Positions 1 to 64,000 of a stretch of 64,000 nucleotides of DNA are shown here, in pieces. Origin of the DNA: Promethearchaeota archaeon (GTDB taxonomy: Archaea; Asgardarchaeota; Lokiarchaeia; Sigyniarchaeales; SOKP01); the NCBI GenBank assembly GCA_016839705.1, contig JAEOTR010000032.1, positions 1 through 64,000 of the forward strand, in the 5' to 3' direction. Under the pieces are notes generated by a model. The model was not told where the DNA came from and searched no databases. It was given only the letters and a program-made list of their open reading frames with translations. Position 1 is the first letter of the stretch; each line of letters begins with the position of its first letter. Both the position numbers and the translations under genes were made by a program.

Positions 1-249
1 ATGTTTAAGAATTAAATCTTTTTAAAGACAATAATTGAATAGTAAAAAAGAGGTAAATCATAAAACAAACTCAAATCAGTCCATTCTTCAATGTTTCCTT
101 TTATTAGTTTTTCTAAAAAGTTTTAATTCTTTTTATTTTAATTGATTCTATTATTTATAGTACAAATTAGAAGAGACAAGATTTTTAAGAAATTTAATAT
201 TTACCAACACAAACTAAATTAATAAATTCATAATTATTGATGATTAAAT

Positions 250-1134
250 TTGGCAAAAGCAGATGAATACAAGATGTTTCAGGGTTGTGTTATTGGCAAC
301 CGAATCCCATTTATTGAAGCCTCAGCAAGAAAAGTATTTGATAAACTTGGAATAAATACCTCTGATGCAGCATTTGCATGTTGTCCTGACCCTGTTGGGT
401 TTAATGGTACAGATCATGAATCCTGGCTTGCTATGGCTGCTCGTAACTTAACATTGGCAGAGCAAGAAGATAAAAATATAATTTCATTATGTAATGGTTG
501 TTTTCAGACACTTAAGCTTGTTAATGAAGAATTAAAACATGATGACCACGAAAGGGAAAAAGTTAATAATGTCTTAAAGACAATTGGAAGAGAGTTCAAA
601 GGATCTATAGATGTAAAGCATTTTGTTGAAGTTCTTCATGGATATACTGATAAAATAAAGGAACTTGTAACCAAAGATTTATCTGGATTAAAAGTTGCGT
701 GTCATACTGGATGCCATTATAACCGACCTTCAGAAAAAGTTCAAACCGATGATCCAATGAATCCTGTTAAATTGAGAGAAATAGTTGCGGCCTCAGGAGC
801 AGTTCCTGTAGATTATGCGGAAGAAGTACTCTGTTGCGGTACTGGAACTGGTAATACTGAAGAAGAACCTGCAATGCAAATCCTATCTAATAAATTAACA
901 AGTGCTATGAATGCGGGTGCTGAAGCCATGATTGTTAATTGTCCAGCGTGTTATCAACAATTTGACAATAACCAGAAAAAAGCAGAGAAAATTAATGACA
1001 GTACTTTTGGATTACCTGTTTTATACGTGACTGAACTACTAGCGCTCGCTTTTGGGGAAGATCCTAAAGATTTAGGATTAAATTTCCACCGTACAAGGTT
1101 AAAAGCACTCTTAGAGAAACTTGGATTTGAGTAA
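250..1134 (+). CDS. hdrB: Heterodisulfide reductase subunit B-like protein (two CCG domains)
   Basis: FQGC...CCPDP...CNGC and HTGCH...CCG...NCPAC motifs, LPVLYVTELLALA C-terminus; TTG start. Confidence 0.9.
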   Translation: MAKADEYKMFQGCVIGNRIPFIEASARKVFDKLGINTSDAAFACCPDPVGFNGTDHESWLAMAARNLTLAEQEDKNIISLCNGCFQTLKLVNEELKHDDHEREKVNNVLKTIGREFKGSIDVKHFVEVLHGYTDKIKELVTKDLSGLKVACHTGCHYNRPSEKVQTDDPMNPVKLREIVAASGAVPVDYAEEVLCCGTGTGNTEEEPAMQILSNKLTSAMNAGAEAMIVNCPACYQQFDNNQKKAEKINDSTFGLPVLYVTELLALAFGEDPKDLGLNFHRTRLKALLEKLGFE

Positions 1135-1163
1135 TCCATTCTTTTTATTTTAAAAGTTAAAAA

Positions 1164-1751
1164 TTACCAATTTCTTACTAATTCTTCTTGAGCAATGTCT
1201 CTTACGGTATCAATTGCCCATGTAACGAATTTATAGCACGTTTTTTCCCACACATTGTTTTTGAAATAATCCATAAAATCATCTTGATCACTAAAATCAT
1301 AACCACATAAATCCGGACAGCTAACTGAGCCAAATTCCCTTTCGAATGCTGTTGGAAATTGTGATCCTTTGATAAATGCAATAGGAACTAACTCGCTCTT
1401 CATTTTTTCTTGGCCTCCTATAATTACTCCAATTGCAGCGCAACTTCCACATACGACTCCGCAAGGAGCAGCGCATCCGTCTTTCGATTTATATCCTCCC
1501 AATCCAGCTGATAAGGGAATCATAAGATTATTGAATATCCCATTTTGGAATCCAAGAATCTCTAAAATACTTGTAAATGTTATCTCGGCACAACCTCCTT
1601 CAGCGGGGTTTATTTTAGGTAAAGTTTCTTCAAGCTTCTTAATTTTCTCATCAAATCTTTCATTTATATTGGATTTTTTTACCTTTTGTTTCGTAATTCT
1701 TTTCACCTTTTTATTAGATTTCCGAATTGCTGATTTTTCGCTATTGACCAT
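1164..1751 (-). CDS. C_GCAxxG_C_C family putative redox protein
   Basis: GGCAE, PCGVVCG, FGSVSC and a distal Cys in the family spacing. Confidence 0.8.
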   Translation of the reverse strand: MVNSEKSAIRKSNKKVKRITKQKVKKSNINERFDEKIKKLEETLPKINPAEGGCAEITFTSILEILGFQNGIFNNLMIPLSAGLGGYKSKDGCAAPCGVVCGSCAAIGVIIGGQEKMKSELVPIAFIKGSQFPTAFEREFGSVSCPDLCGYDFSDQDDFMDYFKNNVWEKTCYKFVTWAIDTVRDIAQEELVRNW

Positions 1752-1848
1752 TATGTAGAATTCACATTTAAACTTTTTGGGGGAATAGAACTCATATAGG
1801 AAAGGAATTTATCAATAAAAGAAACTTTGAAAACTAATATTCCGATTT

Positions 1849-3663
1849 CTAGACATTAAATATATCTGTGAGCAATTTTTCCATTTTAGGTATATCTGTT
1901 ATTTCTAAAACTTGACTAGATTCATAAGATTTTTCAAGAGTTTCCCATATTGACGTATTGTTTTGTATTGTTTCAATAAATTGCCCTAATTTTTGTTTTG
2001 CCAAATAAGTTTGTCCCTTATATAAATAACATACAGAAAAAGAGTTAACGGATTGCATAAGGAGAGTGTCATCTCCAAATTTGACTCTATCTAGCCCTTG
2101 GGAAAAATATTCGTCGCTAAAAGAATTAAATGCTGATAAAAAACTACCAAATAGATCATCATCTCGTTGCCATTTATCTGTAAAAGGAAACGAAAATATA
2201 GGAACTCCACCCTCACCTATGATAAGGAGTAATAGTGGTTGTTCATTTGTAGGGTCATCGGGTTCAATCTCTCCCCTTCCTTGCATACGGTCTATAACAT
2301 CATCAACTGAAGCTAGTTTTAAGCGTTCTGATACAGACGCTTTCGTTTTCTTGATCGATTCCCATAATTTCAGTTCTTCTAGTAGCTTATCATGTTCCTT
2401 TGAGATAGCATTAGCCAATCGTTTAAGACCATGCTCATCTGCGATTTGTTGTGATTCAACCAATAATTTTCGAGCATCTAACATATTTAATTGAAGTAAG
2501 ACCAATTTTGCTTGAAGTAATTTAACATTCGCTGTCAATGCGGGGGAATTTTGCTGTATCGCATATTTGTCCAATTGATCAATCAGAGGATAAATATCAT
2601 CCAAGATTTCCATCTTGTTAGAAATTTGGAATTCCTGAAAATACCAAATACAAAGATGAATTAAGGCAGTTACAACAGTATAAGGAGATTCTTCATTCTT
2701 TATTACATCTTTGAGGAGCTGTTCAGCTTCAGCGATATCTCGCATTCTGCCACTAGACTTAAGTATTAAAGCTTGAGATAACTGGTAGGGGGATATATCT
2801 AATGGTATTTTGTTTTTTTCTAAAAAATCTTTAAACTGCTGTAAATAATTCTGCGCTTGAGAAACGTTCTTTTGAGCAAGTAAAACCGTAATAATATTTT
2901 GATATGTTTCTTGAAACCACCATCCCATTTTCCCCTTATTATAAATTTCAAGACTGCGTTTATGGTGTTCAAGTGAAAGACCTAATTCACCTTTTGCCAT
3001 ATATGTATGTCCCATACCACGATAAAGTGTTCCAACTAAAAAGGATAGATAATCATCACTTTTAACACATGATAATGCTCTTTTAGCAGATTCTAATGCA
3101 AGATCTAATTCACCTTTTCCGTTATATATATTAACCAAGAGAATGAGTGAGAGAAGAATAATTTGAGATAATGGGTCATTTTGCTCATAGAAAGCTAGAC
3201 ATTTATTAATGTTGTCAAAAGCAAGGTCAAAATAAGCTTGCCAAAATAGTACATGTGCTTTCATGTGAAACATATTTGCTTCTCTTTCATGATAATTTAA
3301 TGAATCATCTCGAGGAATTGACTTTAATATGTTGTCACCTTGCTCAACTAAATCCATACCTATAGAAAAATTGCCATATATACCCATAATCATCCATTTT
3401 AAAAATACAGCATCTACTGAATAAAGAGGCATCTTCACTTCTTGACTCTGTAGGTATAGACGGTCAGCGATTTCAAGAGCCCTTTTAAGCGGGCCAATAC
3501 TTAAATGAACCCATCCTTTTTGTACTTGAATTATTAATTTTTCTTCGAGTGTGAGATTTTCTTCTCGTTTTAATTTCATAAGCTCTTGAAGAGCTTGCTT
3601 GAATTCGCCTTGATCAATCAAATTTTTTGTAAATTTTAATTTTTTGGAGGGAGGGTTAATCAT
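1849..3663 (-). CDS. TPR-repeat protein with C-terminal longin/roadblock-like domain
   Basis: TPR-like helices (KGELDLALE...AL, KGELGLSLE...SL); C-terminal LLLIIGEGGVPIFS...FLSAFNSFS domain; paralog of 14207..16015. Confidence 0.75.
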   Translation of the reverse strand: MINPPSKKLKFTKNLIDQGEFKQALQELMKLKREENLTLEEKLIIQVQKGWVHLSIGPLKRALEIADRLYLQSQEVKMPLYSVDAVFLKWMIMGIYGNFSIGMDLVEQGDNILKSIPRDDSLNYHEREANMFHMKAHVLFWQAYFDLAFDNINKCLAFYEQNDPLSQIILLSLILLVNIYNGKGELDLALESAKRALSCVKSDDYLSFLVGTLYRGMGHTYMAKGELGLSLEHHKRSLEIYNKGKMGWWFQETYQNIITVLLAQKNVSQAQNYLQQFKDFLEKNKIPLDISPYQLSQALILKSSGRMRDIAEAEQLLKDVIKNEESPYTVVTALIHLCIWYFQEFQISNKMEILDDIYPLIDQLDKYAIQQNSPALTANVKLLQAKLVLLQLNMLDARKLLVESQQIADEHGLKRLANAISKEHDKLLEELKLWESIKKTKASVSERLKLASVDDVIDRMQGRGEIEPDDPTNEQPLLLLIIGEGGVPIFSFPFTDKWQRDDDLFGSFLSAFNSFSDEYFSQGLDRVKFGDDTLLMQSVNSFSVCYLYKGQTYLAKQKLGQFIETIQNNTSIWETLEKSYESSQVLEITDIPKMEKLLTDIFNV

Positions 3664-3744
3664 TTTGGATCTTCTAGAATTCTTAGAAATTTAAAAAAAT
3701 GGAAGTAGCTTTTCCTTATAAGGATTATGTATTTAAGAAGAATA

Positions 3745-4917
3745 TTATTTCATCTTTCTAAGCAAATTTTCAATTTCAATTGAAAGATTATTAGGCATTT
3801 TTTTCAATACTGCTTGAGCAGAATTGGGGTTACCTCCCCCTTTTCCATTATACTGTTCAATTAATTTCTGGAGTAATTGATTTGCATCGATTTTTTCATT
3901 TTTTGAAAGCACTCTTATTTTATTATTTCCAATGTTTAAAATAAGGATCGCATTTTCAGGGAAAATATCCAACATTTTACTAAGAATTTTAATATCAACA
4001 TCAAATTCAATATAGAAAAGAGGCATTTTGTTTACTATTTTAGAAGGTAATTTTGATTTTAATTCTAACAGCTTCATAGATAATTCTTTTTGTTCTCTTT
4101 GAAGATTTTTTAGTGAATCGAAACGCTTAACGACACTCTCACGAAATCTTTCTAAGGGACTATTAAGTTCGATTACAACAGACATTAGATCTACATTCAT
4201 ATCAGAAACCATTGATATGGCTTTGTTTCCTACGTAGTACCTTATTTCATTCCCTTTCTTAAAATCAAAAATAAACAAGTTTCCTATTTCAATTGTGGTT
4301 CGGACATGAGTTCCTCCACAACATACTAAATCGAGATTTTGAATCTCCATAAGACGAACATGGGGCTCTTCAGGGATAATACTTCGAATTTTTGGGACTA
4401 GTTCTTTTACCTCTTCTTGAGATACAATTCTTGAAGTGATTTTCAGATCTCTTGATGTGCAAATTTTATTCACTTCATATAAAATCTCTTTTAACTGACT
4501 TGAATCTATTGTTTGAGACCATTGGAGATACACTTCTTCAAAATTAAGATTTGCCCGAATAGTATCGATATTGTACTTACTCTTTAATAACGCGGAAAAA
4601 ACATGTTGAGAAGAATGAGCTTTCATCAACCCATATCTATACTGCCAATCAATTTCTCCAATGAGTTCATCTCCTACACGGATTTCATCTTTAAAATCAC
4701 CCTTGATGTGATGTAAAATGTCTTCTCCTTCTTTACTTACATGGTTCACCTGAAATTCATCATTTTTTATTTTAAGATTACCCCGATCACTTAGCTGATT
4801 ACCACTTTCAGGATAAAATAAGGTTTGATCTAAGATTATTCCATTTTCCTCAATCGATTTAACTATAGCTGAAAATTTTGTTTCATAAGGGGAATCCCAA
4901 TATAATTTTATCGTCAT
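3745..4917 (-). CDS. alaX: Alanyl-tRNA editing protein, AlaX-L type, with C-terminal DHHA1/C-Ala domain
   Basis: TLFYPESGNQLSD, HSSQH and CGGTH zinc motifs, GKGGG near the C-terminus; start moved to ATG 4917 (MTIKLY). Confidence 0.85.
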   Translation of the reverse strand: MTIKLYWDSPYETKFSAIVKSIEENGIILDQTLFYPESGNQLSDRGNLKIKNDEFQVNHVSKEGEDILHHIKGDFKDEIRVGDELIGEIDWQYRYGLMKAHSSQHVFSALLKSKYNIDTIRANLNFEEVYLQWSQTIDSSQLKEILYEVNKICTSRDLKITSRIVSQEEVKELVPKIRSIIPEEPHVRLMEIQNLDLVCCGGTHVRTTIEIGNLFIFDFKKGNEIRYYVGNKAISMVSDMNVDLMSVVIELNSPLERFRESVVKRFDSLKNLQREQKELSMKLLELKSKLPSKIVNKMPLFYIEFDVDIKILSKMLDIFPENAILILNIGNNKIRVLSKNEKIDANQLLQKLIEQYNGKGGGNPNSAQAVLKKMPNNLSIEIENLLRKMK

Positions 4918-5021
4918 TATTTGATATCTCTTGAAAAGATTAATATGAGAATATATCAATTAATATTCTAACGTATTTCAAATTTTAAGAAACAAAATAT
5001 AATAGCGTAAGTTAGTTATAG

Positions 5022-5921
5022 ATGGTAGAATTTGTAAGAACTCCAGAAGAAAGATTTAAGAATATTCCTAACTTTCCCTATGAACCGCATTACATTGAAA
5101 ATCTAAAAGGTTACGAAGAACTAAGGATGTGTTATTATGATGAAGGTCCAAAGGATTCTAAAGAAGTATTTTTATGTCTTCATGGAGAACCAACATGGAG
5201 TTATTTATATCGAAAAATGATTCCTGTTTTTTTGAACGCAGGATATCGCATTGTTGCTCCCGATTTTTTTGGGTTTGGGAGGTCTGATAAACCAGTGAAT
5301 GATGAAATTTACACTTTTGATTTTCATAGAAATTCACTGATAGAGTTCATACTTTTGTTAGATTTAGAAAATATAACACTTGTTGGACAAGACTGGGGAG
5401 GGATCTTTGGGCTTACGTTGCCAATGGAATTTCCAAATAGATTTAAACGGTTAATATTAATGAATACGATATTACCAACTGGTGATTTTGAAATTTCCCA
5501 AGGATTTAAAGCATTTCGAGACTTTATGAGTAGGACTCCAGATGTTGATGCAGGACGTTTAATTAAAAGTGTGACAAGACACTTAACCCCTGAAGAAGTT
5601 TCTGCTTACAACGCCCCTTTTTTAGATATAAAGGATAAAGCGGGTATTAGGAGATTTCCCCAATTGGTTCCTACTAGTTATGATGCCCCCGGAGGTGAGA
5701 TTTCAAGAAAGGTTCGAGATTGGTTCCTAAACGAATGGTCTGGCGAATCTTTTATGGCTGTAGGTATGGCAGATCCCGTACTTGGACCACCGATGATGGA
5801 AATTTTAAGAGGAATGATTCCAAGATGTCCTAAACCGCTGGAAATCAAAGACGCGGGCCATTTTGTTCAAGAATGGGGTGAAATTATAGCTAAAAAAGCA
5901 TTAGAAGCTTTTAATCTTTAA
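5022..5921 (+). CDS. Haloalkane dehalogenase (alpha/beta hydrolase, DhlA-like)
   Basis: RTPEERF start, LHGEPTWSYLY, GFGRSDKP, nucleophile QDWGG, acid DPVLG, GHFVQE. Confidence 0.9.
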   Translation: MVEFVRTPEERFKNIPNFPYEPHYIENLKGYEELRMCYYDEGPKDSKEVFLCLHGEPTWSYLYRKMIPVFLNAGYRIVAPDFFGFGRSDKPVNDEIYTFDFHRNSLIEFILLLDLENITLVGQDWGGIFGLTLPMEFPNRFKRLILMNTILPTGDFEISQGFKAFRDFMSRTPDVDAGRLIKSVTRHLTPEEVSAYNAPFLDIKDKAGIRRFPQLVPTSYDAPGGEISRKVRDWFLNEWSGESFMAVGMADPVLGPPMMEILRGMIPRCPKPLEIKDAGHFVQEWGEIIAKKALEAFNL

Positions 5922-5945
5922 ATATAGTGATAATTTTTAATTCCC

Positions 5946-6599
5946 TTAATTCAGAGAAGTATCTTCATACCACTTTGCTATCAAATTATTTTTCTTAATA
6001 TATCTTAAAAAGTAAACAGTTAATATTAACCCGACTATAGATTCGATAATCCAAATAAGTTCATAAACAGTTAAATTATAGTTTTGCCACTGCCCGATAG
6101 AATATAATAGAAATTCAGGATTCTGAAATATTGCCCATGGAGTAAATAATTCTATATACTTATGTGAAGGAAGATCTAATAAAAGATGTGTAAACCCACC
6201 TATAAAAGCCGAATAAATGGCAACGATTAGCGATTTGCGGTCGTATTTCTTTTTTCTTAATTTATCCCAACTTTCGATACCTAAATAATTCAATGGTCTT
6301 GCTAAGATTCCTTCATTTTTGGCGACTCGAGAAAAAAAGGGAAATAAATTCTTGCGGAATAGCATTGTCAATAAAAGTGTTAAAGGTATTGTATAGTATA
6401 TCAGACCTAATAAACTATGAGAAACAACTCTCAAAGTAAATGGTAAAAAGATGTCAATTAAGATTGTTATATCGGGAACAAATGTGCCGATACAAAGAGC
6501 TGTACCATCAAATTTTTTTGGATACTTTATTTTTAATGCTAACCCTGGGGCTTGATGAGAAAATATACTACTTGGCATTTCATTAATATACCTTTTCAT
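5946..6599 (-). CDS. DUF4184 / metal-dependent membrane hydrolase-like protein
   Basis: MPS..FSH, G..VPD, SHS and THLLLD motifs in hydrophobic segments. Confidence 0.7.
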   Translation of the reverse strand: MKRYINEMPSSIFSHQAPGLALKIKYPKKFDGTALCIGTFVPDITILIDIFLPFTLRVVSHSLLGLIYYTIPLTLLLTMLFRKNLFPFFSRVAKNEGILARPLNYLGIESWDKLRKKKYDRKSLIVAIYSAFIGGFTHLLLDLPSHKYIELFTPWAIFQNPEFLLYSIGQWQNYNLTVYELIWIIESIVGLILTVYFLRYIKKNNLIAKWYEDTSLN

Positions 6600-6613
6600 T
6601 AATTCAATATAAA

Positions 6614-7927
6614 CTAAATTAATTTTCCGTAAAGATTAAAACCTTCGATTCTATCAATTCTTACTTTCTTGTACGTCCCAAAATCACCGTCATATCCTTC
6701 TAGGAACACATTTTTGTAAGCAAAATTCCTACCAAAAGCTTGAGATGGTTCATTTCCTTCGTGTAATAAAATAACTTCACCTTCCCAATTTATCCAAGTG
6801 TCATTTATATGTTCTAAACTATTCCGGAAAATTGTTGATAATCTCATTGACCTATCTTTTATAATTTTACTATTGAGCTGTTTCATTTTTTTTGCTTCAG
6901 TTCCAGGTCGTGGGGTAAATTTTGAAATATTTAAAATTTCAGGTTTAAGCCATTTTATCAAATTTTCAGTTCTAAGGAAATCATATTCAGTTTCACCAGG
7001 AAATCCGCAAATAATATCGGTAGAAATCGTAAGAGCTGGAAATTCTTTCCTTAATATGTCGATTTTATCAACAATATCTGAGATCAAATATTTTCTTTGC
7101 ATTTTCATTAAAATTCTATTACTTCCCGATTGAATAGGGATATGTAAAAACTGATAAACTTTCGGTAATTTGAAAATGGAAATTAACTGCTCTAGATTTT
7201 TAATCAAAAAACTAGGATTTACCATCCCTATTCTTAAAAAAAATTCAAAACCTAAATTATTAATGTCATTTACTAAATCTGATAACTGTGTTCCATCATA
7301 TTGATAAACTCCGCAATCTTGAGAAGTTAAGTAAATCTGTTTAATTCCTTGTGTTAACTGATGCTCTAGATTCCTAATGATATTGTTTGGATCATAACAT
7401 TTTAATTTTCCTCTCGCATGTTTAACACAACAATAAGTACAAGAACCTAAGCACCCTTCTGAAATAGGTATTATCCCCGTAATCTTCCCCTTGGGATGAG
7501 TGATTAAAATTTCAGATTTATCAATGAATTCCTTTGACTTATAAATAAGATTTTTCTTTCCCTGTTTAATTTCATTAAAGATTGAAGGAAGATCTTTAAA
7601 ATTATCTAGATCTATAATGGCTGAAAATGATGGTATGGTATTTTTAACTACATCTATATAATTAGGACTAATATGAGGTAAACAACCGGCAACAATTATA
7701 TATTTATCAGTAATATTATTATATTTTTCATGTAAAGATTTCAAACGCTCTAAAATTCTCTTTTCAGTCTGCTCCTTTACAGCACATGTATTTATTATTA
7801 TAAATTGAGCATCTTCTAGTTTAGCTTGAGTAAAACCTGAATTTCTTAAAATATTAGTAATAATATATGAATCTGCTTTATTTGAAGTACAACCGTACGT
7901 TTCAATATAAAAAGAATTCTCAAGCAA
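6614..7927 (-). CDS. tRNA methylthiotransferase (MiaB/MtaB-like radical SAM, archaeal t6A37 type)
   Basis: ETYGC..N..DS, NTCAVK, VAGC, CLGSCTYC radical SAM motif, TDIICGFPGET, C-terminal TRAM-like region. Confidence 0.9.
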   Translation of the reverse strand: MLENSFYIETYGCTSNKADSYIITNILRNSGFTQAKLEDAQFIIINTCAVKEQTEKRILERLKSLHEKYNNITDKYIIVAGCLPHISPNYIDVVKNTIPSFSAIIDLDNFKDLPSIFNEIKQGKKNLIYKSKEFIDKSEILITHPKGKITGIIPISEGCLGSCTYCCVKHARGKLKCYDPNNIIRNLEHQLTQGIKQIYLTSQDCGVYQYDGTQLSDLVNDINNLGFEFFLRIGMVNPSFLIKNLEQLISIFKLPKVYQFLHIPIQSGSNRILMKMQRKYLISDIVDKIDILRKEFPALTISTDIICGFPGETEYDFLRTENLIKWLKPEILNISKFTPRPGTEAKKMKQLNSKIIKDRSMRLSTIFRNSLEHINDTWINWEGEVILLHEGNEPSQAFGRNFAYKNVFLEGYDGDFGTYKKVRIDRIEGFNLYGKLI

Positions 7928-8048
7928 ATCTAATTCATTTAAAAGGAATATAATAGTTTATTACATGAACTTGATTATTAAAAACACTTATTAGTTAAAA
8001 TAGTCTTATATTACGAAACACATATTACACATTTAGAGCTGGGTAAGA

Positions 8049-8486
8049 ATGTCAACAAAAATCAAATATTCCTATTGTAATATATGCAAGCATGAAGTAG
8101 AAACCCCAAGTAAAAAACCACTTACCAGAATGCAAATAACAATTTGGGTAATTGTCATGGTCGCGACATTTGGATTAGCTGCTATAGTTTTTGCGATATA
8201 TTATTCTATGAGACCAAAGGAATATTGTCCGGAATGCAACACTAAATTAGTTAAATCAGATAAACCATTTGAAAAACCCAAAAAGAAACCTGAAGATATG
8301 ACTGCAAAGGAAAAAATACTTGATAAAGCAGGGATTGAAGAAGAGAAATCCAAGAAGAGAGCTCCAAAAAAGAAACCCATTGAGGACAAATCTAAGGAGG
8401 AGGAGGAAATTCTGTGTCCTTATTGTGGTGAAGAACTAAAGAAAAAATATCCTACTTGCCCATTTTGCCAATCTGTGTTAGACTGA
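8049..8486 (+). CDS. LITAF-like zinc-binding membrane protein with a second C-terminal zinc ribbon
   Basis: CNIC, hydrophobic segment, CPEC, Lys/Glu linker, then CPYCG..CPFC. Confidence 0.65.
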   Translation: MSTKIKYSYCNICKHEVETPSKKPLTRMQITIWVIVMVATFGLAAIVFAIYYSMRPKEYCPECNTKLVKSDKPFEKPKKKPEDMTAKEKILDKAGIEEEKSKKRAPKKKPIEDKSKEEEEILCPYCGEELKKKYPTCPFCQSVLD

Positions 8487-8616
8487 TTTTAACAATTTCA
8501 AAAAACAAATAATATTTGTTTACATCTTAAAAATAATAAAAATAAATAGTAGAACGACCAAATATAAAATTATAGAAATTGAAAACCTAAATTATAACAA
8601 AATTTAAAATATAAAA

Positions 8617-9399
8617 GTGAATAAAAATATGCCAAGAGGAAGTCGTAAAGCACCAGTAAGAGAAGCTCATCCCTTAGATGCGTATAGTACCTGGGATATT
8701 CGTTTCGCAAAATTTATCTATTATGGCTTTATACTCGCTTCAGTTGTTCTTGTGTTAGGAATTTGGGCACTGATCCTCACTATACTTCTTCCCGCCGGAG
8801 CGTGGGCTGCTTTCTTAGCACTCGAGCTAGGGTATCAGATTGCAATAATCGCAGGTGCAATCACGGGTCATTTATTCTTGTTAGTACTGTTTTATACCCT
8901 TTTTCGTGGAGGTATGGTACGGTTATGCCAAGTGTTATTTAAAGACCGGCTTGTCGCTAAAAAGTGGGAAGATTATTATGGACTAAGAATGCTGGTAGGT
9001 GTTGCTCTTATCGGTCTTTATATAACTGTATTAAGTCTTCTGATAGGTCTCCTTCCAACTGTATTCTTTAACACACTCGGAGCTATGTGGCTATGGATGG
9101 TAGCGAATTTTAATATAGGTCATTGGATACTCTGGATAGGAGCGGATATACTTATAATAGTTGCAATTATCTTTATAGGTTTAGCATTATGGAATAGGGG
9201 TGTATTTTGGGTACTTAGTCATGTAAAAGAAATCGAAGAAGAAATAGAAATCGAAGAAGAAATTAAAAAGGAAGCTATTCGAGACTCTGATGAAAGAACT
9301 CTTCGAGCTATATATAAGAAGGAATCGGGACAGAAAGCAATCTATAGAGGTAAGGAAACTAAAGGTTATCAAGAGTGGAAGAAGAAATTGAACGTGTAA
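8617..9399 (+). CDS. Hypothetical membrane protein (about 4 TM)
   Basis: Long hydrophobic segments, charged C-terminal tail. Confidence 0.75.
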   Translation: MNKNMPRGSRKAPVREAHPLDAYSTWDIRFAKFIYYGFILASVVLVLGIWALILTILLPAGAWAAFLALELGYQIAIIAGAITGHLFLLVLFYTLFRGGMVRLCQVLFKDRLVAKKWEDYYGLRMLVGVALIGLYITVLSLLIGLLPTVFFNTLGAMWLWMVANFNIGHWILWIGADILIIVAIIFIGLALWNRGVFWVLSHVKEIEEEIEIEEEIKKEAIRDSDERTLRAIYKKESGQKAIYRGKETKGYQEWKKKLNV

Positions 9400-9445
9400 A
9401 ACAAAGAGTAATAAATAAAAAAGTAAATTATAATTTTTTTATATC

Positions 9446-10351
9446 TTATTTTCTCATCATTCGAGGATTCTTGAAGAGATCTAATTCTTGTTTGGGCATT
9501 TTATAATCTGAAGTCCCTGTTTTTTTCATCTTTTTATAGAGTCTTTTAACTAATTTTTCCGCTTCATGCATAAAATTACAACCACAAGCGAATAAAGTCA
9601 TATATTTAACAAAACTCTTGTCCTTAGCATACTCTTCATCATAGATCTCGACTTCAAAATTCTTTTGTACTCTTTGGCCATCTATTCGAGCAATCTTTTG
9701 GTCTCCAATATAAATTTTGTAATTTCTACCTGGTCCAATGACTCCTTTACACATGACCATCTGGAGTTTATCTCCGGGTTGTTCAGGGAGAAGGGGGAAT
9801 GTCCATCGAGTTCCCATCAATCTCCAACCACGTACGACGCGAGCTAGAGAAATAGTACCAGGAATTTGCATGAAGAATACCGGAGCGGGAATTTTAATTT
9901 CATAACTTTGAATTAATGAATGGGTAACGCTTAATTCGATACCTGCTTTAAAGTTACCACCTTTTTGATTTCCATCCATTCCTTCTTCCATGATTGTAAA
10001 ATAGCGACAAACTAGTCTTTTATCTTCTATTGGTTTTTCTTCCCATTCATCCACGTTAAAAGCAATGATATGTTTTTTCTCACCATCAACTTCAATTACT
10101 CCCTCAATATCAAAGTTTTTAGAAAAATATCGTGTTTTAGCTTGATATTTGAGTTGCTGATGAATCCCAAGTTCTTCATCATGTAAGCGAGTACGCCAAA
10201 AATTAACTTTAATTTTTTTATAGACTGCTCTTTTAGGTTTCGGGGGTGCAGGTGGAGCTTCTTTCTTTTTAGGAGCTGGTTTTGTGGCTTTCTTCTTTAC
10301 TTCTTCTTTCTTAGTCTCTTCAGGTTTTTCTTCTGGTTTTTTTTTTGCCAT
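9446..10351 (-). CDS. Hypothetical protein, possible Tubby-C/LURP-one-like fold
   Basis: Lys/Pro-rich N-terminus; beta-rich body ending NYKIYIGDQKIARIDG..FEVEI plus a hydrophobic helix. Confidence 0.55.
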   Translation of the reverse strand: MAKKKPEEKPEETKKEEVKKKATKPAPKKKEAPPAPPKPKRAVYKKIKVNFWRTRLHDEELGIHQQLKYQAKTRYFSKNFDIEGVIEVDGEKKHIIAFNVDEWEEKPIEDKRLVCRYFTIMEEGMDGNQKGGNFKAGIELSVTHSLIQSYEIKIPAPVFFMQIPGTISLARVVRGWRLMGTRWTFPLLPEQPGDKLQMVMCKGVIGPGRNYKIYIGDQKIARIDGQRVQKNFEVEIYDEEYAKDKSFVKYMTLFACGCNFMHEAEKLVKRLYKKMKKTGTSDYKMPKQELDLFKNPRMMRK

Positions 10352-10552
10352 CGATAATCATACATTTTTACTGTAATTTAAAAATTTTAGATTAATAAAT
10401 AACATTTCATTAGGATACTTTATAATTTTTATTTATTTTAACTTTGTTTACAATAAGTTTTATTAATAGAATAGCTTAAAAAAGTTCTTTTTGAAAAAGG
10501 ATTTTCTCCTAAAAACTACATTTAGGAAGGGATAGAGCAAACCAATTATCAT

Positions 10553-12802
10553 CTAATTCAAAGGTAACTCACATTTACCCTCAGCATCACAAAATTTACT
10601 GCCAATTTCACGATCTTTAGTTTCGTTTAAATTCATGGGTTTTATATTCTTAATCATCTCTTCATAAGTTTCTTTAGTTATTTCTTCGTAGGGTGCTTGT
10701 TTATACCCGTGCTCTTTTATTGGTAAAAAACTTGCGCTTTTTAGTTTATCTTCAAAAGCTTCAAGAACATATTTAATTTGGTTTGCTTCTTCTTGTTTAA
10801 ATGTTATTGTTATTGAAACTTGATTATCTGACCAATAATTTTGATATGCTGCAGCATTTTCAGCCTGTTCCCAAATTGAAACTTCATTTTTGGATCGATC
10901 AAAATATTTTTCATGAATCGGGAATTCTGCGACCACAGTATTTGGTGAGTAAAGATCCTCTTCAATTTTATAACCTGCTTCTTTTATATTGGGAATTAAA
11001 TCCGAATTTTTTGAGAGCCTAATTCTTCTAATGTAGTATTCTGAATGAGGATAATGAATTCCAGGAGGAACGCCTGGGAGTAGACTTACTGTCCCGCTTG
11101 GTTTAACGGTTGTGATTTTAATAGATTTTGGAATACATAACCAGTCTGAGTATTGCTCATCTAACTCTCTTAAGTATTTATATGCCCTATCACACCAATC
11201 TAGAATTTTTCTTCTACCGTGCTTCACGAATGCTTCAATGATTCCGGTTTGTGAAATTCCCATCCTTCTATTTTTAAGCATTACTGCATTTGTTTCTTGC
11301 CAATGGGTGTTTACGAGTGTAACAGATTTCGAGTATAAATACGCATATTTCAGAGTTTCTTCAAATTCCTCATAAGTTTCGTGACGTGATGGAAAGGTTT
11401 CAACGAGGCAACATAGCTCAAAAGACTCTAAGGTTTGTTCACCACACGGATTAACTCCCGCTGCTTTCTTATCTTTAAAATCGGGATCATGTCCCATTCT
11501 TGAGTAAGCTCTTGCATTATCTAACCATAAAATTCCTGGTTCTCCATTGACAGCAATTTGGTTTGCAATAAATGAATAATCCAAACCCTTAACTGCGAAT
11601 ACAGAATTGTTGCTTGCCCATCTATGAGAATATAAAGCTTCTTCGTCTTGCTTGCATGTTACAAAGTCTAAATCAGTAGGATCTCCTAACGCAATTTCAG
11701 CACTTCTACGTACATTACCCGCAACCACACATCTACCGATGTAATTCATGATATCTACAATATCAATGGATTTTATTGCTTGACCTACTCGTTTTTCGAG
11801 GATTTTTTGAATATCTTCTAACATCTCTTTCAATGGGCCTGGACCTGAAGCAATACCTCCAAAACCCCTTATTGGCTGACCGGCTACTCTAATATTACTG
11901 AAATCAAAAATTGGTGTTTGCATTCCAATAAAATAGGCTTCGAGAAGTAACTTTAGTGCTTCAACCCACCCTTCTCGACTATCTGGAATTTCAAATTTAA
12001 AGGATCCTTCAGCGGGACGTTTTATTTTTATTTTTCCTGCTCCCTTGGTGTCAAATCCAACACCTACCCCTAACATTAAAGCATCCATAACAAATTGAAA
12101 GGCTTTTGAATATTTTAAATCAATATCCTCAGTAGACGCAAATCCACAATTATTTAAAGACATCGATCCATGACGGGCAATAAACTCAGTACCCATCATC
12201 CATAATCCACGCCCCGGAGGAGAAAATCTAAAATTCCAAATTTTATTAAACATAATTTGGGCTGATTTCTGAGCTTTTTCATCGCTCCACGGCAAACTTA
12301 ATTTTACACAATGCTCCTTTTGGATTGAATAACAACCCTCAACAACTCTTCTTAATGTTTCCCAAAATTCTTCTTTTCGATTTTCTCTTTCGATAATTCT
12401 TGCATAAGTTCTTTTATATGTTATATATCCAATTGGACCCCAATCTGGTTGTAAGTTCTTAAATTTTTCCAGAAATGCATCATCCAACTTGAATCCAACG
12501 CTTTCCAAGTTAATAGCTCGTGCAAATAAGTTTCGATATTTATTCATACCACGTTGTGTTAATTCTACACAAACTAATTCACGAATGTAATTAGTAGTAA
12601 TTTCTTCCATCCCTTCTCCTATAATCTTTCTTATAACATCTTCAGCCACGCTTTCTGCAATATTTATATCCAGACCAGTCTCGCGATTAAGTATTTTTGC
12701 GATACTTTCCTCATCAAATTTTGACTTTTCACCTTTCGAATTAATCACATATTTAGGATATAAATCTATCAACGAAAACGAATTATCGGTCATGCTATTC
12801 AT
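10553..12802 (-). CDS. nrdJ: Adenosylcobalamin-dependent class II ribonucleotide reductase (RTPR-like) with N-terminal ATP cone
   Basis: KRTYAR, PPGRGLW, LNNC, GNVRRSAE, catalytic NPCGEQ, TTVKPSGT, C-terminal FCDAEGKC. Confidence 0.93.
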   Translation of the reverse strand: MNSMTDNSFSLIDLYPKYVINSKGEKSKFDEESIAKILNRETGLDINIAESVAEDVIRKIIGEGMEEITTNYIRELVCVELTQRGMNKYRNLFARAINLESVGFKLDDAFLEKFKNLQPDWGPIGYITYKRTYARIIERENRKEEFWETLRRVVEGCYSIQKEHCVKLSLPWSDEKAQKSAQIMFNKIWNFRFSPPGRGLWMMGTEFIARHGSMSLNNCGFASTEDIDLKYSKAFQFVMDALMLGVGVGFDTKGAGKIKIKRPAEGSFKFEIPDSREGWVEALKLLLEAYFIGMQTPIFDFSNIRVAGQPIRGFGGIASGPGPLKEMLEDIQKILEKRVGQAIKSIDIVDIMNYIGRCVVAGNVRRSAEIALGDPTDLDFVTCKQDEEALYSHRWASNNSVFAVKGLDYSFIANQIAVNGEPGILWLDNARAYSRMGHDPDFKDKKAAGVNPCGEQTLESFELCCLVETFPSRHETYEEFEETLKYAYLYSKSVTLVNTHWQETNAVMLKNRRMGISQTGIIEAFVKHGRRKILDWCDRAYKYLRELDEQYSDWLCIPKSIKITTVKPSGTVSLLPGVPPGIHYPHSEYYIRRIRLSKNSDLIPNIKEAGYKIEEDLYSPNTVVAEFPIHEKYFDRSKNEVSIWEQAENAAAYQNYWSDNQVSITITFKQEEANQIKYVLEAFEDKLKSASFLPIKEHGYKQAPYEEITKETYEEMIKNIKPMNLNETKDREIGSKFCDAEGKCELPLN

Positions 12803-13238
12803 CCTACATTATTTTTAAAATTAAGATGGTAATTTTATCGGCGTAAATATTAATTGTTTAAATTAATTGCCTTAACCGTACCTATAAATTAATTACTTCT
12901 TCTTATATATAATTATTGCTATTTGTTATTAAAGTATTGATTAACCTCTCTACTATTCATTTGTTCACATTAATGTAAATCTATGAAATATACACAATTT
13001 AGTAAATATATCTTTATTGGTTTTGTTTCAAAGTTTTTTTTTTATTTTTTGTCGTTAATTTTGTGAGTTTGTATTATTTTTTGAATTATTTTTTAATATT
13101 TAAAGAAAAAATGAGAGCTAAATTATTAAATTCTAAAAGCAGTATTTTATATTGTTGTTTGAATACTTGCGATTTAATAAAAAGTTATTAGACTATAAAG
13201 AAATATATATAATTAGGCATTTGAGAAATCATAAAATT

Positions 13239-13679
13239 ATGAATGAACGAGAAAAATATGAGATATTATCAACGGTAGAGCTGGAAAGAACTATTAATAA
13301 AGTATTAGATAACCATAATGAAGTATTATTGTGTTATCTATATGGTTCTTATGTAGTTGGTAATAAAACGGAATTTAGTGATATTGATTTAGGAATTTTG
13401 ATAGAAAGAACTTATCAAAAGCCCTATTTATATCAAGTAGATTTAAGTCTTGAAATAGAGAATGAATTTAACAACAAGATTGAAATCGATCTCTGTGTTC
13501 TAAATGATGCAACTCCTCGGTTTTTGTATAATGTAATAAAAGATGGATATATCATTCATTCCAAGAACCTTTTAATCCAACATGAGTTTGAAATAAAAGT
13601 TCTTTATGACTATTTAGAAATCAAACCAATATTGGATAAGTATGATAAAATGACAGTGATGGATGTGATAAAGGATTAA
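13239..13679 (+). CDS. mntA: MNT nucleotidyltransferase antitoxin (type VII TA)
   Basis: YLYGS-x9-SDIDLG and IDL motifs; likely start ATG 13239. Confidence 0.85.
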   Translation: MNEREKYEILSTVELERTINKVLDNHNEVLLCYLYGSYVVGNKTEFSDIDLGILIERTYQKPYLYQVDLSLEIENEFNNKIEIDLCVLNDATPRFLYNVIKDGYIIHSKNLLIQHEFEIKVLYDYLEIKPILDKYDKMTVMDVIKD

Positions 13680-13698
13680 CGTAAACAAAGATTTAATT

Positions 13699-14106
13699 TT
13701 GACTAGATTTAATAAATTAGATACATTATTGGAAAACCTTCGTGAGCTTAAAGACTTGGGGAAAAAAGAATTTCTGTCAAACTATAAAAATTATTATACA
13801 GCACAACGAGCCTTAGAGATCTGTATAAACATTTGTATTGATGTTGGTAATCATATTGTCTCACTCATTAATAAAGAGAAACCTGAATCATTTACAGATA
13901 TTATCAAAATTTTAGCAAAAAGGAAAATTATAGATGATAATTTAGAAACGCAACTTACGAAAATGGTAAGATTCCGTAATTTATTAGGACATTTATATTT
14001 AGAAATTGATAATGAAATCATTTATAACATCTTACAAAAGAATTTAGATGATTTTGAGTCTTTCAAGAAAGCAATCTTCACAAAATTCAGAAGTGTTCTG
14101 ATATAA
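13699..14106 (+). CDS. hepT: HEPN (DUF86) RNase toxin (type VII TA)
   Basis: FRNLLGHLY matches RX4HXY; directly follows the MNT gene. Confidence 0.88.
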   Translation: MTRFNKLDTLLENLRELKDLGKKEFLSNYKNYYTAQRALEICINICIDVGNHIVSLINKEKPESFTDIIKILAKRKIIDDNLETQLTKMVRFRNLLGHLYLEIDNEIIYNILQKNLDDFESFKKAIFTKFRSVLI

Positions 14107-14206
14107 AAATAAAATCTGAAAGCTTTTAAGGAAAAATGATTTCCTTTGTTTTGAATTCACATTTCATTAATATTTATTTGATTGCTTAAAACTATAAGAA
14201 GAAGAA

Positions 14207-16015
14207 ATGTCTACTTTAATATCAGAACTATTAGAAAAACTCCAAAAATTATCTAATACAGAACAAATAGAAGAGCAATTGCAATATTTAGAAGAGATCC
14301 AAAAAACTGGTGATTGTACCCCTGAAGAAAAGTTATGGATTCAGACATTAAAAAGTAGTTATTTCATGTATTTAGGCATGTTTAAAGATGCGGTTGAATT
14401 AGCAGATGATGCTTTTCAAAAGAGTATAGAACTTGATGTACCTCAGATATCCTTTCATGCTTTAATGGTGAGATTTGGCAGTTGGATGCAGCTTAGCAGA
14501 CCACAAGAACTTTCAGTTGAAGATCTAAACTATTGTGAAAAGATACTTAATACTTCCTTGCCTCTAAACGTAATTGAAGTGGGAAAAGGAATAATCAATT
14601 TTATAAAGGGTTGGTTGAGTTTCATGGGGGGAAAAATGGATCTTACTTTGGAGCAAACACTAGAAAGCCTTAGATTATTAGAAAAATACCCAAATCAATC
14701 TTTGACCATCCCCTATATATTTACACTTATCGGATATGCATATAATGAAAAAGGAGAACTTGAAACTGCATTGACTTTCTTAATTAAGGCTCTGGAGTCG
14801 AGTAAAGGGGATTACATGCATATAAATACTAATCGAGCCATGGCATTAAATAAAATTGGGGAAATTTATTATCAAAAGGGGAATTTGGATGAAGCGATTG
14901 GGTATTTTAAGAAAAGTTTAGAAACCTGGATACAATATGATTCACTGATTTATGGAGGTAGTATTTTTGATAATTTGATAAATATTTCATTATACATGGA
15001 TTTACCAAAACAAGCTGAAGATTATTTAAACCAATTCAAACAGTTCCTCCAACGTTTTGACAAAAATAAAAATCCAAATGCTGAAATTTTCATGCAATAT
15101 AAGTGGTCAAAGGGACGTCTATTAACATCAAGTACCCGAACTCGAGATAAGGCTAAGGGTGAAAAAATTTTGATGGGTTTGATAGATTATATCCCTCAAG
15201 CGGTTATTCTATTATGTAAATTATTTTATGAAGAATTACACTCGACGAATGATTTAAGTATTCTAGATGATATTCAACCCCTTATTGAAAGACTACAGCA
15301 CCTCTCAGAAAGGGGTAACTCATATTCCCTTTTAGCGCAAACAAAGTTACTACAAGGACAATTGTCTTTGTTAAGGATGAACATTGGTGACGCAAGACAA
15401 CAATTAACTCAGGCTCAGCATATTGCTGAAGAACATGATCTTCAATTATTGGCTCAAGCCATCTCGAAGGAACATGATAAATTGTTTGAAAAGATTGATC
15501 GGTGGCAAAATGTTAAAAAGTCGGACGTGGTTCTTTCGGATAGATTGAATTTTGTTTCAATAGAAGAAATTCTTGATCGTATGCAAGGTAGGCGTGCTTT
15601 AGAACCATTAGAGTCTATTAAAGAGGAACCAATTTTCTTACTAATTATGGGAAGAGATGGTGTTTCATATTTTAATCACACATTTGTACAAGATTGGACT
15701 TTCGACGACATTTTTAGCTCATTTATGTCTGCTTTTAACTCGTTTAGCTCTGAAATTTTTGCGAAATCTATTGATCGAATTAAAATCGATGAGAATGTAA
15801 TCCTCATTAGACCAGTTGATTCGTATTTAATATGTTATGTAATAAAGGGACAATCATATCCTGCCCTTCAGAAGCTAACTCGTTTCTCCGATGCCATTAA
15901 ATGGAACACAGAAATCTCAGAAGCTTTAAAAAAATCAGTTAAAACTGGTGAGGAATTGGATTTAAATAATCCTGCTTCCCTAGGAGTTGTTGTGAATGAT
16001 ATTTTTAATAGTTAG
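14207..16015 (+). CDS. TPR-repeat protein with C-terminal longin/roadblock-like domain
   Basis: TPRs (ALNKIGEIYYQKGNLDEAIGYFKKSL); tail IFLLIMGRDGVSYFN...FMSAFNSFS; paralog of 1849..3663. Confidence 0.78.
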   Translation: MSTLISELLEKLQKLSNTEQIEEQLQYLEEIQKTGDCTPEEKLWIQTLKSSYFMYLGMFKDAVELADDAFQKSIELDVPQISFHALMVRFGSWMQLSRPQELSVEDLNYCEKILNTSLPLNVIEVGKGIINFIKGWLSFMGGKMDLTLEQTLESLRLLEKYPNQSLTIPYIFTLIGYAYNEKGELETALTFLIKALESSKGDYMHINTNRAMALNKIGEIYYQKGNLDEAIGYFKKSLETWIQYDSLIYGGSIFDNLINISLYMDLPKQAEDYLNQFKQFLQRFDKNKNPNAEIFMQYKWSKGRLLTSSTRTRDKAKGEKILMGLIDYIPQAVILLCKLFYEELHSTNDLSILDDIQPLIERLQHLSERGNSYSLLAQTKLLQGQLSLLRMNIGDARQQLTQAQHIAEEHDLQLLAQAISKEHDKLFEKIDRWQNVKKSDVVLSDRLNFVSIEEILDRMQGRRALEPLESIKEEPIFLLIMGRDGVSYFNHTFVQDWTFDDIFSSFMSAFNSFSSEIFAKSIDRIKIDENVILIRPVDSYLICYVIKGQSYPALQKLTRFSDAIKWNTEISEALKKSVKTGEELDLNNPASLGVVVNDIFNS

Positions 16016-16122
16016 AATAATATCCCTGAGAAGTTTTTACAAAATAAATTATAATATAAAACAATATAAATTCAAAAGATTTATTCACATGTATAAAAAC
16101 TACAGATGAGAATCGAATAATA

Positions 16123-16944
16123 ATGATAGAAAATATGCTTTTAATTATTGGATATTCTGCGTTGTCGTTATTTATATATCTTATAATCGCTTTTTTAGTT
16201 GGAACGATAAAGAAAAATAATGGATTAATGGATGTTTTTTATGGACCTGGTTATTTTGTTGTGGCAATAACGAGTCTGATTTTTTACATAATTTTGAATC
16301 ATAACGTAAACATTCGACAAATAGTAATTTGCATTTTGGTATTTATATGGGCATTAAGACTTGCTTCATATGTTTTTATTAGAAATAGAGGAAAACCAGA
16401 GGATTATCGATATCAAGCAATGAGAAGGAGCTGGAAAACCAATATTGTTTTGAAAAGCTTTCTCAGAGTATACATGTTTCAAGGATTAGTTATTTTTATC
16501 GTTGCCTTCCCCGTATGGTTTGTCAATATAAGCAGCAATCCTCCTATTCTTAATTTATTAGACTTTGCTGGGATAACATTATGGCTTGGTGTACTTATAT
16601 GGGTAATAGGATTTTTATTTGAAACAATTGGAGATTATACATTGTATAAATTTCTACAAAAACCGGAAAATAAAGGAGAGATTATGGATAGAGGAGTATG
16701 GAAATTATCTCAACATCCAAATTACTTTGGTGAGGTAACTCAATGGTGGGGAATTTACATAATTGCTTTAGCAACTCCTTTTGGGTTTATAGCTATTTTT
16801 GGTCCAATCTTTATTACGTATATGATTATCAAGGTCTCAGGAATAAAACTCCTCGACAAAAGATTTGAAGTTGACGATAAATATGCTGAATATAAGAAAA
16901 GAACCAGTGTTTTCTTCCCTTGGTTTCCAAAGAAGGAAAAGTAA
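16123..16944 (+). CDS. DUF1295 / steroid 5-alpha-reductase-like membrane protein
   Basis: EDYRY, FETIGD, GVWKLSQHPNYFGE, YAEYKKRTSVFFPW. Confidence 0.88.
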   Translation: MIENMLLIIGYSALSLFIYLIIAFLVGTIKKNNGLMDVFYGPGYFVVAITSLIFYIILNHNVNIRQIVICILVFIWALRLASYVFIRNRGKPEDYRYQAMRRSWKTNIVLKSFLRVYMFQGLVIFIVAFPVWFVNISSNPPILNLLDFAGITLWLGVLIWVIGFLFETIGDYTLYKFLQKPENKGEIMDRGVWKLSQHPNYFGEVTQWWGIYIIALATPFGFIAIFGPIFITYMIIKVSGIKLLDKRFEVDDKYAEYKKRTSVFFPWFPKKEK

Positions 16945-17088
16945 ATTCATTTTTTATAAATTTTTTCAACCTCTTTTTTATTGTTAATTTTTCGACATAT
17001 CCTATGATTTTTAATATGAAAATTTTTAAATACTCAAAAGTATATTCCTCAAAAAATTAGTTAAGAAATCGATCAATAGGGAAATATT

Positions 17089-18000
17089 TTGGTCAATCCT
17101 CAAGAACAAGAGAATAAAGTTGGAGTTTCATCTGATAACATCATAAAAGAAGAGATTAATTTAAATTTATATATAAAATTACCGTTGTTTTATCTAATCT
17201 ATTTTTTCTCCTTCTTAATTCCCGGTATAATTTTTATGGTTTATATAATGATGTTTTATTTACCATACTTCCTTCAAGTAAGGAATTTCTTTAGTATTTT
17301 TATTAATATTCCCTCTCTTATTGCCTCTTTGACTTTACCTATCGTAATAATATCTTGTTACCTAATACATTTGCTTATTGTAGCATTAATCACACGGTGG
17401 TTTTGGAGACTCTCAGAAAAGCGATCTCCTTCAAAATCAGGTATTATTCCACGTAATATTCATAGTAAAACTTTAGATGCGTATCATTTTCGCAGTTTTA
17501 TTATAAAATATCCAAAAAATGCTTTCTCACGCGGACCATTTCCTTGGTTAACTAAATGGATGTTTAACTTTGTCGGAACAAATAAAATTGAAAAAGGCTC
17601 TGTAATTGAAGAACAATTAGCAGGGGATAGATTCGTAGAAATTGGTAAAAATTCTTATATCGGGACAAGTACCGCTATTAGTTCTCATGCTGTGGATGGT
17701 ATTTTTGGAAATATCTCATTTGCAAAAATCAAGATAGGAGACAATTTTACTAGTGCAGGATTTAACTGTGTTGCTCCCGGTGTGGATACTGGAGATAATT
17801 CATGGTGGTTACCAATGACAGGGGCAACAAAATACAATATTTTAAAGGGTGATAATTTTTATTTTGGAACTCCTCTCAGGAAGATATTTAAGAGGAAATT
17901 AATTGAATTTCTGCAAATCACTGAAGAAGATCTCAAGAGAGCCGAAGATCTAAATAAAATCCTAAATCAAGAAAATCAGGGAGATGATTCGGTACATTGA
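17089..18000 (+). CDS. Membrane-anchored left-handed beta-helix acyltransferase-like protein, module type A
   Basis: 2 TM, GIIPRN, hexapeptide repeats (VEIGKNSYIG, IKIGDN), SHAVDG, terminal YFGTPL. Confidence 0.8.
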   Translation: MVNPQEQENKVGVSSDNIIKEEINLNLYIKLPLFYLIYFFSFLIPGIIFMVYIMMFYLPYFLQVRNFFSIFINIPSLIASLTLPIVIISCYLIHLLIVALITRWFWRLSEKRSPSKSGIIPRNIHSKTLDAYHFRSFIIKYPKNAFSRGPFPWLTKWMFNFVGTNKIEKGSVIEEQLAGDRFVEIGKNSYIGTSTAISSHAVDGIFGNISFAKIKIGDNFTSAGFNCVAPGVDTGDNSWWLPMTGATKYNILKGDNFYFGTPLRKIFKRKLIEFLQITEEDLKRAEDLNKILNQENQGDDSVH

Positions 18001-18902
18001 GTGAAAAATCAAAAATTGAAGCTCCACTTGATAAAAAGAAAGATAGTACAGTTGATTATACTCTTGATTTTGTAACGAGTAGTGTGATAAGTCGAATTGG
18101 CTTAAAAGTCCTCGTTTTTTATGTACCAATACTATGGGCTTCTGGATTCATGACATCGGCCGTCTTTTTTGATCTATCATTGTTAATCAATAATTGGATA
18201 ATTACTATGTTTTTGATACCCGTATGGCTTTTTATATTATATTTCATATTTGTTTTTGGTATAGCTTTATTCGCAAGAGCTTTTCTACTAATAATAAATA
18301 TGATTCACAAACCTAAAGAAGGAGTTTTCAAAGCTGAAAAGGGGAATAAAGACTATGAATTTTGGAGATTGAGGATAGAGTTAAAAAAATTAGTGTTTTG
18401 GTTCATGAACAATGGTCCAATGCCGTGGATAGTAATGTGGGGATTCAGATGGATGGGTGTTAAAGTAGATTTTTCAAGTCATATGAATGATGCATGGGCA
18501 GATGGAGATTTTATTGAGTTTGGGAGAAACGTTACTATTGGTCAAGGTGCTGTTGTAATGAGCTCAATGGTTGTTGGTAAATATTTAATTATTAAGAAAA
18601 TTATTTTTGGAGATCATACCGTTATCGGTGGTGTTTCTAATATATCTCCAGGCACAGTTATTGGAAAGGAATCAATTATAGGAGTTTTTACAACTAGTAA
18701 TCCCAATCAACATATAGAGCCAGGTTGGGTATATCTTGGTATTCCTGCGAGAAAGTATAAACCTAATAAATATATAACAGAAAGACGAGATGTGATATAT
18801 CAAAAACTTGTAGAAGATGAAATTAAGTATGAAGTTAAACAAGACGTGAATATCGAAGAAGATAAGAAAAAACTTCTGAACAATAATCAGGAGGATAATT
18901 AA
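17997..18902 (+). CDS. Membrane-anchored left-handed beta-helix acyltransferase-like protein, module type B
   Basis: TTGA overlap with upstream gene; 2 TM, HKPKEG, EFWRLR, IEFGRNVTIGQGAVV, YLGIPA. Confidence 0.8.
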   Translation: MSEKSKIEAPLDKKKDSTVDYTLDFVTSSVISRIGLKVLVFYVPILWASGFMTSAVFFDLSLLINNWIITMFLIPVWLFILYFIFVFGIALFARAFLLIINMIHKPKEGVFKAEKGNKDYEFWRLRIELKKLVFWFMNNGPMPWIVMWGFRWMGVKVDFSSHMNDAWADGDFIEFGRNVTIGQGAVVMSSMVVGKYLIIKKIIFGDHTVIGGVSNISPGTVIGKESIIGVFTTSNPNQHIEPGWVYLGIPARKYKPNKYITERRDVIYQKLVEDEIKYEVKQDVNIEEDKKKLLNNNQEDN

Positions 18903-18904
18903 TT

Positions 18905-19759
18905 ATGTCTGTACCCTCAAGCTTAAAGGTTGGTCCAAATACTACCCTCATTCTGGAAAAAAAGAGATATATAATTTTTTACATTTTTTTAATGTGGATT
19001 ACTATTTTTACAATCCAATTTGAATTTTGGTTATATTGGATACTTTATGATTGGAAATTTATACACTTTATAATTTTTCTTCCACTCTTGATTATGATTA
19101 TGTATCTAACTTCTATTCTTGTTTCATTGGTTTTTGCCAAAATCTTTTTAGTTATAGTAAACCTGATTCATACACCCCGTGAAGGCGTTTTTCTCAGGCA
19201 TCGCTCAGACAAAGATTATAGATATTGGTCCCTAAGGAGTGCTATTAAGAAATGGCCCCTATGGCTCTCCCATAAATTTCCTTTTCCCTTTTTAGACAAT
19301 ATTTGCTTAAAAATGTTCGGGGTAAAAACTAAATTTTCTAACTCTCTCTTTGAAGGCTGGGTTGATTGTGAATTTATTGAATTTGGAAAAAATGTGGTAG
19401 TTGGTCAAAGTTCGGTAATTCAATCCTCAATTATTGTTGGGAATTTATTTATTATAAGGAAAACGATTATTGAAGACAATGTCATAATCGGTGCCCACAG
19501 TGTGGTTATGCCCGGAACACATTTAAAACGTAATTCTATCTTAGCAACTAGTTCTCTCACAACTGTTGGTCAAGAACTAGAAGAGGGATGGATATATCTT
19601 GGCGCTCCAGCGAAAAAATACAAGGAAAATGTTTACTTTGAAGAAGGATTAGAAGGAATAATAAGTCAGCTAAATGTGGTAAAATCTAAAGAAGAAGGGC
19701 ACTCCGAAGATTTTTATACAAGGAGAAAAGATAAAAAAGTTGAATTTGAACAATCTTGA
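18905..19759 (+). CDS. Membrane-anchored left-handed beta-helix acyltransferase-like protein, module type C
   Basis: 2 TM, HTPREG, DYRYWSLR, IEFGKNVVVGQ, IEDNVIIGAHSVVMPGT, YLGAPA. Confidence 0.8.
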   Translation: MSVPSSLKVGPNTTLILEKKRYIIFYIFLMWITIFTIQFEFWLYWILYDWKFIHFIIFLPLLIMIMYLTSILVSLVFAKIFLVIVNLIHTPREGVFLRHRSDKDYRYWSLRSAIKKWPLWLSHKFPFPFLDNICLKMFGVKTKFSNSLFEGWVDCEFIEFGKNVVVGQSSVIQSSIIVGNLFIIRKTIIEDNVIIGAHSVVMPGTHLKRNSILATSSLTTVGQELEEGWIYLGAPAKKYKENVYFEEGLEGIISQLNVVKSKEEGHSEDFYTRRKDKKVEFEQS

Positions 19760-19817
19760 AACAGACTTTTTTCGAATTACTTAGAATTTTAGAATAATCT
19801 CAAAATAAACGATTGAA

Positions 19818-20615
19818 ATGAAAAAAGTAGGTTATGTCCAAACAGCTCCTATTTTCGGAGATAAGGAAAAAAACTTTAATCAAATTGAAAACCTATTAGT
19901 TAATGTAAAAGCAGATTTACTTGTTTTACCAGAATTATTTGCCACAGGTTATACATTCATATCAAAGGAGGAAGCAATATCTTTCGCAGAAACATCAAAT
20001 GAAAAAACGTCTCAATTCCTTAAAAAAATCTCTAAAATGACCGGTGCTGTAATAGTAGGAGGATATATCGAACAAGCCGAAAATGAGATTTATAATTCTG
20101 CCATGATTGTCTCAAATGATCGAGTTGTTGATTCATATCGCAAAATACATCTTTATTATAAGGAAAAATTGTGGTTTTCTTCAGGAGATAAACCATTTAA
20201 AGTGTATGAGGTAAATGATATAAAAATAGGTGTTATGATATGTTTTGATTGGATTTTTCCTGAAACAGTACGAACTCTTGCCTTACTAGGAGCAGATATT
20301 ATAGCCCATCCCGCCAACTTGGTGCTTCCCTATTGTCAAAATGCTATGATCACGAGATCTTTAGAAAATCGAGTTTTTTCGATAACTTCAAATAGAATTG
20401 GGGAAGAAAATAGGGGAGAGGATCATTTTCAATTTACGGGTCAAAGCCAAATAATTTCTATTCATGGAGAGAATTTATCTTTAGCTCCTAAGGATGAAAT
20501 TTTTATAGAATTAGTTGATATAGACATTAAGAAGGCAAGAGATAAAAAACTGAATGAGTATAATAATTTGTTTAAAGATCGACGCCAAGATTTCTATTAT
20601 CAAAATGATAATTGA
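19818..20615 (+). CDS. Carbon-nitrogen hydrolase (nitrilase superfamily amidase)
   Basis: Glu-Lys-Cys triad: LPELFATGY, YRKIHL, ICFDW. Confidence 0.9.
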   Translation: MKKVGYVQTAPIFGDKEKNFNQIENLLVNVKADLLVLPELFATGYTFISKEEAISFAETSNEKTSQFLKKISKMTGAVIVGGYIEQAENEIYNSAMIVSNDRVVDSYRKIHLYYKEKLWFSSGDKPFKVYEVNDIKIGVMICFDWIFPETVRTLALLGADIIAHPANLVLPYCQNAMITRSLENRVFSITSNRIGEENRGEDHFQFTGQSQIISIHGENLSLAPKDEIFIELVDIDIKKARDKKLNEYNNLFKDRRQDFYYQNDN

Positions 20616-20632
20616 TAATTAGTTATTCTATT

Positions 20633-21535
20633 ATGAAAGTTGGATATCCTTGTATAAATTTAAGCTTAAATTGCAGGAGTAGTAGAAAATTTCGTTTGAA
20701 GAATTATTCAGAAAATAGGCTGATTGATACTATTCAAAATAATTTGCTGTGTTTGAAAAAAATTTTAGAGTTTAATTACGAAAATAAAATATTATTCTTT
20801 CGGATAACTTCTGATTTGATTCCTTTTGGATCTCATCCTATTATGACTTTTAACTGGCAAGAGTATTTTAAATCAGAGTTTAGAGAAATTGGGTTATATA
20901 TCAGAAAGAAAAACATGAGAATAACAATGCATCCTGGCCAATACACTGTTCTTAATTCTAAGAATCAAAGAGTTGTCGAAAATAGTATAAAAGAACTTCA
21001 ATATCATACTAAAATTCTGGAAGCCATTGGATTAGACTCTACTGCTAAAATAATTACACATGTTGGAGGTGTTTATGGGGATAAGAAAACCAGTATTCTA
21101 AGATTTATTGAGAGATATAAAAAACTTAATGAAAATATAAAAAACTATTATGTTATTGAAAACGATGATAAAAGTTATAACGTAAATGATACGCTAGTCA
21201 TTAATAGATCTACAGAAATACCAATTATCTTTGACTCTTACCATCATCACTGTTATAATTTAGGAGCTACAACTGAAGAAGCAATCAAAAAGGTATTTAT
21301 GATATGGAAAGAAAAAGATGGATTACCAATAATACATTATAGTTCCGAACATCCTCTTAAGGGTAAATGTAAACATGCAGAAGAACTTGATATGACAGAT
21401 TTTAGAAATTTTATAAAAAAGACAAATAAATATAATTTTGATATCATGTTAGAGATTAAAAATAAAGAGAAAAGCGCTATCTCTGCTATAGAATATTTAA
21501 TGAAAGATATACGATTTAATCAAAATAGAATATGA
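20633..21535 (+). CDS. uvsE: UV damage endonuclease
   Basis: GYPCIN, FFRITSDLIP, MHPGQYTVLNS, HVGGVYGDK, IENDD, D.YHH, MLEIK.KE. Confidence 0.92.
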   Translation: MKVGYPCINLSLNCRSSRKFRLKNYSENRLIDTIQNNLLCLKKILEFNYENKILFFRITSDLIPFGSHPIMTFNWQEYFKSEFREIGLYIRKKNMRITMHPGQYTVLNSKNQRVVENSIKELQYHTKILEAIGLDSTAKIITHVGGVYGDKKTSILRFIERYKKLNENIKNYYVIENDDKSYNVNDTLVINRSTEIPIIFDSYHHHCYNLGATTEEAIKKVFMIWKEKDGLPIIHYSSEHPLKGKCKHAEELDMTDFRNFIKKTNKYNFDIMLEIKNKEKSAISAIEYLMKDIRFNQNRI

Positions 21536-21555
21536 TTATATAAAATTTTAAATTA

Positions 21556-22035
21556 TTGATATCTATGAAGGTAAAAAAATTAGCACATATGAGCGAAAGA
21601 GAAATAAACACAACAATTAATTCTCATAACTTATGTAGAATTGCATTTATTGATGGCGAGTATCCTTATATCTCTCCTTTTCAATATGCTTATATAAATA
21701 ATGAATTGTATTTCCATTTTACTGATTATGGTAAAAAAAAGGAAATTCTTTTAAAAAATCAGAACGTATGTGTTTCGATTGAAAATTTTAAGTCTGATTT
21801 AAGCAGTTACTTCTTTATTTCGATACAAGGAAAATTAGAATTGGTGGAAGATGCTGTGCTTAAAAGTAAAACATTGAACCAAATGGCAGAATTAGCTCGA
21901 AAAAAATATTCAAAAAATTTTCTATTAGCTCATGGATTTGACAAAGAAGAAGAATGGGATATTTTAACCTCAAAGAATCAAACTATCTATAAGCTTAAAG
22001 TCTTCAATAATCCAATTGGTCTTAAATCTTCTTAA
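21556..22035 (+). CDS. Pyridoxamine 5'-phosphate oxidase-like (NimA-type) flavin-binding protein
   Basis: CRIAF..GEYPYISP, LYFH...GKK..L..N..VC. Confidence 0.8.
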   Translation: MISMKVKKLAHMSEREINTTINSHNLCRIAFIDGEYPYISPFQYAYINNELYFHFTDYGKKKEILLKNQNVCVSIENFKSDLSSYFFISIQGKLELVEDAVLKSKTLNQMAELARKKYSKNFLLAHGFDKEEEWDILTSKNQTIYKLKVFNNPIGLKSS

Positions 22036-22167
22036 AAAAGAAAATTGCACTTTAAAATTTGATAATTGAGATTATATAGATCCTTTATATTTTAAACAAA
22101 TAAGAAATAAATAATGATCTAATATAATTTCATTTAATTCTAATTGATATTTTTAAAATAAAAAAAA

Positions 22168-22566
22168 GTGAGTATTATTAATTGGGTAGCTGTTATAGTT
22201 GTGGGTTTAATTTATTTTGCGATACATTTTTTCTGGTATTTTCCCTTTGCTTTCGGTAATATGTGGTTAAAATTGGTAGGAAAGGAAAGTGAACCTAAAT
22301 CCAAGATCATACGAGACACAATAATTATGATACCAACTAGCATTATAACTGTTTTAGTCATCGCATATATGATAGAGGTAACAGGAATGACTGATATTGG
22401 TTCGGCAACGCTTTTGAGTTTAATTTTATGGGTAGGATTTGTGGCTACAATTGGTATCAATCAAAATAACTTCAATGATAGAGGTATAAAACTCTTTCTT
22501 CTGGAATATGGATTTTATTTAATAGGTTTTCTTATCGCAGGAATCATATTGGCAGCTTGGCCATGA
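22168..22566 (+). CDS. DUF1761 family membrane protein
   Basis: INWVAVIV, FWY.P..FG..W, W.GFV; 4 TM. Confidence 0.8.
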   Translation: MSIINWVAVIVVGLIYFAIHFFWYFPFAFGNMWLKLVGKESEPKSKIIRDTIIMIPTSIITVLVIAYMIEVTGMTDIGSATLLSLILWVGFVATIGINQNNFNDRGIKLFLLEYGFYLIGFLIAGIILAAWP

Positions 22567-22609
22567 ATTTCAAATCAAACTTTATAATTAAAAAATATCT
22601 TTCTTTTTT

Positions 22610-24259
22610 TTATGTTGTTAGACTTTCAACAACATATAAAGGCCATTTTTTGAGAATACCTTTTGATATTATTCCTTTTCTAACTTTCTCGAGCATTTCT
22701 TTTCGAGTGGCTAAAAAATCAATAGGAGTTTTATCGATTGGTATAATTTCAATATGGTTATTTAAAATACTTTTTTTGAAAGCTTCATCGTTAATGCACT
22801 TAGACAATAATTCCTTGTTTTTTGATAAATTTAAACATCCCTTTTTTCCATTTGATGGAATTAACAATTTTAGTTTATCCTTACCGTCAATATTATCTTT
22901 AATTAATAGTAGCGAATCAATGTCTACATTACAATTCCGATTTATGCAATAAATTAAACCACGAGGATTATAAATATCAAAACTATCGAAGTTAAAGAAT
23001 TCACCTACATAAACATGGTATTTTGAAGGAATTGGGATTTCTGGAATAATATGTATCGGGTACTTTAATTGAAAGTTTGAGCGAAGAATTTTACCTTCAA
23101 TTTGGGGAAGGGCTTCTGAATCAACCACATTTATGATATCTCCTATGTCTATATTACAAAAAACATTGGAATTGTTTAAACGTGAAATCAGCAAATTACC
23201 AATTTTTGATTCAGTTCGAGAAATTAATTGGAATTTTCCGTTACTCTCAATTGCAGGCAGTGTTAAGGGAAATACATATAGATTTCCCGTTCTTGAGAAT
23301 TCATACCCATTTTTCGTAATACTTGCCGCAAAAGGTCCTGTCTCCGAGGCAACATATAAATTTATGAATTTTTCTTCTCCTCTTTTCCAATTCATAAATT
23401 TTCGAATTAAATCCCAATCCTTTTCTGATAGAGAACTAATACTAAATACGATAGTGGCTTGAGAGAATTTTTTCGAAAGTAATTCTTGAATTTCATACGT
23501 TGCCGTTTTTATTCCCTTATTCTTTATTATTAAGAGAAGTTTTTCTAAAATGGGATCTTCATTATCTTTAATAGATTTCATAGTTTCTTGTATTCCACGT
23601 TGTAATTTTGCAATATCCGCCCACCCTAATACAGTAATAGCTGGAGCAGAAATCGTAGAGATTTTTTCTAGTGATAAGAGCTTAGCAATGACATCCAACC
23701 TTTTAGAATCTTTATATTCAAAAAATCTATATGACTCTGGTTTAATAATTGATAACATTACTCTTTGGGAAAATTCTGAAGAATAAAGAGAAATGTATTT
23801 TTTATCTTCATAAGTTTTTAAACCATCAATATTCAATCTCGAAGGAACAAAAATAACTACACTCGAGTGAGTGCTCAACCCACCCGACTCAAAAATGGCT
23901 TGCATTCCAGGGGCCCAATAATGTTTAACGACCCAATCTGACATAGGAAACCATTTCAGTGCTGAAATTTTTGAGTTAGTTGTTCCAGAGCTATGGCATA
24001 ATATTATTGGTTTCGATCCCTGAAAATTTGCTAGAAAATTATTAATATTTATTGCGAGGGCTTTTGAATCCGTCTTTTCTTTAGTAATTCTTTCAAGAAT
24101 GTCGCTAATAGATGATAAACCTGAATTTTTAAGGGTAAGTTCTTCGTATTCTTCTTTCGATGAAATATCTAGCCATTTCTTCCAATTTATAGATGGTATA
24201 TCAAAAAATTGTTTATTAAATATTTTTTGAATTTCTATATCAAAATCATATGCTCTCAA
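22610..24259 (-). CDS. GH3-family acyl-adenylate / acyl-acid amido synthetase-like protein
   Basis: ANL/GH3 motifs HSSGTT..K.FP, YVASETG, IDIGDII. Confidence 0.65.
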   Translation of the reverse strand: MRAYDFDIEIQKIFNKQFFDIPSINWKKWLDISSKEEYEELTLKNSGLSSISDILERITKEKTDSKALAININNFLANFQGSKPIILCHSSGTTNSKISALKWFPMSDWVVKHYWAPGMQAIFESGGLSTHSSVVIFVPSRLNIDGLKTYEDKKYISLYSSEFSQRVMLSIIKPESYRFFEYKDSKRLDVIAKLLSLEKISTISAPAITVLGWADIAKLQRGIQETMKSIKDNEDPILEKLLLIIKNKGIKTATYEIQELLSKKFSQATIVFSISSLSEKDWDLIRKFMNWKRGEEKFINLYVASETGPFAASITKNGYEFSRTGNLYVFPLTLPAIESNGKFQLISRTESKIGNLLISRLNNSNVFCNIDIGDIINVVDSEALPQIEGKILRSNFQLKYPIHIIPEIPIPSKYHVYVGEFFNFDSFDIYNPRGLIYCINRNCNVDIDSLLLIKDNIDGKDKLKLLIPSNGKKGCLNLSKNKELLSKCINDEAFKKSILNNHIEIIPIDKTPIDFLATRKEMLEKVRKGIISKGILKKWPLYVVESLTT

Positions 24260-24359
24260 TACATCTATTGATTACGTATTTATTTAAGATAAAGATTATC
24301 AAAATGAATTTTTAATTCAAAAATATTTTGTATATAATAATATACTAATATATTCCCAT

Positions 24360-24905
24360 TTATGGCGTGATTAAGGAACTCTTTGTCTTACTATATAATT
24401 CTCTTATTAGAGATTTGAATGCGTCTTCAACATTCTGACCCGTTTTCGCTGATGTATGGTAAAATCCTGTAAAATTATTTTTTTGAACAAATTTTATGAT
24501 CTTTTCATCAGTTAATCTATTATCATCAACCAAATCAACCTTATTTCCGAAAAGTGCAACAGGAATGTCTCCACAAAATTTCTTAATTTCTTTGAGCCAT
24601 TGCGCAGCATGTTTAAAACTATCTTTTCCAAATTTGTTTTCCTCTATGGAGAACACAATTATAGATGCCACGCTTGACCTATAAAATGCAGGTCGTAGAA
24701 AATGAAATTCATCTTGACCAGCTATATCCCAAAAAACTAATTCACAAAGATCACCCTCAATTTCTTCCTCATATTTAGAAAATTGTGCTCCTATAGTCTT
24801 AATGTATTCCTTCTGAAAACTTCCTTGAGTGAATTTTTTTATTAAGGATGTTTTTCCTACGAAACCATCCCCAATTACAGTAATTTTAAATTTGAATTTA
24901 TTCAT
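24360..24905 (-). CDS. Rab-like small GTPase
   Basis: GDGFVGKTS, YIKTIG, WDIAGQ, GNKVD, TSAKTG. Confidence 0.95.
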   Translation of the reverse strand: MNKFKFKITVIGDGFVGKTSLIKKFTQGSFQKEYIKTIGAQFSKYEEEIEGDLCELVFWDIAGQDEFHFLRPAFYRSSVASIIVFSIEENKFGKDSFKHAAQWLKEIKKFCGDIPVALFGNKVDLVDDNRLTDEKIIKFVQKNNFTGFYHTSAKTGQNVEDAFKSLIRELYSKTKSSLITP

Positions 24906-25027
24906 TAAATCACTTTTTAAATAGATCTATATCCTACTTATAAATATCAATTGAAGTTTAATAAAAAACTTTTCACTGTAAAATTTAAAAAAAAGTAGTA
25001 TAATTAGTTTTTTAGAGGTAAATTAGT

Positions 25028-25816
25028 ATGGTTGCGATAAAGGAAAGTAGAATGGAAGTATTATTTGGATTTTTTGGGGCTTTATTCATTTTAGTTATGT
25101 TAATAATCTCAATAATTCTTTCTCCAGGATATTCCCCTTTAACAAGTACTATAAGTACACTTGGAGAAAGAGAAGCAAAAACGTTGTTTAGCATTGGATT
25201 TGTTGTAGCGGGTTCATTATTAATCCCTTTTTATATCTATCTGAAAAATGAATTAGTTTATCTGAAAAACCGTCTTAGAAAAATAGCGACAGGTGTAGCT
25301 ATTTTTTCCAACATGTGTATTGCTTTAGTGGGAATAATTCCTGATAAGGATTACCCCGGTGCTTTTCTTGCGTTTCATGCATTTGTAGCGGGTGTGAGTT
25401 TTATAGGAACCTCTATTTATATTGTGTTATATAGCCTTTTAATGTACTTAGGTCCAAAGTCTACCATGTATAAGGGTCCACAATTTAAAAAATATCTTTC
25501 TTACTATGGCTTTTTTGTAGGAATAGTATTTGTAGTGTGGTTAACCAACCCGATAAATCCACCTTTAGAATGGGCAGTAGCAATACTCATACTTATTTGG
25601 ATTTTAATTACGGCATTACAGTGTCTTTCATTTAAATTTTCTAAAATCCCGGGGGTATATTATAAACGATCTCAATATCCTGAAAAAATAAAACTGTTTA
25701 AAGACGCGATCCATGTTTTAGAGAATCTAGAAATGGGAGATGAGCCAATTTTGGACACATTAAAAGACAATATTGAATATATCGAAAGTCAAATGGAAAA
25801 AAACCAAAACAAATGA
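25028..25816 (+). CDS. DUF998 / Frag1-DRAM-like membrane protein
   Basis: PGYSP...ISTLG, GIIP, H..VA, LEW in 5-6 TM. Confidence 0.7.
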   Translation: MVAIKESRMEVLFGFFGALFILVMLIISIILSPGYSPLTSTISTLGEREAKTLFSIGFVVAGSLLIPFYIYLKNELVYLKNRLRKIATGVAIFSNMCIALVGIIPDKDYPGAFLAFHAFVAGVSFIGTSIYIVLYSLLMYLGPKSTMYKGPQFKKYLSYYGFFVGIVFVVWLTNPINPPLEWAVAILILIWILITALQCLSFKFSKIPGVYYKRSQYPEKIKLFKDAIHVLENLEMGDEPILDTLKDNIEYIESQMEKNQNK

Positions 25817-26820
25817 AAGCGGCAGTATTTGATGGAGAAGAATTGGAAATAAAAACTGTGGCAGATCCTAGAATATCAGATACAAAAGTATTAATTAACG
25901 TTAAAAGCGTTGGATTATGTGGAACCGATATAGCTATAATTAAAAAATCTTTACCTAGTCCAACACCTATAATTTTAGGGCATGAATTTGCAGGTGATGT
26001 AGTAAAGATAGGAGATAATGTTGATCCAAAATGGCTTAATAAAAGAGTGACGTCTGAAATAAATACTAATATTGATTTTAGCTGTTTCTACTGCAAAAAG
26101 GGGAAATATACTCAATGCGTATCAAGAAAAGCATTAGGGATAGATATTGATGGGGCCTTAGCTGAATATATAGCATTGGAATCATATTTACTTCATGAAA
26201 TCCCAGATTCAATCTCATATGATGATGCCACATTCATCGAACCATTAGCAGCAGCATATCAAATATTCGAAACAATGCCATTGGATGCAAATGATAAAGT
26301 GATGGCTATATTTGGGCTTGGGAAATTAGGATTGCTAATTACACAAATAGCATTGCTTAAAGGTCTAAAATTAATTGTTGTTGATAGTTCTCATAAAAAA
26401 CTAAAATTAGCAAAAAAACTTGGTGCGCAAAAAGTACTTAACAGATTTGATGGTCCTTACGTTCCTGATTGGATAAAAAGTCTTACAAGGGGGCTAGGTG
26501 CTGATATAACTATAGACGCAACAGGCAACCCTCTAGCAATAAAAGATGTAATTGCTTCATGTAGAACCCTTGGAAAAGTACATTTAAAAAGTACGCATGG
26601 TCTTGACACTTCTATTAATTTAACTGATGCCATTGTGCGCGAGTTAACGCTCTATACTAGTAGATGTGGACCATTTGATAAAGCTATACAAGGATTAAAA
26701 GATGGAACGATTGATGTTGAAAAATTGATTTCTAAAAAATATCCATTAAAGGACATTGATAAAGCTATAGATTTTAATAATATCTCCCAAGACCATATTA
26801 AAACAATTATTCATATATAA
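25813..26820 (+). CDS. Zinc-dependent medium-chain alcohol dehydrogenase
   Basis: GLCGTD, LGHEFAG, CFYC..C, EPLA, GLGKLG; ATGA overlap. Confidence 0.9.
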   Translation: MKAAVFDGEELEIKTVADPRISDTKVLINVKSVGLCGTDIAIIKKSLPSPTPIILGHEFAGDVVKIGDNVDPKWLNKRVTSEINTNIDFSCFYCKKGKYTQCVSRKALGIDIDGALAEYIALESYLLHEIPDSISYDDATFIEPLAAAYQIFETMPLDANDKVMAIFGLGKLGLLITQIALLKGLKLIVVDSSHKKLKLAKKLGAQKVLNRFDGPYVPDWIKSLTRGLGADITIDATGNPLAIKDVIASCRTLGKVHLKSTHGLDTSINLTDAIVRELTLYTSRCGPFDKAIQGLKDGTIDVEKLISKKYPLKDIDKAIDFNNISQDHIKTIIHI

Positions 26821-26965
26821 TCCTGATAAATTCATAATCTTAGACTAAATTCTTTATATCTATTTATCTTTAAAAATTCTAAACATTGAATTTTTTAGAA
26901 AAAGAAACTTAATTATTATATATAATTTTAAAATCTTTAATTAGTGCTTTCGAGAAAACACAATT

Positions 26966-28795
26966 ATGGTTAATGATGAAATACCAGAGCCTAAATCAGA
27001 AACCAAGAATAATTTTATACGGGAAGACATACAGTTTCAGTATTTCTGGTATTTATTCATCTTTTTTACTATTTACCTTACATCATATATTGTTCCAGCC
27101 TTTTTATTTATGAGTTATATCTTTCTCTTTTTCTTACCTAATTTTTTAGACACATCTAGTTTCATAGCACTATTTACTGAAATAAAGCCAATTCTAGCAT
27201 TAGTATCAATGCCCTTAGTTATTATAGGCTGTTATCTTATTCGATTATTTTTTGTTGGGCTAATGACACGATTTTTTTGGAGATTGACTGAAAAAAAGTG
27301 TCCCAGTAAAGATGGAATAATACCAAGGAATTTTCCCAGTAGAACTCTTAATTATTATCATATTCGAAGTTTCTTGATAAAATATGGAAAGAATACTTTT
27401 ACTAAGGGAGCTTTCCCTTGGTTAAGCAATTGGTTATATAATTTTGTTGGTTCAAGTGTGATAGGAAAGGGATCAACATTTGAGGAAAGCATAGGCAACG
27501 AAAAGTTTGGAATTGTCGGAAAAAATTGTTATTTTGGTGCTGGTGCTGCTTTGGCGACTCATCTGGTTGACGGAACTTTTGGAAATATAAATTATTTCCA
27601 TGTGAAAATTGGAGATAATGTTACCGCTGCTGCGGGAAACCTAGTTGCCGCAGGATCAGAGGCATATGATAATTCTTATCTACTACCGATAGCTTCTGCA
27701 GGAAAACATAGCTTATTAAAAGGAAATAATTACTATTGGGGAATTCCATTAAGGAAAATATTTAGAAAAAAAACTATGGAATTTTTAGATTTAACACCAA
27801 AGGAATTAGAGATAAATGCAAATATCGTGGGATATACTGATAAAAAAGTATTGGAGAAATTAAAAAGTGAGAAATCTTTAGAGCCACCTGAGGAAATCAT
27901 CCGCACCGAAACAGAAGAAAGTCTAGATAATGAGAAAGAAATTGATATAAATGATTTAAGTGAAGAAGATTTAGCCTTAGATTTCACAACAAGTAGTGCA
28001 ATTTCACGAGTGAACATAAAGTTTTTAGTAGTTTACATTCCAATTTTTTGGTTGTCTGGTATGTTGGATACGATAATTTTTTATACATTTATTTCCTTGG
28101 TAAGCAATAAATTTGTAATGATATTCTTCCTTCCAACGATTATTATTATTATGTGGTTCATTTTTATATTAGGGTGTTTCTTTTTCAGCAAATTATTCCT
28201 AGTCTTAATTAACTTAATACATAAACCAAAAGAGGGAATATTTAGAGCGGAAATTGGAGATACTGATTTTGAATTTTGGAGCTTGCGTACCGAAATAAAA
28301 AAAATAGTATTATGGCTTTTACGTAATTGGCCCCTTCCTTGGGCGGATATATTAGCATTTAAATTTTTCGGAGTAAAAATGACCTTATCAAGTTCATTAT
28401 ATGATTCTTGGTGCGATAGTGAATTTATAACATTCGGGAGAAGAGTCTTAGTTGGACAGGGTGTGACGATTATGTCTTCAATGGTGATAGGTAAATACTT
28501 AATAATTAAGAATGTTATATGCGGTGATTATTCACTTATAGGAGGTCATTCCACAATCGCACCAGGTACAATTATAGGGGAGGATACTTTTGTCAGTGCT
28601 CTTTCTACATCTGTGTATTCTCAGATCCTTGAACCGGGATGGATCTATATTGGAGTCCCTTGCATTAAACTAAAACCAAACAAATATGCTGAATCTCAAA
28701 GAGAAATATTAGTTAAAAGAGACGTAGATGAAGAGAGGAAATTTGAGATTGAACATGAAGTTAACATTGATGAAGATAAGAAAGATCTCTTATAA
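26966..28795 (+). CDS. Fused A+B membrane left-handed beta-helix acyltransferase-like protein
   Basis: N-half matches 17089 protein (GIIPRN, THLVDG, GIPLRKIF); C-half matches 17997 protein (LDFTTSS, HKPKEG, EFWSLR). Confidence 0.82.
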   Translation: MVNDEIPEPKSETKNNFIREDIQFQYFWYLFIFFTIYLTSYIVPAFLFMSYIFLFFLPNFLDTSSFIALFTEIKPILALVSMPLVIIGCYLIRLFFVGLMTRFFWRLTEKKCPSKDGIIPRNFPSRTLNYYHIRSFLIKYGKNTFTKGAFPWLSNWLYNFVGSSVIGKGSTFEESIGNEKFGIVGKNCYFGAGAALATHLVDGTFGNINYFHVKIGDNVTAAAGNLVAAGSEAYDNSYLLPIASAGKHSLLKGNNYYWGIPLRKIFRKKTMEFLDLTPKELEINANIVGYTDKKVLEKLKSEKSLEPPEEIIRTETEESLDNEKEIDINDLSEEDLALDFTTSSAISRVNIKFLVVYIPIFWLSGMLDTIIFYTFISLVSNKFVMIFFLPTIIIIMWFIFILGCFFFSKLFLVLINLIHKPKEGIFRAEIGDTDFEFWSLRTEIKKIVLWLLRNWPLPWADILAFKFFGVKMTLSSSLYDSWCDSEFITFGRRVLVGQGVTIMSSMVIGKYLIIKNVICGDYSLIGGHSTIAPGTIIGEDTFVSALSTSVYSQILEPGWIYIGVPCIKLKPNKYAESQREILVKRDVDEERKFEIEHEVNIDEDKKDLL

Positions 28796-28888
28796 ACAAT
28801 TTATCGGAAAAAACGCAAAGAGCGTTGCCGCTATTACTGTTCTACGATAATATTATCATAACATTTAAGATGGAATGTAATTAAACCA

Positions 28889-29560
28889 TCATTTTAATAA
28901 TGTTCTCAAATATCTTAACCATTTATTGCGAGGCGCTTTAGCTTTATACCAATCATAATTGGAATCATCACCAAAAGGTTGATACTCCGTGTAATAAGCT
29001 TGGTCTTCATTAATATTGTCAATCTGTTGCTCAAGTAAAGCTATAAGGTTTTTTATGTCCTCTTGATGTTGACGAGATAACATGAATTTATCTCTTTCAG
29101 TAATATTTTCACTAGGATATTTACCGTTAAAGGAAAGAGTCAAAGAATGACTATAACGTTTAATGGTTTGTTTCAAATTCGGATGGTTTAATACGATTTC
29201 TCTCGCTCTATCTTTATATTTTGAAGTACCATCAAACATGATGTCGAGACATGTATGGTAGTCTCTCAAATCAATCATGACCGTCTCTATTAATTCATTC
29301 CATGTAATTCCATAATTATACCGACAGGCACGTTGATATATCCCTCTAAGAGCCTCTAATGAGTCGGAATTATTTATTTTTACAAGAGCATCAATGATTT
29401 GCGTATCCCTTTCCAAGTTACATAATTGGAAAAGCACTCTAACAGATTCTAAATCCCCTTTTTTTATTAATTTATTTATTTCTTTTTTCCTTGTTTTTGG
29501 GCTTGCTTGCCTTAGCTTATTAAACTTCTCTAATTTCTTGCCAGTAAAAAATCTATGCAT
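28889..29560 (-). CDS. Hypothetical helical protein (weakly HEAT-like)
   Basis: 223 aa ORF; IIDALVKIN..DSLEAL. Confidence 0.6.
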   Translation of the reverse strand: MHRFFTGKKLEKFNKLRQASPKTRKKEINKLIKKGDLESVRVLFQLCNLERDTQIIDALVKINNSDSLEALRGIYQRACRYNYGITWNELIETVMIDLRDYHTCLDIMFDGTSKYKDRAREIVLNHPNLKQTIKRYSHSLTLSFNGKYPSENITERDKFMLSRQHQEDIKNLIALLEQQIDNINEDQAYYTEYQPFGDDSNYDWYKAKAPRNKWLRYLRTLLK

Positions 29561-29663
29561 TGATACTCTCTATTTCTTTGATTTTAATTTTTATATTCAA
29601 TTTTAATAAACTTTAGATTAATTTAAGTATTAATGAAATATTTGGTGAAATTCAAAAATTATT

Positions 29664-29840
29664 CTAATCTAATTGGTTTCCACAATTTTCACAATATTTA
29701 TTAATTTTTAAGTTTTCAGAGCCACAATAATGACAAATTATTTTTTCTGTTTCTTGTCTAGGTCTTGGCTGATATATAGGTTCTGGTTGATACACAGGTT
29801 GTGCTTGGTAAGATGGGAGTGCTGGGTTTTTTTTAAATAT
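29664..29840 (-). pseudogene. Zinc-ribbon mini-ORF or gene remnant without a canonical start
   Basis: Hand translation IFKKNPALPSYQAQPVYQPEPIYQPRPRQETEKIICHYCGSENLKINKYCENCGNQLD*; bounded upstream by in-frame TGA. Confidence 0.6.
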
Positions 29841-30063
29841 TCATATTTAAATAAAAAATTTCAGGAATGGTAAATTCAGCGTCTGATTTCAATTTCGAAT
29901 AACATTTCATATAAAATTTGATTCTTTATTTTAATTTAGAAAAAACGTAAAATATCTCATAGTGCTAAAATATTTCAAGGAAAATATTGTTCCTATAGTA
30001 AAATTTTTTTTTAAGACAACTTTTAAGAGAATATGTATCGAAAAACTTTGTATCGAAATATTG

Positions 30064-30071
30064 GAAGGTGA
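30064..30071 (+). promoter_or_regulatory. Shine-Dalgarno-like site GAAGGTGA
   Basis: Archaeal GGTGA core 6 nt before the in-frame ATA at 30078. Confidence 0.55.
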
Positions 30072-30077
30072 AACAAA

Positions 30078-31622
30078 ATATCTGTTAAAAATCTTCCATT
30101 AACGAGAGAAAATATACCGTTTGAACGACTTTTTAACCCACGTGCGATAGTAATAATTGGTGTTTCAAAATTAAACCCATCTGGAGCAACTCAATATGTT
30201 CATGCATTGAAGGGTGCTCAATTTCCGAATCCAATTTATCTTGTAAACCCGAAATATATTGATGAGGATTTAATGGGATATAAGTTTTATGATTCTATAT
30301 CTTCAATACCAGATGAAACACCAGTTGATCTTGCTATAATAGCGGTACCTGCACAATTAACTCCTTCGATTATTGAGCAATTAGGTAAAAAAGGAGTTTC
30401 ATTTGCCCACATATTTAGTAGTGGATTCTCTGAATTAGATACTGAATTTGATAAAAAAGGTAAAAAACTAGAAGAAGAACTAATCAGAAATGCTTCAAGA
30501 TATGGAATACGTATCCTCGGTCCCAATTGTATGGGCATAGTTGCTCCAAAATCAAATCTTACTTTCTTAATGTCATTTAGGTCAATGCAAGAAGCAAATA
30601 AAGAATTCGATTCAAAAAATATTGAAGGTTTAGACGATCTTGGAAATTTAATAAATAACGGGCAAGTAGCTTTTATATCACAAAGTGGGGGGATTGCATT
30701 CACCCATGGAATGCTTTCACATTCATTAGGTTATAGTTTTTCAAAAATCGTCTCCCTTGGTAATCAAATTGATTTGGATTTACTTGATTTTCTTCGGTAT
30801 TTTAAAGATGATCCAGAGACAAAAATAATATCAATGTATATTGAAAATATTAAAAGAGAGGGGAATGAGTTTGTTCGATTATTAAAAGAGACAACTGCTA
30901 AGAAGCCTGTAATTATATGGAAAGGTGGTATTTTCCAAACGGGTCATCAAGCAGTTATGAGTCATACAGGGGGATTAGCGGGTAATTATAAAATGTGGGA
31001 ATCAATGGCATGTCAAACTGGAGTAATTCTAGTAGATAATTTTGTAGAATTAACAGATATGATACAAACATCTCTTACTTATCCATTTCCACAAACCTTA
31101 GGTACAGCAGTACTATCTATGAGCGGGGGTACAGCGGTGGAAAGTACTGATGAAGTTGAACGGAATGGTTTACTTATGCCTCTTTTAACGCAAGAAGTGA
31201 CACAAAAAATTAACCAATTTATCCCAGAAATTAACTCTAATTTAAAAAATCCGTTAGAATTCGGAGGAAAGAACAGTTTAGAACATACTGTTAAAATTAT
31301 CAAGATGTTGGGAGAAGAACCTCAATTTTCCTCCATAATAATGGCAAGTTCTCCAGAATATCTTGTTTTTCGAAGAGGAAATAGCTTGGATGATTATATT
31401 AAAGCAATTTCCAATGCTTTACCTCCTCACTCGGGCAAAATACTATTGTGTGTTGCCAGCAGTATGAATATGTTTGAGCAAGGGATAAAAATGAACCTCG
31501 AATTTAGTTCCAAATCTCTATCCAATGGATTTGTAGTATATCGTTCTACAGCAGCAGCAGCAAAATCTTGTTATCGCTGGTGGAAATACGGAAAGTATTT
31601 AGAAAAAAGAAAGATTGTTTAA
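30078..31622 (+). CDS. ADP-forming acyl-CoA synthetase alpha-type subunit (CoA-binding and ligase domains)
   Basis: LFNPRAIVIIGVS (upstream of the track start 30207), VDLAIIAVP, ILGPNCMG, FISQSGG, SLGNQ.D, phospho-His SHTG; start inferred at ATA 30078. Confidence 0.85.
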   Translation: MSVKNLPLTRENIPFERLFNPRAIVIIGVSKLNPSGATQYVHALKGAQFPNPIYLVNPKYIDEDLMGYKFYDSISSIPDETPVDLAIIAVPAQLTPSIIEQLGKKGVSFAHIFSSGFSELDTEFDKKGKKLEEELIRNASRYGIRILGPNCMGIVAPKSNLTFLMSFRSMQEANKEFDSKNIEGLDDLGNLINNGQVAFISQSGGIAFTHGMLSHSLGYSFSKIVSLGNQIDLDLLDFLRYFKDDPETKIISMYIENIKREGNEFVRLLKETTAKKPVIIWKGGIFQTGHQAVMSHTGGLAGNYKMWESMACQTGVILVDNFVELTDMIQTSLTYPFPQTLGTAVLSMSGGTAVESTDEVERNGLLMPLLTQEVTQKINQFIPEINSNLKNPLEFGGKNSLEHTVKIIKMLGEEPQFSSIIMASSPEYLVFRRGNSLDDYIKAISNALPPHSGKILLCVASSMNMFEQGIKMNLEFSSKSLSNGFVVYRSTAAAAKSCYRWWKYGKYLEKRKIV

Positions 31623-31684
31623 TAAAAAAGACCACCTTTATGTATTCAATCTTACTTTTCTTTTCAGTTTTAATAATACTAATT

Positions 31685-32074
31685 TTATTGGAGTCCTAAT
31701 TCTTGTTTTAAAAATCTCGATAAATCTTCGCATGTTTCTTTTAATTCAGTTTCATCCTGATAAAATAGATGAGGTCTAGGACAATCATTATCATAAATAC
31801 AATTATTTTCTTGAAAATTATAAATTAATGGGTAAAATCTACATCCTTGAGGGCGATATTCATATATTTTACATTCCTTTGAAAGAGAGTCTAAGAAAAT
31901 GCAGTGATCCTCATTATTTTTTAATTGAAAAAACCCATCTCTATTTTTAAATACGAAATCATTTTTTTGTAGATTTTTAGTGGAATTTTTCATAATTCTA
32001 TTAATATCACTCTCAGAAAGAATCATTTCAGTTCTTAAACAACATTCTCCGCAATTTTCACACTTATTTTTCAT
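31685..32074 (-). CDS. YkgJ-family cysteine-cluster protein
   Basis: CENCGECC, CIFL, CKIYEYRPQGCRFYP. Confidence 0.9.
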   Translation of the reverse strand: MKNKCENCGECCLRTEMILSESDINRIMKNSTKNLQKNDFVFKNRDGFFQLKNNEDHCIFLDSLSKECKIYEYRPQGCRFYPLIYNFQENNCIYDNDCPRPHLFYQDETELKETCEDLSRFLKQELGLQ

Positions 32075-32209
32075 ATATTTTTATTAAAAGTATTAATCAT
32101 AAATTTAAAGGGATAATAAATATCTTATAAAGTATATTAAGAATCAATTGCTTTTTAATTGAGTAAATGTTAATGAGTTGCATAGTATAACAATTTTCAA
32201 TGAAAACTT

Positions 32210-34084
32210 ATGGTAACAATGAGCGAACAAGTTGACGAAAGCGAACCATCGAATTTGGATACTCCTGAAAATCAAGTTTTAAAAGAAGAGGTTAAACTTC
32301 AATTTTATTTGTATATTCTTATCTTTAGTTTTATTTTTTATAGTTCATGGGTTATCCCTGGTGTCTTCTTTTTTTGGTACGTTCTTCAAGTTTTTCTTCC
32401 TAATTTCTTAGAAATTTCTAATTTTATATTACTTTTTACAGAGCCTAACTCTTTAATTGCATTCCTCTTGATGCCCATCGTTCTCATCGGATGTTACCTA
32501 CTTCATCTAATCATTTTGGGGATATCAACTAAAATTTGTTGGAAAATTTCTGAAAAGATTTCCCCATCTAAGCCCGGAGTAATACCCAGGAACATTCGAA
32601 GTAAAGCCGTCAATTATTATCATATTAGAAGCTTTATGATCAAATATGGCAAAAATTCATTTACAAAAGGTGTTTTTCCGTGGTTAAGTAATTGGTTCTT
32701 TAATACTGTAGGCTCAAACAAAATTGGTAAAGGCACAACTCTAGAAGAATCTGTAGGAATGGATAAATTTATTGAAATTAAAAAAAATTGTTATATTGGA
32801 GTTAATAGTACTCTAGCCAGTCATCTTATTCAAGGAATTTTTGGAAATATCTCCTATTTTAAAATTAAAGTAGGGGATAATGTTACAGCAGCCGCTATGA
32901 GTCAAATTGGACCAGGCTCTGAAATAAATAATGATTCGTTCCTACTCCCCCTAGCTTCTGCAACTAAACATAGTGTCTTAAAAGGAAAAAACTATTATTG
33001 GGGAATTCCCTTAAGAAAAATATTTAGAAAGAAAACTATAGAATATTTAGACCTTACTCCAACAGATTTGCAAAAAAATGAGAATATTTTGGGGTATACA
33101 GATAAAAAACTTCTAAAACAACTAAAGGCAAAAGAGATTCAAGAAACGTTGACTAACGAAGCTGTTAAAATAGAACAGGAAATTTCTAACTTGGATGAGA
33201 AAAGAATTGATGTTATTAAATTAGAAAAACAAGATTTAGCAATTGATTTCACTACTAGCTCTGCTATCAGTAGAGTTAATTTAAAATTTTTAGCAGTCTA
33301 TTTACCAATTTTCTGGTTAGCAGGCTTATTAATCTCAATATTATGGTATTGGTATTTGCTTGATCAAAAGTGGATACCTATTTTATCATTTCTACCTCTT
33401 ATTTTGTTTGGCTCAATATATCTTTTCATTTTAGCATGCATACTTTTCAGCAAATTACTCTTAATTCTTATAAATTTAATACATAAACCAAAAGAAGGTA
33501 TTTTTAAAGCAGAGATTGGGGATACCGACTTTGAATTTTGGACTTTAAGAACTGAATTGAAAAAAATCGCATTGTGGTTTATGCGAAATTCACCACTTCC
33601 ATGGACTGACGTAGTATCATTAAGATTATTTGGTGTGGACATGGATGCTTCAAGTCATCTAAATGATGCATGGTGTGATGCCGAGTTTATTAAGTTTGGG
33701 AGAAAAAACTTAATCGGACAAGGAGCTACGATTATGTCGTCCATGGTGGTAGGCCGATATTTGATTATAAAAAAAGTTGTATGTGATGATTATATCATGA
33801 TTGGTGGTCATACTACGATTGCACCGGGGACGATCATGGGTAAAGAATCCGTGATCGGTGCTATTTCTTCTACTACAGTAAATCAGGTGTTAGAACCAAA
33901 TTGGGTATATTTTGGAATTCCTGCTATTAAATTAAAAGAAAATAAGTATGCAGAAGAGAGGAGAGATGTAATTTTAAAGCGTGATGTGGATGAGGCAAAA
34001 AAATTTGAGATAGAACATGAAGTAAATATAGATGATGATAAAAAAGATTTAATTAAAAAAGAAAAAGAGGTAAAAGAAGTATGA
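32210..34084 (+). CDS. Fused A+B membrane left-handed beta-helix acyltransferase-like protein
   Basis: Close paralog of 26966..28795 (GVIPRN, SHLIQG, DFTTSSAISRVN, HKPKEG, EIGDTDFEFW). Confidence 0.82.
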   Translation: MVTMSEQVDESEPSNLDTPENQVLKEEVKLQFYLYILIFSFIFYSSWVIPGVFFFWYVLQVFLPNFLEISNFILLFTEPNSLIAFLLMPIVLIGCYLLHLIILGISTKICWKISEKISPSKPGVIPRNIRSKAVNYYHIRSFMIKYGKNSFTKGVFPWLSNWFFNTVGSNKIGKGTTLEESVGMDKFIEIKKNCYIGVNSTLASHLIQGIFGNISYFKIKVGDNVTAAAMSQIGPGSEINNDSFLLPLASATKHSVLKGKNYYWGIPLRKIFRKKTIEYLDLTPTDLQKNENILGYTDKKLLKQLKAKEIQETLTNEAVKIEQEISNLDEKRIDVIKLEKQDLAIDFTTSSAISRVNLKFLAVYLPIFWLAGLLISILWYWYLLDQKWIPILSFLPLILFGSIYLFILACILFSKLLLILINLIHKPKEGIFKAEIGDTDFEFWTLRTELKKIALWFMRNSPLPWTDVVSLRLFGVDMDASSHLNDAWCDAEFIKFGRKNLIGQGATIMSSMVVGRYLIIKKVVCDDYIMIGGHTTIAPGTIMGKESVIGAISSTTVNQVLEPNWVYFGIPAIKLKENKYAEERRDVILKRDVDEAKKFEIEHEVNIDDDKKDLIKKEKEVKEV

Positions 34085-34989
34085 GTGTTCCTAATACAAT
34101 GCGTGTTGGTCCTTTTACACCAACAATATTGGCAAAAAAAAGATATTTAATATTATACATTTTCCTTATTTGGGCGAGTATAATTCCACTATTATTAGAG
34201 TTTTGGATTTATTGGCGTTTTTTATGGTATTTACCAAGTCCAGTTCATTTTTATACTTATCTACCTCTGTTAATATTTTTGATGTATGTTACGATTGTAT
34301 TTTCAGCAATATTTTTTACCAAGATACTTTTGGTAATAATCAACGCTATTCATAAACCAAAAGAGGGGACATTTTTAAGGATCCCTGCAGATAAAGATTT
34401 TCGATATTGGAGTCTGCGGAATACAATTAAACGGTGGCCAGTTTGGCTTGCACATAGATTTCCTTTTCCAGGGATTTTAGATAATATATGTTTTAAAGCT
34501 TTCGGGGTTAAAACTAAAATCTCAAATTCTTTATTCGAAGGATGGGTTGACACAGAATTTATTGAATTTGGAAAAGATGTTGTGGTGGGACAAGGAGCAA
34601 TCGTTCAATCAGCAGTAATTATTGGGAATCTTCTGATTATTAGAAAGACAGTTATTGAAGATAATATAAGAATAGGTTCCCATGCTATAGTTATGCCAGG
34701 CACCCATATTGGGCATAACTGTATCTTAGCTGCCAATAGTGTAACTACGGTTGGGCAAGTGCTAGAGCATGATTGGATTTATGTTGGCATTCCTGCTAAA
34801 AAATTCAAAGTTAATTATTTCTTTGAAGATGGTCTTGAAGATAAATTAGGCGATGTGGAAGATGTAGAGGCATTAAGAAAGCGATATGAAGAAATATATA
34901 CAAAACGCTATGATGAGCTCACCCATAAAGAACGAAAAGAATTAAAGAAAGAGAAGAAAGAAGAAGAAAAAAAGAGATGGGAACCTTAG
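34081..34989 (+). CDS. Membrane left-handed beta-helix acyltransferase-like protein, module type C
   Basis: ATGA overlap; MSVPNTMRVGP, DFRYWSLR, SLFEGWVD; paralog of 18905..19759. Confidence 0.82.
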   Translation: MSVPNTMRVGPFTPTILAKKRYLILYIFLIWASIIPLLLEFWIYWRFLWYLPSPVHFYTYLPLLIFLMYVTIVFSAIFFTKILLVIINAIHKPKEGTFLRIPADKDFRYWSLRNTIKRWPVWLAHRFPFPGILDNICFKAFGVKTKISNSLFEGWVDTEFIEFGKDVVVGQGAIVQSAVIIGNLLIIRKTVIEDNIRIGSHAIVMPGTHIGHNCILAANSVTTVGQVLEHDWIYVGIPAKKFKVNYFFEDGLEDKLGDVEDVEALRKRYEEIYTKRYDELTHKERKELKKEKKEEEKKRWEP

Positions 34990-35027
34990 TTTTTAATGCT
35001 TATAACAAAAAACTTCTAACTTAAGAT

Positions 35028-35459
35028 CTAATATTCAAGGACTCCTGTTTGCATAATCATTTTCCATTCATTTTCTACCTTTGAAAACACTTTACAAACT
35101 CTACCTTTCCAATGGTTTTTATTCTCCTTAGAATCTATCCATAAGGTATCAATATCTACCACTGCAAAAGCTCCATCTCCTTCCTTCGAAATTACGATTT
35201 TCCGTATTTCTCGTTTATTAAGGACTAATCTATGCGTATTAAAAAGATCTAACCAACCCTTTCTCCAACGATCATAATTATATCTTCCCCATTCTAAAAC
35301 CCAGTCAATGGGATCGTGAGATTGTGGTGTTTTAGGCCATGGCCATACCATATCTTGATGAAAAACCGTCATCAGGAGATCCACGTTTTGAGTATCCCAA
35401 GCTTTAGTTTCCCGGTTGACGATTTCTACAATCTCTTTTCTAACCTTATTATCGGACAT
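35028..35459 (-). CDS. NTF2/SnoaL-like fold protein
   Basis: AWDTQNVD.L...FH.D start and F.KV..EWKM end. Confidence 0.75.
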   Translation of the reverse strand: MSDNKVRKEIVEIVNRETKAWDTQNVDLLMTVFHQDMVWPWPKTPQSHDPIDWVLEWGRYNYDRWRKGWLDLFNTHRLVLNKREIRKIVISKEGDGAFAVVDIDTLWIDSKENKNHWKGRVCKVFSKVENEWKMIMQTGVLEY

Positions 35460-35511
35460 AAATATAGTGAAGATCGACTTGTACTAAATGGAATTGAATA
35501 ACTGATTAAAT

Positions 35512-37341
35512 TCAAAAATTGTATTCATGATTTAATATTTTCTTATAGATGTCTTCTGTTAACGGCGTGTATTCTGACTTATTTGGAAGCATGACAAATA
35601 AAGCGTCATCAATTTTTTGAAGATTAATTCCTTCTTCTTTAAGTTCAATCTTTTTAAATTTAAAAGTATGTGTTGTTGAGAGACCTGACTTAAATCTAAG
35701 AAAAACAGGTATAGCATACGGAGCGAGATTGGCAAAAAAAAGCCCTTCCAGCTTCTTGAAGTCAAAATCATTAACACTAGATGTTGATACAATCGCTGCC
35801 ATTCCTGCGCGTCCATCGGTAGCCGGTAATCTAACTCCATAAACGCATGACATTGAAATTTGATCAAAAGTATTGAGGACCTCTTCTATTTCTGTAGTTG
35901 AAACATTATGTCCTTTCCATCGGAAAGTATCTCCGAGACGATCAACAAATTGAGCATGGTTACAACCTTGATCCCGCATTAGATCACCAGTATTAAACCA
36001 TACATCTCCTTCTTTAAAGACATTACGAAGTAATTTCGCTTCAGTTGCTTTTTCATCAGTATATCCCCTAAATTTAGTAGTTTCTGTGCTTTCGAATAGG
36101 AGTAAGCCAACCTCGCCAGTACGTACTTTTTTCGAAAAACCTCTTTTGTTCTTTATAAGTTCATCGTTCTCATGGTCATATCGTACAATAGCATAACCCC
36201 CCGTTGAATATCCGCAGGTGCAATCAAAGTTTAGTACATTAGCAAATGCACCGTTTCCTTCTGAAGAACCATAAAATTCACCAATATAGGGGATATCAAA
36301 TCTCTTTTTAAAATCCTGCCATATGTCTGGACGAAGACCATTCCCAATCACTGCTCTTACAGGATTATCCGAATCATCCGGTTTAGGAGGTTGATTCATT
36401 AAATAACGACATATCTCACCAACATAACTAAAGCAAGTAGCATTATATCTCCGAACATCATCCCAAAAATGACTAACGCTGAACTTACGAGCGATTGCTA
36501 AAGCGCTACCATTAACAAGAGCAGATGGCCAACCCGTCATTAGAGCTGTGCCATGAAAAAAGGGAAGTGAAATATATATTGTATCATCCGAGGTAAATTG
36601 TGCAATCATAGTCCCAAAAACATATCCCCCGAGAGTCACTCTAGCATGAGTTAAGAGTGCTGCTTTAGGTAATCCCGTTGTACCAGAAGTATAAATATAG
36701 GCAATAACATCTTGAGGTGTGATACTAGTCGTAGTTGTTGGATTTTCTACAGGAAGATTTAAAACAGCTTTTGGGAGGTCGGTAAATCCCTCAGGAAGGT
36801 CCATCTCACCACTATCATGTACAAAACAGAGTTGTTTAGCATCTGATAAGTTGATATCTGATTTGATCTCATTGAAAGTGTCAAAACATTCTTCACCAAC
36901 AACAATAATTTTGCCCGGAGTAAGGTTTAAACTATATACTAAGGTTTTTTTCCGCAGATCAGTATTGATTAATGAAGATATTGACCCAATTTTAGCATTT
37001 GCACTATATAATAATAATAGTTCTATTCGGTTTTTTACTAAAACCTTTACAACATCACCCTTTTTCAAACCTAAAGAAATGAAGTAATTTGCATACTGGT
37101 TTACTTTATCATTAAATTCTTGATATGTAAGAACATTATCTTCAAATTTAATAGCGGGATTATTAGGGAATTCTACGGCATTTTTTTCTAGAATTGATCC
37201 CCATGAAGTTTTATTTTCTGCAGATATTTTACCAATCTCTAGGATGAGTGGAGCATGTTTTTTAGTCCACTCTAGAAATCTTTTATTAAATTCTTCACTG
37301 TCAATAAGGTCTGAATTATTCTGTTTTGATATATCTAACAT
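35512..37341 (-). CDS. Long-chain acyl-CoA synthetase, FATP/VLACS type
   Basis: YIYTSGTTGLPKA, YVGEICRYL, GNGLRPDIW, EFYGSSEG, FVDRLGDTFRWKGHNVSTTE, GRAGMA. Confidence 0.93.
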   Translation of the reverse strand: MLDISKQNNSDLIDSEEFNKRFLEWTKKHAPLILEIGKISAENKTSWGSILEKNAVEFPNNPAIKFEDNVLTYQEFNDKVNQYANYFISLGLKKGDVVKVLVKNRIELLLLYSANAKIGSISSLINTDLRKKTLVYSLNLTPGKIIVVGEECFDTFNEIKSDINLSDAKQLCFVHDSGEMDLPEGFTDLPKAVLNLPVENPTTTTSITPQDVIAYIYTSGTTGLPKAALLTHARVTLGGYVFGTMIAQFTSDDTIYISLPFFHGTALMTGWPSALVNGSALAIARKFSVSHFWDDVRRYNATCFSYVGEICRYLMNQPPKPDDSDNPVRAVIGNGLRPDIWQDFKKRFDIPYIGEFYGSSEGNGAFANVLNFDCTCGYSTGGYAIVRYDHENDELIKNKRGFSKKVRTGEVGLLLFESTETTKFRGYTDEKATEAKLLRNVFKEGDVWFNTGDLMRDQGCNHAQFVDRLGDTFRWKGHNVSTTEIEEVLNTFDQISMSCVYGVRLPATDGRAGMAAIVSTSSVNDFDFKKLEGLFFANLAPYAIPVFLRFKSGLSTTHTFKFKKIELKEEGINLQKIDDALFVMLPNKSEYTPLTEDIYKKILNHEYNF

Positions 37342-37626
37342 TTGAGTCCATTTTTCTTTTTTAGTTGAAAATAAATCTAAATTTAGAAAAAAAAATCTAT
37401 AGACTTATTAGATCTTTTCAGATTATAAATCTATCAATATATCAAAAATTTCTAGAAAAAATTACTCAAAAAATTAAAAAAAAGAGATATATAGAAATGG
37501 AGGAATTTTTCAAGAAGCCGACAAATTTTTTTAAAAAAAAGAAAGAGAAAAAGAGGAAAAGGTGTTTACTGATCCTCTATTTTCTATTTTTATAGTGTAA
37601 ATATATAGAAATGAAAATTTAGTTTG

Positions 37627-38943
37627 TTAAAATTTGAGGAAAGATTGAAGAAATTCCCTCTTCTGTTCCATTGCTTCTTGGATTTCTGGACCTGGGGGAT
37701 TACCTAGCATATTATTCATTCCAACTATGAGATTATTGGTACCCTTGAAATCCAGCACGTTCATCTTTGTAGACCCTCCAACAATTACACATTCGCTTGA
37801 CCTCAACAAGGCAATATGAACCCAGGAGGCATCAACATTTTGGACATTGTTGCCAAGAATCAAATTGTTATAGGCAAAAAAACATCCAATACCATAATCT
37901 CCTGTACCACGAATTATGTTGTTAGAGATAAAAGCATCCTGCAACCCCTCTGTCCAAATTCCGCCATATATTGTATCTTCTAAAATAATTTTATTATGAG
38001 AGACAACTGCTTCGAGTGATTTGATTGGTGTATGATCCCATAAACCTATACCATCGGCAGAATTTGACACCTTTAAATTATTATGAGTGATAAGCCACTG
38101 GGAAGGGGATAAAGATGGAGTTAAATCTCCTATTTGCCATACCCAAATACCATTTAAAAATTCTGTCTGGATATCATTACGAGAAATCTCAAATTTTGAA
38201 TAGCTATTATCCATGTTAACTATTCCAAAAGTACCTCCTTTAAATGAATTTGACTTAATTTTCATTTCAGCATTCATTAACACGTAAGCAGAAATACCTC
38301 CCCAAAGTGAGTCAAAGTTGCATTTAGTAATAATATGTCTCCCAGTTCCATAATTACATTCAATTCCTAATCTAATATTAAAACTTTTAATATAAGGAAA
38401 AGGGGGAAATGTGCCTTCATGACCAGTACATTTAATACTTTCAATTCGGGAATTTATATCTCCTGTTATTAAGATAAGTGATACCAAATCGTAGGCTGGG
38501 TCAGGGTCGTACCATAGTTCAGCAGGTTTTTCAGGTGTAATATCAAAACTTAAATCAGAAATACATACTTCTCCTCCTGCAAACGTAAACAAACTAGGTC
38601 CATAAGGACCAAGTACTCCTGGTGCTTCAGGATCTAATCCTCTAGGAACATCAATTTTGGTAAGATCCATGCCTGCCCCCATAAATGTACCATAGAAATT
38701 TTCAGCTAAAATTGCATTAGTATAAAATTGACCTAGAGTTAATTGAACAATGCTTCCTGGACCTGCTGCAATGGCATCATCGAATGCTGCTTGGATGTTT
38801 GCAGTATCATCTACACCTGTTGGAGATACAGTAAAAGTAGGTGAATCAGCGCGGACTAGTCCGATTATCATAGTAAAAGTTCCAAATATCATTGCTAATG
38901 TAAAAATTCCGATTATTAGACTTGATTTTGTTTTCATTTTCAT
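37627..38943 (-). CDS. Secreted right-handed beta-helix (pectin-lyase-like) protein
   Basis: Signal-peptide-like N-terminus, GVDDTANIQAAFD, repeated I..N.I / .GI. units. Confidence 0.75.
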   Translation of the reverse strand: MKMKTKSSLIIGIFTLAMIFGTFTMIIGLVRADSPTFTVSPTGVDDTANIQAAFDDAIAAGPGSIVQLTLGQFYTNAILAENFYGTFMGAGMDLTKIDVPRGLDPEAPGVLGPYGPSLFTFAGGEVCISDLSFDITPEKPAELWYDPDPAYDLVSLILITGDINSRIESIKCTGHEGTFPPFPYIKSFNIRLGIECNYGTGRHIITKCNFDSLWGGISAYVLMNAEMKIKSNSFKGGTFGIVNMDNSYSKFEISRNDIQTEFLNGIWVWQIGDLTPSLSPSQWLITHNNLKVSNSADGIGLWDHTPIKSLEAVVSHNKIILEDTIYGGIWTEGLQDAFISNNIIRGTGDYGIGCFFAYNNLILGNNVQNVDASWVHIALLRSSECVIVGGSTKMNVLDFKGTNNLIVGMNNMLGNPPGPEIQEAMEQKREFLQSFLKF

Positions 38944-39245
38944 TTTTTTTCACTCCATTTTTCTAATTTCTATTTTATTTCACTTTTTTTTCTAAAAAAA
39001 TGATTAAATTTTATTTTTCGACCTCTTTTTGTTAGATTGTTGTTATTGATGTCACTCTCGCAATTTTATTTTTAGATTTGGCTTCGGAATATTGTGTAAA
39101 GGTCGAAGTTTAAAGAATTTTGAATTAATATATAATGCAGATTTAAAATGAACTTTTTTTAAAAAAAGAATATAAGTACATTTAGCATATTTTTAAATGA
39201 ATATCTTAAGATAGGTTAATAACACTATTAAAGTAATATTCTATA

Positions 39246-40622
39246 TTGAAAATAAGAGTTCCGTGGTGTTTTCATAAGATTTGTGCTAAAAAACTAAATT
39301 ATCCTCCTCAAGAAATAATTATCTCTTCAGGGATTGAGAAAAAAGATTTTGAATATATTATTTTATGGATGCTTAATAATAATGAAGAATGCAATTGGTC
39401 TGACTTTTTAGACAATCCCTTAGGATTTAGTCTTGCCACCTTATCAAAATATATGAATCTATTAATGACAAATGGATTTGTTGAAAAGAAAGAGAAGGGT
39501 CTATACATGATTACACCTGAAGGAAAAAAAAGATATTTTGATTTAAGGTTTAAAGATTCTTTTGATAGAAAATTAAGATATCCTCCAGAAATAATTCTAA
39601 ATAAGCGAAATTATGACCACATAATTCTCTGGATGCTACATAATAATGAATATTGCAAATGGAAAGATTTTCTTGAAAAACCACTCTCTATCAATAATAA
39701 TTCTCTCTCAAAAAATTTAAATCTTTTAAGAGAAAAAGGTTATGTGAAGGTCGAAGATATGGAATATCAGATTACTAAAACTGGTGAATCTCAATATTCA
39801 AAAATTTTAAAAAAATATGATTTAGATTATCAGACAATTTTTAAGGAAGAAATTAAAAGAATTGAAGATATTAAAGAAAAAACAAAGAAATTCCTTGATA
39901 AGTATGAAATTGAAGATGATAAGGTTAAGATCATATTCTTAGATTTACTTAATCATTTAGATTATTCTAAATCTGAAAATTTATTATCATCAAAGGAAGA
40001 TTATTATAAGATTCTATTATTCTTTTCTTTTAATCATCCATCAATGTATCCAAATTTTATATCACCTGAGGAATTTTCTCTTAAATTTGATATTAAATTA
40101 ACTACACTTAATTTTTTTATACAGAACATTGTGGAAGAGAATTTATATGAAATAAAATTCTTTAATTTGAGATTTGGGGGAAAAGAAAATTATTTTTTCC
40201 GAGTAGACAAAAAATTTGAGAAGATGTTAAATTTAATCATCGATGAAAACATAACGAAATTTAGCTTTCTCCATAAACTGCAGCAAAATACTCCAAAAGA
40301 CGAAAAAAATCTGCAAACTATAAGTTTAGTTGAAAACATTATAGAAGATATCTATAATAACATGTTTGATCAAAAAGTAAAGCCGTATATTTTAAAGTTT
40401 CTACCAGATTATGTCAAATATCTATACGCGAATTTTAAGAGAAAAAATTATTCCGATAATGTAATAGAAACTTTCAAGGGCATGATCTATCAAAATATTA
40501 TTACTTTAGATATGGAATACTATAAAGAAATGATAGTAAAGAGAGAATTAGTATCGTTTCTCTTGAAAGACTTTCCAAAATACACCATTTTAGATGAAAT
40601 AAAGAAAAAATGGATTAAATAA
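39246..40622 (+). CDS. Protein with tandem winged-helix (MarR-like) domains
   Basis: Two repeats of YPP...IILWML.NNE.C.W.DFL..PL...LSK..NLL...G.V...Y.IT..G. Confidence 0.7.
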   Translation: MKIRVPWCFHKICAKKLNYPPQEIIISSGIEKKDFEYIILWMLNNNEECNWSDFLDNPLGFSLATLSKYMNLLMTNGFVEKKEKGLYMITPEGKKRYFDLRFKDSFDRKLRYPPEIILNKRNYDHIILWMLHNNEYCKWKDFLEKPLSINNNSLSKNLNLLREKGYVKVEDMEYQITKTGESQYSKILKKYDLDYQTIFKEEIKRIEDIKEKTKKFLDKYEIEDDKVKIIFLDLLNHLDYSKSENLLSSKEDYYKILLFFSFNHPSMYPNFISPEEFSLKFDIKLTTLNFFIQNIVEENLYEIKFFNLRFGGKENYFFRVDKKFEKMLNLIIDENITKFSFLHKLQQNTPKDEKNLQTISLVENIIEDIYNNMFDQKVKPYILKFLPDYVKYLYANFKRKNYSDNVIETFKGMIYQNIITLDMEYYKEMIVKRELVSFLLKDFPKYTILDEIKKKWIK

Positions 40623-40729
40623 TAAAATTGTAATTCGCACTTTGTTCAATATTCCGAAGCAAAATCTAAAATAATTCGGTGAAACAAATAGAGAATAATA
40701 AAAATCTATAAAAAAGAGGTTAATTAAAA

Positions 40730-41413
40730 ATGAAGAAATCGAACTTAGGAAAATTTTTCCTTGCATTAATAACTTTTTTAATTGTCTTTTCACACTTTCT
40801 AGCAATTGGGTATTCGAATGCGGTAGGAATACCAAATGGACTTCAAGTTAAACATAATTATAGCACCAACGTAATGTCGGGAATAACTCCTTCCACAATG
40901 ACATTTACTAAATCATCGAGTGACACTATTCATATCACTAATTACTTGGGAGGTGATATTGATGATACAGGTTCTTGGGACACTAACACCAACACTAGAA
41001 TTATATCAAACCAAGTAAATTTTGGGCCTTTTAATGGTGACCATTCTGTCTTTTGGATTTATACTAATATTTCCTTGGATGATCAATTATTAATGTGTAA
41101 TATATGGAAGGGCGTCCATAATGGCCTTACAAATGGTGATGCTACGTTCAATGTTACTGGTGAGGCTATGCATGGTACCATGGAGGTTTGGATTTTAAAA
41201 GATGCTCATGGGAGTGAGATGTGGTATGAAAAAGCGAGAGGATTTCTCGTAAATGGTACATTAAAACACTCCACGGATTATAATACATATGAATTTGTAA
41301 GTGTTGGAGTTACAGGTCTTCCAGGTGTTTCCGGATACAGTTTATTTTTGATAATTTGTGTTACAGCCATGATCTCATTTGTCATAATACAGAGAAAGAA
41401 AATTAAGAATTAA
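40730..41413 (+). CDS. Secreted/surface protein with C-terminal sorting-like anchor
   Basis: N-terminal hydrophobic signal; C-terminal PGVSGY, TM helix, RKKIKN. Confidence 0.7.
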   Translation: MKKSNLGKFFLALITFLIVFSHFLAIGYSNAVGIPNGLQVKHNYSTNVMSGITPSTMTFTKSSSDTIHITNYLGGDIDDTGSWDTNTNTRIISNQVNFGPFNGDHSVFWIYTNISLDDQLLMCNIWKGVHNGLTNGDATFNVTGEAMHGTMEVWILKDAHGSEMWYEKARGFLVNGTLKHSTDYNTYEFVSVGVTGLPGVSGYSLFLIICVTAMISFVIIQRKKIKN

Positions 41414-41425
41414 ATAATAGTTTCA

Positions 41426-41439
41426 TTTTTTTTTTTTTT
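41426..41439 (+). terminator. Oligo-T tract, archaeal-type terminator candidate
   Basis: 14 consecutive T beginning 13 nt after the stop codon of 40730..41413. Confidence 0.5.
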
Positions 41440-41590
41440 AAGTTTGAAGTTTGATTACCTTTGAACTCTTAAAAAAATTCCGAAGTAAAATCTAAAAATG
41501 TTTAGCACACTATGATTTATTTAATAATTATTATGATATAGTAACAATTTTTTATTACTGCTTGAATTAATCAAAAAGACTTGACAAAAA

Positions 41591-41845
41591 ATGATAATAT
41601 CGGTTGAAGATTCAAGAGCAGGCAAAATAATTAAATTAGATGTTAATAAAAAGCATTTAATCGAAAGTATTATAACTATTGTTGTTAAACATATGAATGT
41701 CATTGTCGCAGAACAACGTTCTTTTGCTTTAATTTATAAAGGTAAAGAACTACCTAATTCAATAACTGTTGGAGACGTTGTTCAAAATTATGGTTTAAAA
41801 GAAAATGACAAACTAGAACTATGGGCAAAAGTAATAGGGGGTTAA
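41591..41845 (+). CDS. Ubiquitin-like beta-grasp protein with exposed C-terminal Gly-Gly
   Basis: GKIIKLDV, LIYKGKEL, YGLKENDKLEL..KVIGG* parallels ubiquitin GKTITLEV, LIFAGKQL, YNIQKESTLHLVLRLRGG. Confidence 0.88.
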   Translation: MIISVEDSRAGKIIKLDVNKKHLIESIITIVVKHMNVIVAEQRSFALIYKGKELPNSITVGDVVQNYGLKENDKLELWAKVIGG

Positions 41846-41857
41846 TTAATCAAGTTT

Positions 41858-42910
41858 TCAAGTTTTTTTAAGAACCTTTATATATTTTTCAAATGATGAA
41901 GAAGTAACTAAAGCCCATTCTACCTCTTTTTCGAATCCTCCTTGCTTGTATAATTTAGCCATTTTATTAAACATTTCTTTAATTTTTAAGGTATTATCTG
42001 TATTAATGCTCGTTTTATCCGATTTTTCGATTTCCATTACTAAGTTTAGAACTTTACAAAACTCTGAATTTCCTAATGTTAATAACTTTAATTTATTATC
42101 AGGAATAATTTCACTAGCTTGAATAAAGTGATTTGAGGCTTCTAAGAACTTTTTTGGCTCCATTTTTTCTTGAGCGTATGACATAAACTCCCATGCTTTA
42201 CTTAAATGATATAATCCTTCAACTTCTTCTCTATCATGTGTGAGAGCTATCTTTGAGGAAAGTCTTTTGAACTGAGATGCTGCATTTGAAAAACATTCTA
42301 TTGCTTTAATCCTATCTCCCTGTGTTTCAAAAATTTTTGCGTTCTCAATTTTTGACCAGATATCACTATATATAGAGATTAATTGCCTTTTTTCTTTTTT
42401 TTCTTGAATTGATCTTACTATGATTTCTTCAATGATTGAATATATCCTTTCTTTGGAATCTTTCTGGACTGCAGAATACTCAAATGTTTTTACCCCTATT
42501 AGTTCTTCAATTTTATCCACTTTTAGAGTATCTTTTTTTCTATCTTGAAAATTAGCAATAACATAGAAATCAACATCAAGAACTTTTTTCTTTAGAAATA
42601 ATAATAAATTTTGATTATATTTTAAATTCTCCATGCTTGAATTTGACACTACACATATAATGTCGATAGATTCTAATAAATCTTTAAATAAATTAAAATT
42701 TCTAACCAATTCTTTTGACTCAATAACTCGTAATACACAATGTTCAATCTTTTCTAATGTGGGTATTTCAATAGATTTTTTAAAAATCTCATTTAAATTT
42801 ATATCAATTTCTAGAATAGTCTCGCTTGGAAATAATTTTAAAATTGTAGATTTTCCGACCCCTTCTTCTCCGATTAAAAGAATTTGAATAGAAATTGACT
42901 TAGCACCAAT
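41858..42910 (-). CDS. Divergent small-GTPase-like P-loop domain fused to a helical (TPR-like) domain
   Basis: Frame stays open upstream of the track start (42709) to 42961 and encodes ILLIGEEGVGKSTI; ANFQD and YSA at the G4/G5 positions; start inferred at ATT 42910. Confidence 0.72.
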   Translation of the reverse strand: MGAKSISIQILLIGEEGVGKSTILKLFPSETILEIDINLNEIFKKSIEIPTLEKIEHCVLRVIESKELVRNFNLFKDLLESIDIICVVSNSSMENLKYNQNLLLFLKKKVLDVDFYVIANFQDRKKDTLKVDKIEELIGVKTFEYSAVQKDSKERIYSIIEEIIVRSIQEKKEKRQLISIYSDIWSKIENAKIFETQGDRIKAIECFSNAASQFKRLSSKIALTHDREEVEGLYHLSKAWEFMSYAQEKMEPKKFLEASNHFIQASEIIPDNKLKLLTLGNSEFCKVLNLVMEIEKSDKTSINTDNTLKIKEMFNKMAKLYKQGGFEKEVEWALVTSSSFEKYIKVLKKT

Positions 42911-43031
42911 AAAGCTTTGTTTTATATTAATAATTAATTTATTTATGGATTTTAATGTTAATTAAGATCTTAGAATTATAATTTAAATCTAAATATTTTT
43001 TCGTTAAGAACTTAAAGAAAGACATTTTCAG

Positions 43032-43229
43032 TTATTCTCGATATTTAATGTATAATATAAATCCCAATATAAAAGGGATTAGCCATATAATTAAAATCCA
43101 TAAGAAAATATTTGATTCCCTTTTTTTAGCGTCTGTGTATACCCATATAGATAAAGCGATTGAAACCAGAAATGTTATTACTAAAAAGATTATTAATATT
43201 AAAAAAATAAATTCAATCATTACCCTCAA
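43032..43229 (-). CDS. Small 2-TM protein (PLDc N-terminal-like)
   Basis: WVYTDAKKR....W...I...P.ILGFILY pattern. Confidence 0.7.
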   Translation of the reverse strand: MRVMIEFIFLILIIFLVITFLVSIALSIWVYTDAKKRESNIFLWILIIWLIPFILGFILYIKYRE

Positions 43230-43275
43230 TTTTTTAGATTTTGATACCTATTTATCTATTTTATTAATTATTTTA

Positions 43276-44256
43276 TTAAAGATTTTTTATTGGTTTAAAC
43301 TTCGTGAAAGCTGTTTCACACCCCCAACAAGCATTTTCTATCTCAGATAAAGCTTTATAACAATTCAGACAATACCAAGCTTGACATTTCGGACAAACGT
43401 ATGTAAAACCAGAAATTTTATTTTTACACACTAAACAATATCCTTTTTCTTTACTATATTTAACATCTTCTACACTAAATTTTAGAGGTTTAGTAAAGGT
43501 TTTTAAAGTATCTTGGAGTTCTTCTTCTTTAATAACACGTTCTCCACTTTTAACATAAAAATAAATTATATAACTAATAATTAAAATCAGCATAGAAAGT
43601 GCTATCCCGATTATAATTAAAAAAATACTTGCTAATTGAAGATTTAAGAGCAGTATTGTGGTTATAAATATTACAAGTAAACATATTACTATTACAATAA
43701 ACAGTTTAACAATTTTTTTAGAAAATAATTCAAAATGACCTATTAATGGAGATGTTACGATTGAAATACCCATTATCATAAATACTGGACTTAAGGCAGG
43801 GGTAAATAATTTTGAATTTTTTACTATTATTGAATCAAAGCCCCAACCAATTAAAAATGTAGCAAATCCAACGGTTATGGCTGAGGAAATAGCTTGAAAC
43901 TCACGTGTTGATTTGAAAGAAGACCAAGTGAACAGGATTATTACAATTGTGGCAATAACAAAAATATAGTTATATAGATATAAGTAGAAGTATAAAAAAA
44001 GATAATTTATAACGTCATAAGTTAGAATAATAACATATAAATCTCCTATATAAGTTCCTTCTAAAATATAATCACTAATAAAAAAGAATAATCGTGTTAA
44101 AGCAATAAAAAACCAAAAAGCTCCAAACCCAACCATAAGGATTTTTTCATTCTTATCATGTTTTTTAAATCCTTTAGAGAAGTAAAAAAGCCCACAGAAA
44201 AATATTATAAAAATTGCCATACTTGACAAAAAGCGCTCTAAAGGATCGAAAATCAT
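43276..44256 (-). CDS. Multi-pass (about 7 TM) membrane protein with C-terminal C4C4 RING-like zinc finger
   Basis: CLVC-x10-CPKC-x4-CLNC-x10-CWGC after hydrophobic helices. Confidence 0.75.
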   Translation of the reverse strand: MIFDPLERFLSSMAIFIIFFCGLFYFSKGFKKHDKNEKILMVGFGAFWFFIALTRLFFFISDYILEGTYIGDLYVIILTYDVINYLFLYFYLYLYNYIFVIATIVIILFTWSSFKSTREFQAISSAITVGFATFLIGWGFDSIIVKNSKLFTPALSPVFMIMGISIVTSPLIGHFELFSKKIVKLFIVIVICLLVIFITTILLLNLQLASIFLIIIGIALSMLILIISYIIYFYVKSGERVIKEEELQDTLKTFTKPLKFSVEDVKYSKEKGYCLVCKNKISGFTYVCPKCQAWYCLNCYKALSEIENACWGCETAFTKFKPIKNL

Positions 44257-44436
44257 AACTTATACTAAATGGAATTAATCAATACATATCTAATAAGAAA
44301 TTTCAGTATTAATAAATTTTGATGTTCTCGAACATTAGAATTAGAGTTTTTATCGCACCTTAGTTAGTATATAATTTAAATATTAAACTTTCTGTTTAAA
44401 TACTTAAAGTAGCTATTATTACTTCAAATCTTTTAA

Positions 44437-45420
44437 ATGGAGAAAAAATTCAAAACTTTATTTTTTATATATCTAATCTTTGTATTTTCAATAGTAACTA
44501 TTCCGAGTATCATCATTTTTGCGGAATTTGCAAGTTTTAATAGGATTGATGAATCTCTTACATATAAATATTCATCTAACACCCCACCACTTGAAAAAGA
44601 ACTGAATATAATTACTGATATCGGTATAATCGATATAAAATATGTTTCTCCCTCAGTAGATTATCTTGTTAAAATAGATGTAGATATTGAAATGGCAGGT
44701 CCTAACTTAGGAAGTAAATCATACTTGGATTTTTATAGAATAGGGTGGGAAAACTTAACATCTCCATTAAATTTTACATTTGCATTAATTCCTGAGATGT
44801 TCGAAGATTTTTCAAGCTTACACATTACAAATACTCATATTAATATTCAGCTACGAGCAGATATTGTTTTTAGCATAAATGCTTCTGTAAGTGAAGGGAC
44901 TGTAAAACTTTCTGCTCTAGGAATTACTGTTAATGATTTATTCTTAAATGTGATTAATGGTGATATAATTTATGATTTAACTAATTGTAAAGTTGAAGGT
45001 AATATATCTGGAACTGTTACTAATGGGAATATTACATTAAAAACTCATAATAATCAATATAATCATAATAGTCTTTTGACTATTAAAAATGACGTTGGAT
45101 ATATTCTTTTTGATATTACCCAATTTGAAGAAATGGGAGCCAATGTTACAGGAACGGGAATAACAAAAACGGGAAATATCTCAATAATCTATAAAGATTT
45201 TTCATCTAATATTGGAGCTCGATTTGTATTATATAATAAAACCACTCACGGTCTTGAAGGACAAAATTCATGGATAGGATTCGAAAGGGATCTTTTACCA
45301 TTAAGTGCAGGACAATATTATAATTCCACAGATTTTCCTTCTCAAAATAATTATATTTTCTCTCTATTTAAATGGGATAGCGGTGATTATCTGTGGAATC
45401 TTTATAGCATCCCAACTTAA
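44437..45420 (+). CDS. Membrane-anchored beta-strand-repeat (DUF4097/adhesin-like) protein
   Basis: N-terminal TM; repeats V.EGTV.L, V.NGDI, VTNGNI.L, TKTGNI; paralog of 56410..57501. Confidence 0.65.
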   Translation: MEKKFKTLFFIYLIFVFSIVTIPSIIIFAEFASFNRIDESLTYKYSSNTPPLEKELNIITDIGIIDIKYVSPSVDYLVKIDVDIEMAGPNLGSKSYLDFYRIGWENLTSPLNFTFALIPEMFEDFSSLHITNTHINIQLRADIVFSINASVSEGTVKLSALGITVNDLFLNVINGDIIYDLTNCKVEGNISGTVTNGNITLKTHNNQYNHNSLLTIKNDVGYILFDITQFEEMGANVTGTGITKTGNISIIYKDFSSNIGARFVLYNKTTHGLEGQNSWIGFERDLLPLSAGQYYNSTDFPSQNNYIFSLFKWDSGDYLWNLYSIPT

Positions 45421-45422
45421 CA

Positions 45423-47171
45423 TTACTTGGCTAGATAAGCAAATTTTAAAATTACTTTTAAAGGAGCACCATCAATTGGAATCCCTTTTACATCTGAATC
45501 CCAAATTTCATAGTTTATAGGAAAAGTCAGCCAAACAACTGGATTAAGCTGCATAAGATGCTGCTGAATATCAAAGTATAATTGTTCTCTAGCAAATTCA
45601 TCAAATTCTTGAAGAGCATCTTCCATCCATAGTTGTACTTGTGTATCATTGAAATTTATATAGTTACCTACTCCATCAAAGTTACTTGAATATAATGGGT
45701 TAATAATATCGACAGGATCTATATAACTAACTCCCCAACTCAGAGTAACAATATCGAAGTCACCTGTATTTAATTTATACTCTAATTCTAATGATCCTAT
45801 TGAATCAAGATTTATTTTTAATCCAATTTGTTTAAGATTTTCGATTGTGAGATTGGCTGCTAATTCAAAAAATGGGTTACTACTTGAAAAATTATAAACT
45901 TCAAGAGGTGAGGGGCTATTTGCCAATGTCTCCCATTCATTTCCAGCTGATATATTATCGTTTGCTGTTAAACCACTTGTACCAGGCCAACTTACATTTA
46001 TTAAGATTTGTCTTGCTCTCGTAATATTATAATATGGTACATCAAAATCTTCCCAATTAGAATATCGAACCTTTTTTGAAAGAGGAGATTTTGCTCTCTC
46101 AGCATGCCCGTTCCATACTTCATTAAGATAACGATTATAATCAAAAGCATATGAGATTGCCTTTCTCATTGTTACATTTATAATATTGTTATTCATTCCA
46201 AGATACCAGAAACCAAGGACTTTTTTTGGTACTACTGTAGTTCCGCGATTTGTTTTGAAAATATCGAGTGTTTCATTATCACGATACCACATGATATATG
46301 AAAGCTCTCCGGAGAGTATTCTTTCCTTTCTTTCTGTAGAACTTAAATATAGGAAAACTAGTTTGTTAATTGATGGTATTCCACCCCAATAATCTGGATT
46401 AGCATGCATATATGTTTCCAAACTATAACCCCTATAATCTACCTGACATGAATCGAAAATGTAAGGACCTGTTCCAACTAATCTTCCAGTTCTAATATCA
46501 ATGAATTCATCTTCTGGAGTTAAAGTTGGCGAAAGTATATAAGAGTTCCAAAGAGATAATAGATCCCTTATAGGAACATAAGGTTGATTTAACACAAACC
46601 TTACAGTATATTCGTTTAATACTTCTGTATGGTTTATAATTGGCTTACCTTCTGAATTTAGATAAGTATAATCCCAAGCCCATATATCAGATTCAGGCAT
46701 TATGCAAATAAATCTATATATTCGATCAAAATTCCATTTAACAGCTGCAGCGTTAAATGGTGTTCCATCATGAAAACTTATATTTGTTCTGAGTGAACAA
46801 GTAAAATTTAGGTGGTCAGGGCTCCAAGTTCCATTTAACGCAAGATTAGGAACAATGGGTGTATTGGTTTGGTTTTGGTCATAAGCAAATAAACCTTCGG
46901 CAATTTGATCAATTATTATTAGATTTACATATTTTGGAACTGGATTTTTAAGTGGATCGATTGAATCGGGAGCATCATTCAAACCACACTTGAATATAGG
47001 CTCTGATATTTCTTGTAATTCAAAAAAAAAGTAAAATCCACTAAAAACTGCAGCAACTGTTATAATACTCGTAGTTCCTAAGCCAATTTTTTGTCTTTTA
47101 TTTAGAGTTTTAAATTTTTTTTTTTTCCTTTTTGTGATTAATTTCCTTTTCTGCCATAAGGGAATCCACAA
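45423..47171 (-). CDS. ABC transporter substrate-binding protein, family 5 (DppA/OppA-like)
   Basis: IVPNLA, FHDGTPFNAAAVKWNFDR, VGTGPY, NPDYWG, MRKAISYAFD; start uncertain. Confidence 0.9.
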   Translation of the reverse strand: MWIPLWQKRKLITKRKKKKFKTLNKRQKIGLGTTSIITVAAVFSGFYFFFELQEISEPIFKCGLNDAPDSIDPLKNPVPKYVNLIIIDQIAEGLFAYDQNQTNTPIVPNLALNGTWSPDHLNFTCSLRTNISFHDGTPFNAAAVKWNFDRIYRFICIMPESDIWAWDYTYLNSEGKPIINHTEVLNEYTVRFVLNQPYVPIRDLLSLWNSYILSPTLTPEDEFIDIRTGRLVGTGPYIFDSCQVDYRGYSLETYMHANPDYWGGIPSINKLVFLYLSSTERKERILSGELSYIMWYRDNETLDIFKTNRGTTVVPKKVLGFWYLGMNNNIINVTMRKAISYAFDYNRYLNEVWNGHAERAKSPLSKKVRYSNWEDFDVPYYNITRARQILINVSWPGTSGLTANDNISAGNEWETLANSPSPLEVYNFSSSNPFFELAANLTIENLKQIGLKINLDSIGSLELEYKLNTGDFDIVTLSWGVSYIDPVDIINPLYSSNFDGVGNYINFNDTQVQLWMEDALQEFDEFAREQLYFDIQQHLMQLNPVVWLTFPINYEIWDSDVKGIPIDGAPLKVILKFAYLAK

Positions 47172-47406
47172 TATTATTTTTACTTTTTTTGGTTTTTACC
47201 CTAAATTTAGGATTTTTAAATTAATATTTACCTATTATGTAAAATAAAATTAGATTGACATATTTATAATAATTACTACTTTTTTGTATATTTCCTTATC
47301 TTAAGGTTTTTCTGAGTGGTAAAGCTTTTAAGGTTCAAAGCTTTATGTCAATTTCATTATTAAGGCTTTCCTACAATATGATAAGATAATGGGTGAAGTT
47401 TCTATT

Positions 47407-48114
47407 TTATTTCAGCACAAAATACATTCTTCTGTTATTCTTACCTTTATTTACGGTTTTAGTCAACTCAATTGTACCGATTTCCTTTAGATTGTTGACA
47501 TGAGTTCCCCCATCTACTTGAATATCGACATCCCCTATTTTTACAATGCGAAATTCTTTAATATTCTCTGGTAAACCTACAGCTAAACGGGCTAATTCTG
47601 GTTTTCCTAAAACATCTTGTCGGGACATATATTCTATAGTAATAAGTAAATCTTGTTGGATAATCGAATTTGCTTCATCAACATAAGCTTGTAATTTTTC
47701 AGGGGAGTAATCTATCATTGAAAAATCCATTCGGGTTTTATCCATTTCTATTTGGTTTCCAGTAATTTTCGCATTAGCTCTATTGTACAGAATGTTAGAA
47801 ATTAGATGGGAAGCAGTGTGATATCGCATAAAGGTATATCTTCGTTCCCAGTCTAGTTCACATGAAACAATATCTCCAACTTTTAGCCCTGATATTTCTA
47901 CCTCATGACTGATTTCCCCTGAGAATTTACCGACATAAACAACTCTAAATTTCTCATTATTCTTAATTATATACCCCTCATCCCAGGGTTGGCCACCACC
48001 TTTAGGATAGAATGCAGTGTTATCAAGAGTAATATACTTTTCATCTTTGACGCTTGAAACTTTAGCATTCCACCTCTTAAGATAGGAGTCATCCATATAT
48101 AATGCTCTTGCCAT
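47407..48114 (-). CDS. alaXM: Alanyl-tRNA editing protein AlaX-M
   Basis: LYMDDSY, TAFYPKGGGQPWD, MRYHTASH, DGGTHV, NKGKNNRR. Confidence 0.92.
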   Translation of the reverse strand: MARALYMDDSYLKRWNAKVSSVKDEKYITLDNTAFYPKGGGQPWDEGYIIKNNEKFRVVYVGKFSGEISHEVEISGLKVGDIVSCELDWERRYTFMRYHTASHLISNILYNRANAKITGNQIEMDKTRMDFSMIDYSPEKLQAYVDEANSIIQQDLLITIEYMSRQDVLGKPELARLAVGLPENIKEFRIVKIGDVDIQVDGGTHVNNLKEIGTIELTKTVNKGKNNRRMYFVLK

Positions 48115-48152
48115 AAAAAGAAGAAAAGTAAGTAAACTTAAATTTTTAACTT

Positions 48153-48311
48153 TTAGTCATTCTCATGAATTTCTGACGGCTTCACTCCATCAAACAATTC
48201 TAGTTTTAAGAATCTCTTTTCTTTATTACAATTGGGGCAGAAGTAAATACCTGGTTCTCTATTCCTAAAACTATAACCACAGTCCTTACAAACAGCGTAA
48301 AACAAAGACAT
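48153..48311 (-). CDS. 52-aa zinc-finger microprotein (not in ORF track)
   Basis: MSLFYAVCKDCGYSFRNREPGIYFCPNCNKEKRFLKLELFDGVKPSEIHEND; paralog of 48339..48491. Confidence 0.82.
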   Translation of the reverse strand: MSLFYAVCKDCGYSFRNREPGIYFCPNCNKEKRFLKLELFDGVKPSEIHEND

Positions 48312-48338
48312 ATAGTAAAAATAAATAAGGGTAACTAT

Positions 48339-48491
48339 TTAATTTACCTCATGAAGCTCATTTGGTTTTGCACCACAATATGCTTCGAATTTAAAAAATT
48401 TCATTTCTTTAGAACAATTGGGGCAGAAATATTTACCGGGGTCCTTATTTTCAAAAGAATATCCACATTCCTTGCAAACTATTGCTTTCAT
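48339..48491 (-). CDS. 50-aa zinc-finger microprotein (not in ORF track)
   Basis: MKAIVCKECGYSFENKDPGKYFCPNCSKEMKFFKFEAYCGAKPNELHEVN. Confidence 0.82.
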   Translation of the reverse strand: MKAIVCKECGYSFENKDPGKYFCPNCSKEMKFFKFEAYCGAKPNELHEVN

Positions 48492-48682
48492 AGTTAAATA
48501 TTCTAAATAGAGTTTTAATAGGTTCTTTTTATGAAATAGAAAGAAATTAGATAGGAATTATAGATTCGATAAGTTTTTTGAAATGAAAATGAATAAATTA
48601 AAAATATTTTATAATTAATTTATATCTGATTAAAGATATTACTAATAAATACAATCTTAACACATTATACCAAGTGATTTTG

Positions 48683-49720
48683 ATGAAAACTGTAGAATTA
48701 GCAGGCACCAAATTTGAAGCTAGGAATGGCTTTCTTGATTTGGGTCTTTTAGAAATCAAAGATATCGATGAGATCATAGGTTTAGACAAACTTAAAGATT
48801 TAACACATCTTGAACTTAGTTCTAATGAAATCATTGTTATAAAAAGATTAGACAATTTAATTGATTTAAAAATTTTAAATTTAGGAAGTAATAAGATAAT
48901 TGAAATAGAAGGCTTAGAAAATTTACAGAATCTTGAAGTTTTACATTTAATAAGTAACAAAATAAGAAAAATAAAAGGGCTTGAGAATTTAACCAATCTG
49001 AAAGAGCTTTATCTTCGGGGAAATCAAATTGAAAAATTAGAAGGCTTAGAAAATTTAACATCTCTTCAAAGATTAGATTTATCATGGAATAATATCTCTA
49101 AAGTAGAAGGACTTGATAACTTGAGAAACCTTGAGGTTTTATGGGTTGCTGGAAATCAATTAAAAAAAATCGAAAATTTGGAAAATCAGACAAATTTAGA
49201 GATATTAAACATTGCGGGGAATCAAATATCACATATCCAAGGGTTAAAAAATATAAAGAAATTAAAAAGTCTTTATCTAAATAATAATTCAATCGAAAAA
49301 ATAGAAAATCTTGAATCATTAGAACAACTTGAAACTTTATGGTTAAATTCCAATCAGATCTCAGAAATTAAGGGATTAGATGGGTGTAAGGAATTAAAAA
49401 TATTGAATTTAAAACAAAATAAGATTAGTCATATTAGAGGTTTATACTCATTAACTCAATTAGAAAATCTTTTCCTATCAGAAAATAATATTGGTGAAAT
49501 TAAAGGAATTGAACCTTTAACAAAACTAGAAACGCTTGATTTGGGTCAAAATCGAATAATTCAAGTTAAAGGTTTAGAGTCTCTAATGAATTTAAAGGAT
49601 TTATGGTTAGCGGATAATTTAATTCCACAAAAAATAATAGAACAATTGGGTGGTTTAGATTCAGGTGGTTGCGCAAATGATCCTTTACAATTTGTTCAAT
49701 ACTGTCTTATTAATCTTTAG
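48683..49720 (+). CDS. SDS22-like leucine-rich repeat protein
   Basis: About 13 regular 22-aa repeats LxxLxLxxNxIxxIEGLENL; start ATG 48683 or GTG 48674. Confidence 0.92.
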   Translation: MKTVELAGTKFEARNGFLDLGLLEIKDIDEIIGLDKLKDLTHLELSSNEIIVIKRLDNLIDLKILNLGSNKIIEIEGLENLQNLEVLHLISNKIRKIKGLENLTNLKELYLRGNQIEKLEGLENLTSLQRLDLSWNNISKVEGLDNLRNLEVLWVAGNQLKKIENLENQTNLEILNIAGNQISHIQGLKNIKKLKSLYLNNNSIEKIENLESLEQLETLWLNSNQISEIKGLDGCKELKILNLKQNKISHIRGLYSLTQLENLFLSENNIGEIKGIEPLTKLETLDLGQNRIIQVKGLESLMNLKDLWLADNLIPQKIIEQLGGLDSGGCANDPLQFVQYCLINL

Positions 49721-49860
49721 AGATTTAAAAAAAATATTATGGTAATATCATTTGAACCTAAGTCATATTTAAGTATGGTTTGTCTTTACATAGATAAAAT
49801 ATATTTGATAAATTGTATTAATTAGATTATATTGGAATTAACATATTAGAGTTTAAGTAA

Positions 49861-51114
49861 ATGTTAGATATTAACCCTTTTGAAAGTGCGAAAAAAAAAC
49901 TCGATATCGCTGCGGAAGTAATTGGTTTAGATGCAAATACTGTGAAATATCTAAAGAAAGTAGAACGTAGTTTAATAGTTTCTATACCTGTAATTATGGA
50001 TGATGGTTCTCTCCAAATTTTTGAGGGTTACAGAGTTCACCATTCTACCTTGCGTGGACCAGCTAAAGGTGGGTTAAGATATTCCCCAGATGTAACTCTT
50101 GATGAAATTAAAGCATTAGCTTTTTTGATGACTTTCAAAACGAGTTTACTAGAATTACCTTTAGGCGGTTCAAAAGGCGGAGTTCGCGTTGAGAAAAAGA
50201 ATTTATCTATAAATGAATTAAGAAAACTCACAAGAAGATATACTTCAGAAATATTAAACATGATTGGCCCTGATATTGATATCCTCGCACCAGATTTGAA
50301 TACTGGAGAACAGGAAATGGCCTGGATTATGGATACGTATTCCATGAATAAAGGCAGATCTTGTCCAGGTGTAGTCACAGGAAAACCCATTGACATTGGT
50401 GGAACAGTTGGACGCACCGATGCACCTGGAACGGGAATGTTTTATATTCTTGAAGCTTTATGTGAAATAGAGAATTTCAGCATATCCTCTAGTAAAGTCG
50501 CTATTCAAGGTTTCGGAAAAGTCGGGAGTATAGTTGCTCAGATTTTAAGTAGTGTTGGATGTAAAATAATTGCTGTTACAGATTCTAAAGGTGGAATTTA
50601 TTCTGATAAAGGTTTAAATATTAATAAGCTAATCAGTTGGAAGCAAAAAGGTAACTTTCTAAGCGATTATAATGAAAGTGATATAAAAATCATATCTAAT
50701 GAAGAGTTATTATCTACAGAATGTGATATACTCATTCCCGCAGCTATAGAGAATCAAATTTATAGCGGGAATGCAGATAATGTTAACTGTAAAATAATAC
50801 TGGAGGGAGCAAATAGCCCTACAACTTCTCAAGCGGACGAAATCCTGAATGAAAAAAGAATCATTGTGATCCCAGATATTCTTGCTAACGCAGGTGGTTT
50901 GTGTGTATCTTATTTTGAATATATTCAAGATATACATTCATACTTTTGGGACCTTGAAAGAGTGAATAGGGAGATGAAACGAATTTTACTTAGAGCTTTC
51001 GAATTTGTTCTAAATTTATCACAAGAGAAAGAAATAACATATAGAACAGCGGCTTATGCTATAGGGGCAGAAAGATTAGGAAGAGCACATGAGTTAAGAG
51101 GGCTATTCCCATGA
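49861..51114 (+). CDS. gdhA: Glu/Leu/Phe/Val dehydrogenase, copy 1 (more divergent)
   Basis: KGGLRY, GGSKGG, APDLNT, GFGKVG, EGANSPT, PDILANAGG. Confidence 0.9.
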   Translation: MLDINPFESAKKKLDIAAEVIGLDANTVKYLKKVERSLIVSIPVIMDDGSLQIFEGYRVHHSTLRGPAKGGLRYSPDVTLDEIKALAFLMTFKTSLLELPLGGSKGGVRVEKKNLSINELRKLTRRYTSEILNMIGPDIDILAPDLNTGEQEMAWIMDTYSMNKGRSCPGVVTGKPIDIGGTVGRTDAPGTGMFYILEALCEIENFSISSSKVAIQGFGKVGSIVAQILSSVGCKIIAVTDSKGGIYSDKGLNINKLISWKQKGNFLSDYNESDIKIISNEELLSTECDILIPAAIENQIYSGNADNVNCKIILEGANSPTTSQADEILNEKRIIVIPDILANAGGLCVSYFEYIQDIHSYFWDLERVNREMKRILLRAFEFVLNLSQEKEITYRTAAYAIGAERLGRAHELRGLFP

Positions 51115-51144
51115 TTAAAAAAAATATAAATTAAGTGAAAAAGT

Positions 51145-52395
51145 TTGGAATTAAATCCGTATGAAGTAGCGAAAGAACAAATTGATATAGTTGCAAAAGA
51201 AATGGGATTAGATCCCAATGTGACAAGATATCTCAAGAGAATTGAGAGAGCCCTAATCGTATCTATCCCAATAATGATGGATGACGGCTCACTTCAGATT
51301 TTTGAAGGTTACCGCGTTCATCATTCGACTGTTCGAGGTCCAGGAAAAGGAGGTATAAGATTTGCCCCAAATGTAAATCTTGATGAAGTAAAAGCTTTGG
51401 CAACTTGGATGACTTGGAAATGTAGCCTACTAAAACTACCATTAGGGGGTGCTAAAGGAGGAATTTGTGTGAATCCAAGAGAGTTATCAAAAAAAGAATT
51501 GGAAAAACTTACTAGGAGATATGCTACAGCGATTATTAATTTTATTGGCCCTGACATCGATGTCCCAGCTCCAGATGTAAACACAAATGCACAAATAATG
51601 GCCTGGATCATGGATACCTATAGTATGAACAAAGGAATGGCTGTACCCGGAGTTGTTACTGGAAAGCCAATTGAAATTGGTGGATCAGTCGGTAGAAATT
51701 CTGCAACTGGGATGGGTTTGTACTTTGTTATCGATGCAATGTGTGAAAAATTAGAAATGAAATTAGAAACGCAAAAAATTATTGTCCAAGGATTTGGTAA
51801 TGTAGGGGGTTGGATTGCCAAGTTATTATACGATCGTGGTTGTAAAATTTTGGCAGTTTCGGATATTTCTGGTGGACTTTATTATTCTGAAGGCTTGGAA
51901 ATTGAAAAATTGCTTGAGTGGACACGCCAAGGAAACTATTTAAAAGACTATAATGATAAGCGTTATAAGCTAATAACAAATGAGGAATTACTTACAACCG
52001 GATGCGATATATTAATCCCAGCGGCTCTTGAAAATCAAATAACCAAAGATAATGTAAATGATATTAAATGTAAAATCGTACTAGAAGGGGCAAATGGACC
52101 TACAAGTCCTGAAGCAGATCAAATATTGTTTAAAAAAGGAATACATGTTATTCCAGATATTCTTGCTAATGCTGGTGGTGTCTGTGTTTCATATTTTGAG
52201 TACGTTCAAGATATTCACGCTTATTTTTGGGATTTAGATCGAATAAATAAAGAATTAAAAAGGATTCTTATTGAAGCTTTTGAGGATGTGTATGAAATTT
52301 ATAAGGAAAGAGCTATTCCACTTCGCACAGCAGCTTATATAATCGCTGTATCTCGAATTGCAAAGGCCTTTGATTTAAGAGGGATTTTTCCATAA
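51145..52395 (+). CDS. gdhA: Glutamate dehydrogenase, copy 2 (canonical motifs)
   Basis: KGGIRF, MTWK, GGAKGG, DVPAPDVNT, GRNSATG, GFGNVG, EGANGPT. Confidence 0.93.
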   Translation: MELNPYEVAKEQIDIVAKEMGLDPNVTRYLKRIERALIVSIPIMMDDGSLQIFEGYRVHHSTVRGPGKGGIRFAPNVNLDEVKALATWMTWKCSLLKLPLGGAKGGICVNPRELSKKELEKLTRRYATAIINFIGPDIDVPAPDVNTNAQIMAWIMDTYSMNKGMAVPGVVTGKPIEIGGSVGRNSATGMGLYFVIDAMCEKLEMKLETQKIIVQGFGNVGGWIAKLLYDRGCKILAVSDISGGLYYSEGLEIEKLLEWTRQGNYLKDYNDKRYKLITNEELLTTGCDILIPAALENQITKDNVNDIKCKIVLEGANGPTSPEADQILFKKGIHVIPDILANAGGVCVSYFEYVQDIHAYFWDLDRINKELKRILIEAFEDVYEIYKERAIPLRTAAYIIAVSRIAKAFDLRGIFP

Positions 52396-52427
52396 ATTTT
52401 TCAATTTTGTAATATTGTTAGTTTATT

Positions 52428-52835
52428 TTGAATAGCAATTCAGATGAGGAAGGTTTATTTCGTAAAGTAGATTGTATTCGTGTTCCTCTACCAAGTATAC
52501 AAGAAGGATTAAAATTTTATAGAGAATTGCTTGGACACCAATTAATTTGGCGAACTGATTCTGCTGTTGGATTGAATATTCCAGAAAGTGAAGCAGAATT
52601 GGTAATCCATGTAGAAACAGATGAATCCGAGACAGATATAAAGGTAAATTCTGTAGAAATCGCAGCTTTACGTTTTAAAAAGGCTGGGGGATCAATCTTA
52701 AAAGATCCATTCGATATTCCAATAGGGAAGTGCTGTGTAGTCATGGATCCATGGAGTAATAAGTTTGTGTTATTAGATTCATCGAAAGGTGTTTTCGTTA
52801 CTGATTCAAATAGAAATATATTAGGTTTGAAATAA
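52428..52835 (+). CDS. VOC/glyoxalase family protein
   Basis: FYRELLG, V.SVE, GGSIL..PFDIPIG....DPWSN. Confidence 0.88.
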   Translation: MNSNSDEEGLFRKVDCIRVPLPSIQEGLKFYRELLGHQLIWRTDSAVGLNIPESEAELVIHVETDESETDIKVNSVEIAALRFKKAGGSILKDPFDIPIGKCCVVMDPWSNKFVLLDSSKGVFVTDSNRNILGLK

Positions 52836-52959
52836 GAAAATCGCATTAAGCAAAATTCTTAATTTAACCTGTTCATAATTTATTAATTGTCAGTTTAAAT
52901 TTTTTCTACTTTCATTTTACTATGAAGTCTTGATTAGATTTTATCTAGGTATTTATAAA

Positions 52960-54231
52960 ATGACTAATATTGAACCTGTAGGGATTGAGTTTTTCTCACC
53001 ATTTAATATGAATAAATGTACTATATGTGGAGAATGTTTTCATAAATGTCCCGTAATGAAGCTATCTGAAAAGGAATCTATTGAAGAGATGAAAAAGCTT
53101 ATTAAAGGAGAAAAAACTATTAAGGTTTTAACTGAATGCCAAAGTTGCTTTTCATGTAATTTTTTTTGCCCTGAAGATGCCCATCCTACAAGCTTAATCC
53201 TACAAAGATGGAATGAACAATATAGCAATGAAGGATTGAGGAAACGGGGAAAATATTATATGACTCTCTATCCTCATTATCCAAATTTTCGATCTTATGT
53301 TATGGAACGTCTTCCGAAGAAGACAAAAGAATTGGTTAGAAAATGGGCATCTTTAGAACCATTAGAAAATGAAACTTTAACATATCCAGGTTGTAATATT
53401 ATAACATTCGCAGAACTAACTCAAGCAAGTTTTTTTAAAGAATTAGACATAAGAGGACGTTTAGAATATTGTTGTGGGGAAACGTTATTTCGTACAGGTT
53501 ATCGTGATGAGTTATTTCAGGTTACAAAAAGATTGGATAAATGGTTTAAAACACTAAATCCGAAGAAATTATTAGTTATGTGTACCGCAGGAACAAATGT
53601 GTTCAAGAATGTTCTTCCACATTACGGACTTACCTACAAGTTTGAAGAGATTAAATCTTATATACAATATCTATGGGAAAAAATTGAAAGTGGGAAAATC
53701 CAAGTAAAATATAAGCTTAACATGTCTGTAACAGTCCAAGATTCATGTTATGCAAAAATGTTTGGTGAAGAATATATGGATTTACCGAGGAGAATACTTT
53801 CTGCAATTGGGATTAATATCGTAGAAATTGATGCATGTAGAGAAAATATGCGATGTTGTGGAATCGGTGCGGGATTTTCTGTAGATTCTTCTTATCAACC
53901 ATTTAAAATTAAATCAGCAGCTTTCAGAAATTTTAAAGAGTTTAAGACATCTAAAGCTGAAGCTGTATGTGTATATTGTGCTGGGTGCTTAGCAACATTT
54001 ACAGCAAATAAAAAATTATATCCAAGAAAACTAAAAGTTTATCATATAATTGAATTATTACAATTAGCAATAGGGGAAAAACCTTCTCTTACAAATAACG
54101 CAAAGAAAAAGCGTTCGAAGCATTTTTTCTGGGGGACCATTTGGAAACAAGTTCCAAAAATATTTTCAAAAAAGACATTTCGATTAACTGAAATACCTGA
54201 AGATCCACCAGAATATGGAGATGCATGGTAA
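52960..54231 (+). CDS. Fe-S oxidoreductase, HdrD/GlpC-like (2x[4Fe-4S] plus CCG domains)
   Basis: CTICGECFHKCP, CQSCFSCNFFCP, YPGC, CCGE, QDSC, CCG.GAG, CAGC. Confidence 0.88.
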   Translation: MTNIEPVGIEFFSPFNMNKCTICGECFHKCPVMKLSEKESIEEMKKLIKGEKTIKVLTECQSCFSCNFFCPEDAHPTSLILQRWNEQYSNEGLRKRGKYYMTLYPHYPNFRSYVMERLPKKTKELVRKWASLEPLENETLTYPGCNIITFAELTQASFFKELDIRGRLEYCCGETLFRTGYRDELFQVTKRLDKWFKTLNPKKLLVMCTAGTNVFKNVLPHYGLTYKFEEIKSYIQYLWEKIESGKIQVKYKLNMSVTVQDSCYAKMFGEEYMDLPRRILSAIGINIVEIDACRENMRCCGIGAGFSVDSSYQPFKIKSAAFRNFKEFKTSKAEAVCVYCAGCLATFTANKKLYPRKLKVYHIIELLQLAIGEKPSLTNNAKKKRSKHFFWGTIWKQVPKIFSKKTFRLTEIPEDPPEYGDAW

Positions 54232-55595
54232 GTATGACTATTGGTAAAAGGATTTCGGCTTTTAATGAAGAAAAGTGTGATTTATGTGGACAATGCTTTC
54301 ATTTATGTCCCGTTTTACAATTATCTTTAGAAGAATCAAAAAAAGAAATTAAAAGCTTAATTGAAGGTAAAGAATCTAAATATGTACTTTCTAAATGCAA
54401 TACGTGTTTTTCATGTAATTTATACTGTCCTCAAAAAGCTAACCCTTATCAATTAATTCTTGAGAGATGGAATGATTTATACAAGAAACGTGGAGCACCT
54501 CCATTATATAAATTTGTTTGCCCAACAGAATTACCCAATATTTGGCAATTGATTAATTTATTTCTATCTGATCAAGAACAGAAGTGGATTTCTAATTGGA
54601 TGAATTATTCTCCTAAACCTGAAGATACAATCCTGATCATAGGGAATTACACCCATTTGTTTCCTTTTATAATAGGAGGAAGTAATTTATTAGATTTTTT
54701 CAAACCAATTGATCTAATCGATCAATGGGAAGGTGGAGCTTATTTATATCAGGGAGGATATCTAGACGTTGTTGCTAAAATTGCTGAAAAATGCAAAGCT
54801 GATTTTGATAAATGGGATGTTAAAAATATTGCTCATACTTTAGACGCAGTACAATTTATCTTTTCAGAGATTCATCCAAAGGAAATGGGAGTTACCCATA
54901 ATCGAAATTTTATTAATTTTAATGATTGGATATTAGATAGTCTTAAATCTGGGGAATTACCGATCACAAAGAAATTAAAATTTAGTGTAACTATTCATGA
55001 TAATTGTTATTCAAAAGCTTTAAATGGAATTTATTGGGATCCTCCACGAAAAATCTTAGAATTATGTGGATGTGAAATTAAGGAAATGGAACATATCAAA
55101 AAAGATTCTCTCTGCTGTGGATTTGGGGCAGGAGCTTCTTGGGTAAGAAATATTTCAATTCCCTTTGATATTATTTCAGAAGGATGCAAGAAATTTAAAG
55201 AAGCAGAAGAAACAGGGGCAAATGCGCTAATTTCTTATTGTAGTGGTTGCTTATATTTATTATGGGCAACTCGTGAACTTGTTGGTAGTAAAATTGATTT
55301 GTATCATATTTTAGAAATAGTAAGGATGGCTATGGGAGAACAATTACAATACCCCAAAATTCATATAAAACGAGCTTGGGATATAATTGCGATTATAACC
55401 TATCAATTACTAATTTCAGTATTGCAAAACAATTTCTTCATTAAGCGTATTAGTTATGATAAAAATAGGAGTACATTCAAACCAAAAAATTACTTTTTAT
55501 TAAGAATAATTAGGAACTTATTTCGGATTAGGATTATCAGAAAGATTTTCAGAAAATTATTCCTATTCCAAATGAAGATAATGAAAACAAGATAG
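54225..55595 (+). CDS. Fe-S oxidoreductase, HdrD/GlpC-like, with degenerate first CCG domain
   Basis: CDLCGQCFHLCP, CNTCFSCNLYCP, HDNC, CCGFGAG, CSGC. Confidence 0.88.
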   Translation: MVSMTIGKRISAFNEEKCDLCGQCFHLCPVLQLSLEESKKEIKSLIEGKESKYVLSKCNTCFSCNLYCPQKANPYQLILERWNDLYKKRGAPPLYKFVCPTELPNIWQLINLFLSDQEQKWISNWMNYSPKPEDTILIIGNYTHLFPFIIGGSNLLDFFKPIDLIDQWEGGAYLYQGGYLDVVAKIAEKCKADFDKWDVKNIAHTLDAVQFIFSEIHPKEMGVTHNRNFINFNDWILDSLKSGELPITKKLKFSVTIHDNCYSKALNGIYWDPPRKILELCGCEIKEMEHIKKDSLCCGFGAGASWVRNISIPFDIISEGCKKFKEAEETGANALISYCSGCLYLLWATRELVGSKIDLYHILEIVRMAMGEQLQYPKIHIKRAWDIIAIITYQLLISVLQNNFFIKRISYDKNRSTFKPKNYFLLRIIRNLFRIRIIRKIFRKLFLFQMKIMKTR

Positions 55596-55739
55596 GTGTA
55601 TATTAGTAACTGGATGAATTATAAAGATTTTGAATATTTAAGTCGAAGTGCAAATTTTAGATAATTTTTTATAATATAATCTTTAATAAGGTAAACAAGA
55701 TTATCTTTTCTACTAAGACCAATTTTTAAGGCGTTTAGA

Positions 55740-56327
55740 TTGAGTAATGAACTTGATAAAATAATAAATTTTATGAAACTAAAAAGAGAACCTGTAGAAG
55801 AAACGATTAAAGACACCAATTCTACCAATTTTGCACTATATTTAATAACAATTTCAATCATATTAGGTGCAATACAAACTCTATTACAAAACTTACTGGC
55901 TCAAGATTTATATGAATGGATAATAAGCATATTTGGTGTTGCTCGTCCCAGTGTTACGAGAATTATAATGGATGCCGTTGCTAACAATATAATTTTTCCA
56001 GTTTTTGCGATTATCCTTGTATTCTACATAGGAAATGCCATCAAAGGAGAAGCAGACTCATTTAACCATGTCATAAGAGCTATTGGATATTCAACTCCGC
56101 CATTGATAATAAGCACATTATTTTCATTCTTGTCATTGATTCCACACATAGCAATAGATATACTAGTAGGATTTGCTAATTTCGCTTTTGGAATTTGGTT
56201 CGTGCTTGTATTAATTTTTGCTCTTATGTTAACCTTTAAAAAGGGAGCCTTAACAGCTATTGGTGCGCTTATAATCTCAGCAATAATTGCTGGAATAGCA
56301 ACATCATGGACTGTCTTCATTCCTTAA
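55740..56327 (+). CDS. Yip1-domain membrane protein
   Basis: 5 TM; G.A.F....RAIGYS.PP and W...L.I.AL pattern. Confidence 0.8.
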   Translation: MSNELDKIINFMKLKREPVEETIKDTNSTNFALYLITISIILGAIQTLLQNLLAQDLYEWIISIFGVARPSVTRIIMDAVANNIIFPVFAIILVFYIGNAIKGEADSFNHVIRAIGYSTPPLIISTLFSFLSLIPHIAIDILVGFANFAFGIWFVLVLIFALMLTFKKGALTAIGALIISAIIAGIATSWTVFIP

Positions 56328-56409
56328 CTTTATTTTTTTTAAAATATCACTTGCTAATTTTATTCAGAAGTTGATTTTATATTCAAAATTAAAAAAAAAG
56401 GATTATAAT

Positions 56410-57501
56410 TTAAGAGCTTGTACCATCAACATTAATTCCACCGGTGGTTGTTGTCAAACTAAGTGTGTATGTACTATTTGCTGTTCCATAATCAAGAGAT
56501 TCAAAGGGATTTGAGCTTATAGCAGAAAAGCCACCACTATTAGTACGTGCATAACTACCAGTCGTTGTTGCTCCTAAAAAACTAGCACCAACAATTGCTT
56601 GATTATCTTTATATGTAACTCCAATGCCCCCCGTTGTTGTAACCAGAGAGCCAGTAATATTAACACCCATATCGATATATTGATAAATGTTCGCAATAAC
56701 CTCACCGGTAGTTGACACCAAATTCAATACGCTGTTTTGAGAGTATACCATGTTATAACTATTTAGAGTTATTTTACCTGTTGTACTTGTTCCACTTATA
56801 TCATTTCCCATAACACAATTAGTAAAATTCAATGTGAGTAAACCTGTTGTTGATGTTGTTGTTAATCCTTGTGAAAAATTAACGTTTTTAGCAAAAATGT
56901 CAACTTTACCGGTGGTTCCCCCTGCTTGGACATTTCCACTAAAGGTGACATTTTCATTTGCATTCAATGTGATGGAACCAGTTGTTGAATGCAAAATTGT
57001 ATTATTCAAATCCATATTATCAGGAATATCCAGGTTTATTAAGCCTGTGGTTGATGCAGCAGCAATATCATAGTTTACATCAGTTCTAAGTGTAACATCA
57101 ATTGTAATTATTTGAATAATAGGGAAGATAAACCATGTTATTGGGTTATTCTCAAGACTAAAAGTAGTTACCGGCTCGCTCACATTTGCCCATATAATAG
57201 GTTTGAAAAAATCTGAAAAAGATTTACCAGCTACAAAACCACCACTGACTTTAATATCTAATTCTAATTTTACAGCATAATTGGTTGGTGTGGAATTGTA
57301 TTTTATGTTAATACTTCCTACATCACTAGAAAAGCTAACTTTTTCCCATGATGAGGGAACGCCAGGATCATAATAATAGTTATTAGAATATGCGAATTCA
57401 CCCCAAGTGGCAACTACTACTATCCCAAAAGCAACTCCCCCACTCACAAGTAGTCCAGCTATAATTAGGAAAACTATGTTTCTTCTTATCATATTTACCA
57501 T
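56410..57501 (-). CDS. Membrane-anchored beta-strand-repeat (DUF4097/adhesin-like) protein
   Basis: N-terminal TM; about 9 [ST]TTG.I.L-type repeats. Confidence 0.7.
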   Translation of the reverse strand: MVNMIRRNIVFLIIAGLLVSGGVAFGIVVVATWGEFAYSNNYYYDPGVPSSWEKVSFSSDVGSINIKYNSTPTNYAVKLELDIKVSGGFVAGKSFSDFFKPIIWANVSEPVTTFSLENNPITWFIFPIIQIITIDVTLRTDVNYDIAAASTTGLINLDIPDNMDLNNTILHSTTGSITLNANENVTFSGNVQAGGTTGKVDIFAKNVNFSQGLTTTSTTGLLTLNFTNCVMGNDISGTSTTGKITLNSYNMVYSQNSVLNLVSTTGEVIANIYQYIDMGVNITGSLVTTTGGIGVTYKDNQAIVGASFLGATTTGSYARTNSGGFSAISSNPFESLDYGTANSTYTLSLTTTTGGINVDGTSS

Positions 57502-57624
57502 TTTGATTAAATTAGTTTTGATGTTAAAATAGAATTATCCTTATTATTATATAAATAAAACTTAGACTAATTATTGAGATTAACATCTTCTTTGAAAAAA
57601 AAATTATGATTAAAAGTTTTAAAA

Positions 57625-58146
57625 TTACAATTTTTGGATCACAGAATGAGCAAATTTTTTAGCATTTTCAAGGTCTTCTGCATTCGGCCTCCCCTTTAAC
57701 CACTGTTGATGTTCTTCAGCTTCCTTTCGTTTTTCTGGAGGTAATTTTTCTAGCATAGAGTTACGTATTGCTTCAGGAACACCAATATTATCACCACAGC
57801 AATCAAATTCATTAATTATTTCTGACTTTTCTCCCATTTTTTCTTTAACAACTCTGAAGCCATCTTGATAAGGTACCCTACTCGCATGAGTGTTAAAGAA
57901 TACGAATTTAGGCGGTAATTCTGTGGCAGCATCTATTAAATCAGCTAAAGATTTGTTTACTCTACTCGCATAAATTCCTGATCCTAAAAACACCAATTCA
58001 TAATCACCCAGAGTAGAAGGATCTACTTCTTTAATTGGTTTTATTTCTACTTCTTTCCCTTCACAACCCTTATATATACTCTGAGCAATTTTTTCTGTAT
58101 TTCCAGTTTGTGAATAATATGTTATTAAAATTTTCAAAATATACAC
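57625..58146 (-). CDS. Flavodoxin family protein
   Basis: YYSQTGNTEKIA, YELVFLGSGIY, P.AEDLENAKKFA. Confidence 0.88.
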   Translation of the reverse strand: MYILKILITYYSQTGNTEKIAQSIYKGCEGKEVEIKPIKEVDPSTLGDYELVFLGSGIYASRVNKSLADLIDAATELPPKFVFFNTHASRVPYQDGFRVVKEKMGEKSEIINEFDCCGDNIGVPEAIRNSMLEKLPPEKRKEAEEHQQWLKGRPNAEDLENAKKFAHSVIQKL

Positions 58147-58189
58147 CGATTAAAATAATGTGGAAGTAGTATTAAATGTAAGTAAATCC

Positions 58190-59101
58190 TTAGAAGTCTT
58201 CAATTTTTAAAGTAAAAAATTTTATAGCATTCTCAACTGTTTTCTCACTAACTAAGTTTTGCGGAACATTATGAGAAAACGCTATAGCTGCAATTGAATA
58301 TCTCACATTTGAAGGAACATTTATTGGACCTCTTTTAAAAGGATGTTGATAGTAAGAATCTGTCTCAGTAACTAATGAGCCTAAAGGGGAAAACTTAGTA
58401 ACCTTTCTCCATCTATTAAATCCATAGGCACTACTAGGAACAGAAAGCATAAATCCTTGACTCGGTAATGTTCTCCCATAGTCCTCTGGACCAGAAAAAC
58501 AATGCCACATAATTTTTTGTGGATTTAAATTGAAATCGTTTATTATTTTTAGAATTTCGTTATTAACACCATCTCTTTTATTAAACCGATGTTTTGGATT
58601 TTGTCTATCAAACTCGTTTTCCCCCGCATTTCGAACATGTAGTATATAAGGTTTGTTATAATCTTTAGTTATGTCTAAAATTTGCTTGAAAACTTCTATT
58701 TGTTTATTTCTTTTCTCTAAGGTCTTCGCATGATGAAAATCAAGACCAATTTCTCCAATAGCTAAATATTTTTCTTGATTATTCTTTATGAAATCTACCC
58801 ATTTTTTCCAATCAGAGTTATACTTATCTTTCGGGGTGTATGTAACTGTTTGGGGTGCCCAACCACATGTAAATCCAAAATTCTTATTTACTTCTTTTAT
58901 AAAATTGAGTGTGATATTTAATGTATTGATATCTATAGTGCTTGTTATTAAATACTGTCCGCCCATTTTAAAATAATTTAAATATTGTTCTCGATTAGTA
59001 GGTAAGTGGTCATTTTTAGGTCGTGGAAAGGGCATATGGCAATGAACATCAATGAATTTAAGATTTTCCTCCGGTTCGGGTATATTAATCTTTTGTGGCA
59101 T
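58190..59101 (-). CDS. tatD: TatD family metal-dependent DNase
   Basis: IDVHCH, AIGEIGLDF, LHVR, HCFSG, TETDS. Confidence 0.9.
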   Translation of the reverse strand: MPQKINIPEPEENLKFIDVHCHMPFPRPKNDHLPTNREQYLNYFKMGGQYLITSTIDINTLNITLNFIKEVNKNFGFTCGWAPQTVTYTPKDKYNSDWKKWVDFIKNNQEKYLAIGEIGLDFHHAKTLEKRNKQIEVFKQILDITKDYNKPYILHVRNAGENEFDRQNPKHRFNKRDGVNNEILKIINDFNLNPQKIMWHCFSGPEDYGRTLPSQGFMLSVPSSAYGFNRWRKVTKFSPLGSLVTETDSYYQHPFKRGPINVPSNVRYSIAAIAFSHNVPQNLVSEKTVENAIKFFTLKIEDF

Positions 59102-59269
59102 AATAATTACTGAGATATGTCAGGTGCTATGGATACTTGAAATAATTTTAAAGATATAATTTTTATCTAATTGTTGCTAAAATGTTTAATCCTGAAGATT
59201 TAATAGATTCTTACATTCTAATTGAAATTGAACTAATTCTTTAAATAAAGTCGTTTATTTAGAAGTAAC

Positions 59270-59683
59270 ATGTTAAGCCATTTAAACTCGAAACTTGAAG
59301 AGTTAGAATTAAAAAAGAAGGGTATGCAGCCAAAAATTGATGAAATAAATCTGAAACGAGATGAAGAAATCCAAACAATTAATAAAAAATATGACCATAT
59401 GATTTATGAATTAAATTATGAGATCCAGAAGGTTGAAGATAGTATTCACAACGAGATGATTCAAACTTTTATAGATATAACATCAAAAGAATTAGATTTC
59501 AAACGAAGTACGACTTTATATTCCGTTTCAGATGATCTCAAAGAATTAAAAGAAAAGATAGCAAGATTTGAGTCTTTTCCTGAAGAATTAGTGAATAAAT
59601 TGCATAAAGTAATAAATGGAGATCCAATAGAAAATATCATTTATGAACTCGATGATATTAAAAAGAAGTATTTAAGGAAATAA
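59270..59683 (+). CDS. Hypothetical coiled-coil protein
   Basis: 137-aa charged helical ORF. Confidence 0.7.
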   Translation: MLSHLNSKLEELELKKKGMQPKIDEINLKRDEEIQTINKKYDHMIYELNYEIQKVEDSIHNEMIQTFIDITSKELDFKRSTTLYSVSDDLKELKEKIARFESFPEELVNKLHKVINGDPIENIIYELDDIKKKYLRK

Positions 59684-59786
59684 ATTATATTATTTTCAAT
59701 CTCATTAGGAAACTTTATGCATATTCTGAACGTATTATTTAGATATTACACAGATAAATATGTTCATTTGAATCTTATGGAATATA

Positions 59787-59954
59787 ATGAATGTCGAAGG
59801 TAATCATGATATGGAACTGTTTGAAGAGGAAGTTGAAATGTACAATTCAAAGATGCGATTACTGAATTGGCTATATGATGAAATCAGAATTCACCCGGAA
59901 ATATCCAAGGATATGGTTAATGAAAAAGGCCAAAAACTTCCACTTAATTTCTAA
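59787..59954 (+). CDS. 55-aa hypothetical small protein (not in ORF track)
   Basis: MNVEGNHDMELFEEEVEMYNSKMRLLNWLYDEIRIHPEISKDMVNEKGQKLPLNF; fills the gap and ends 5 nt before the convergent pcp stop. Confidence 0.55.
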   Translation: MNVEGNHDMELFEEEVEMYNSKMRLLNWLYDEIRIHPEISKDMVNEKGQKLPLNF

Positions 59955-59959
59955 ATCAT

Positions 59960-60529
59960 TTAATTCATATCAGGATGAATAGATACTATTGTCCTAATTA
60001 ATTTATCTATTACTTCAATACCTTTATTTAATTCTACTTTATACGGAATATGGATAAAAACAATTAGATATTTTTTTTCTGATAGAAGCAGAGACCAATA
60101 ATAAATATAATTACATAAGTATATACCTGGATAATTTGAAAAGGTAATTTGTTTTTTGTCTTTTAGGTGTAAATTAGAATATAATTTGTTAATATTTAAG
60201 GTGGTTTTCAATAATAAGGGGCTCTTATATCGAATCAAACCAAACTTAAATTTACCATTCATATCTTTGCCAAAAACAAAGTTCCATCCGTACTTTTCTA
60301 TAATGAATTTTTTACCTTCATGAATACCTAAGTGGATTACTAATTTTAGATCTGAATAACCCTGAGTTAGTAGCTTATTAAGGGAATTCAGACTTAAGTC
60401 CCAAATTACGGGGAATACTTTCTTCTTAATGGGTAAATTTAAATTCGATAAATCAAGTTTTTCTACAATTTTGGCGCTAAGATTGAAAGATCTTCTTCCA
60501 TATGGCCCAAAACCAGTCAAAATTATCAA
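59960..60529 (-). CDS. pcp: Pyroglutamyl-peptidase I (C15 family)
   Basis: LTGFGPY, N.S, HLG, G.YLCN, FIHIP. Confidence 0.85.
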   Translation of the reverse strand: MIILTGFGPYGRRSFNLSAKIVEKLDLSNLNLPIKKKVFPVIWDLSLNSLNKLLTQGYSDLKLVIHLGIHEGKKFIIEKYGWNFVFGKDMNGKFKFGLIRYKSPLLLKTTLNINKLYSNLHLKDKKQITFSNYPGIYLCNYIYYWSLLLSEKKYLIVFIHIPYKVELNKGIEVIDKLIRTIVSIHPDMN

Positions 60530-60590
60530 GATTAAAACCTAATACATCTTCGAATCAAAATAATTTGGAAATGAAAAAAATTAAAAAAAA

Positions 60591-61016
60591 TTAATACTCT
60601 TCTGATTCTGCTTCTTTTGCTTTCGCTTTTTCTAAATTACTCAATTCTTTTTTTAAAGCGTTTATTTCTTTTTGAATATCTTTAATTTTCTTTTTCTTTT
60701 CAGATTCAATTGACTTTAACTTGTCATTTAAAGCTTTTTCTTTATCACTTTTCAATTTTGAGAGTTTTTTGCTTTCATCTTTAGCAGCAGCAATTTTTTC
60801 TTTCTTCTTTTCCGACCATTCTGCTGCTTTTTCAATTGCTTCATCCCTAAGTTGTTCTTCTTCTTCCAGTTTTACTTTTACTTCATTAATCTTAGCATCA
60901 AACTCATCTTCAATTTCTTTCTCTGCAGACCCATCCTGTTTAGAAGCTTCTTCCTCTATTCTAGTGATATCATCTTCTTTCGCAGAGATCTGACTTCTAA
61001 TTTCTTCCTCAGACAT
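60591..61016 (-). CDS. Highly charged Glu/Lys coiled-coil protein
   Basis: Almost entirely E/K/A/I/L heptad-like sequence. Confidence 0.75.
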   Translation of the reverse strand: MSEEEIRSQISAKEDDITRIEEEASKQDGSAEKEIEDEFDAKINEVKVKLEEEEQLRDEAIEKAAEWSEKKKEKIAAAKDESKKLSKLKSDKEKALNDKLKSIESEKKKKIKDIQKEINALKKELSNLEKAKAKEAESEEY

Positions 61017-61230
61017 AATAATTCAATTTTGATAAATAATTTAGTATTTTTGATATTTTTGTTAGTAGTTCAAATGTTATAAATTATTGGTTAGTTCTAC
61101 TACGATTACTTTCACCTATTTTTAAATTTTTTAGAAAAATTTATTATCATTATCCTTTGTATCTACTTATACAAAGATTAAGATATCGTTAACTTTTGGT
61201 TAAAAAGCAAAGATTAAAAGGTTGTATATA

Positions 61231-63159
61231 ATGGGAAAAACTTTAACTGAAAAAATTTTAGAACAACATCTAGTTGAAGGAAAATTAGAAAAAGGTACTG
61301 ACATTGCCATTAAGATTGATCAAACACTAACTCAAGATGCTACTGGGACGATGGCTTATTTACAATTTGAATCAATGGGCATTTCTCGTGTTCAAACAGA
61401 ACTATCAGTGAGTTATGTGGATCATAACACATTACAAACAGATTTTAAAAATCCTGATGATCATAGATATCTTCAGAGTATTGCTGCAAGATATGGTTTA
61501 TATTTTTCTCGTCCTGGCAATGGTATTTGTCACCAAGTCCATCTTGAGCGTTTTGCTCGTCCAGGTAGAACATTATTAGGGAGTGATAGCCATACACCTA
61601 CAGGAGGAGGTGTAGGGTCGATAGCAATAGGGGCAGGTGGACTTGATGTCGCTGCTGCAATGGCTGGTGAATCTTTCCACTTAAAAATGCCTCAAATTGT
61701 TAATGTATATGTTACGGGAAAACTACCAGATTTTGTTTCTGCAAAAGATGTAATTTTAGAGATATTACGAAGAATTGGCGTAAAAGGAGGGGTTAATAAA
61801 GTTTTAGAATATACTGGTCCAGGGATAAAAACTCTCACAGTCCCAGAACGAGGTACTATTACAAATATGGGAACTGAAACTGGAGCAACAACTTCAATTT
61901 TTCCATCTGATGAGATTACTAAAGAATTTTTAGAAGCTCAAGAAAGGGGAGATCAATGGACTCATTTAGAACCAGATGAGGATGCTGTATATGATGAAAG
62001 AATTGAAATCAAGTTAGGTGAACTTGAACCACTCATCGCTGAACCACATAGCCCTGGAAATGTAAAAACTGTGAAAGAAATTGAAGGCTTTAAAGTAGAC
62101 CAAGTCTGTATAGGAAGTTGTACTAATTCATCTTTAAAAGATCTAAAAGCTGTTGCTAGCATTTTAAAAGGAAACACTATTGATGAAGGTACAGTATTAA
62201 CTGTATCGGCTGGCTCACGACAAGTAGTTGAACATATGATCCATTCTGGTGATATGGTAGATTTACTAAAATCCGGAGCAAGGATCCTTGAAAACGCTTG
62301 TGGACCATGCATTGGCATGGGATTAGCGCCTAAATCCAATGCGGTATCGTTAAGAACTTTCAATAGAAATTTTTTGGGTCGATCTGGTACAAAAAGTGCC
62401 CAAGCTTATCTTGTAAGTCCAGAAACTGCAGCAATATCTGCTATTAAAGGAAAGTTAACAGATCCTCGATCTTTAGGTTCCCTTCCAGAAATAAAAATGC
62501 CAGATAAATTTTATGTAAATGACAATATGATAATTCCACCGTTATCCCCTGAAAAAGCAAAGGAAGTAGAAATCGTAAGAGGACCAAATATTATACCTTT
62601 ACCCGAATTTAATCCATTACCTGATAAATTATCCGGAACAGTTCTATTGAAAGTAGAAGATGATATTACTACCGATCATATTATGCCCGCAGGAGCAAAA
62701 ATTTTACCTTTAAGAAGCAATATCCCCGAAATTAGCAAGTTTGTATTTAATGTTCTTGATGAAACATTTCCTGATAGGTCATTAGAGAAAGGTGGTGGTT
62801 TTGTAGTAGGAGGAGAAAACTATGGTCAAGGATCAAGCAGAGAACATGCCGCAATTGCTCCTAAGTATTTAGGACTCAAAGCTGTAATTGTCAAATCCTT
62901 TGCTCGAATTCATCTAGCAAACCTCGTTAATTTTGGTATTGTACCCTTGACATTTGTAAACAAAGAGGACTATAACACGGTGGAACAGGGTGATATGTTT
63001 GAAATCGATCTTACAACACTCAATACGGGAGAAGTTATTTTAAAAAATCTTACCAAGAACTCTGAGATTCCGTTGTCTCATTCTCTAGGTGACACAGAAA
63101 TAGAATTATTAAAAGCTGGTGGAAAGCTCACTTTCATCAAACAAAAACACACAATTTAG
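61231..63159 (+). CDS. Aconitate hydratase (single-chain, about 640 aa type)
   Basis: TQDATG, DHN, GICHQVH, GSDSHT, IGSCTN, CGPCIG, TTDHI.PAG, NYGQGSSREHA. Confidence 0.95.
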   Translation: MGKTLTEKILEQHLVEGKLEKGTDIAIKIDQTLTQDATGTMAYLQFESMGISRVQTELSVSYVDHNTLQTDFKNPDDHRYLQSIAARYGLYFSRPGNGICHQVHLERFARPGRTLLGSDSHTPTGGGVGSIAIGAGGLDVAAAMAGESFHLKMPQIVNVYVTGKLPDFVSAKDVILEILRRIGVKGGVNKVLEYTGPGIKTLTVPERGTITNMGTETGATTSIFPSDEITKEFLEAQERGDQWTHLEPDEDAVYDERIEIKLGELEPLIAEPHSPGNVKTVKEIEGFKVDQVCIGSCTNSSLKDLKAVASILKGNTIDEGTVLTVSAGSRQVVEHMIHSGDMVDLLKSGARILENACGPCIGMGLAPKSNAVSLRTFNRNFLGRSGTKSAQAYLVSPETAAISAIKGKLTDPRSLGSLPEIKMPDKFYVNDNMIIPPLSPEKAKEVEIVRGPNIIPLPEFNPLPDKLSGTVLLKVEDDITTDHIMPAGAKILPLRSNIPEISKFVFNVLDETFPDRSLEKGGGFVVGGENYGQGSSREHAAIAPKYLGLKAVIVKSFARIHLANLVNFGIVPLTFVNKEDYNTVEQGDMFEIDLTTLNTGEVILKNLTKNSEIPLSHSLGDTEIELLKAGGKLTFIKQKHTI

Positions 63160-63435
63160 AAATATAAAAAAATTTTTTATTCTTTTTGTTTTTATTTATT
63201 TGAATTTTATGAGTAGTAGAAGATATTTGATTGATCCAAAAAAGCGCCTTTCTTCAAATTTTGAGACATAAAAATTCCAACAAACTAGTTTGTAATTATT
63301 TAGTCTAAAAATATCCTTTTAAACATTTACAATAAGATAGGTTTAGTACGATGACAGAGAACTTACTTTAACTTTATAATATATAGAGTTTTAATAAATG
63401 ATATTAAAAAAATAAAAAAAACTTGGGAATTAAAA

Positions 63436-63948
63436 GTGCCAATAATATCAATTGAAGTTAAAGGGGAGGTTAAAACACCAAAAATAGATCCTTCATCATG
63501 GGTTTCTGAATCCGCTTGGGTTATTGGTGATGTTACAATTGGCCCTGAAAACGTGATTTATCAAGGAGTAATAATTCGTGGGGATTTTGCTAAAGTAGAG
63601 ATTGGGGCTAAGAATGTTTTTCAAGACGCCTGTATCATAAATACTGCAGAGGGGTTTAAAACTACGATAGGGGATAATAATTTAATAGGATTTGGTGCCA
63701 TAGTCCATGGTGCTACTATCAAAAATAATACAGTAATAGGCATCCAGTCAGTGGTAATGATTACCGTAATTGTTGAAGATGACTCCATGGTTGGAGCTAC
63801 TTCTTTTGTAGGAATGGGAAAGAAAGTACCAACTGGAAAAAAATGGATTGGTCGTGAAATAAAAGGCGATAATAATCAAGGGAAAATGTGGGAAGCAGGA
63901 AGACAATCATGGCGTAAAATGGGACTTGCTATGAAGGTTCAGAAATAA
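63436..63948 (+). CDS. Gamma carbonic anhydrase-like (CaiE/PaaY/YrdA) hexapeptide protein
   Basis: VIGDVTIG, IRGD, FQD, VHGATI hexapeptide repeats. Confidence 0.82.
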   Translation: MPIISIEVKGEVKTPKIDPSSWVSESAWVIGDVTIGPENVIYQGVIIRGDFAKVEIGAKNVFQDACIINTAEGFKTTIGDNNLIGFGAIVHGATIKNNTVIGIQSVVMITVIVEDDSMVGATSFVGMGKKVPTGKKWIGREIKGDNNQGKMWEAGRQSWRKMGLAMKVQK

Positions 63949-64000
63949 AAACCTTAATCTTTTTTTTATTCATTAAAATTATCCTAATTATTATTTCAAA

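Follow-up and report, generated by a model that had tools for sequence, protein, structure and literature searches.

Does a cluster of membrane-anchored left-handed beta-helix (LbH) genes in a Lokiarchaeial genome encode several separate acyltransferases, or the parts of a single machine resembling the terminal domain of Pls-type synthetases? To address this question, we analysed the whole 64,000-nt stretch of DNA that carries the cluster (hereafter the window). After the ORF coordinates were checked, six genes on the + strand were found to encode eight homologous modules of three types, A, B and C:

17089..18000, + strand: A1, type A, 303 aa; TM hairpin joined by SPSKSGIIPRN to an LbH that carries the His (..ISSHAVDG..)
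17997..18902, + strand: B1, type B, 301 aa; TM hairpin joined by HKPKEG to an LbH that has Ser in place of the His (MSSMVVG)
18905..19759, + strand: C1, type C, 284 aa; TM hairpin joined by HTPREG to an LbH that reads QSSIIVG where type A has the His
26966..28795, + strand: A2-B2 fusion, 609 aa; A at ~26966-27865 and B at ~27941-28795, with an acidic linker between them
32210..34084, + strand: A3-B3 fusion, 624 aa; A at ~32210-33124 and B at ~33215-34084
34081..34989, + strand: C3, C-type module, 302 aa

Anatomy and types of the modules

Each module is laid out as a TM hairpin, seen as two long hydrophobic helices in hydropathy analysis, followed by a short linker and an LbH; matches to Pfam Hexapep and Hexapep_2 were obtained, with Hexapep falling in the C-terminal halves of the modules. 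In the translations, the linker after the second TM helix reads HKPKEG or HTPREG in B and C and SPSKxG[IV]IPRN in A, while G.P.[RK]K terminates all eight modules. Alignment of A3-B3 identified H205 as the invariant histidine of its A module and HKPKEG in its B module. All-against-all BLAST separated the types clearly, with mutual identities of 47-55% among A1, A2 and A3, 48-64% among B1-3 and 58% between C1 and C3, compared with 35-40% between B and C and 20-27% between A and either B or C. Profile-profile probabilities of 99.1% (A-B), 98.8% (A-C) and 100% (B-C) indicated that all three types are homologous. The first-pass annotation had described eight copies of one module in six genes, divided into three subtypes and sharing characteristic linkers and a terminal GxP; coordinates, translations, hydropathy and Hexapep matches bore out the copies, BLAST the subtypes, and the translations the motifs.

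The module genes are translationally coupled at their junctions: the start of B1 overlaps the end of A1 (by 4 nt), B1 and C1 are separated by 2 nt, and the ATG of C3 overlaps the stop of A3-B3 (4-nt overlap). The orphan A2-B2 has no adjacent C gene in the window. Three further modules, D, E and F, were found outside the window in the same genome, with D and E adjacent on contig C81 and F on contig C46. F is A-like, and in the tree D and E branch off basally to the B/C group. Current annotation describes the family only as "DapH/DapD/GlmU-related" or hypothetical.

Gene order, fusions and predicted fold

The first-pass annotation had proposed that A, B and C rebuild a heterotrimer with six TM helices and three LbH domains, and had suggested surveying their order, fusion state and co-occurrence across genomes. 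In that survey, A-B-C order was near-invariant at the loci of 20 relatives, whether the genes were split, AB-fused or present as separate A, B and C. The expected co-occurrence held for these 20 loci but was less tidy in sister-family genomes, which lack neat trios; in these, A lies beside just one module of B/C type, and a D/E-like pair and F also occur. The orphan AB was kept in relatives and sometimes duplicated. C-A fusions occurred in many Loki MAGs, C-A-B fusions in P0128, P0277 and P0314, and an F-D fusion in P0203. C-A and C-A-B are cyclic permutations of A-B-C, and all fusions found (AB, CA, CAB and F-D) keep cyclic order, with none outside it.

Public data contained 676 C3-type homologues, the best 120 of which were 72-94% identical; as the whole arrangement also recurs in relatives, the organisation seen in the window is not due to chance. 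The C3 type was present in 68/68, 7/7 and 1/1 genomes of three families within one class, Lokiarchaeia; for the LbH family as a whole the counts are 68/68, 7/7 and 1 of 1-2, and its modules have expanded to ~11 per genome and are highly conserved.

The C-A-B fusion P0128, which is 37% identical to C3, was modelled with AF2 as a single confident unit (pLDDT 84, pTM 0.85), in which the TM hairpin of each of the three modules leads through a strand and helices into an LbH, with short, regularly spaced strands as in beta-helix coils; the alignment of this model was checked column by column. In the AF2 model of A3-B3, confidence was good for the TM helices and for the LbH of B but poor for the LbH of A (pLDDT 30-45), and overall pTM was 0.55. 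Trimeric packing is suggested by the pTM of a fused homologue rather than of the window's own proteins, for which a 1:1:1 stoichiometry would be expected. The nearest solved folds were maltose and galactoside O-acetyltransferases (MAT and GAT; Foldseek probability 1.00 to MAT/GAT structures). Since the 38 residues after TM2 contain 8-9 Lys+Arg versus 2-5 Asp+Glu, the positive-inside rule would place the LbH in the cytoplasm.

Because of the A-B-C order, the exclusively cyclic fusions and the single-unit model of C-A-B, one unit of six TM helices and three LbH is the most likely product of a trio. The proposed heterotrimer is supported by order, fusions and the P0128 fold; the poor model of A3-B3 counts against it. 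We consider it probable that A, B and C, one of each, form a membrane-embedded heterotrimeric acyltransferase with one active site, in which a pseudo-symmetric assembly would set six TM helices in the membrane and three LbH side by side on its cytoplasmic face.

Alternatively, each type could form its own homotrimer, a membrane-anchored acetyltransferase with its own substrate, and the adjacency of the genes would then reflect tandem duplication. Classical LbH acyltransferases are homotrimers, and bacterial single-module 2TM-LbH proteins, presumably homotrimers with three His, do exist with the His kept (those of Methylophaga and Deferrisomatales, at ~228 aa, and one of a gammaproteobacterium); the orphan A2-B2 and the sister-family sets also fit such an arrangement. 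However, the gene order is fixed, the fusions always join unlike types, a two-module fusion alone cannot make a symmetric LbH trimer, and C-A-B is modelled as one confident unit. With the histidine pattern described below, in which B and C lack the His yet are highly conserved, independent homotrimers appear quite improbable.

One histidine in three modules

A general-base His of the GAT type, in the loop that precedes the extended coil, was found in type A only, in 61/61 A, 0/59 B and 0/45 C modules. The same column holds Ser in 58/59 B modules and Ser or Ala in 43/45 C modules. In the A-type profile, this invariant His aligns with the catalytic residue of E. coli GAT, His115 (position counted along the alignment), and with the equivalent His of maltose acetyltransferase. 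A-type modules also share with GAT the loop after this His, an "IGDNV" coil and the C-terminal G.P motif, and all types retain the C-terminal segment of GxPA[KR]K type that characterises CoA-dependent MAT/GAT enzymes. Maa and LacA, of the MAT/GAT branch, were the best structural matches of the Asgard LbH parts; they are themselves soluble, form homotrimers in which all three active sites are identical, and use small sugars as acceptors, without the TM hairpin or the heteromeric asymmetry.

In a joint alignment, D and F both carried the His, as did 3/3 bacterial single-module proteins, whereas bacterial stand-alone triples kept it in module 2 only and three true Pls/PosA synthetases in module 3 only. 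Judged from these aligned columns, reduction to one His-bearing module has recurred independently in the Asgard sets, in the stand-alone triples of bacteria and in Pls.

Active sites of LbH acyltransferases are formed at subunit interfaces. In the heterotrimer that we favour, A alone would supply the general-base His, giving one working active site with the A-type His as the probable catalytic residue, and B and C would serve as structural or substrate-binding partners. The latter need not be inert, since AntD and QdtC are LbH N-acyltransferases that work without a catalytic His.

Loss of the His from two of three subunits could also point to a membrane scaffold that is for the most part non-catalytic and whose LbH trimer would act in assembly or anchoring. 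The mitochondrial complex I gamma-carbonic-anhydrase (gamma-CA) heterotrimer of plants and protists (CA1/CA2/CAL) offers an analogy, as it consists of membrane-attached LbH paralogues with most active sites degenerated, and gamma-CA subunits of complex I were among the PDB sequence matches of C3. A scaffold would nevertheless sit poorly with the invariance of the A-type His and with the CoA-enzyme C-terminal segment kept in all types. Moreover, gamma-CA has zinc-dependent chemistry and no N-terminal TM hairpin module, and conserved LbH columns of the Asgard modules contained no three-His zinc site; A had a single invariant His there, and B had none. We regard this explanation as highly improbable.

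Relation to Pls-type synthetases, donor and significance

Pls/PosA-family synthetases make epsilon-poly-L-lysine and delta-poly-L-ornithine. In the published model, each repeat of PosA runs from a TM hairpin through a strand and helices to an LbH, and the Pls/PosA C-terminal domain (TM1-6 with C1-C2-C3) is predicted to form a pseudo-trimer on a six-helix bundle (PMC10522769). The P0128 model likewise shows, three times over, a TM hairpin followed by a strand with helices and an LbH of about five turns, and the Asgard set shares with Pls/PosA a candidate catalytic His in one module of three. The TM-pair plus LbH unit, three of which stand in tandem as one domain in those synthetases, is present eight times in the window, as an A-B-C set or as fusions. 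Unlike Pls/PosA, the Asgard modules are separate or pairwise-fused genes, the window encodes neither an adenylation nor a thiolation domain, and no adenylation/thiolation-fused or longer form of the AB protein was found above 1093 aa. Sequence and fold searches found no solved Pls terminal domain, and a literature search for Pls structure or mechanism found none.

The first-pass annotation had called this a split Pls-type machine and had proposed comparing the modules with the NRPS terminal-domain model TIGR02353, taking similarity no greater than that to generic acetyltransferases as evidence against the idea. TIGR02353 was the top or second NCBIfam match for B and C modules (top for B1, with 31.9 bits), although A1 gave no match, and residues 358-578 of A2-B2 aligned to model positions 8-223 with the TM hairpin included. 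Scores of the window proteins were 28.9-48.7 bits, far below the curated cut-off of 423.1 bits, which no match in the whole genome reached; low scores of this kind are triggered by any LbH protein and were seen in 14/14 control genomes. For the LbH part, the TIGR02353 score was no better than those of generic acetyltransferase models, so that on this point the comparison went against the annotation. The best match to a non-Pls model was NF058585, an acetyltransferase for archaeal-type lipid in Bacillus.

A maximum-likelihood tree placed all Asgard modules on one side of a 99/97 branch, apart from Pls and bacterial stand-alone modules; Pls m1, m2 and m3 formed their own group, giving no orthology of Asgard modules to Pls C1, C2 and C3. 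Profile scores were higher within lineages than between them. Direct homology of the TM/linker part to Pls was not significant (hhalign probability 0.1% outside the LbH), and similarity to Pls outside the LbH was only transitive, via bacterial stand-alone triples at ~75% for each step. The tree branch and the within-lineage profile scores speak against descent from a split Pls. Because the Asgard modules group apart from Pls modules, their triplication appears independent of Pls and looks like parallel invention, so that of the annotated Pls-like machine the architecture of six TM helices and three LbH is supported and the origin is not.

The bacterial stand-alone forms were closer than Pls to Asgard B and C modules (hhalign scores 92-128, versus 45-81 for Pls; 75% probability for the TM/linker part) and share with them the module and the carrier-less state. 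These include 2TM-LbH triples of Omnitrophota and Planctomycetales (P0210, P0212 and the SDR-fused P0227), which, like the Asgard sets, have one His per three modules. The triples differ in being one gene with three near-equal modules, mutually far less diverged than Asgard A is from B or C. One stand-alone triple, from a Planctomycetales MAG, was flanked by a glycosyltransferase, a GMC oxidoreductase and an SDR, without NRPS parts.

No match to PF00550 (PP-binding) or PF01648 (PPTase) was detected in the genome, which is 93% complete, extending genome-wide the earlier observation that the window lacks a carrier domain. The usual donor of LbH enzymes is a free CoA thioester, and in a genome without a carrier protein this is also the most likely donor here. 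As for activating enzymes, a 549-aa protein encoded between the loci in 13/20 relatives has GH3/ANL-like motifs (SGTT, YVASE and LGD) and GH3-like language-model neighbours, with no Pfam, NCBIfam or PDB-profile match even at E = 10. No copy of its gene turned up in 23/68 genomes of the same family or in the sister family (0/7 genomes), all of which have the LbH system, and it occurs in another family without the LbH system; this distribution does not track the LbH system, and we rejected the protein as an obligate partner. The window itself encodes two CoA ligases:

30207-31622: ADP-forming CoA ligase
35512-37341: long-chain acyl-CoA synthetase (AMP-forming)

Both adjoin the system in 0/20 relatives, and the notion that each locus lies beside a carboxylate-activating enzyme was dropped. 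The GDPD beside module F was also rejected as a partner, its adjacency being kept in 1/23 loci. An MFS transporter adjoins module F in 12/23 loci in mixed orientation. No conserved neighbour indicating the substrate was found at the loci of relatives.

These data bear on whether ABC might be a carrier-independent, Pls-like polymerase that repeatedly condenses an activated monomer (an aminoacyl- or hydroxyacyl-CoA, or an adenylate from a neighbouring enzyme) and extrudes a polyamide or polyester through the six-helix bundle. Such a polymerase would be in keeping with the layout and one-His pattern shared with Pls/PosA, the rank of TIGR02353 among the matches and the GH3/ANL-like gene between loci. 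We nonetheless consider it unlikely, given the independence of the Asgard modules from those of Pls, the lack of a detected carrier or PPTase, the mismatched distribution of the GH3-like gene, the CoA ligases that do not stay with the system and the non-NRPS neighbours of the Planctomycetales triple; aminoacyl-CoA donors would also be unusual.

For the heterotrimeric acyltransferase, the acceptor would be a membrane-associated or membrane-traversing molecule, such as a lipid, a lipid-linked glycan or a growing chain, and the paralogous sets A1B1C1, A3B3+C3, orphan A2B2 and F+D+E would differ in specificity. A bolder proposal, which we rate as unlikely, is that ABC is a Lokiarchaeia-specific carrier-free machine of non-Pls origin with an activity new among archaeal enzymes, either polymerising CoA monomers into a secreted polyamide or polyester or ester-acylating isoprenoid glycerol lipids or lipid-linked glycans. 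If true, the latter activity would be relevant to the question of mixed membranes among the archaeal relatives of eukaryotes.

To our knowledge, no mechanism has been established for the part of Pls-type synthetases that carries out polymerisation. The Asgard system is a natural "exploded" analogue of Pls, whose three subunits can be expressed, mutated and swapped separately, and the reduction to one His in three lineages is a testable statement on how such machines work. Found in three families of Lokiarchaeia, with ~11 highly conserved modules per genome, this LbH family probably plays an important part in the envelope or lipid biology of the cultured archaea related to the ancestor of eukaryotes.

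Module types and their genomic range

The window (G+C ~30%) carries Ras-family GTPase genes, and the nearest protein relatives of its proteins bear the names Promethearchaeota or Lokiarchaeota. All six open reading frames of the first-pass annotation exist as described, with the same module present once or twice in each translation. Translations and hydropathy give its order as two long hydrophobic helices (the transmembrane, TM, hairpin), a short conserved turn, a helical linker, hexapeptide repeats matched by Pfam Hexapep (the left-handed beta-helix, LbH) and a terminal G.P.[RK]K.

Module genes in the window and elsewhere in the genome
17089-18000, +, A1 (locus 1)
17997-18902, +, B1 (locus 1)
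18905-19759, +, C1 (locus 1)
26966-28795, +, A2B2 fusion
32210-34084, +, A3B3 fusion (locus 3)
34081-34989, +, C3 (locus 3)
Outside the window, G000:C81:101801-103387 (L013:5802-7388), D (282 aa) and E (245 aa), back to back
Outside the window, G000:C46:40671-41432 (L014:5671-6432), -, F (253 aa)

In A the turn after the TM hairpin reads SPSKxG[IV]IPRN; its counterpart in B and C is HKPKEG or HTPREG. The division into three types was upheld by BLAST and profile comparison: identity within types was 47-55% for A1/A2/A3, 48-64% for B1-3 and 58% for C1/C3; B and C were clearly related (35-40% identity, hhalign 100%), and A was the divergent type (20-27% identity, hhalign 99%, from TM helix 2 up to and including the LbH). 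Of the extra modules, F is A-like (33% identity), D and E form basal branches of the B/C group in the tree, and D and F both bear the histidine discussed below. The D-E pair is followed by a gene for a 531-aa metallophosphoesterase.

Searches with C3 matched 68 of 68, 7 of 7 and 1 of 1 genomes of three families within one class, with at least seven strong module matches in each main-family genome. Outside these families, one of 224 searched Asgard genomes had a match, on a contig from a different Asgard family (G241:C82:1364-7938) where, as in Lokiarchaeia, A, B, C and a second A come after a GH3-like gene; since this bin is 7% contaminated, a mis-binned contig or a transfer is likely. F orthologues share this range, with one of two third-family genomes matched in the smaller class-level sample searched with F, and because they extend to the sister family, F, D and E may be the older set. 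In sister-family genomes, one of them closed (4.4 Mb), A adjoins a single B/C-type module, accompanied by a D/E-like pair and F, so the ancestral complex may have combined A with the same partner twice, B and C having diverged only afterwards.

Gene order, fusions and the single histidine

The first-pass annotation had proposed that A, B and C assemble as a heterotrimer, and the survey of order and fusion state fits this. With every module typed in 20 loci fetched from relatives, the order A, B, C was found in all but three loci, irrespective of whether the genes were split (A|B|C) or part-fused (AB|C), and A1B1 was fused in one relative with order kept. The three exceptions were one locus with C3 ahead of A3B3 and two with an additional A copy. 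The orphan A2B2, conserved among relatives and duplicated in some, has no C of its own and might share C1 or C3. Among cluster representatives and in a search with P0128, a C-A-B triple fusion, we also found an F-D fusion, many C-A fusions of about 520-540 aa and three C-A-B fusions (P0128, 797 aa; P0277, 805 aa; P0314, 808 aa) from Promethearchaeota or Lokiarchaeota MAGs. Aligned onto P0128, AB fusions fall on modules 2-3 and CA fusions on modules 1-2, so that AB, CA, CAB and F-D have a single cyclic order in common, as predicted if three different subunits form a ring of fixed handedness, and not if each forms an independent homotrimer.

In profile alignment, an invariant A-type His fell on the equivalent His of maltose acetyltransferase and, by residue count, on His115 of galactoside acetyltransferase from E. 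coli, that enzyme's catalytic residue; the same loop and "IGDNV" coil follow it in A-type modules and acetyltransferases. The position is His in 61/61 A modules, Ser in 58/59 B modules, and Ser or Ala in 43/45 C modules. We then jointly aligned the Asgard modules, bacterial stand-alone relatives and three annotated poly-lysine or poly-ornithine synthetases (Pls/PosA) from Rhodococcus and Azospirillum plasmids. His occupied this column in all three bacterial single-module proteins, and was confined to module 2 of bacterial three-module proteins, to module 3 (QTHL) of the three Pls/PosA proteins and to the A-type module of the C-A-B fusion. This pattern indicates that each three-module form, split or fused, is reduced to one His-bearing module, with the D/E/F set as the exception. 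We infer catalysis by the A-type His, with B and C as non-catalytic members; some LbH N-acyltransferases do without such a base.

AlphaFold2 modelled P0128 with mean pLDDT 84 and pTM 0.85 over 797 residues, its modules all showing a TM hairpin, a strand right after the PKEG turn, 2-3 helices and a beta-helix; the published PosA terminal-domain model is described with a matching module layout (PMC10522769). The A3B3 model was weaker (pLDDT 62.6, pTM 0.55), with a low-confidence A-type beta-helix, and as far as predicted structures go this weakens the evidence for a heteromeric unit.

Relation to Pls

Among NCBIfam models, TIGR02353, the Pls/PosA terminal-domain model, was best or second best for B and C modules, at 29-49 bits and far under cut-off; the A2B2 match extended from the TM hairpin through the LbH end, but generic acetyltransferase models scored about as well on the LbH part. 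Compared as whole profiles, Asgard modules matched Pls modules with 97-98% probability and bacterial stand-alone triples with 99%. When profiles were cut at the LbH start, leaving the TM/linker part alone, Asgard B/C matched bacterial triples at 75% (E = 2.5e-5) and bacterial triples matched Pls at 73%, and profile comparison gave no direct Asgard B/C-Pls alignment of this part (0.1%).

In an IQ-TREE tree all Asgard modules grouped together (99/97), with an A-type clade at 100/98; Pls m1, m2 and m3 formed a separate group, and bacterial triples joined the single-module forms. Module-by-module profile scores agreed. These groupings, from an unrooted tree of short modules, point to separate origins of the three-module state in each lineage. 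On this evidence the Asgard system looks like a parallel elaboration of the 2TM-LbH module and not like a fission product of Pls, its architecture having converged on that of the Pls terminal domain.

The bacterial loci covered (L036 from a Planctomycetales MAG, L035, L037 and L038 from one Omnitrophota MAG, and L039-L041) hold carrier-less three-module proteins of this kind, three of them paralogues in the Omnitrophota MAG, as well as single-module versions of ~228 aa; these bacterial forms seem to be without prior description.

Probable acyl donor, neighbouring genes and predicted activity

The system had been described as carrier-less, and a search of the 93%-complete genome bore this out, finding neither a PP-binding domain nor a 4'-phosphopantetheinyl transferase, which makes a free CoA thioester the most economical donor. 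The strongly basic segment following TM2 would place the LbH on the cytoplasmic side of the membrane, the side on which CoA esters occur.

Neighbouring genes
13152-14106, +, MntA-type nucleotidyltransferase (PF18765) then HepT-like RNase (PF01934), a toxin-antitoxin pair
16123-16944 and 19818-22035, flanks of locus 1: DUF1295 membrane protein upstream; nitrilase-superfamily hydrolase, UvdE and PNPOx-like protein downstream
22610-24259, -, 549-aa protein with invariant SGTT, Y.ASE and GD motifs
24360-24905, -, Ras-family small GTPase, between LbH loci
25813-26820, +, Zn-dependent alcohol dehydrogenase
30207-31622, +, ADP-forming acyl-CoA synthetase/CoA ligase, alpha part, flanking locus 3
31685-32074, -, divergent CxxCxxCC (PF03692) protein, upstream of A3B3
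35512-37341, -, long-chain acyl-CoA synthetase (NF006134, 717 bits, over cut-off), flanking locus 3

The two acyl-CoA synthetase genes flanking locus 3 lie beside the system in none of 20 relatives and were rejected as partners. The 549-aa protein had no match in Pfam, NCBIfam or PDB-profile searches. With its motifs, and with GH3 or AMP-binding domains in some of the proteins nearest to it in ESM features, it may be a divergent, GH3/ANL-like acyl-adenylate-forming enzyme. In 13/20 relatives it lies near LbH loci, yet its occurrence fails to track the system: it was found in 45 of 68 same-family genomes (not found in 23), in 0/7 of the sister family and in 3/6 of an unrelated family that lacks the system. 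The most constant neighbours were the PF03692 protein (19/20) and the alcohol dehydrogenase (18/20), a synteny among close kin that is weak evidence; each gene flanking locus 1 was kept in just 7-10 of 20. Besides the Ras-family gene, a Gtr1/RagA-like GTPase gene is located 2 kb downstream from D-E (L013:9528-10472); the two GTPases are examples of the eukaryote-like signature proteins that typify Asgard archaea.

In bacteria, the Planctomycetales triple adjoins a glycosyltransferase, a GMC oxidoreductase and an SDR, and P0227, a different triple, has an SDR as its fusion partner; these contexts lean towards lipid or glycan modification over peptide polymerisation. Of the Pls-type heterotrimer originally proposed, Pls descent finds no support in the tree or profiles, and a heterotrimeric membrane LbH unit is supported by gene order, fusions and the C-A-B model. 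The predicted system is best read as an LbH acyltransferase that is embedded in the membrane, built as a heterotrimer and provided with one active site.
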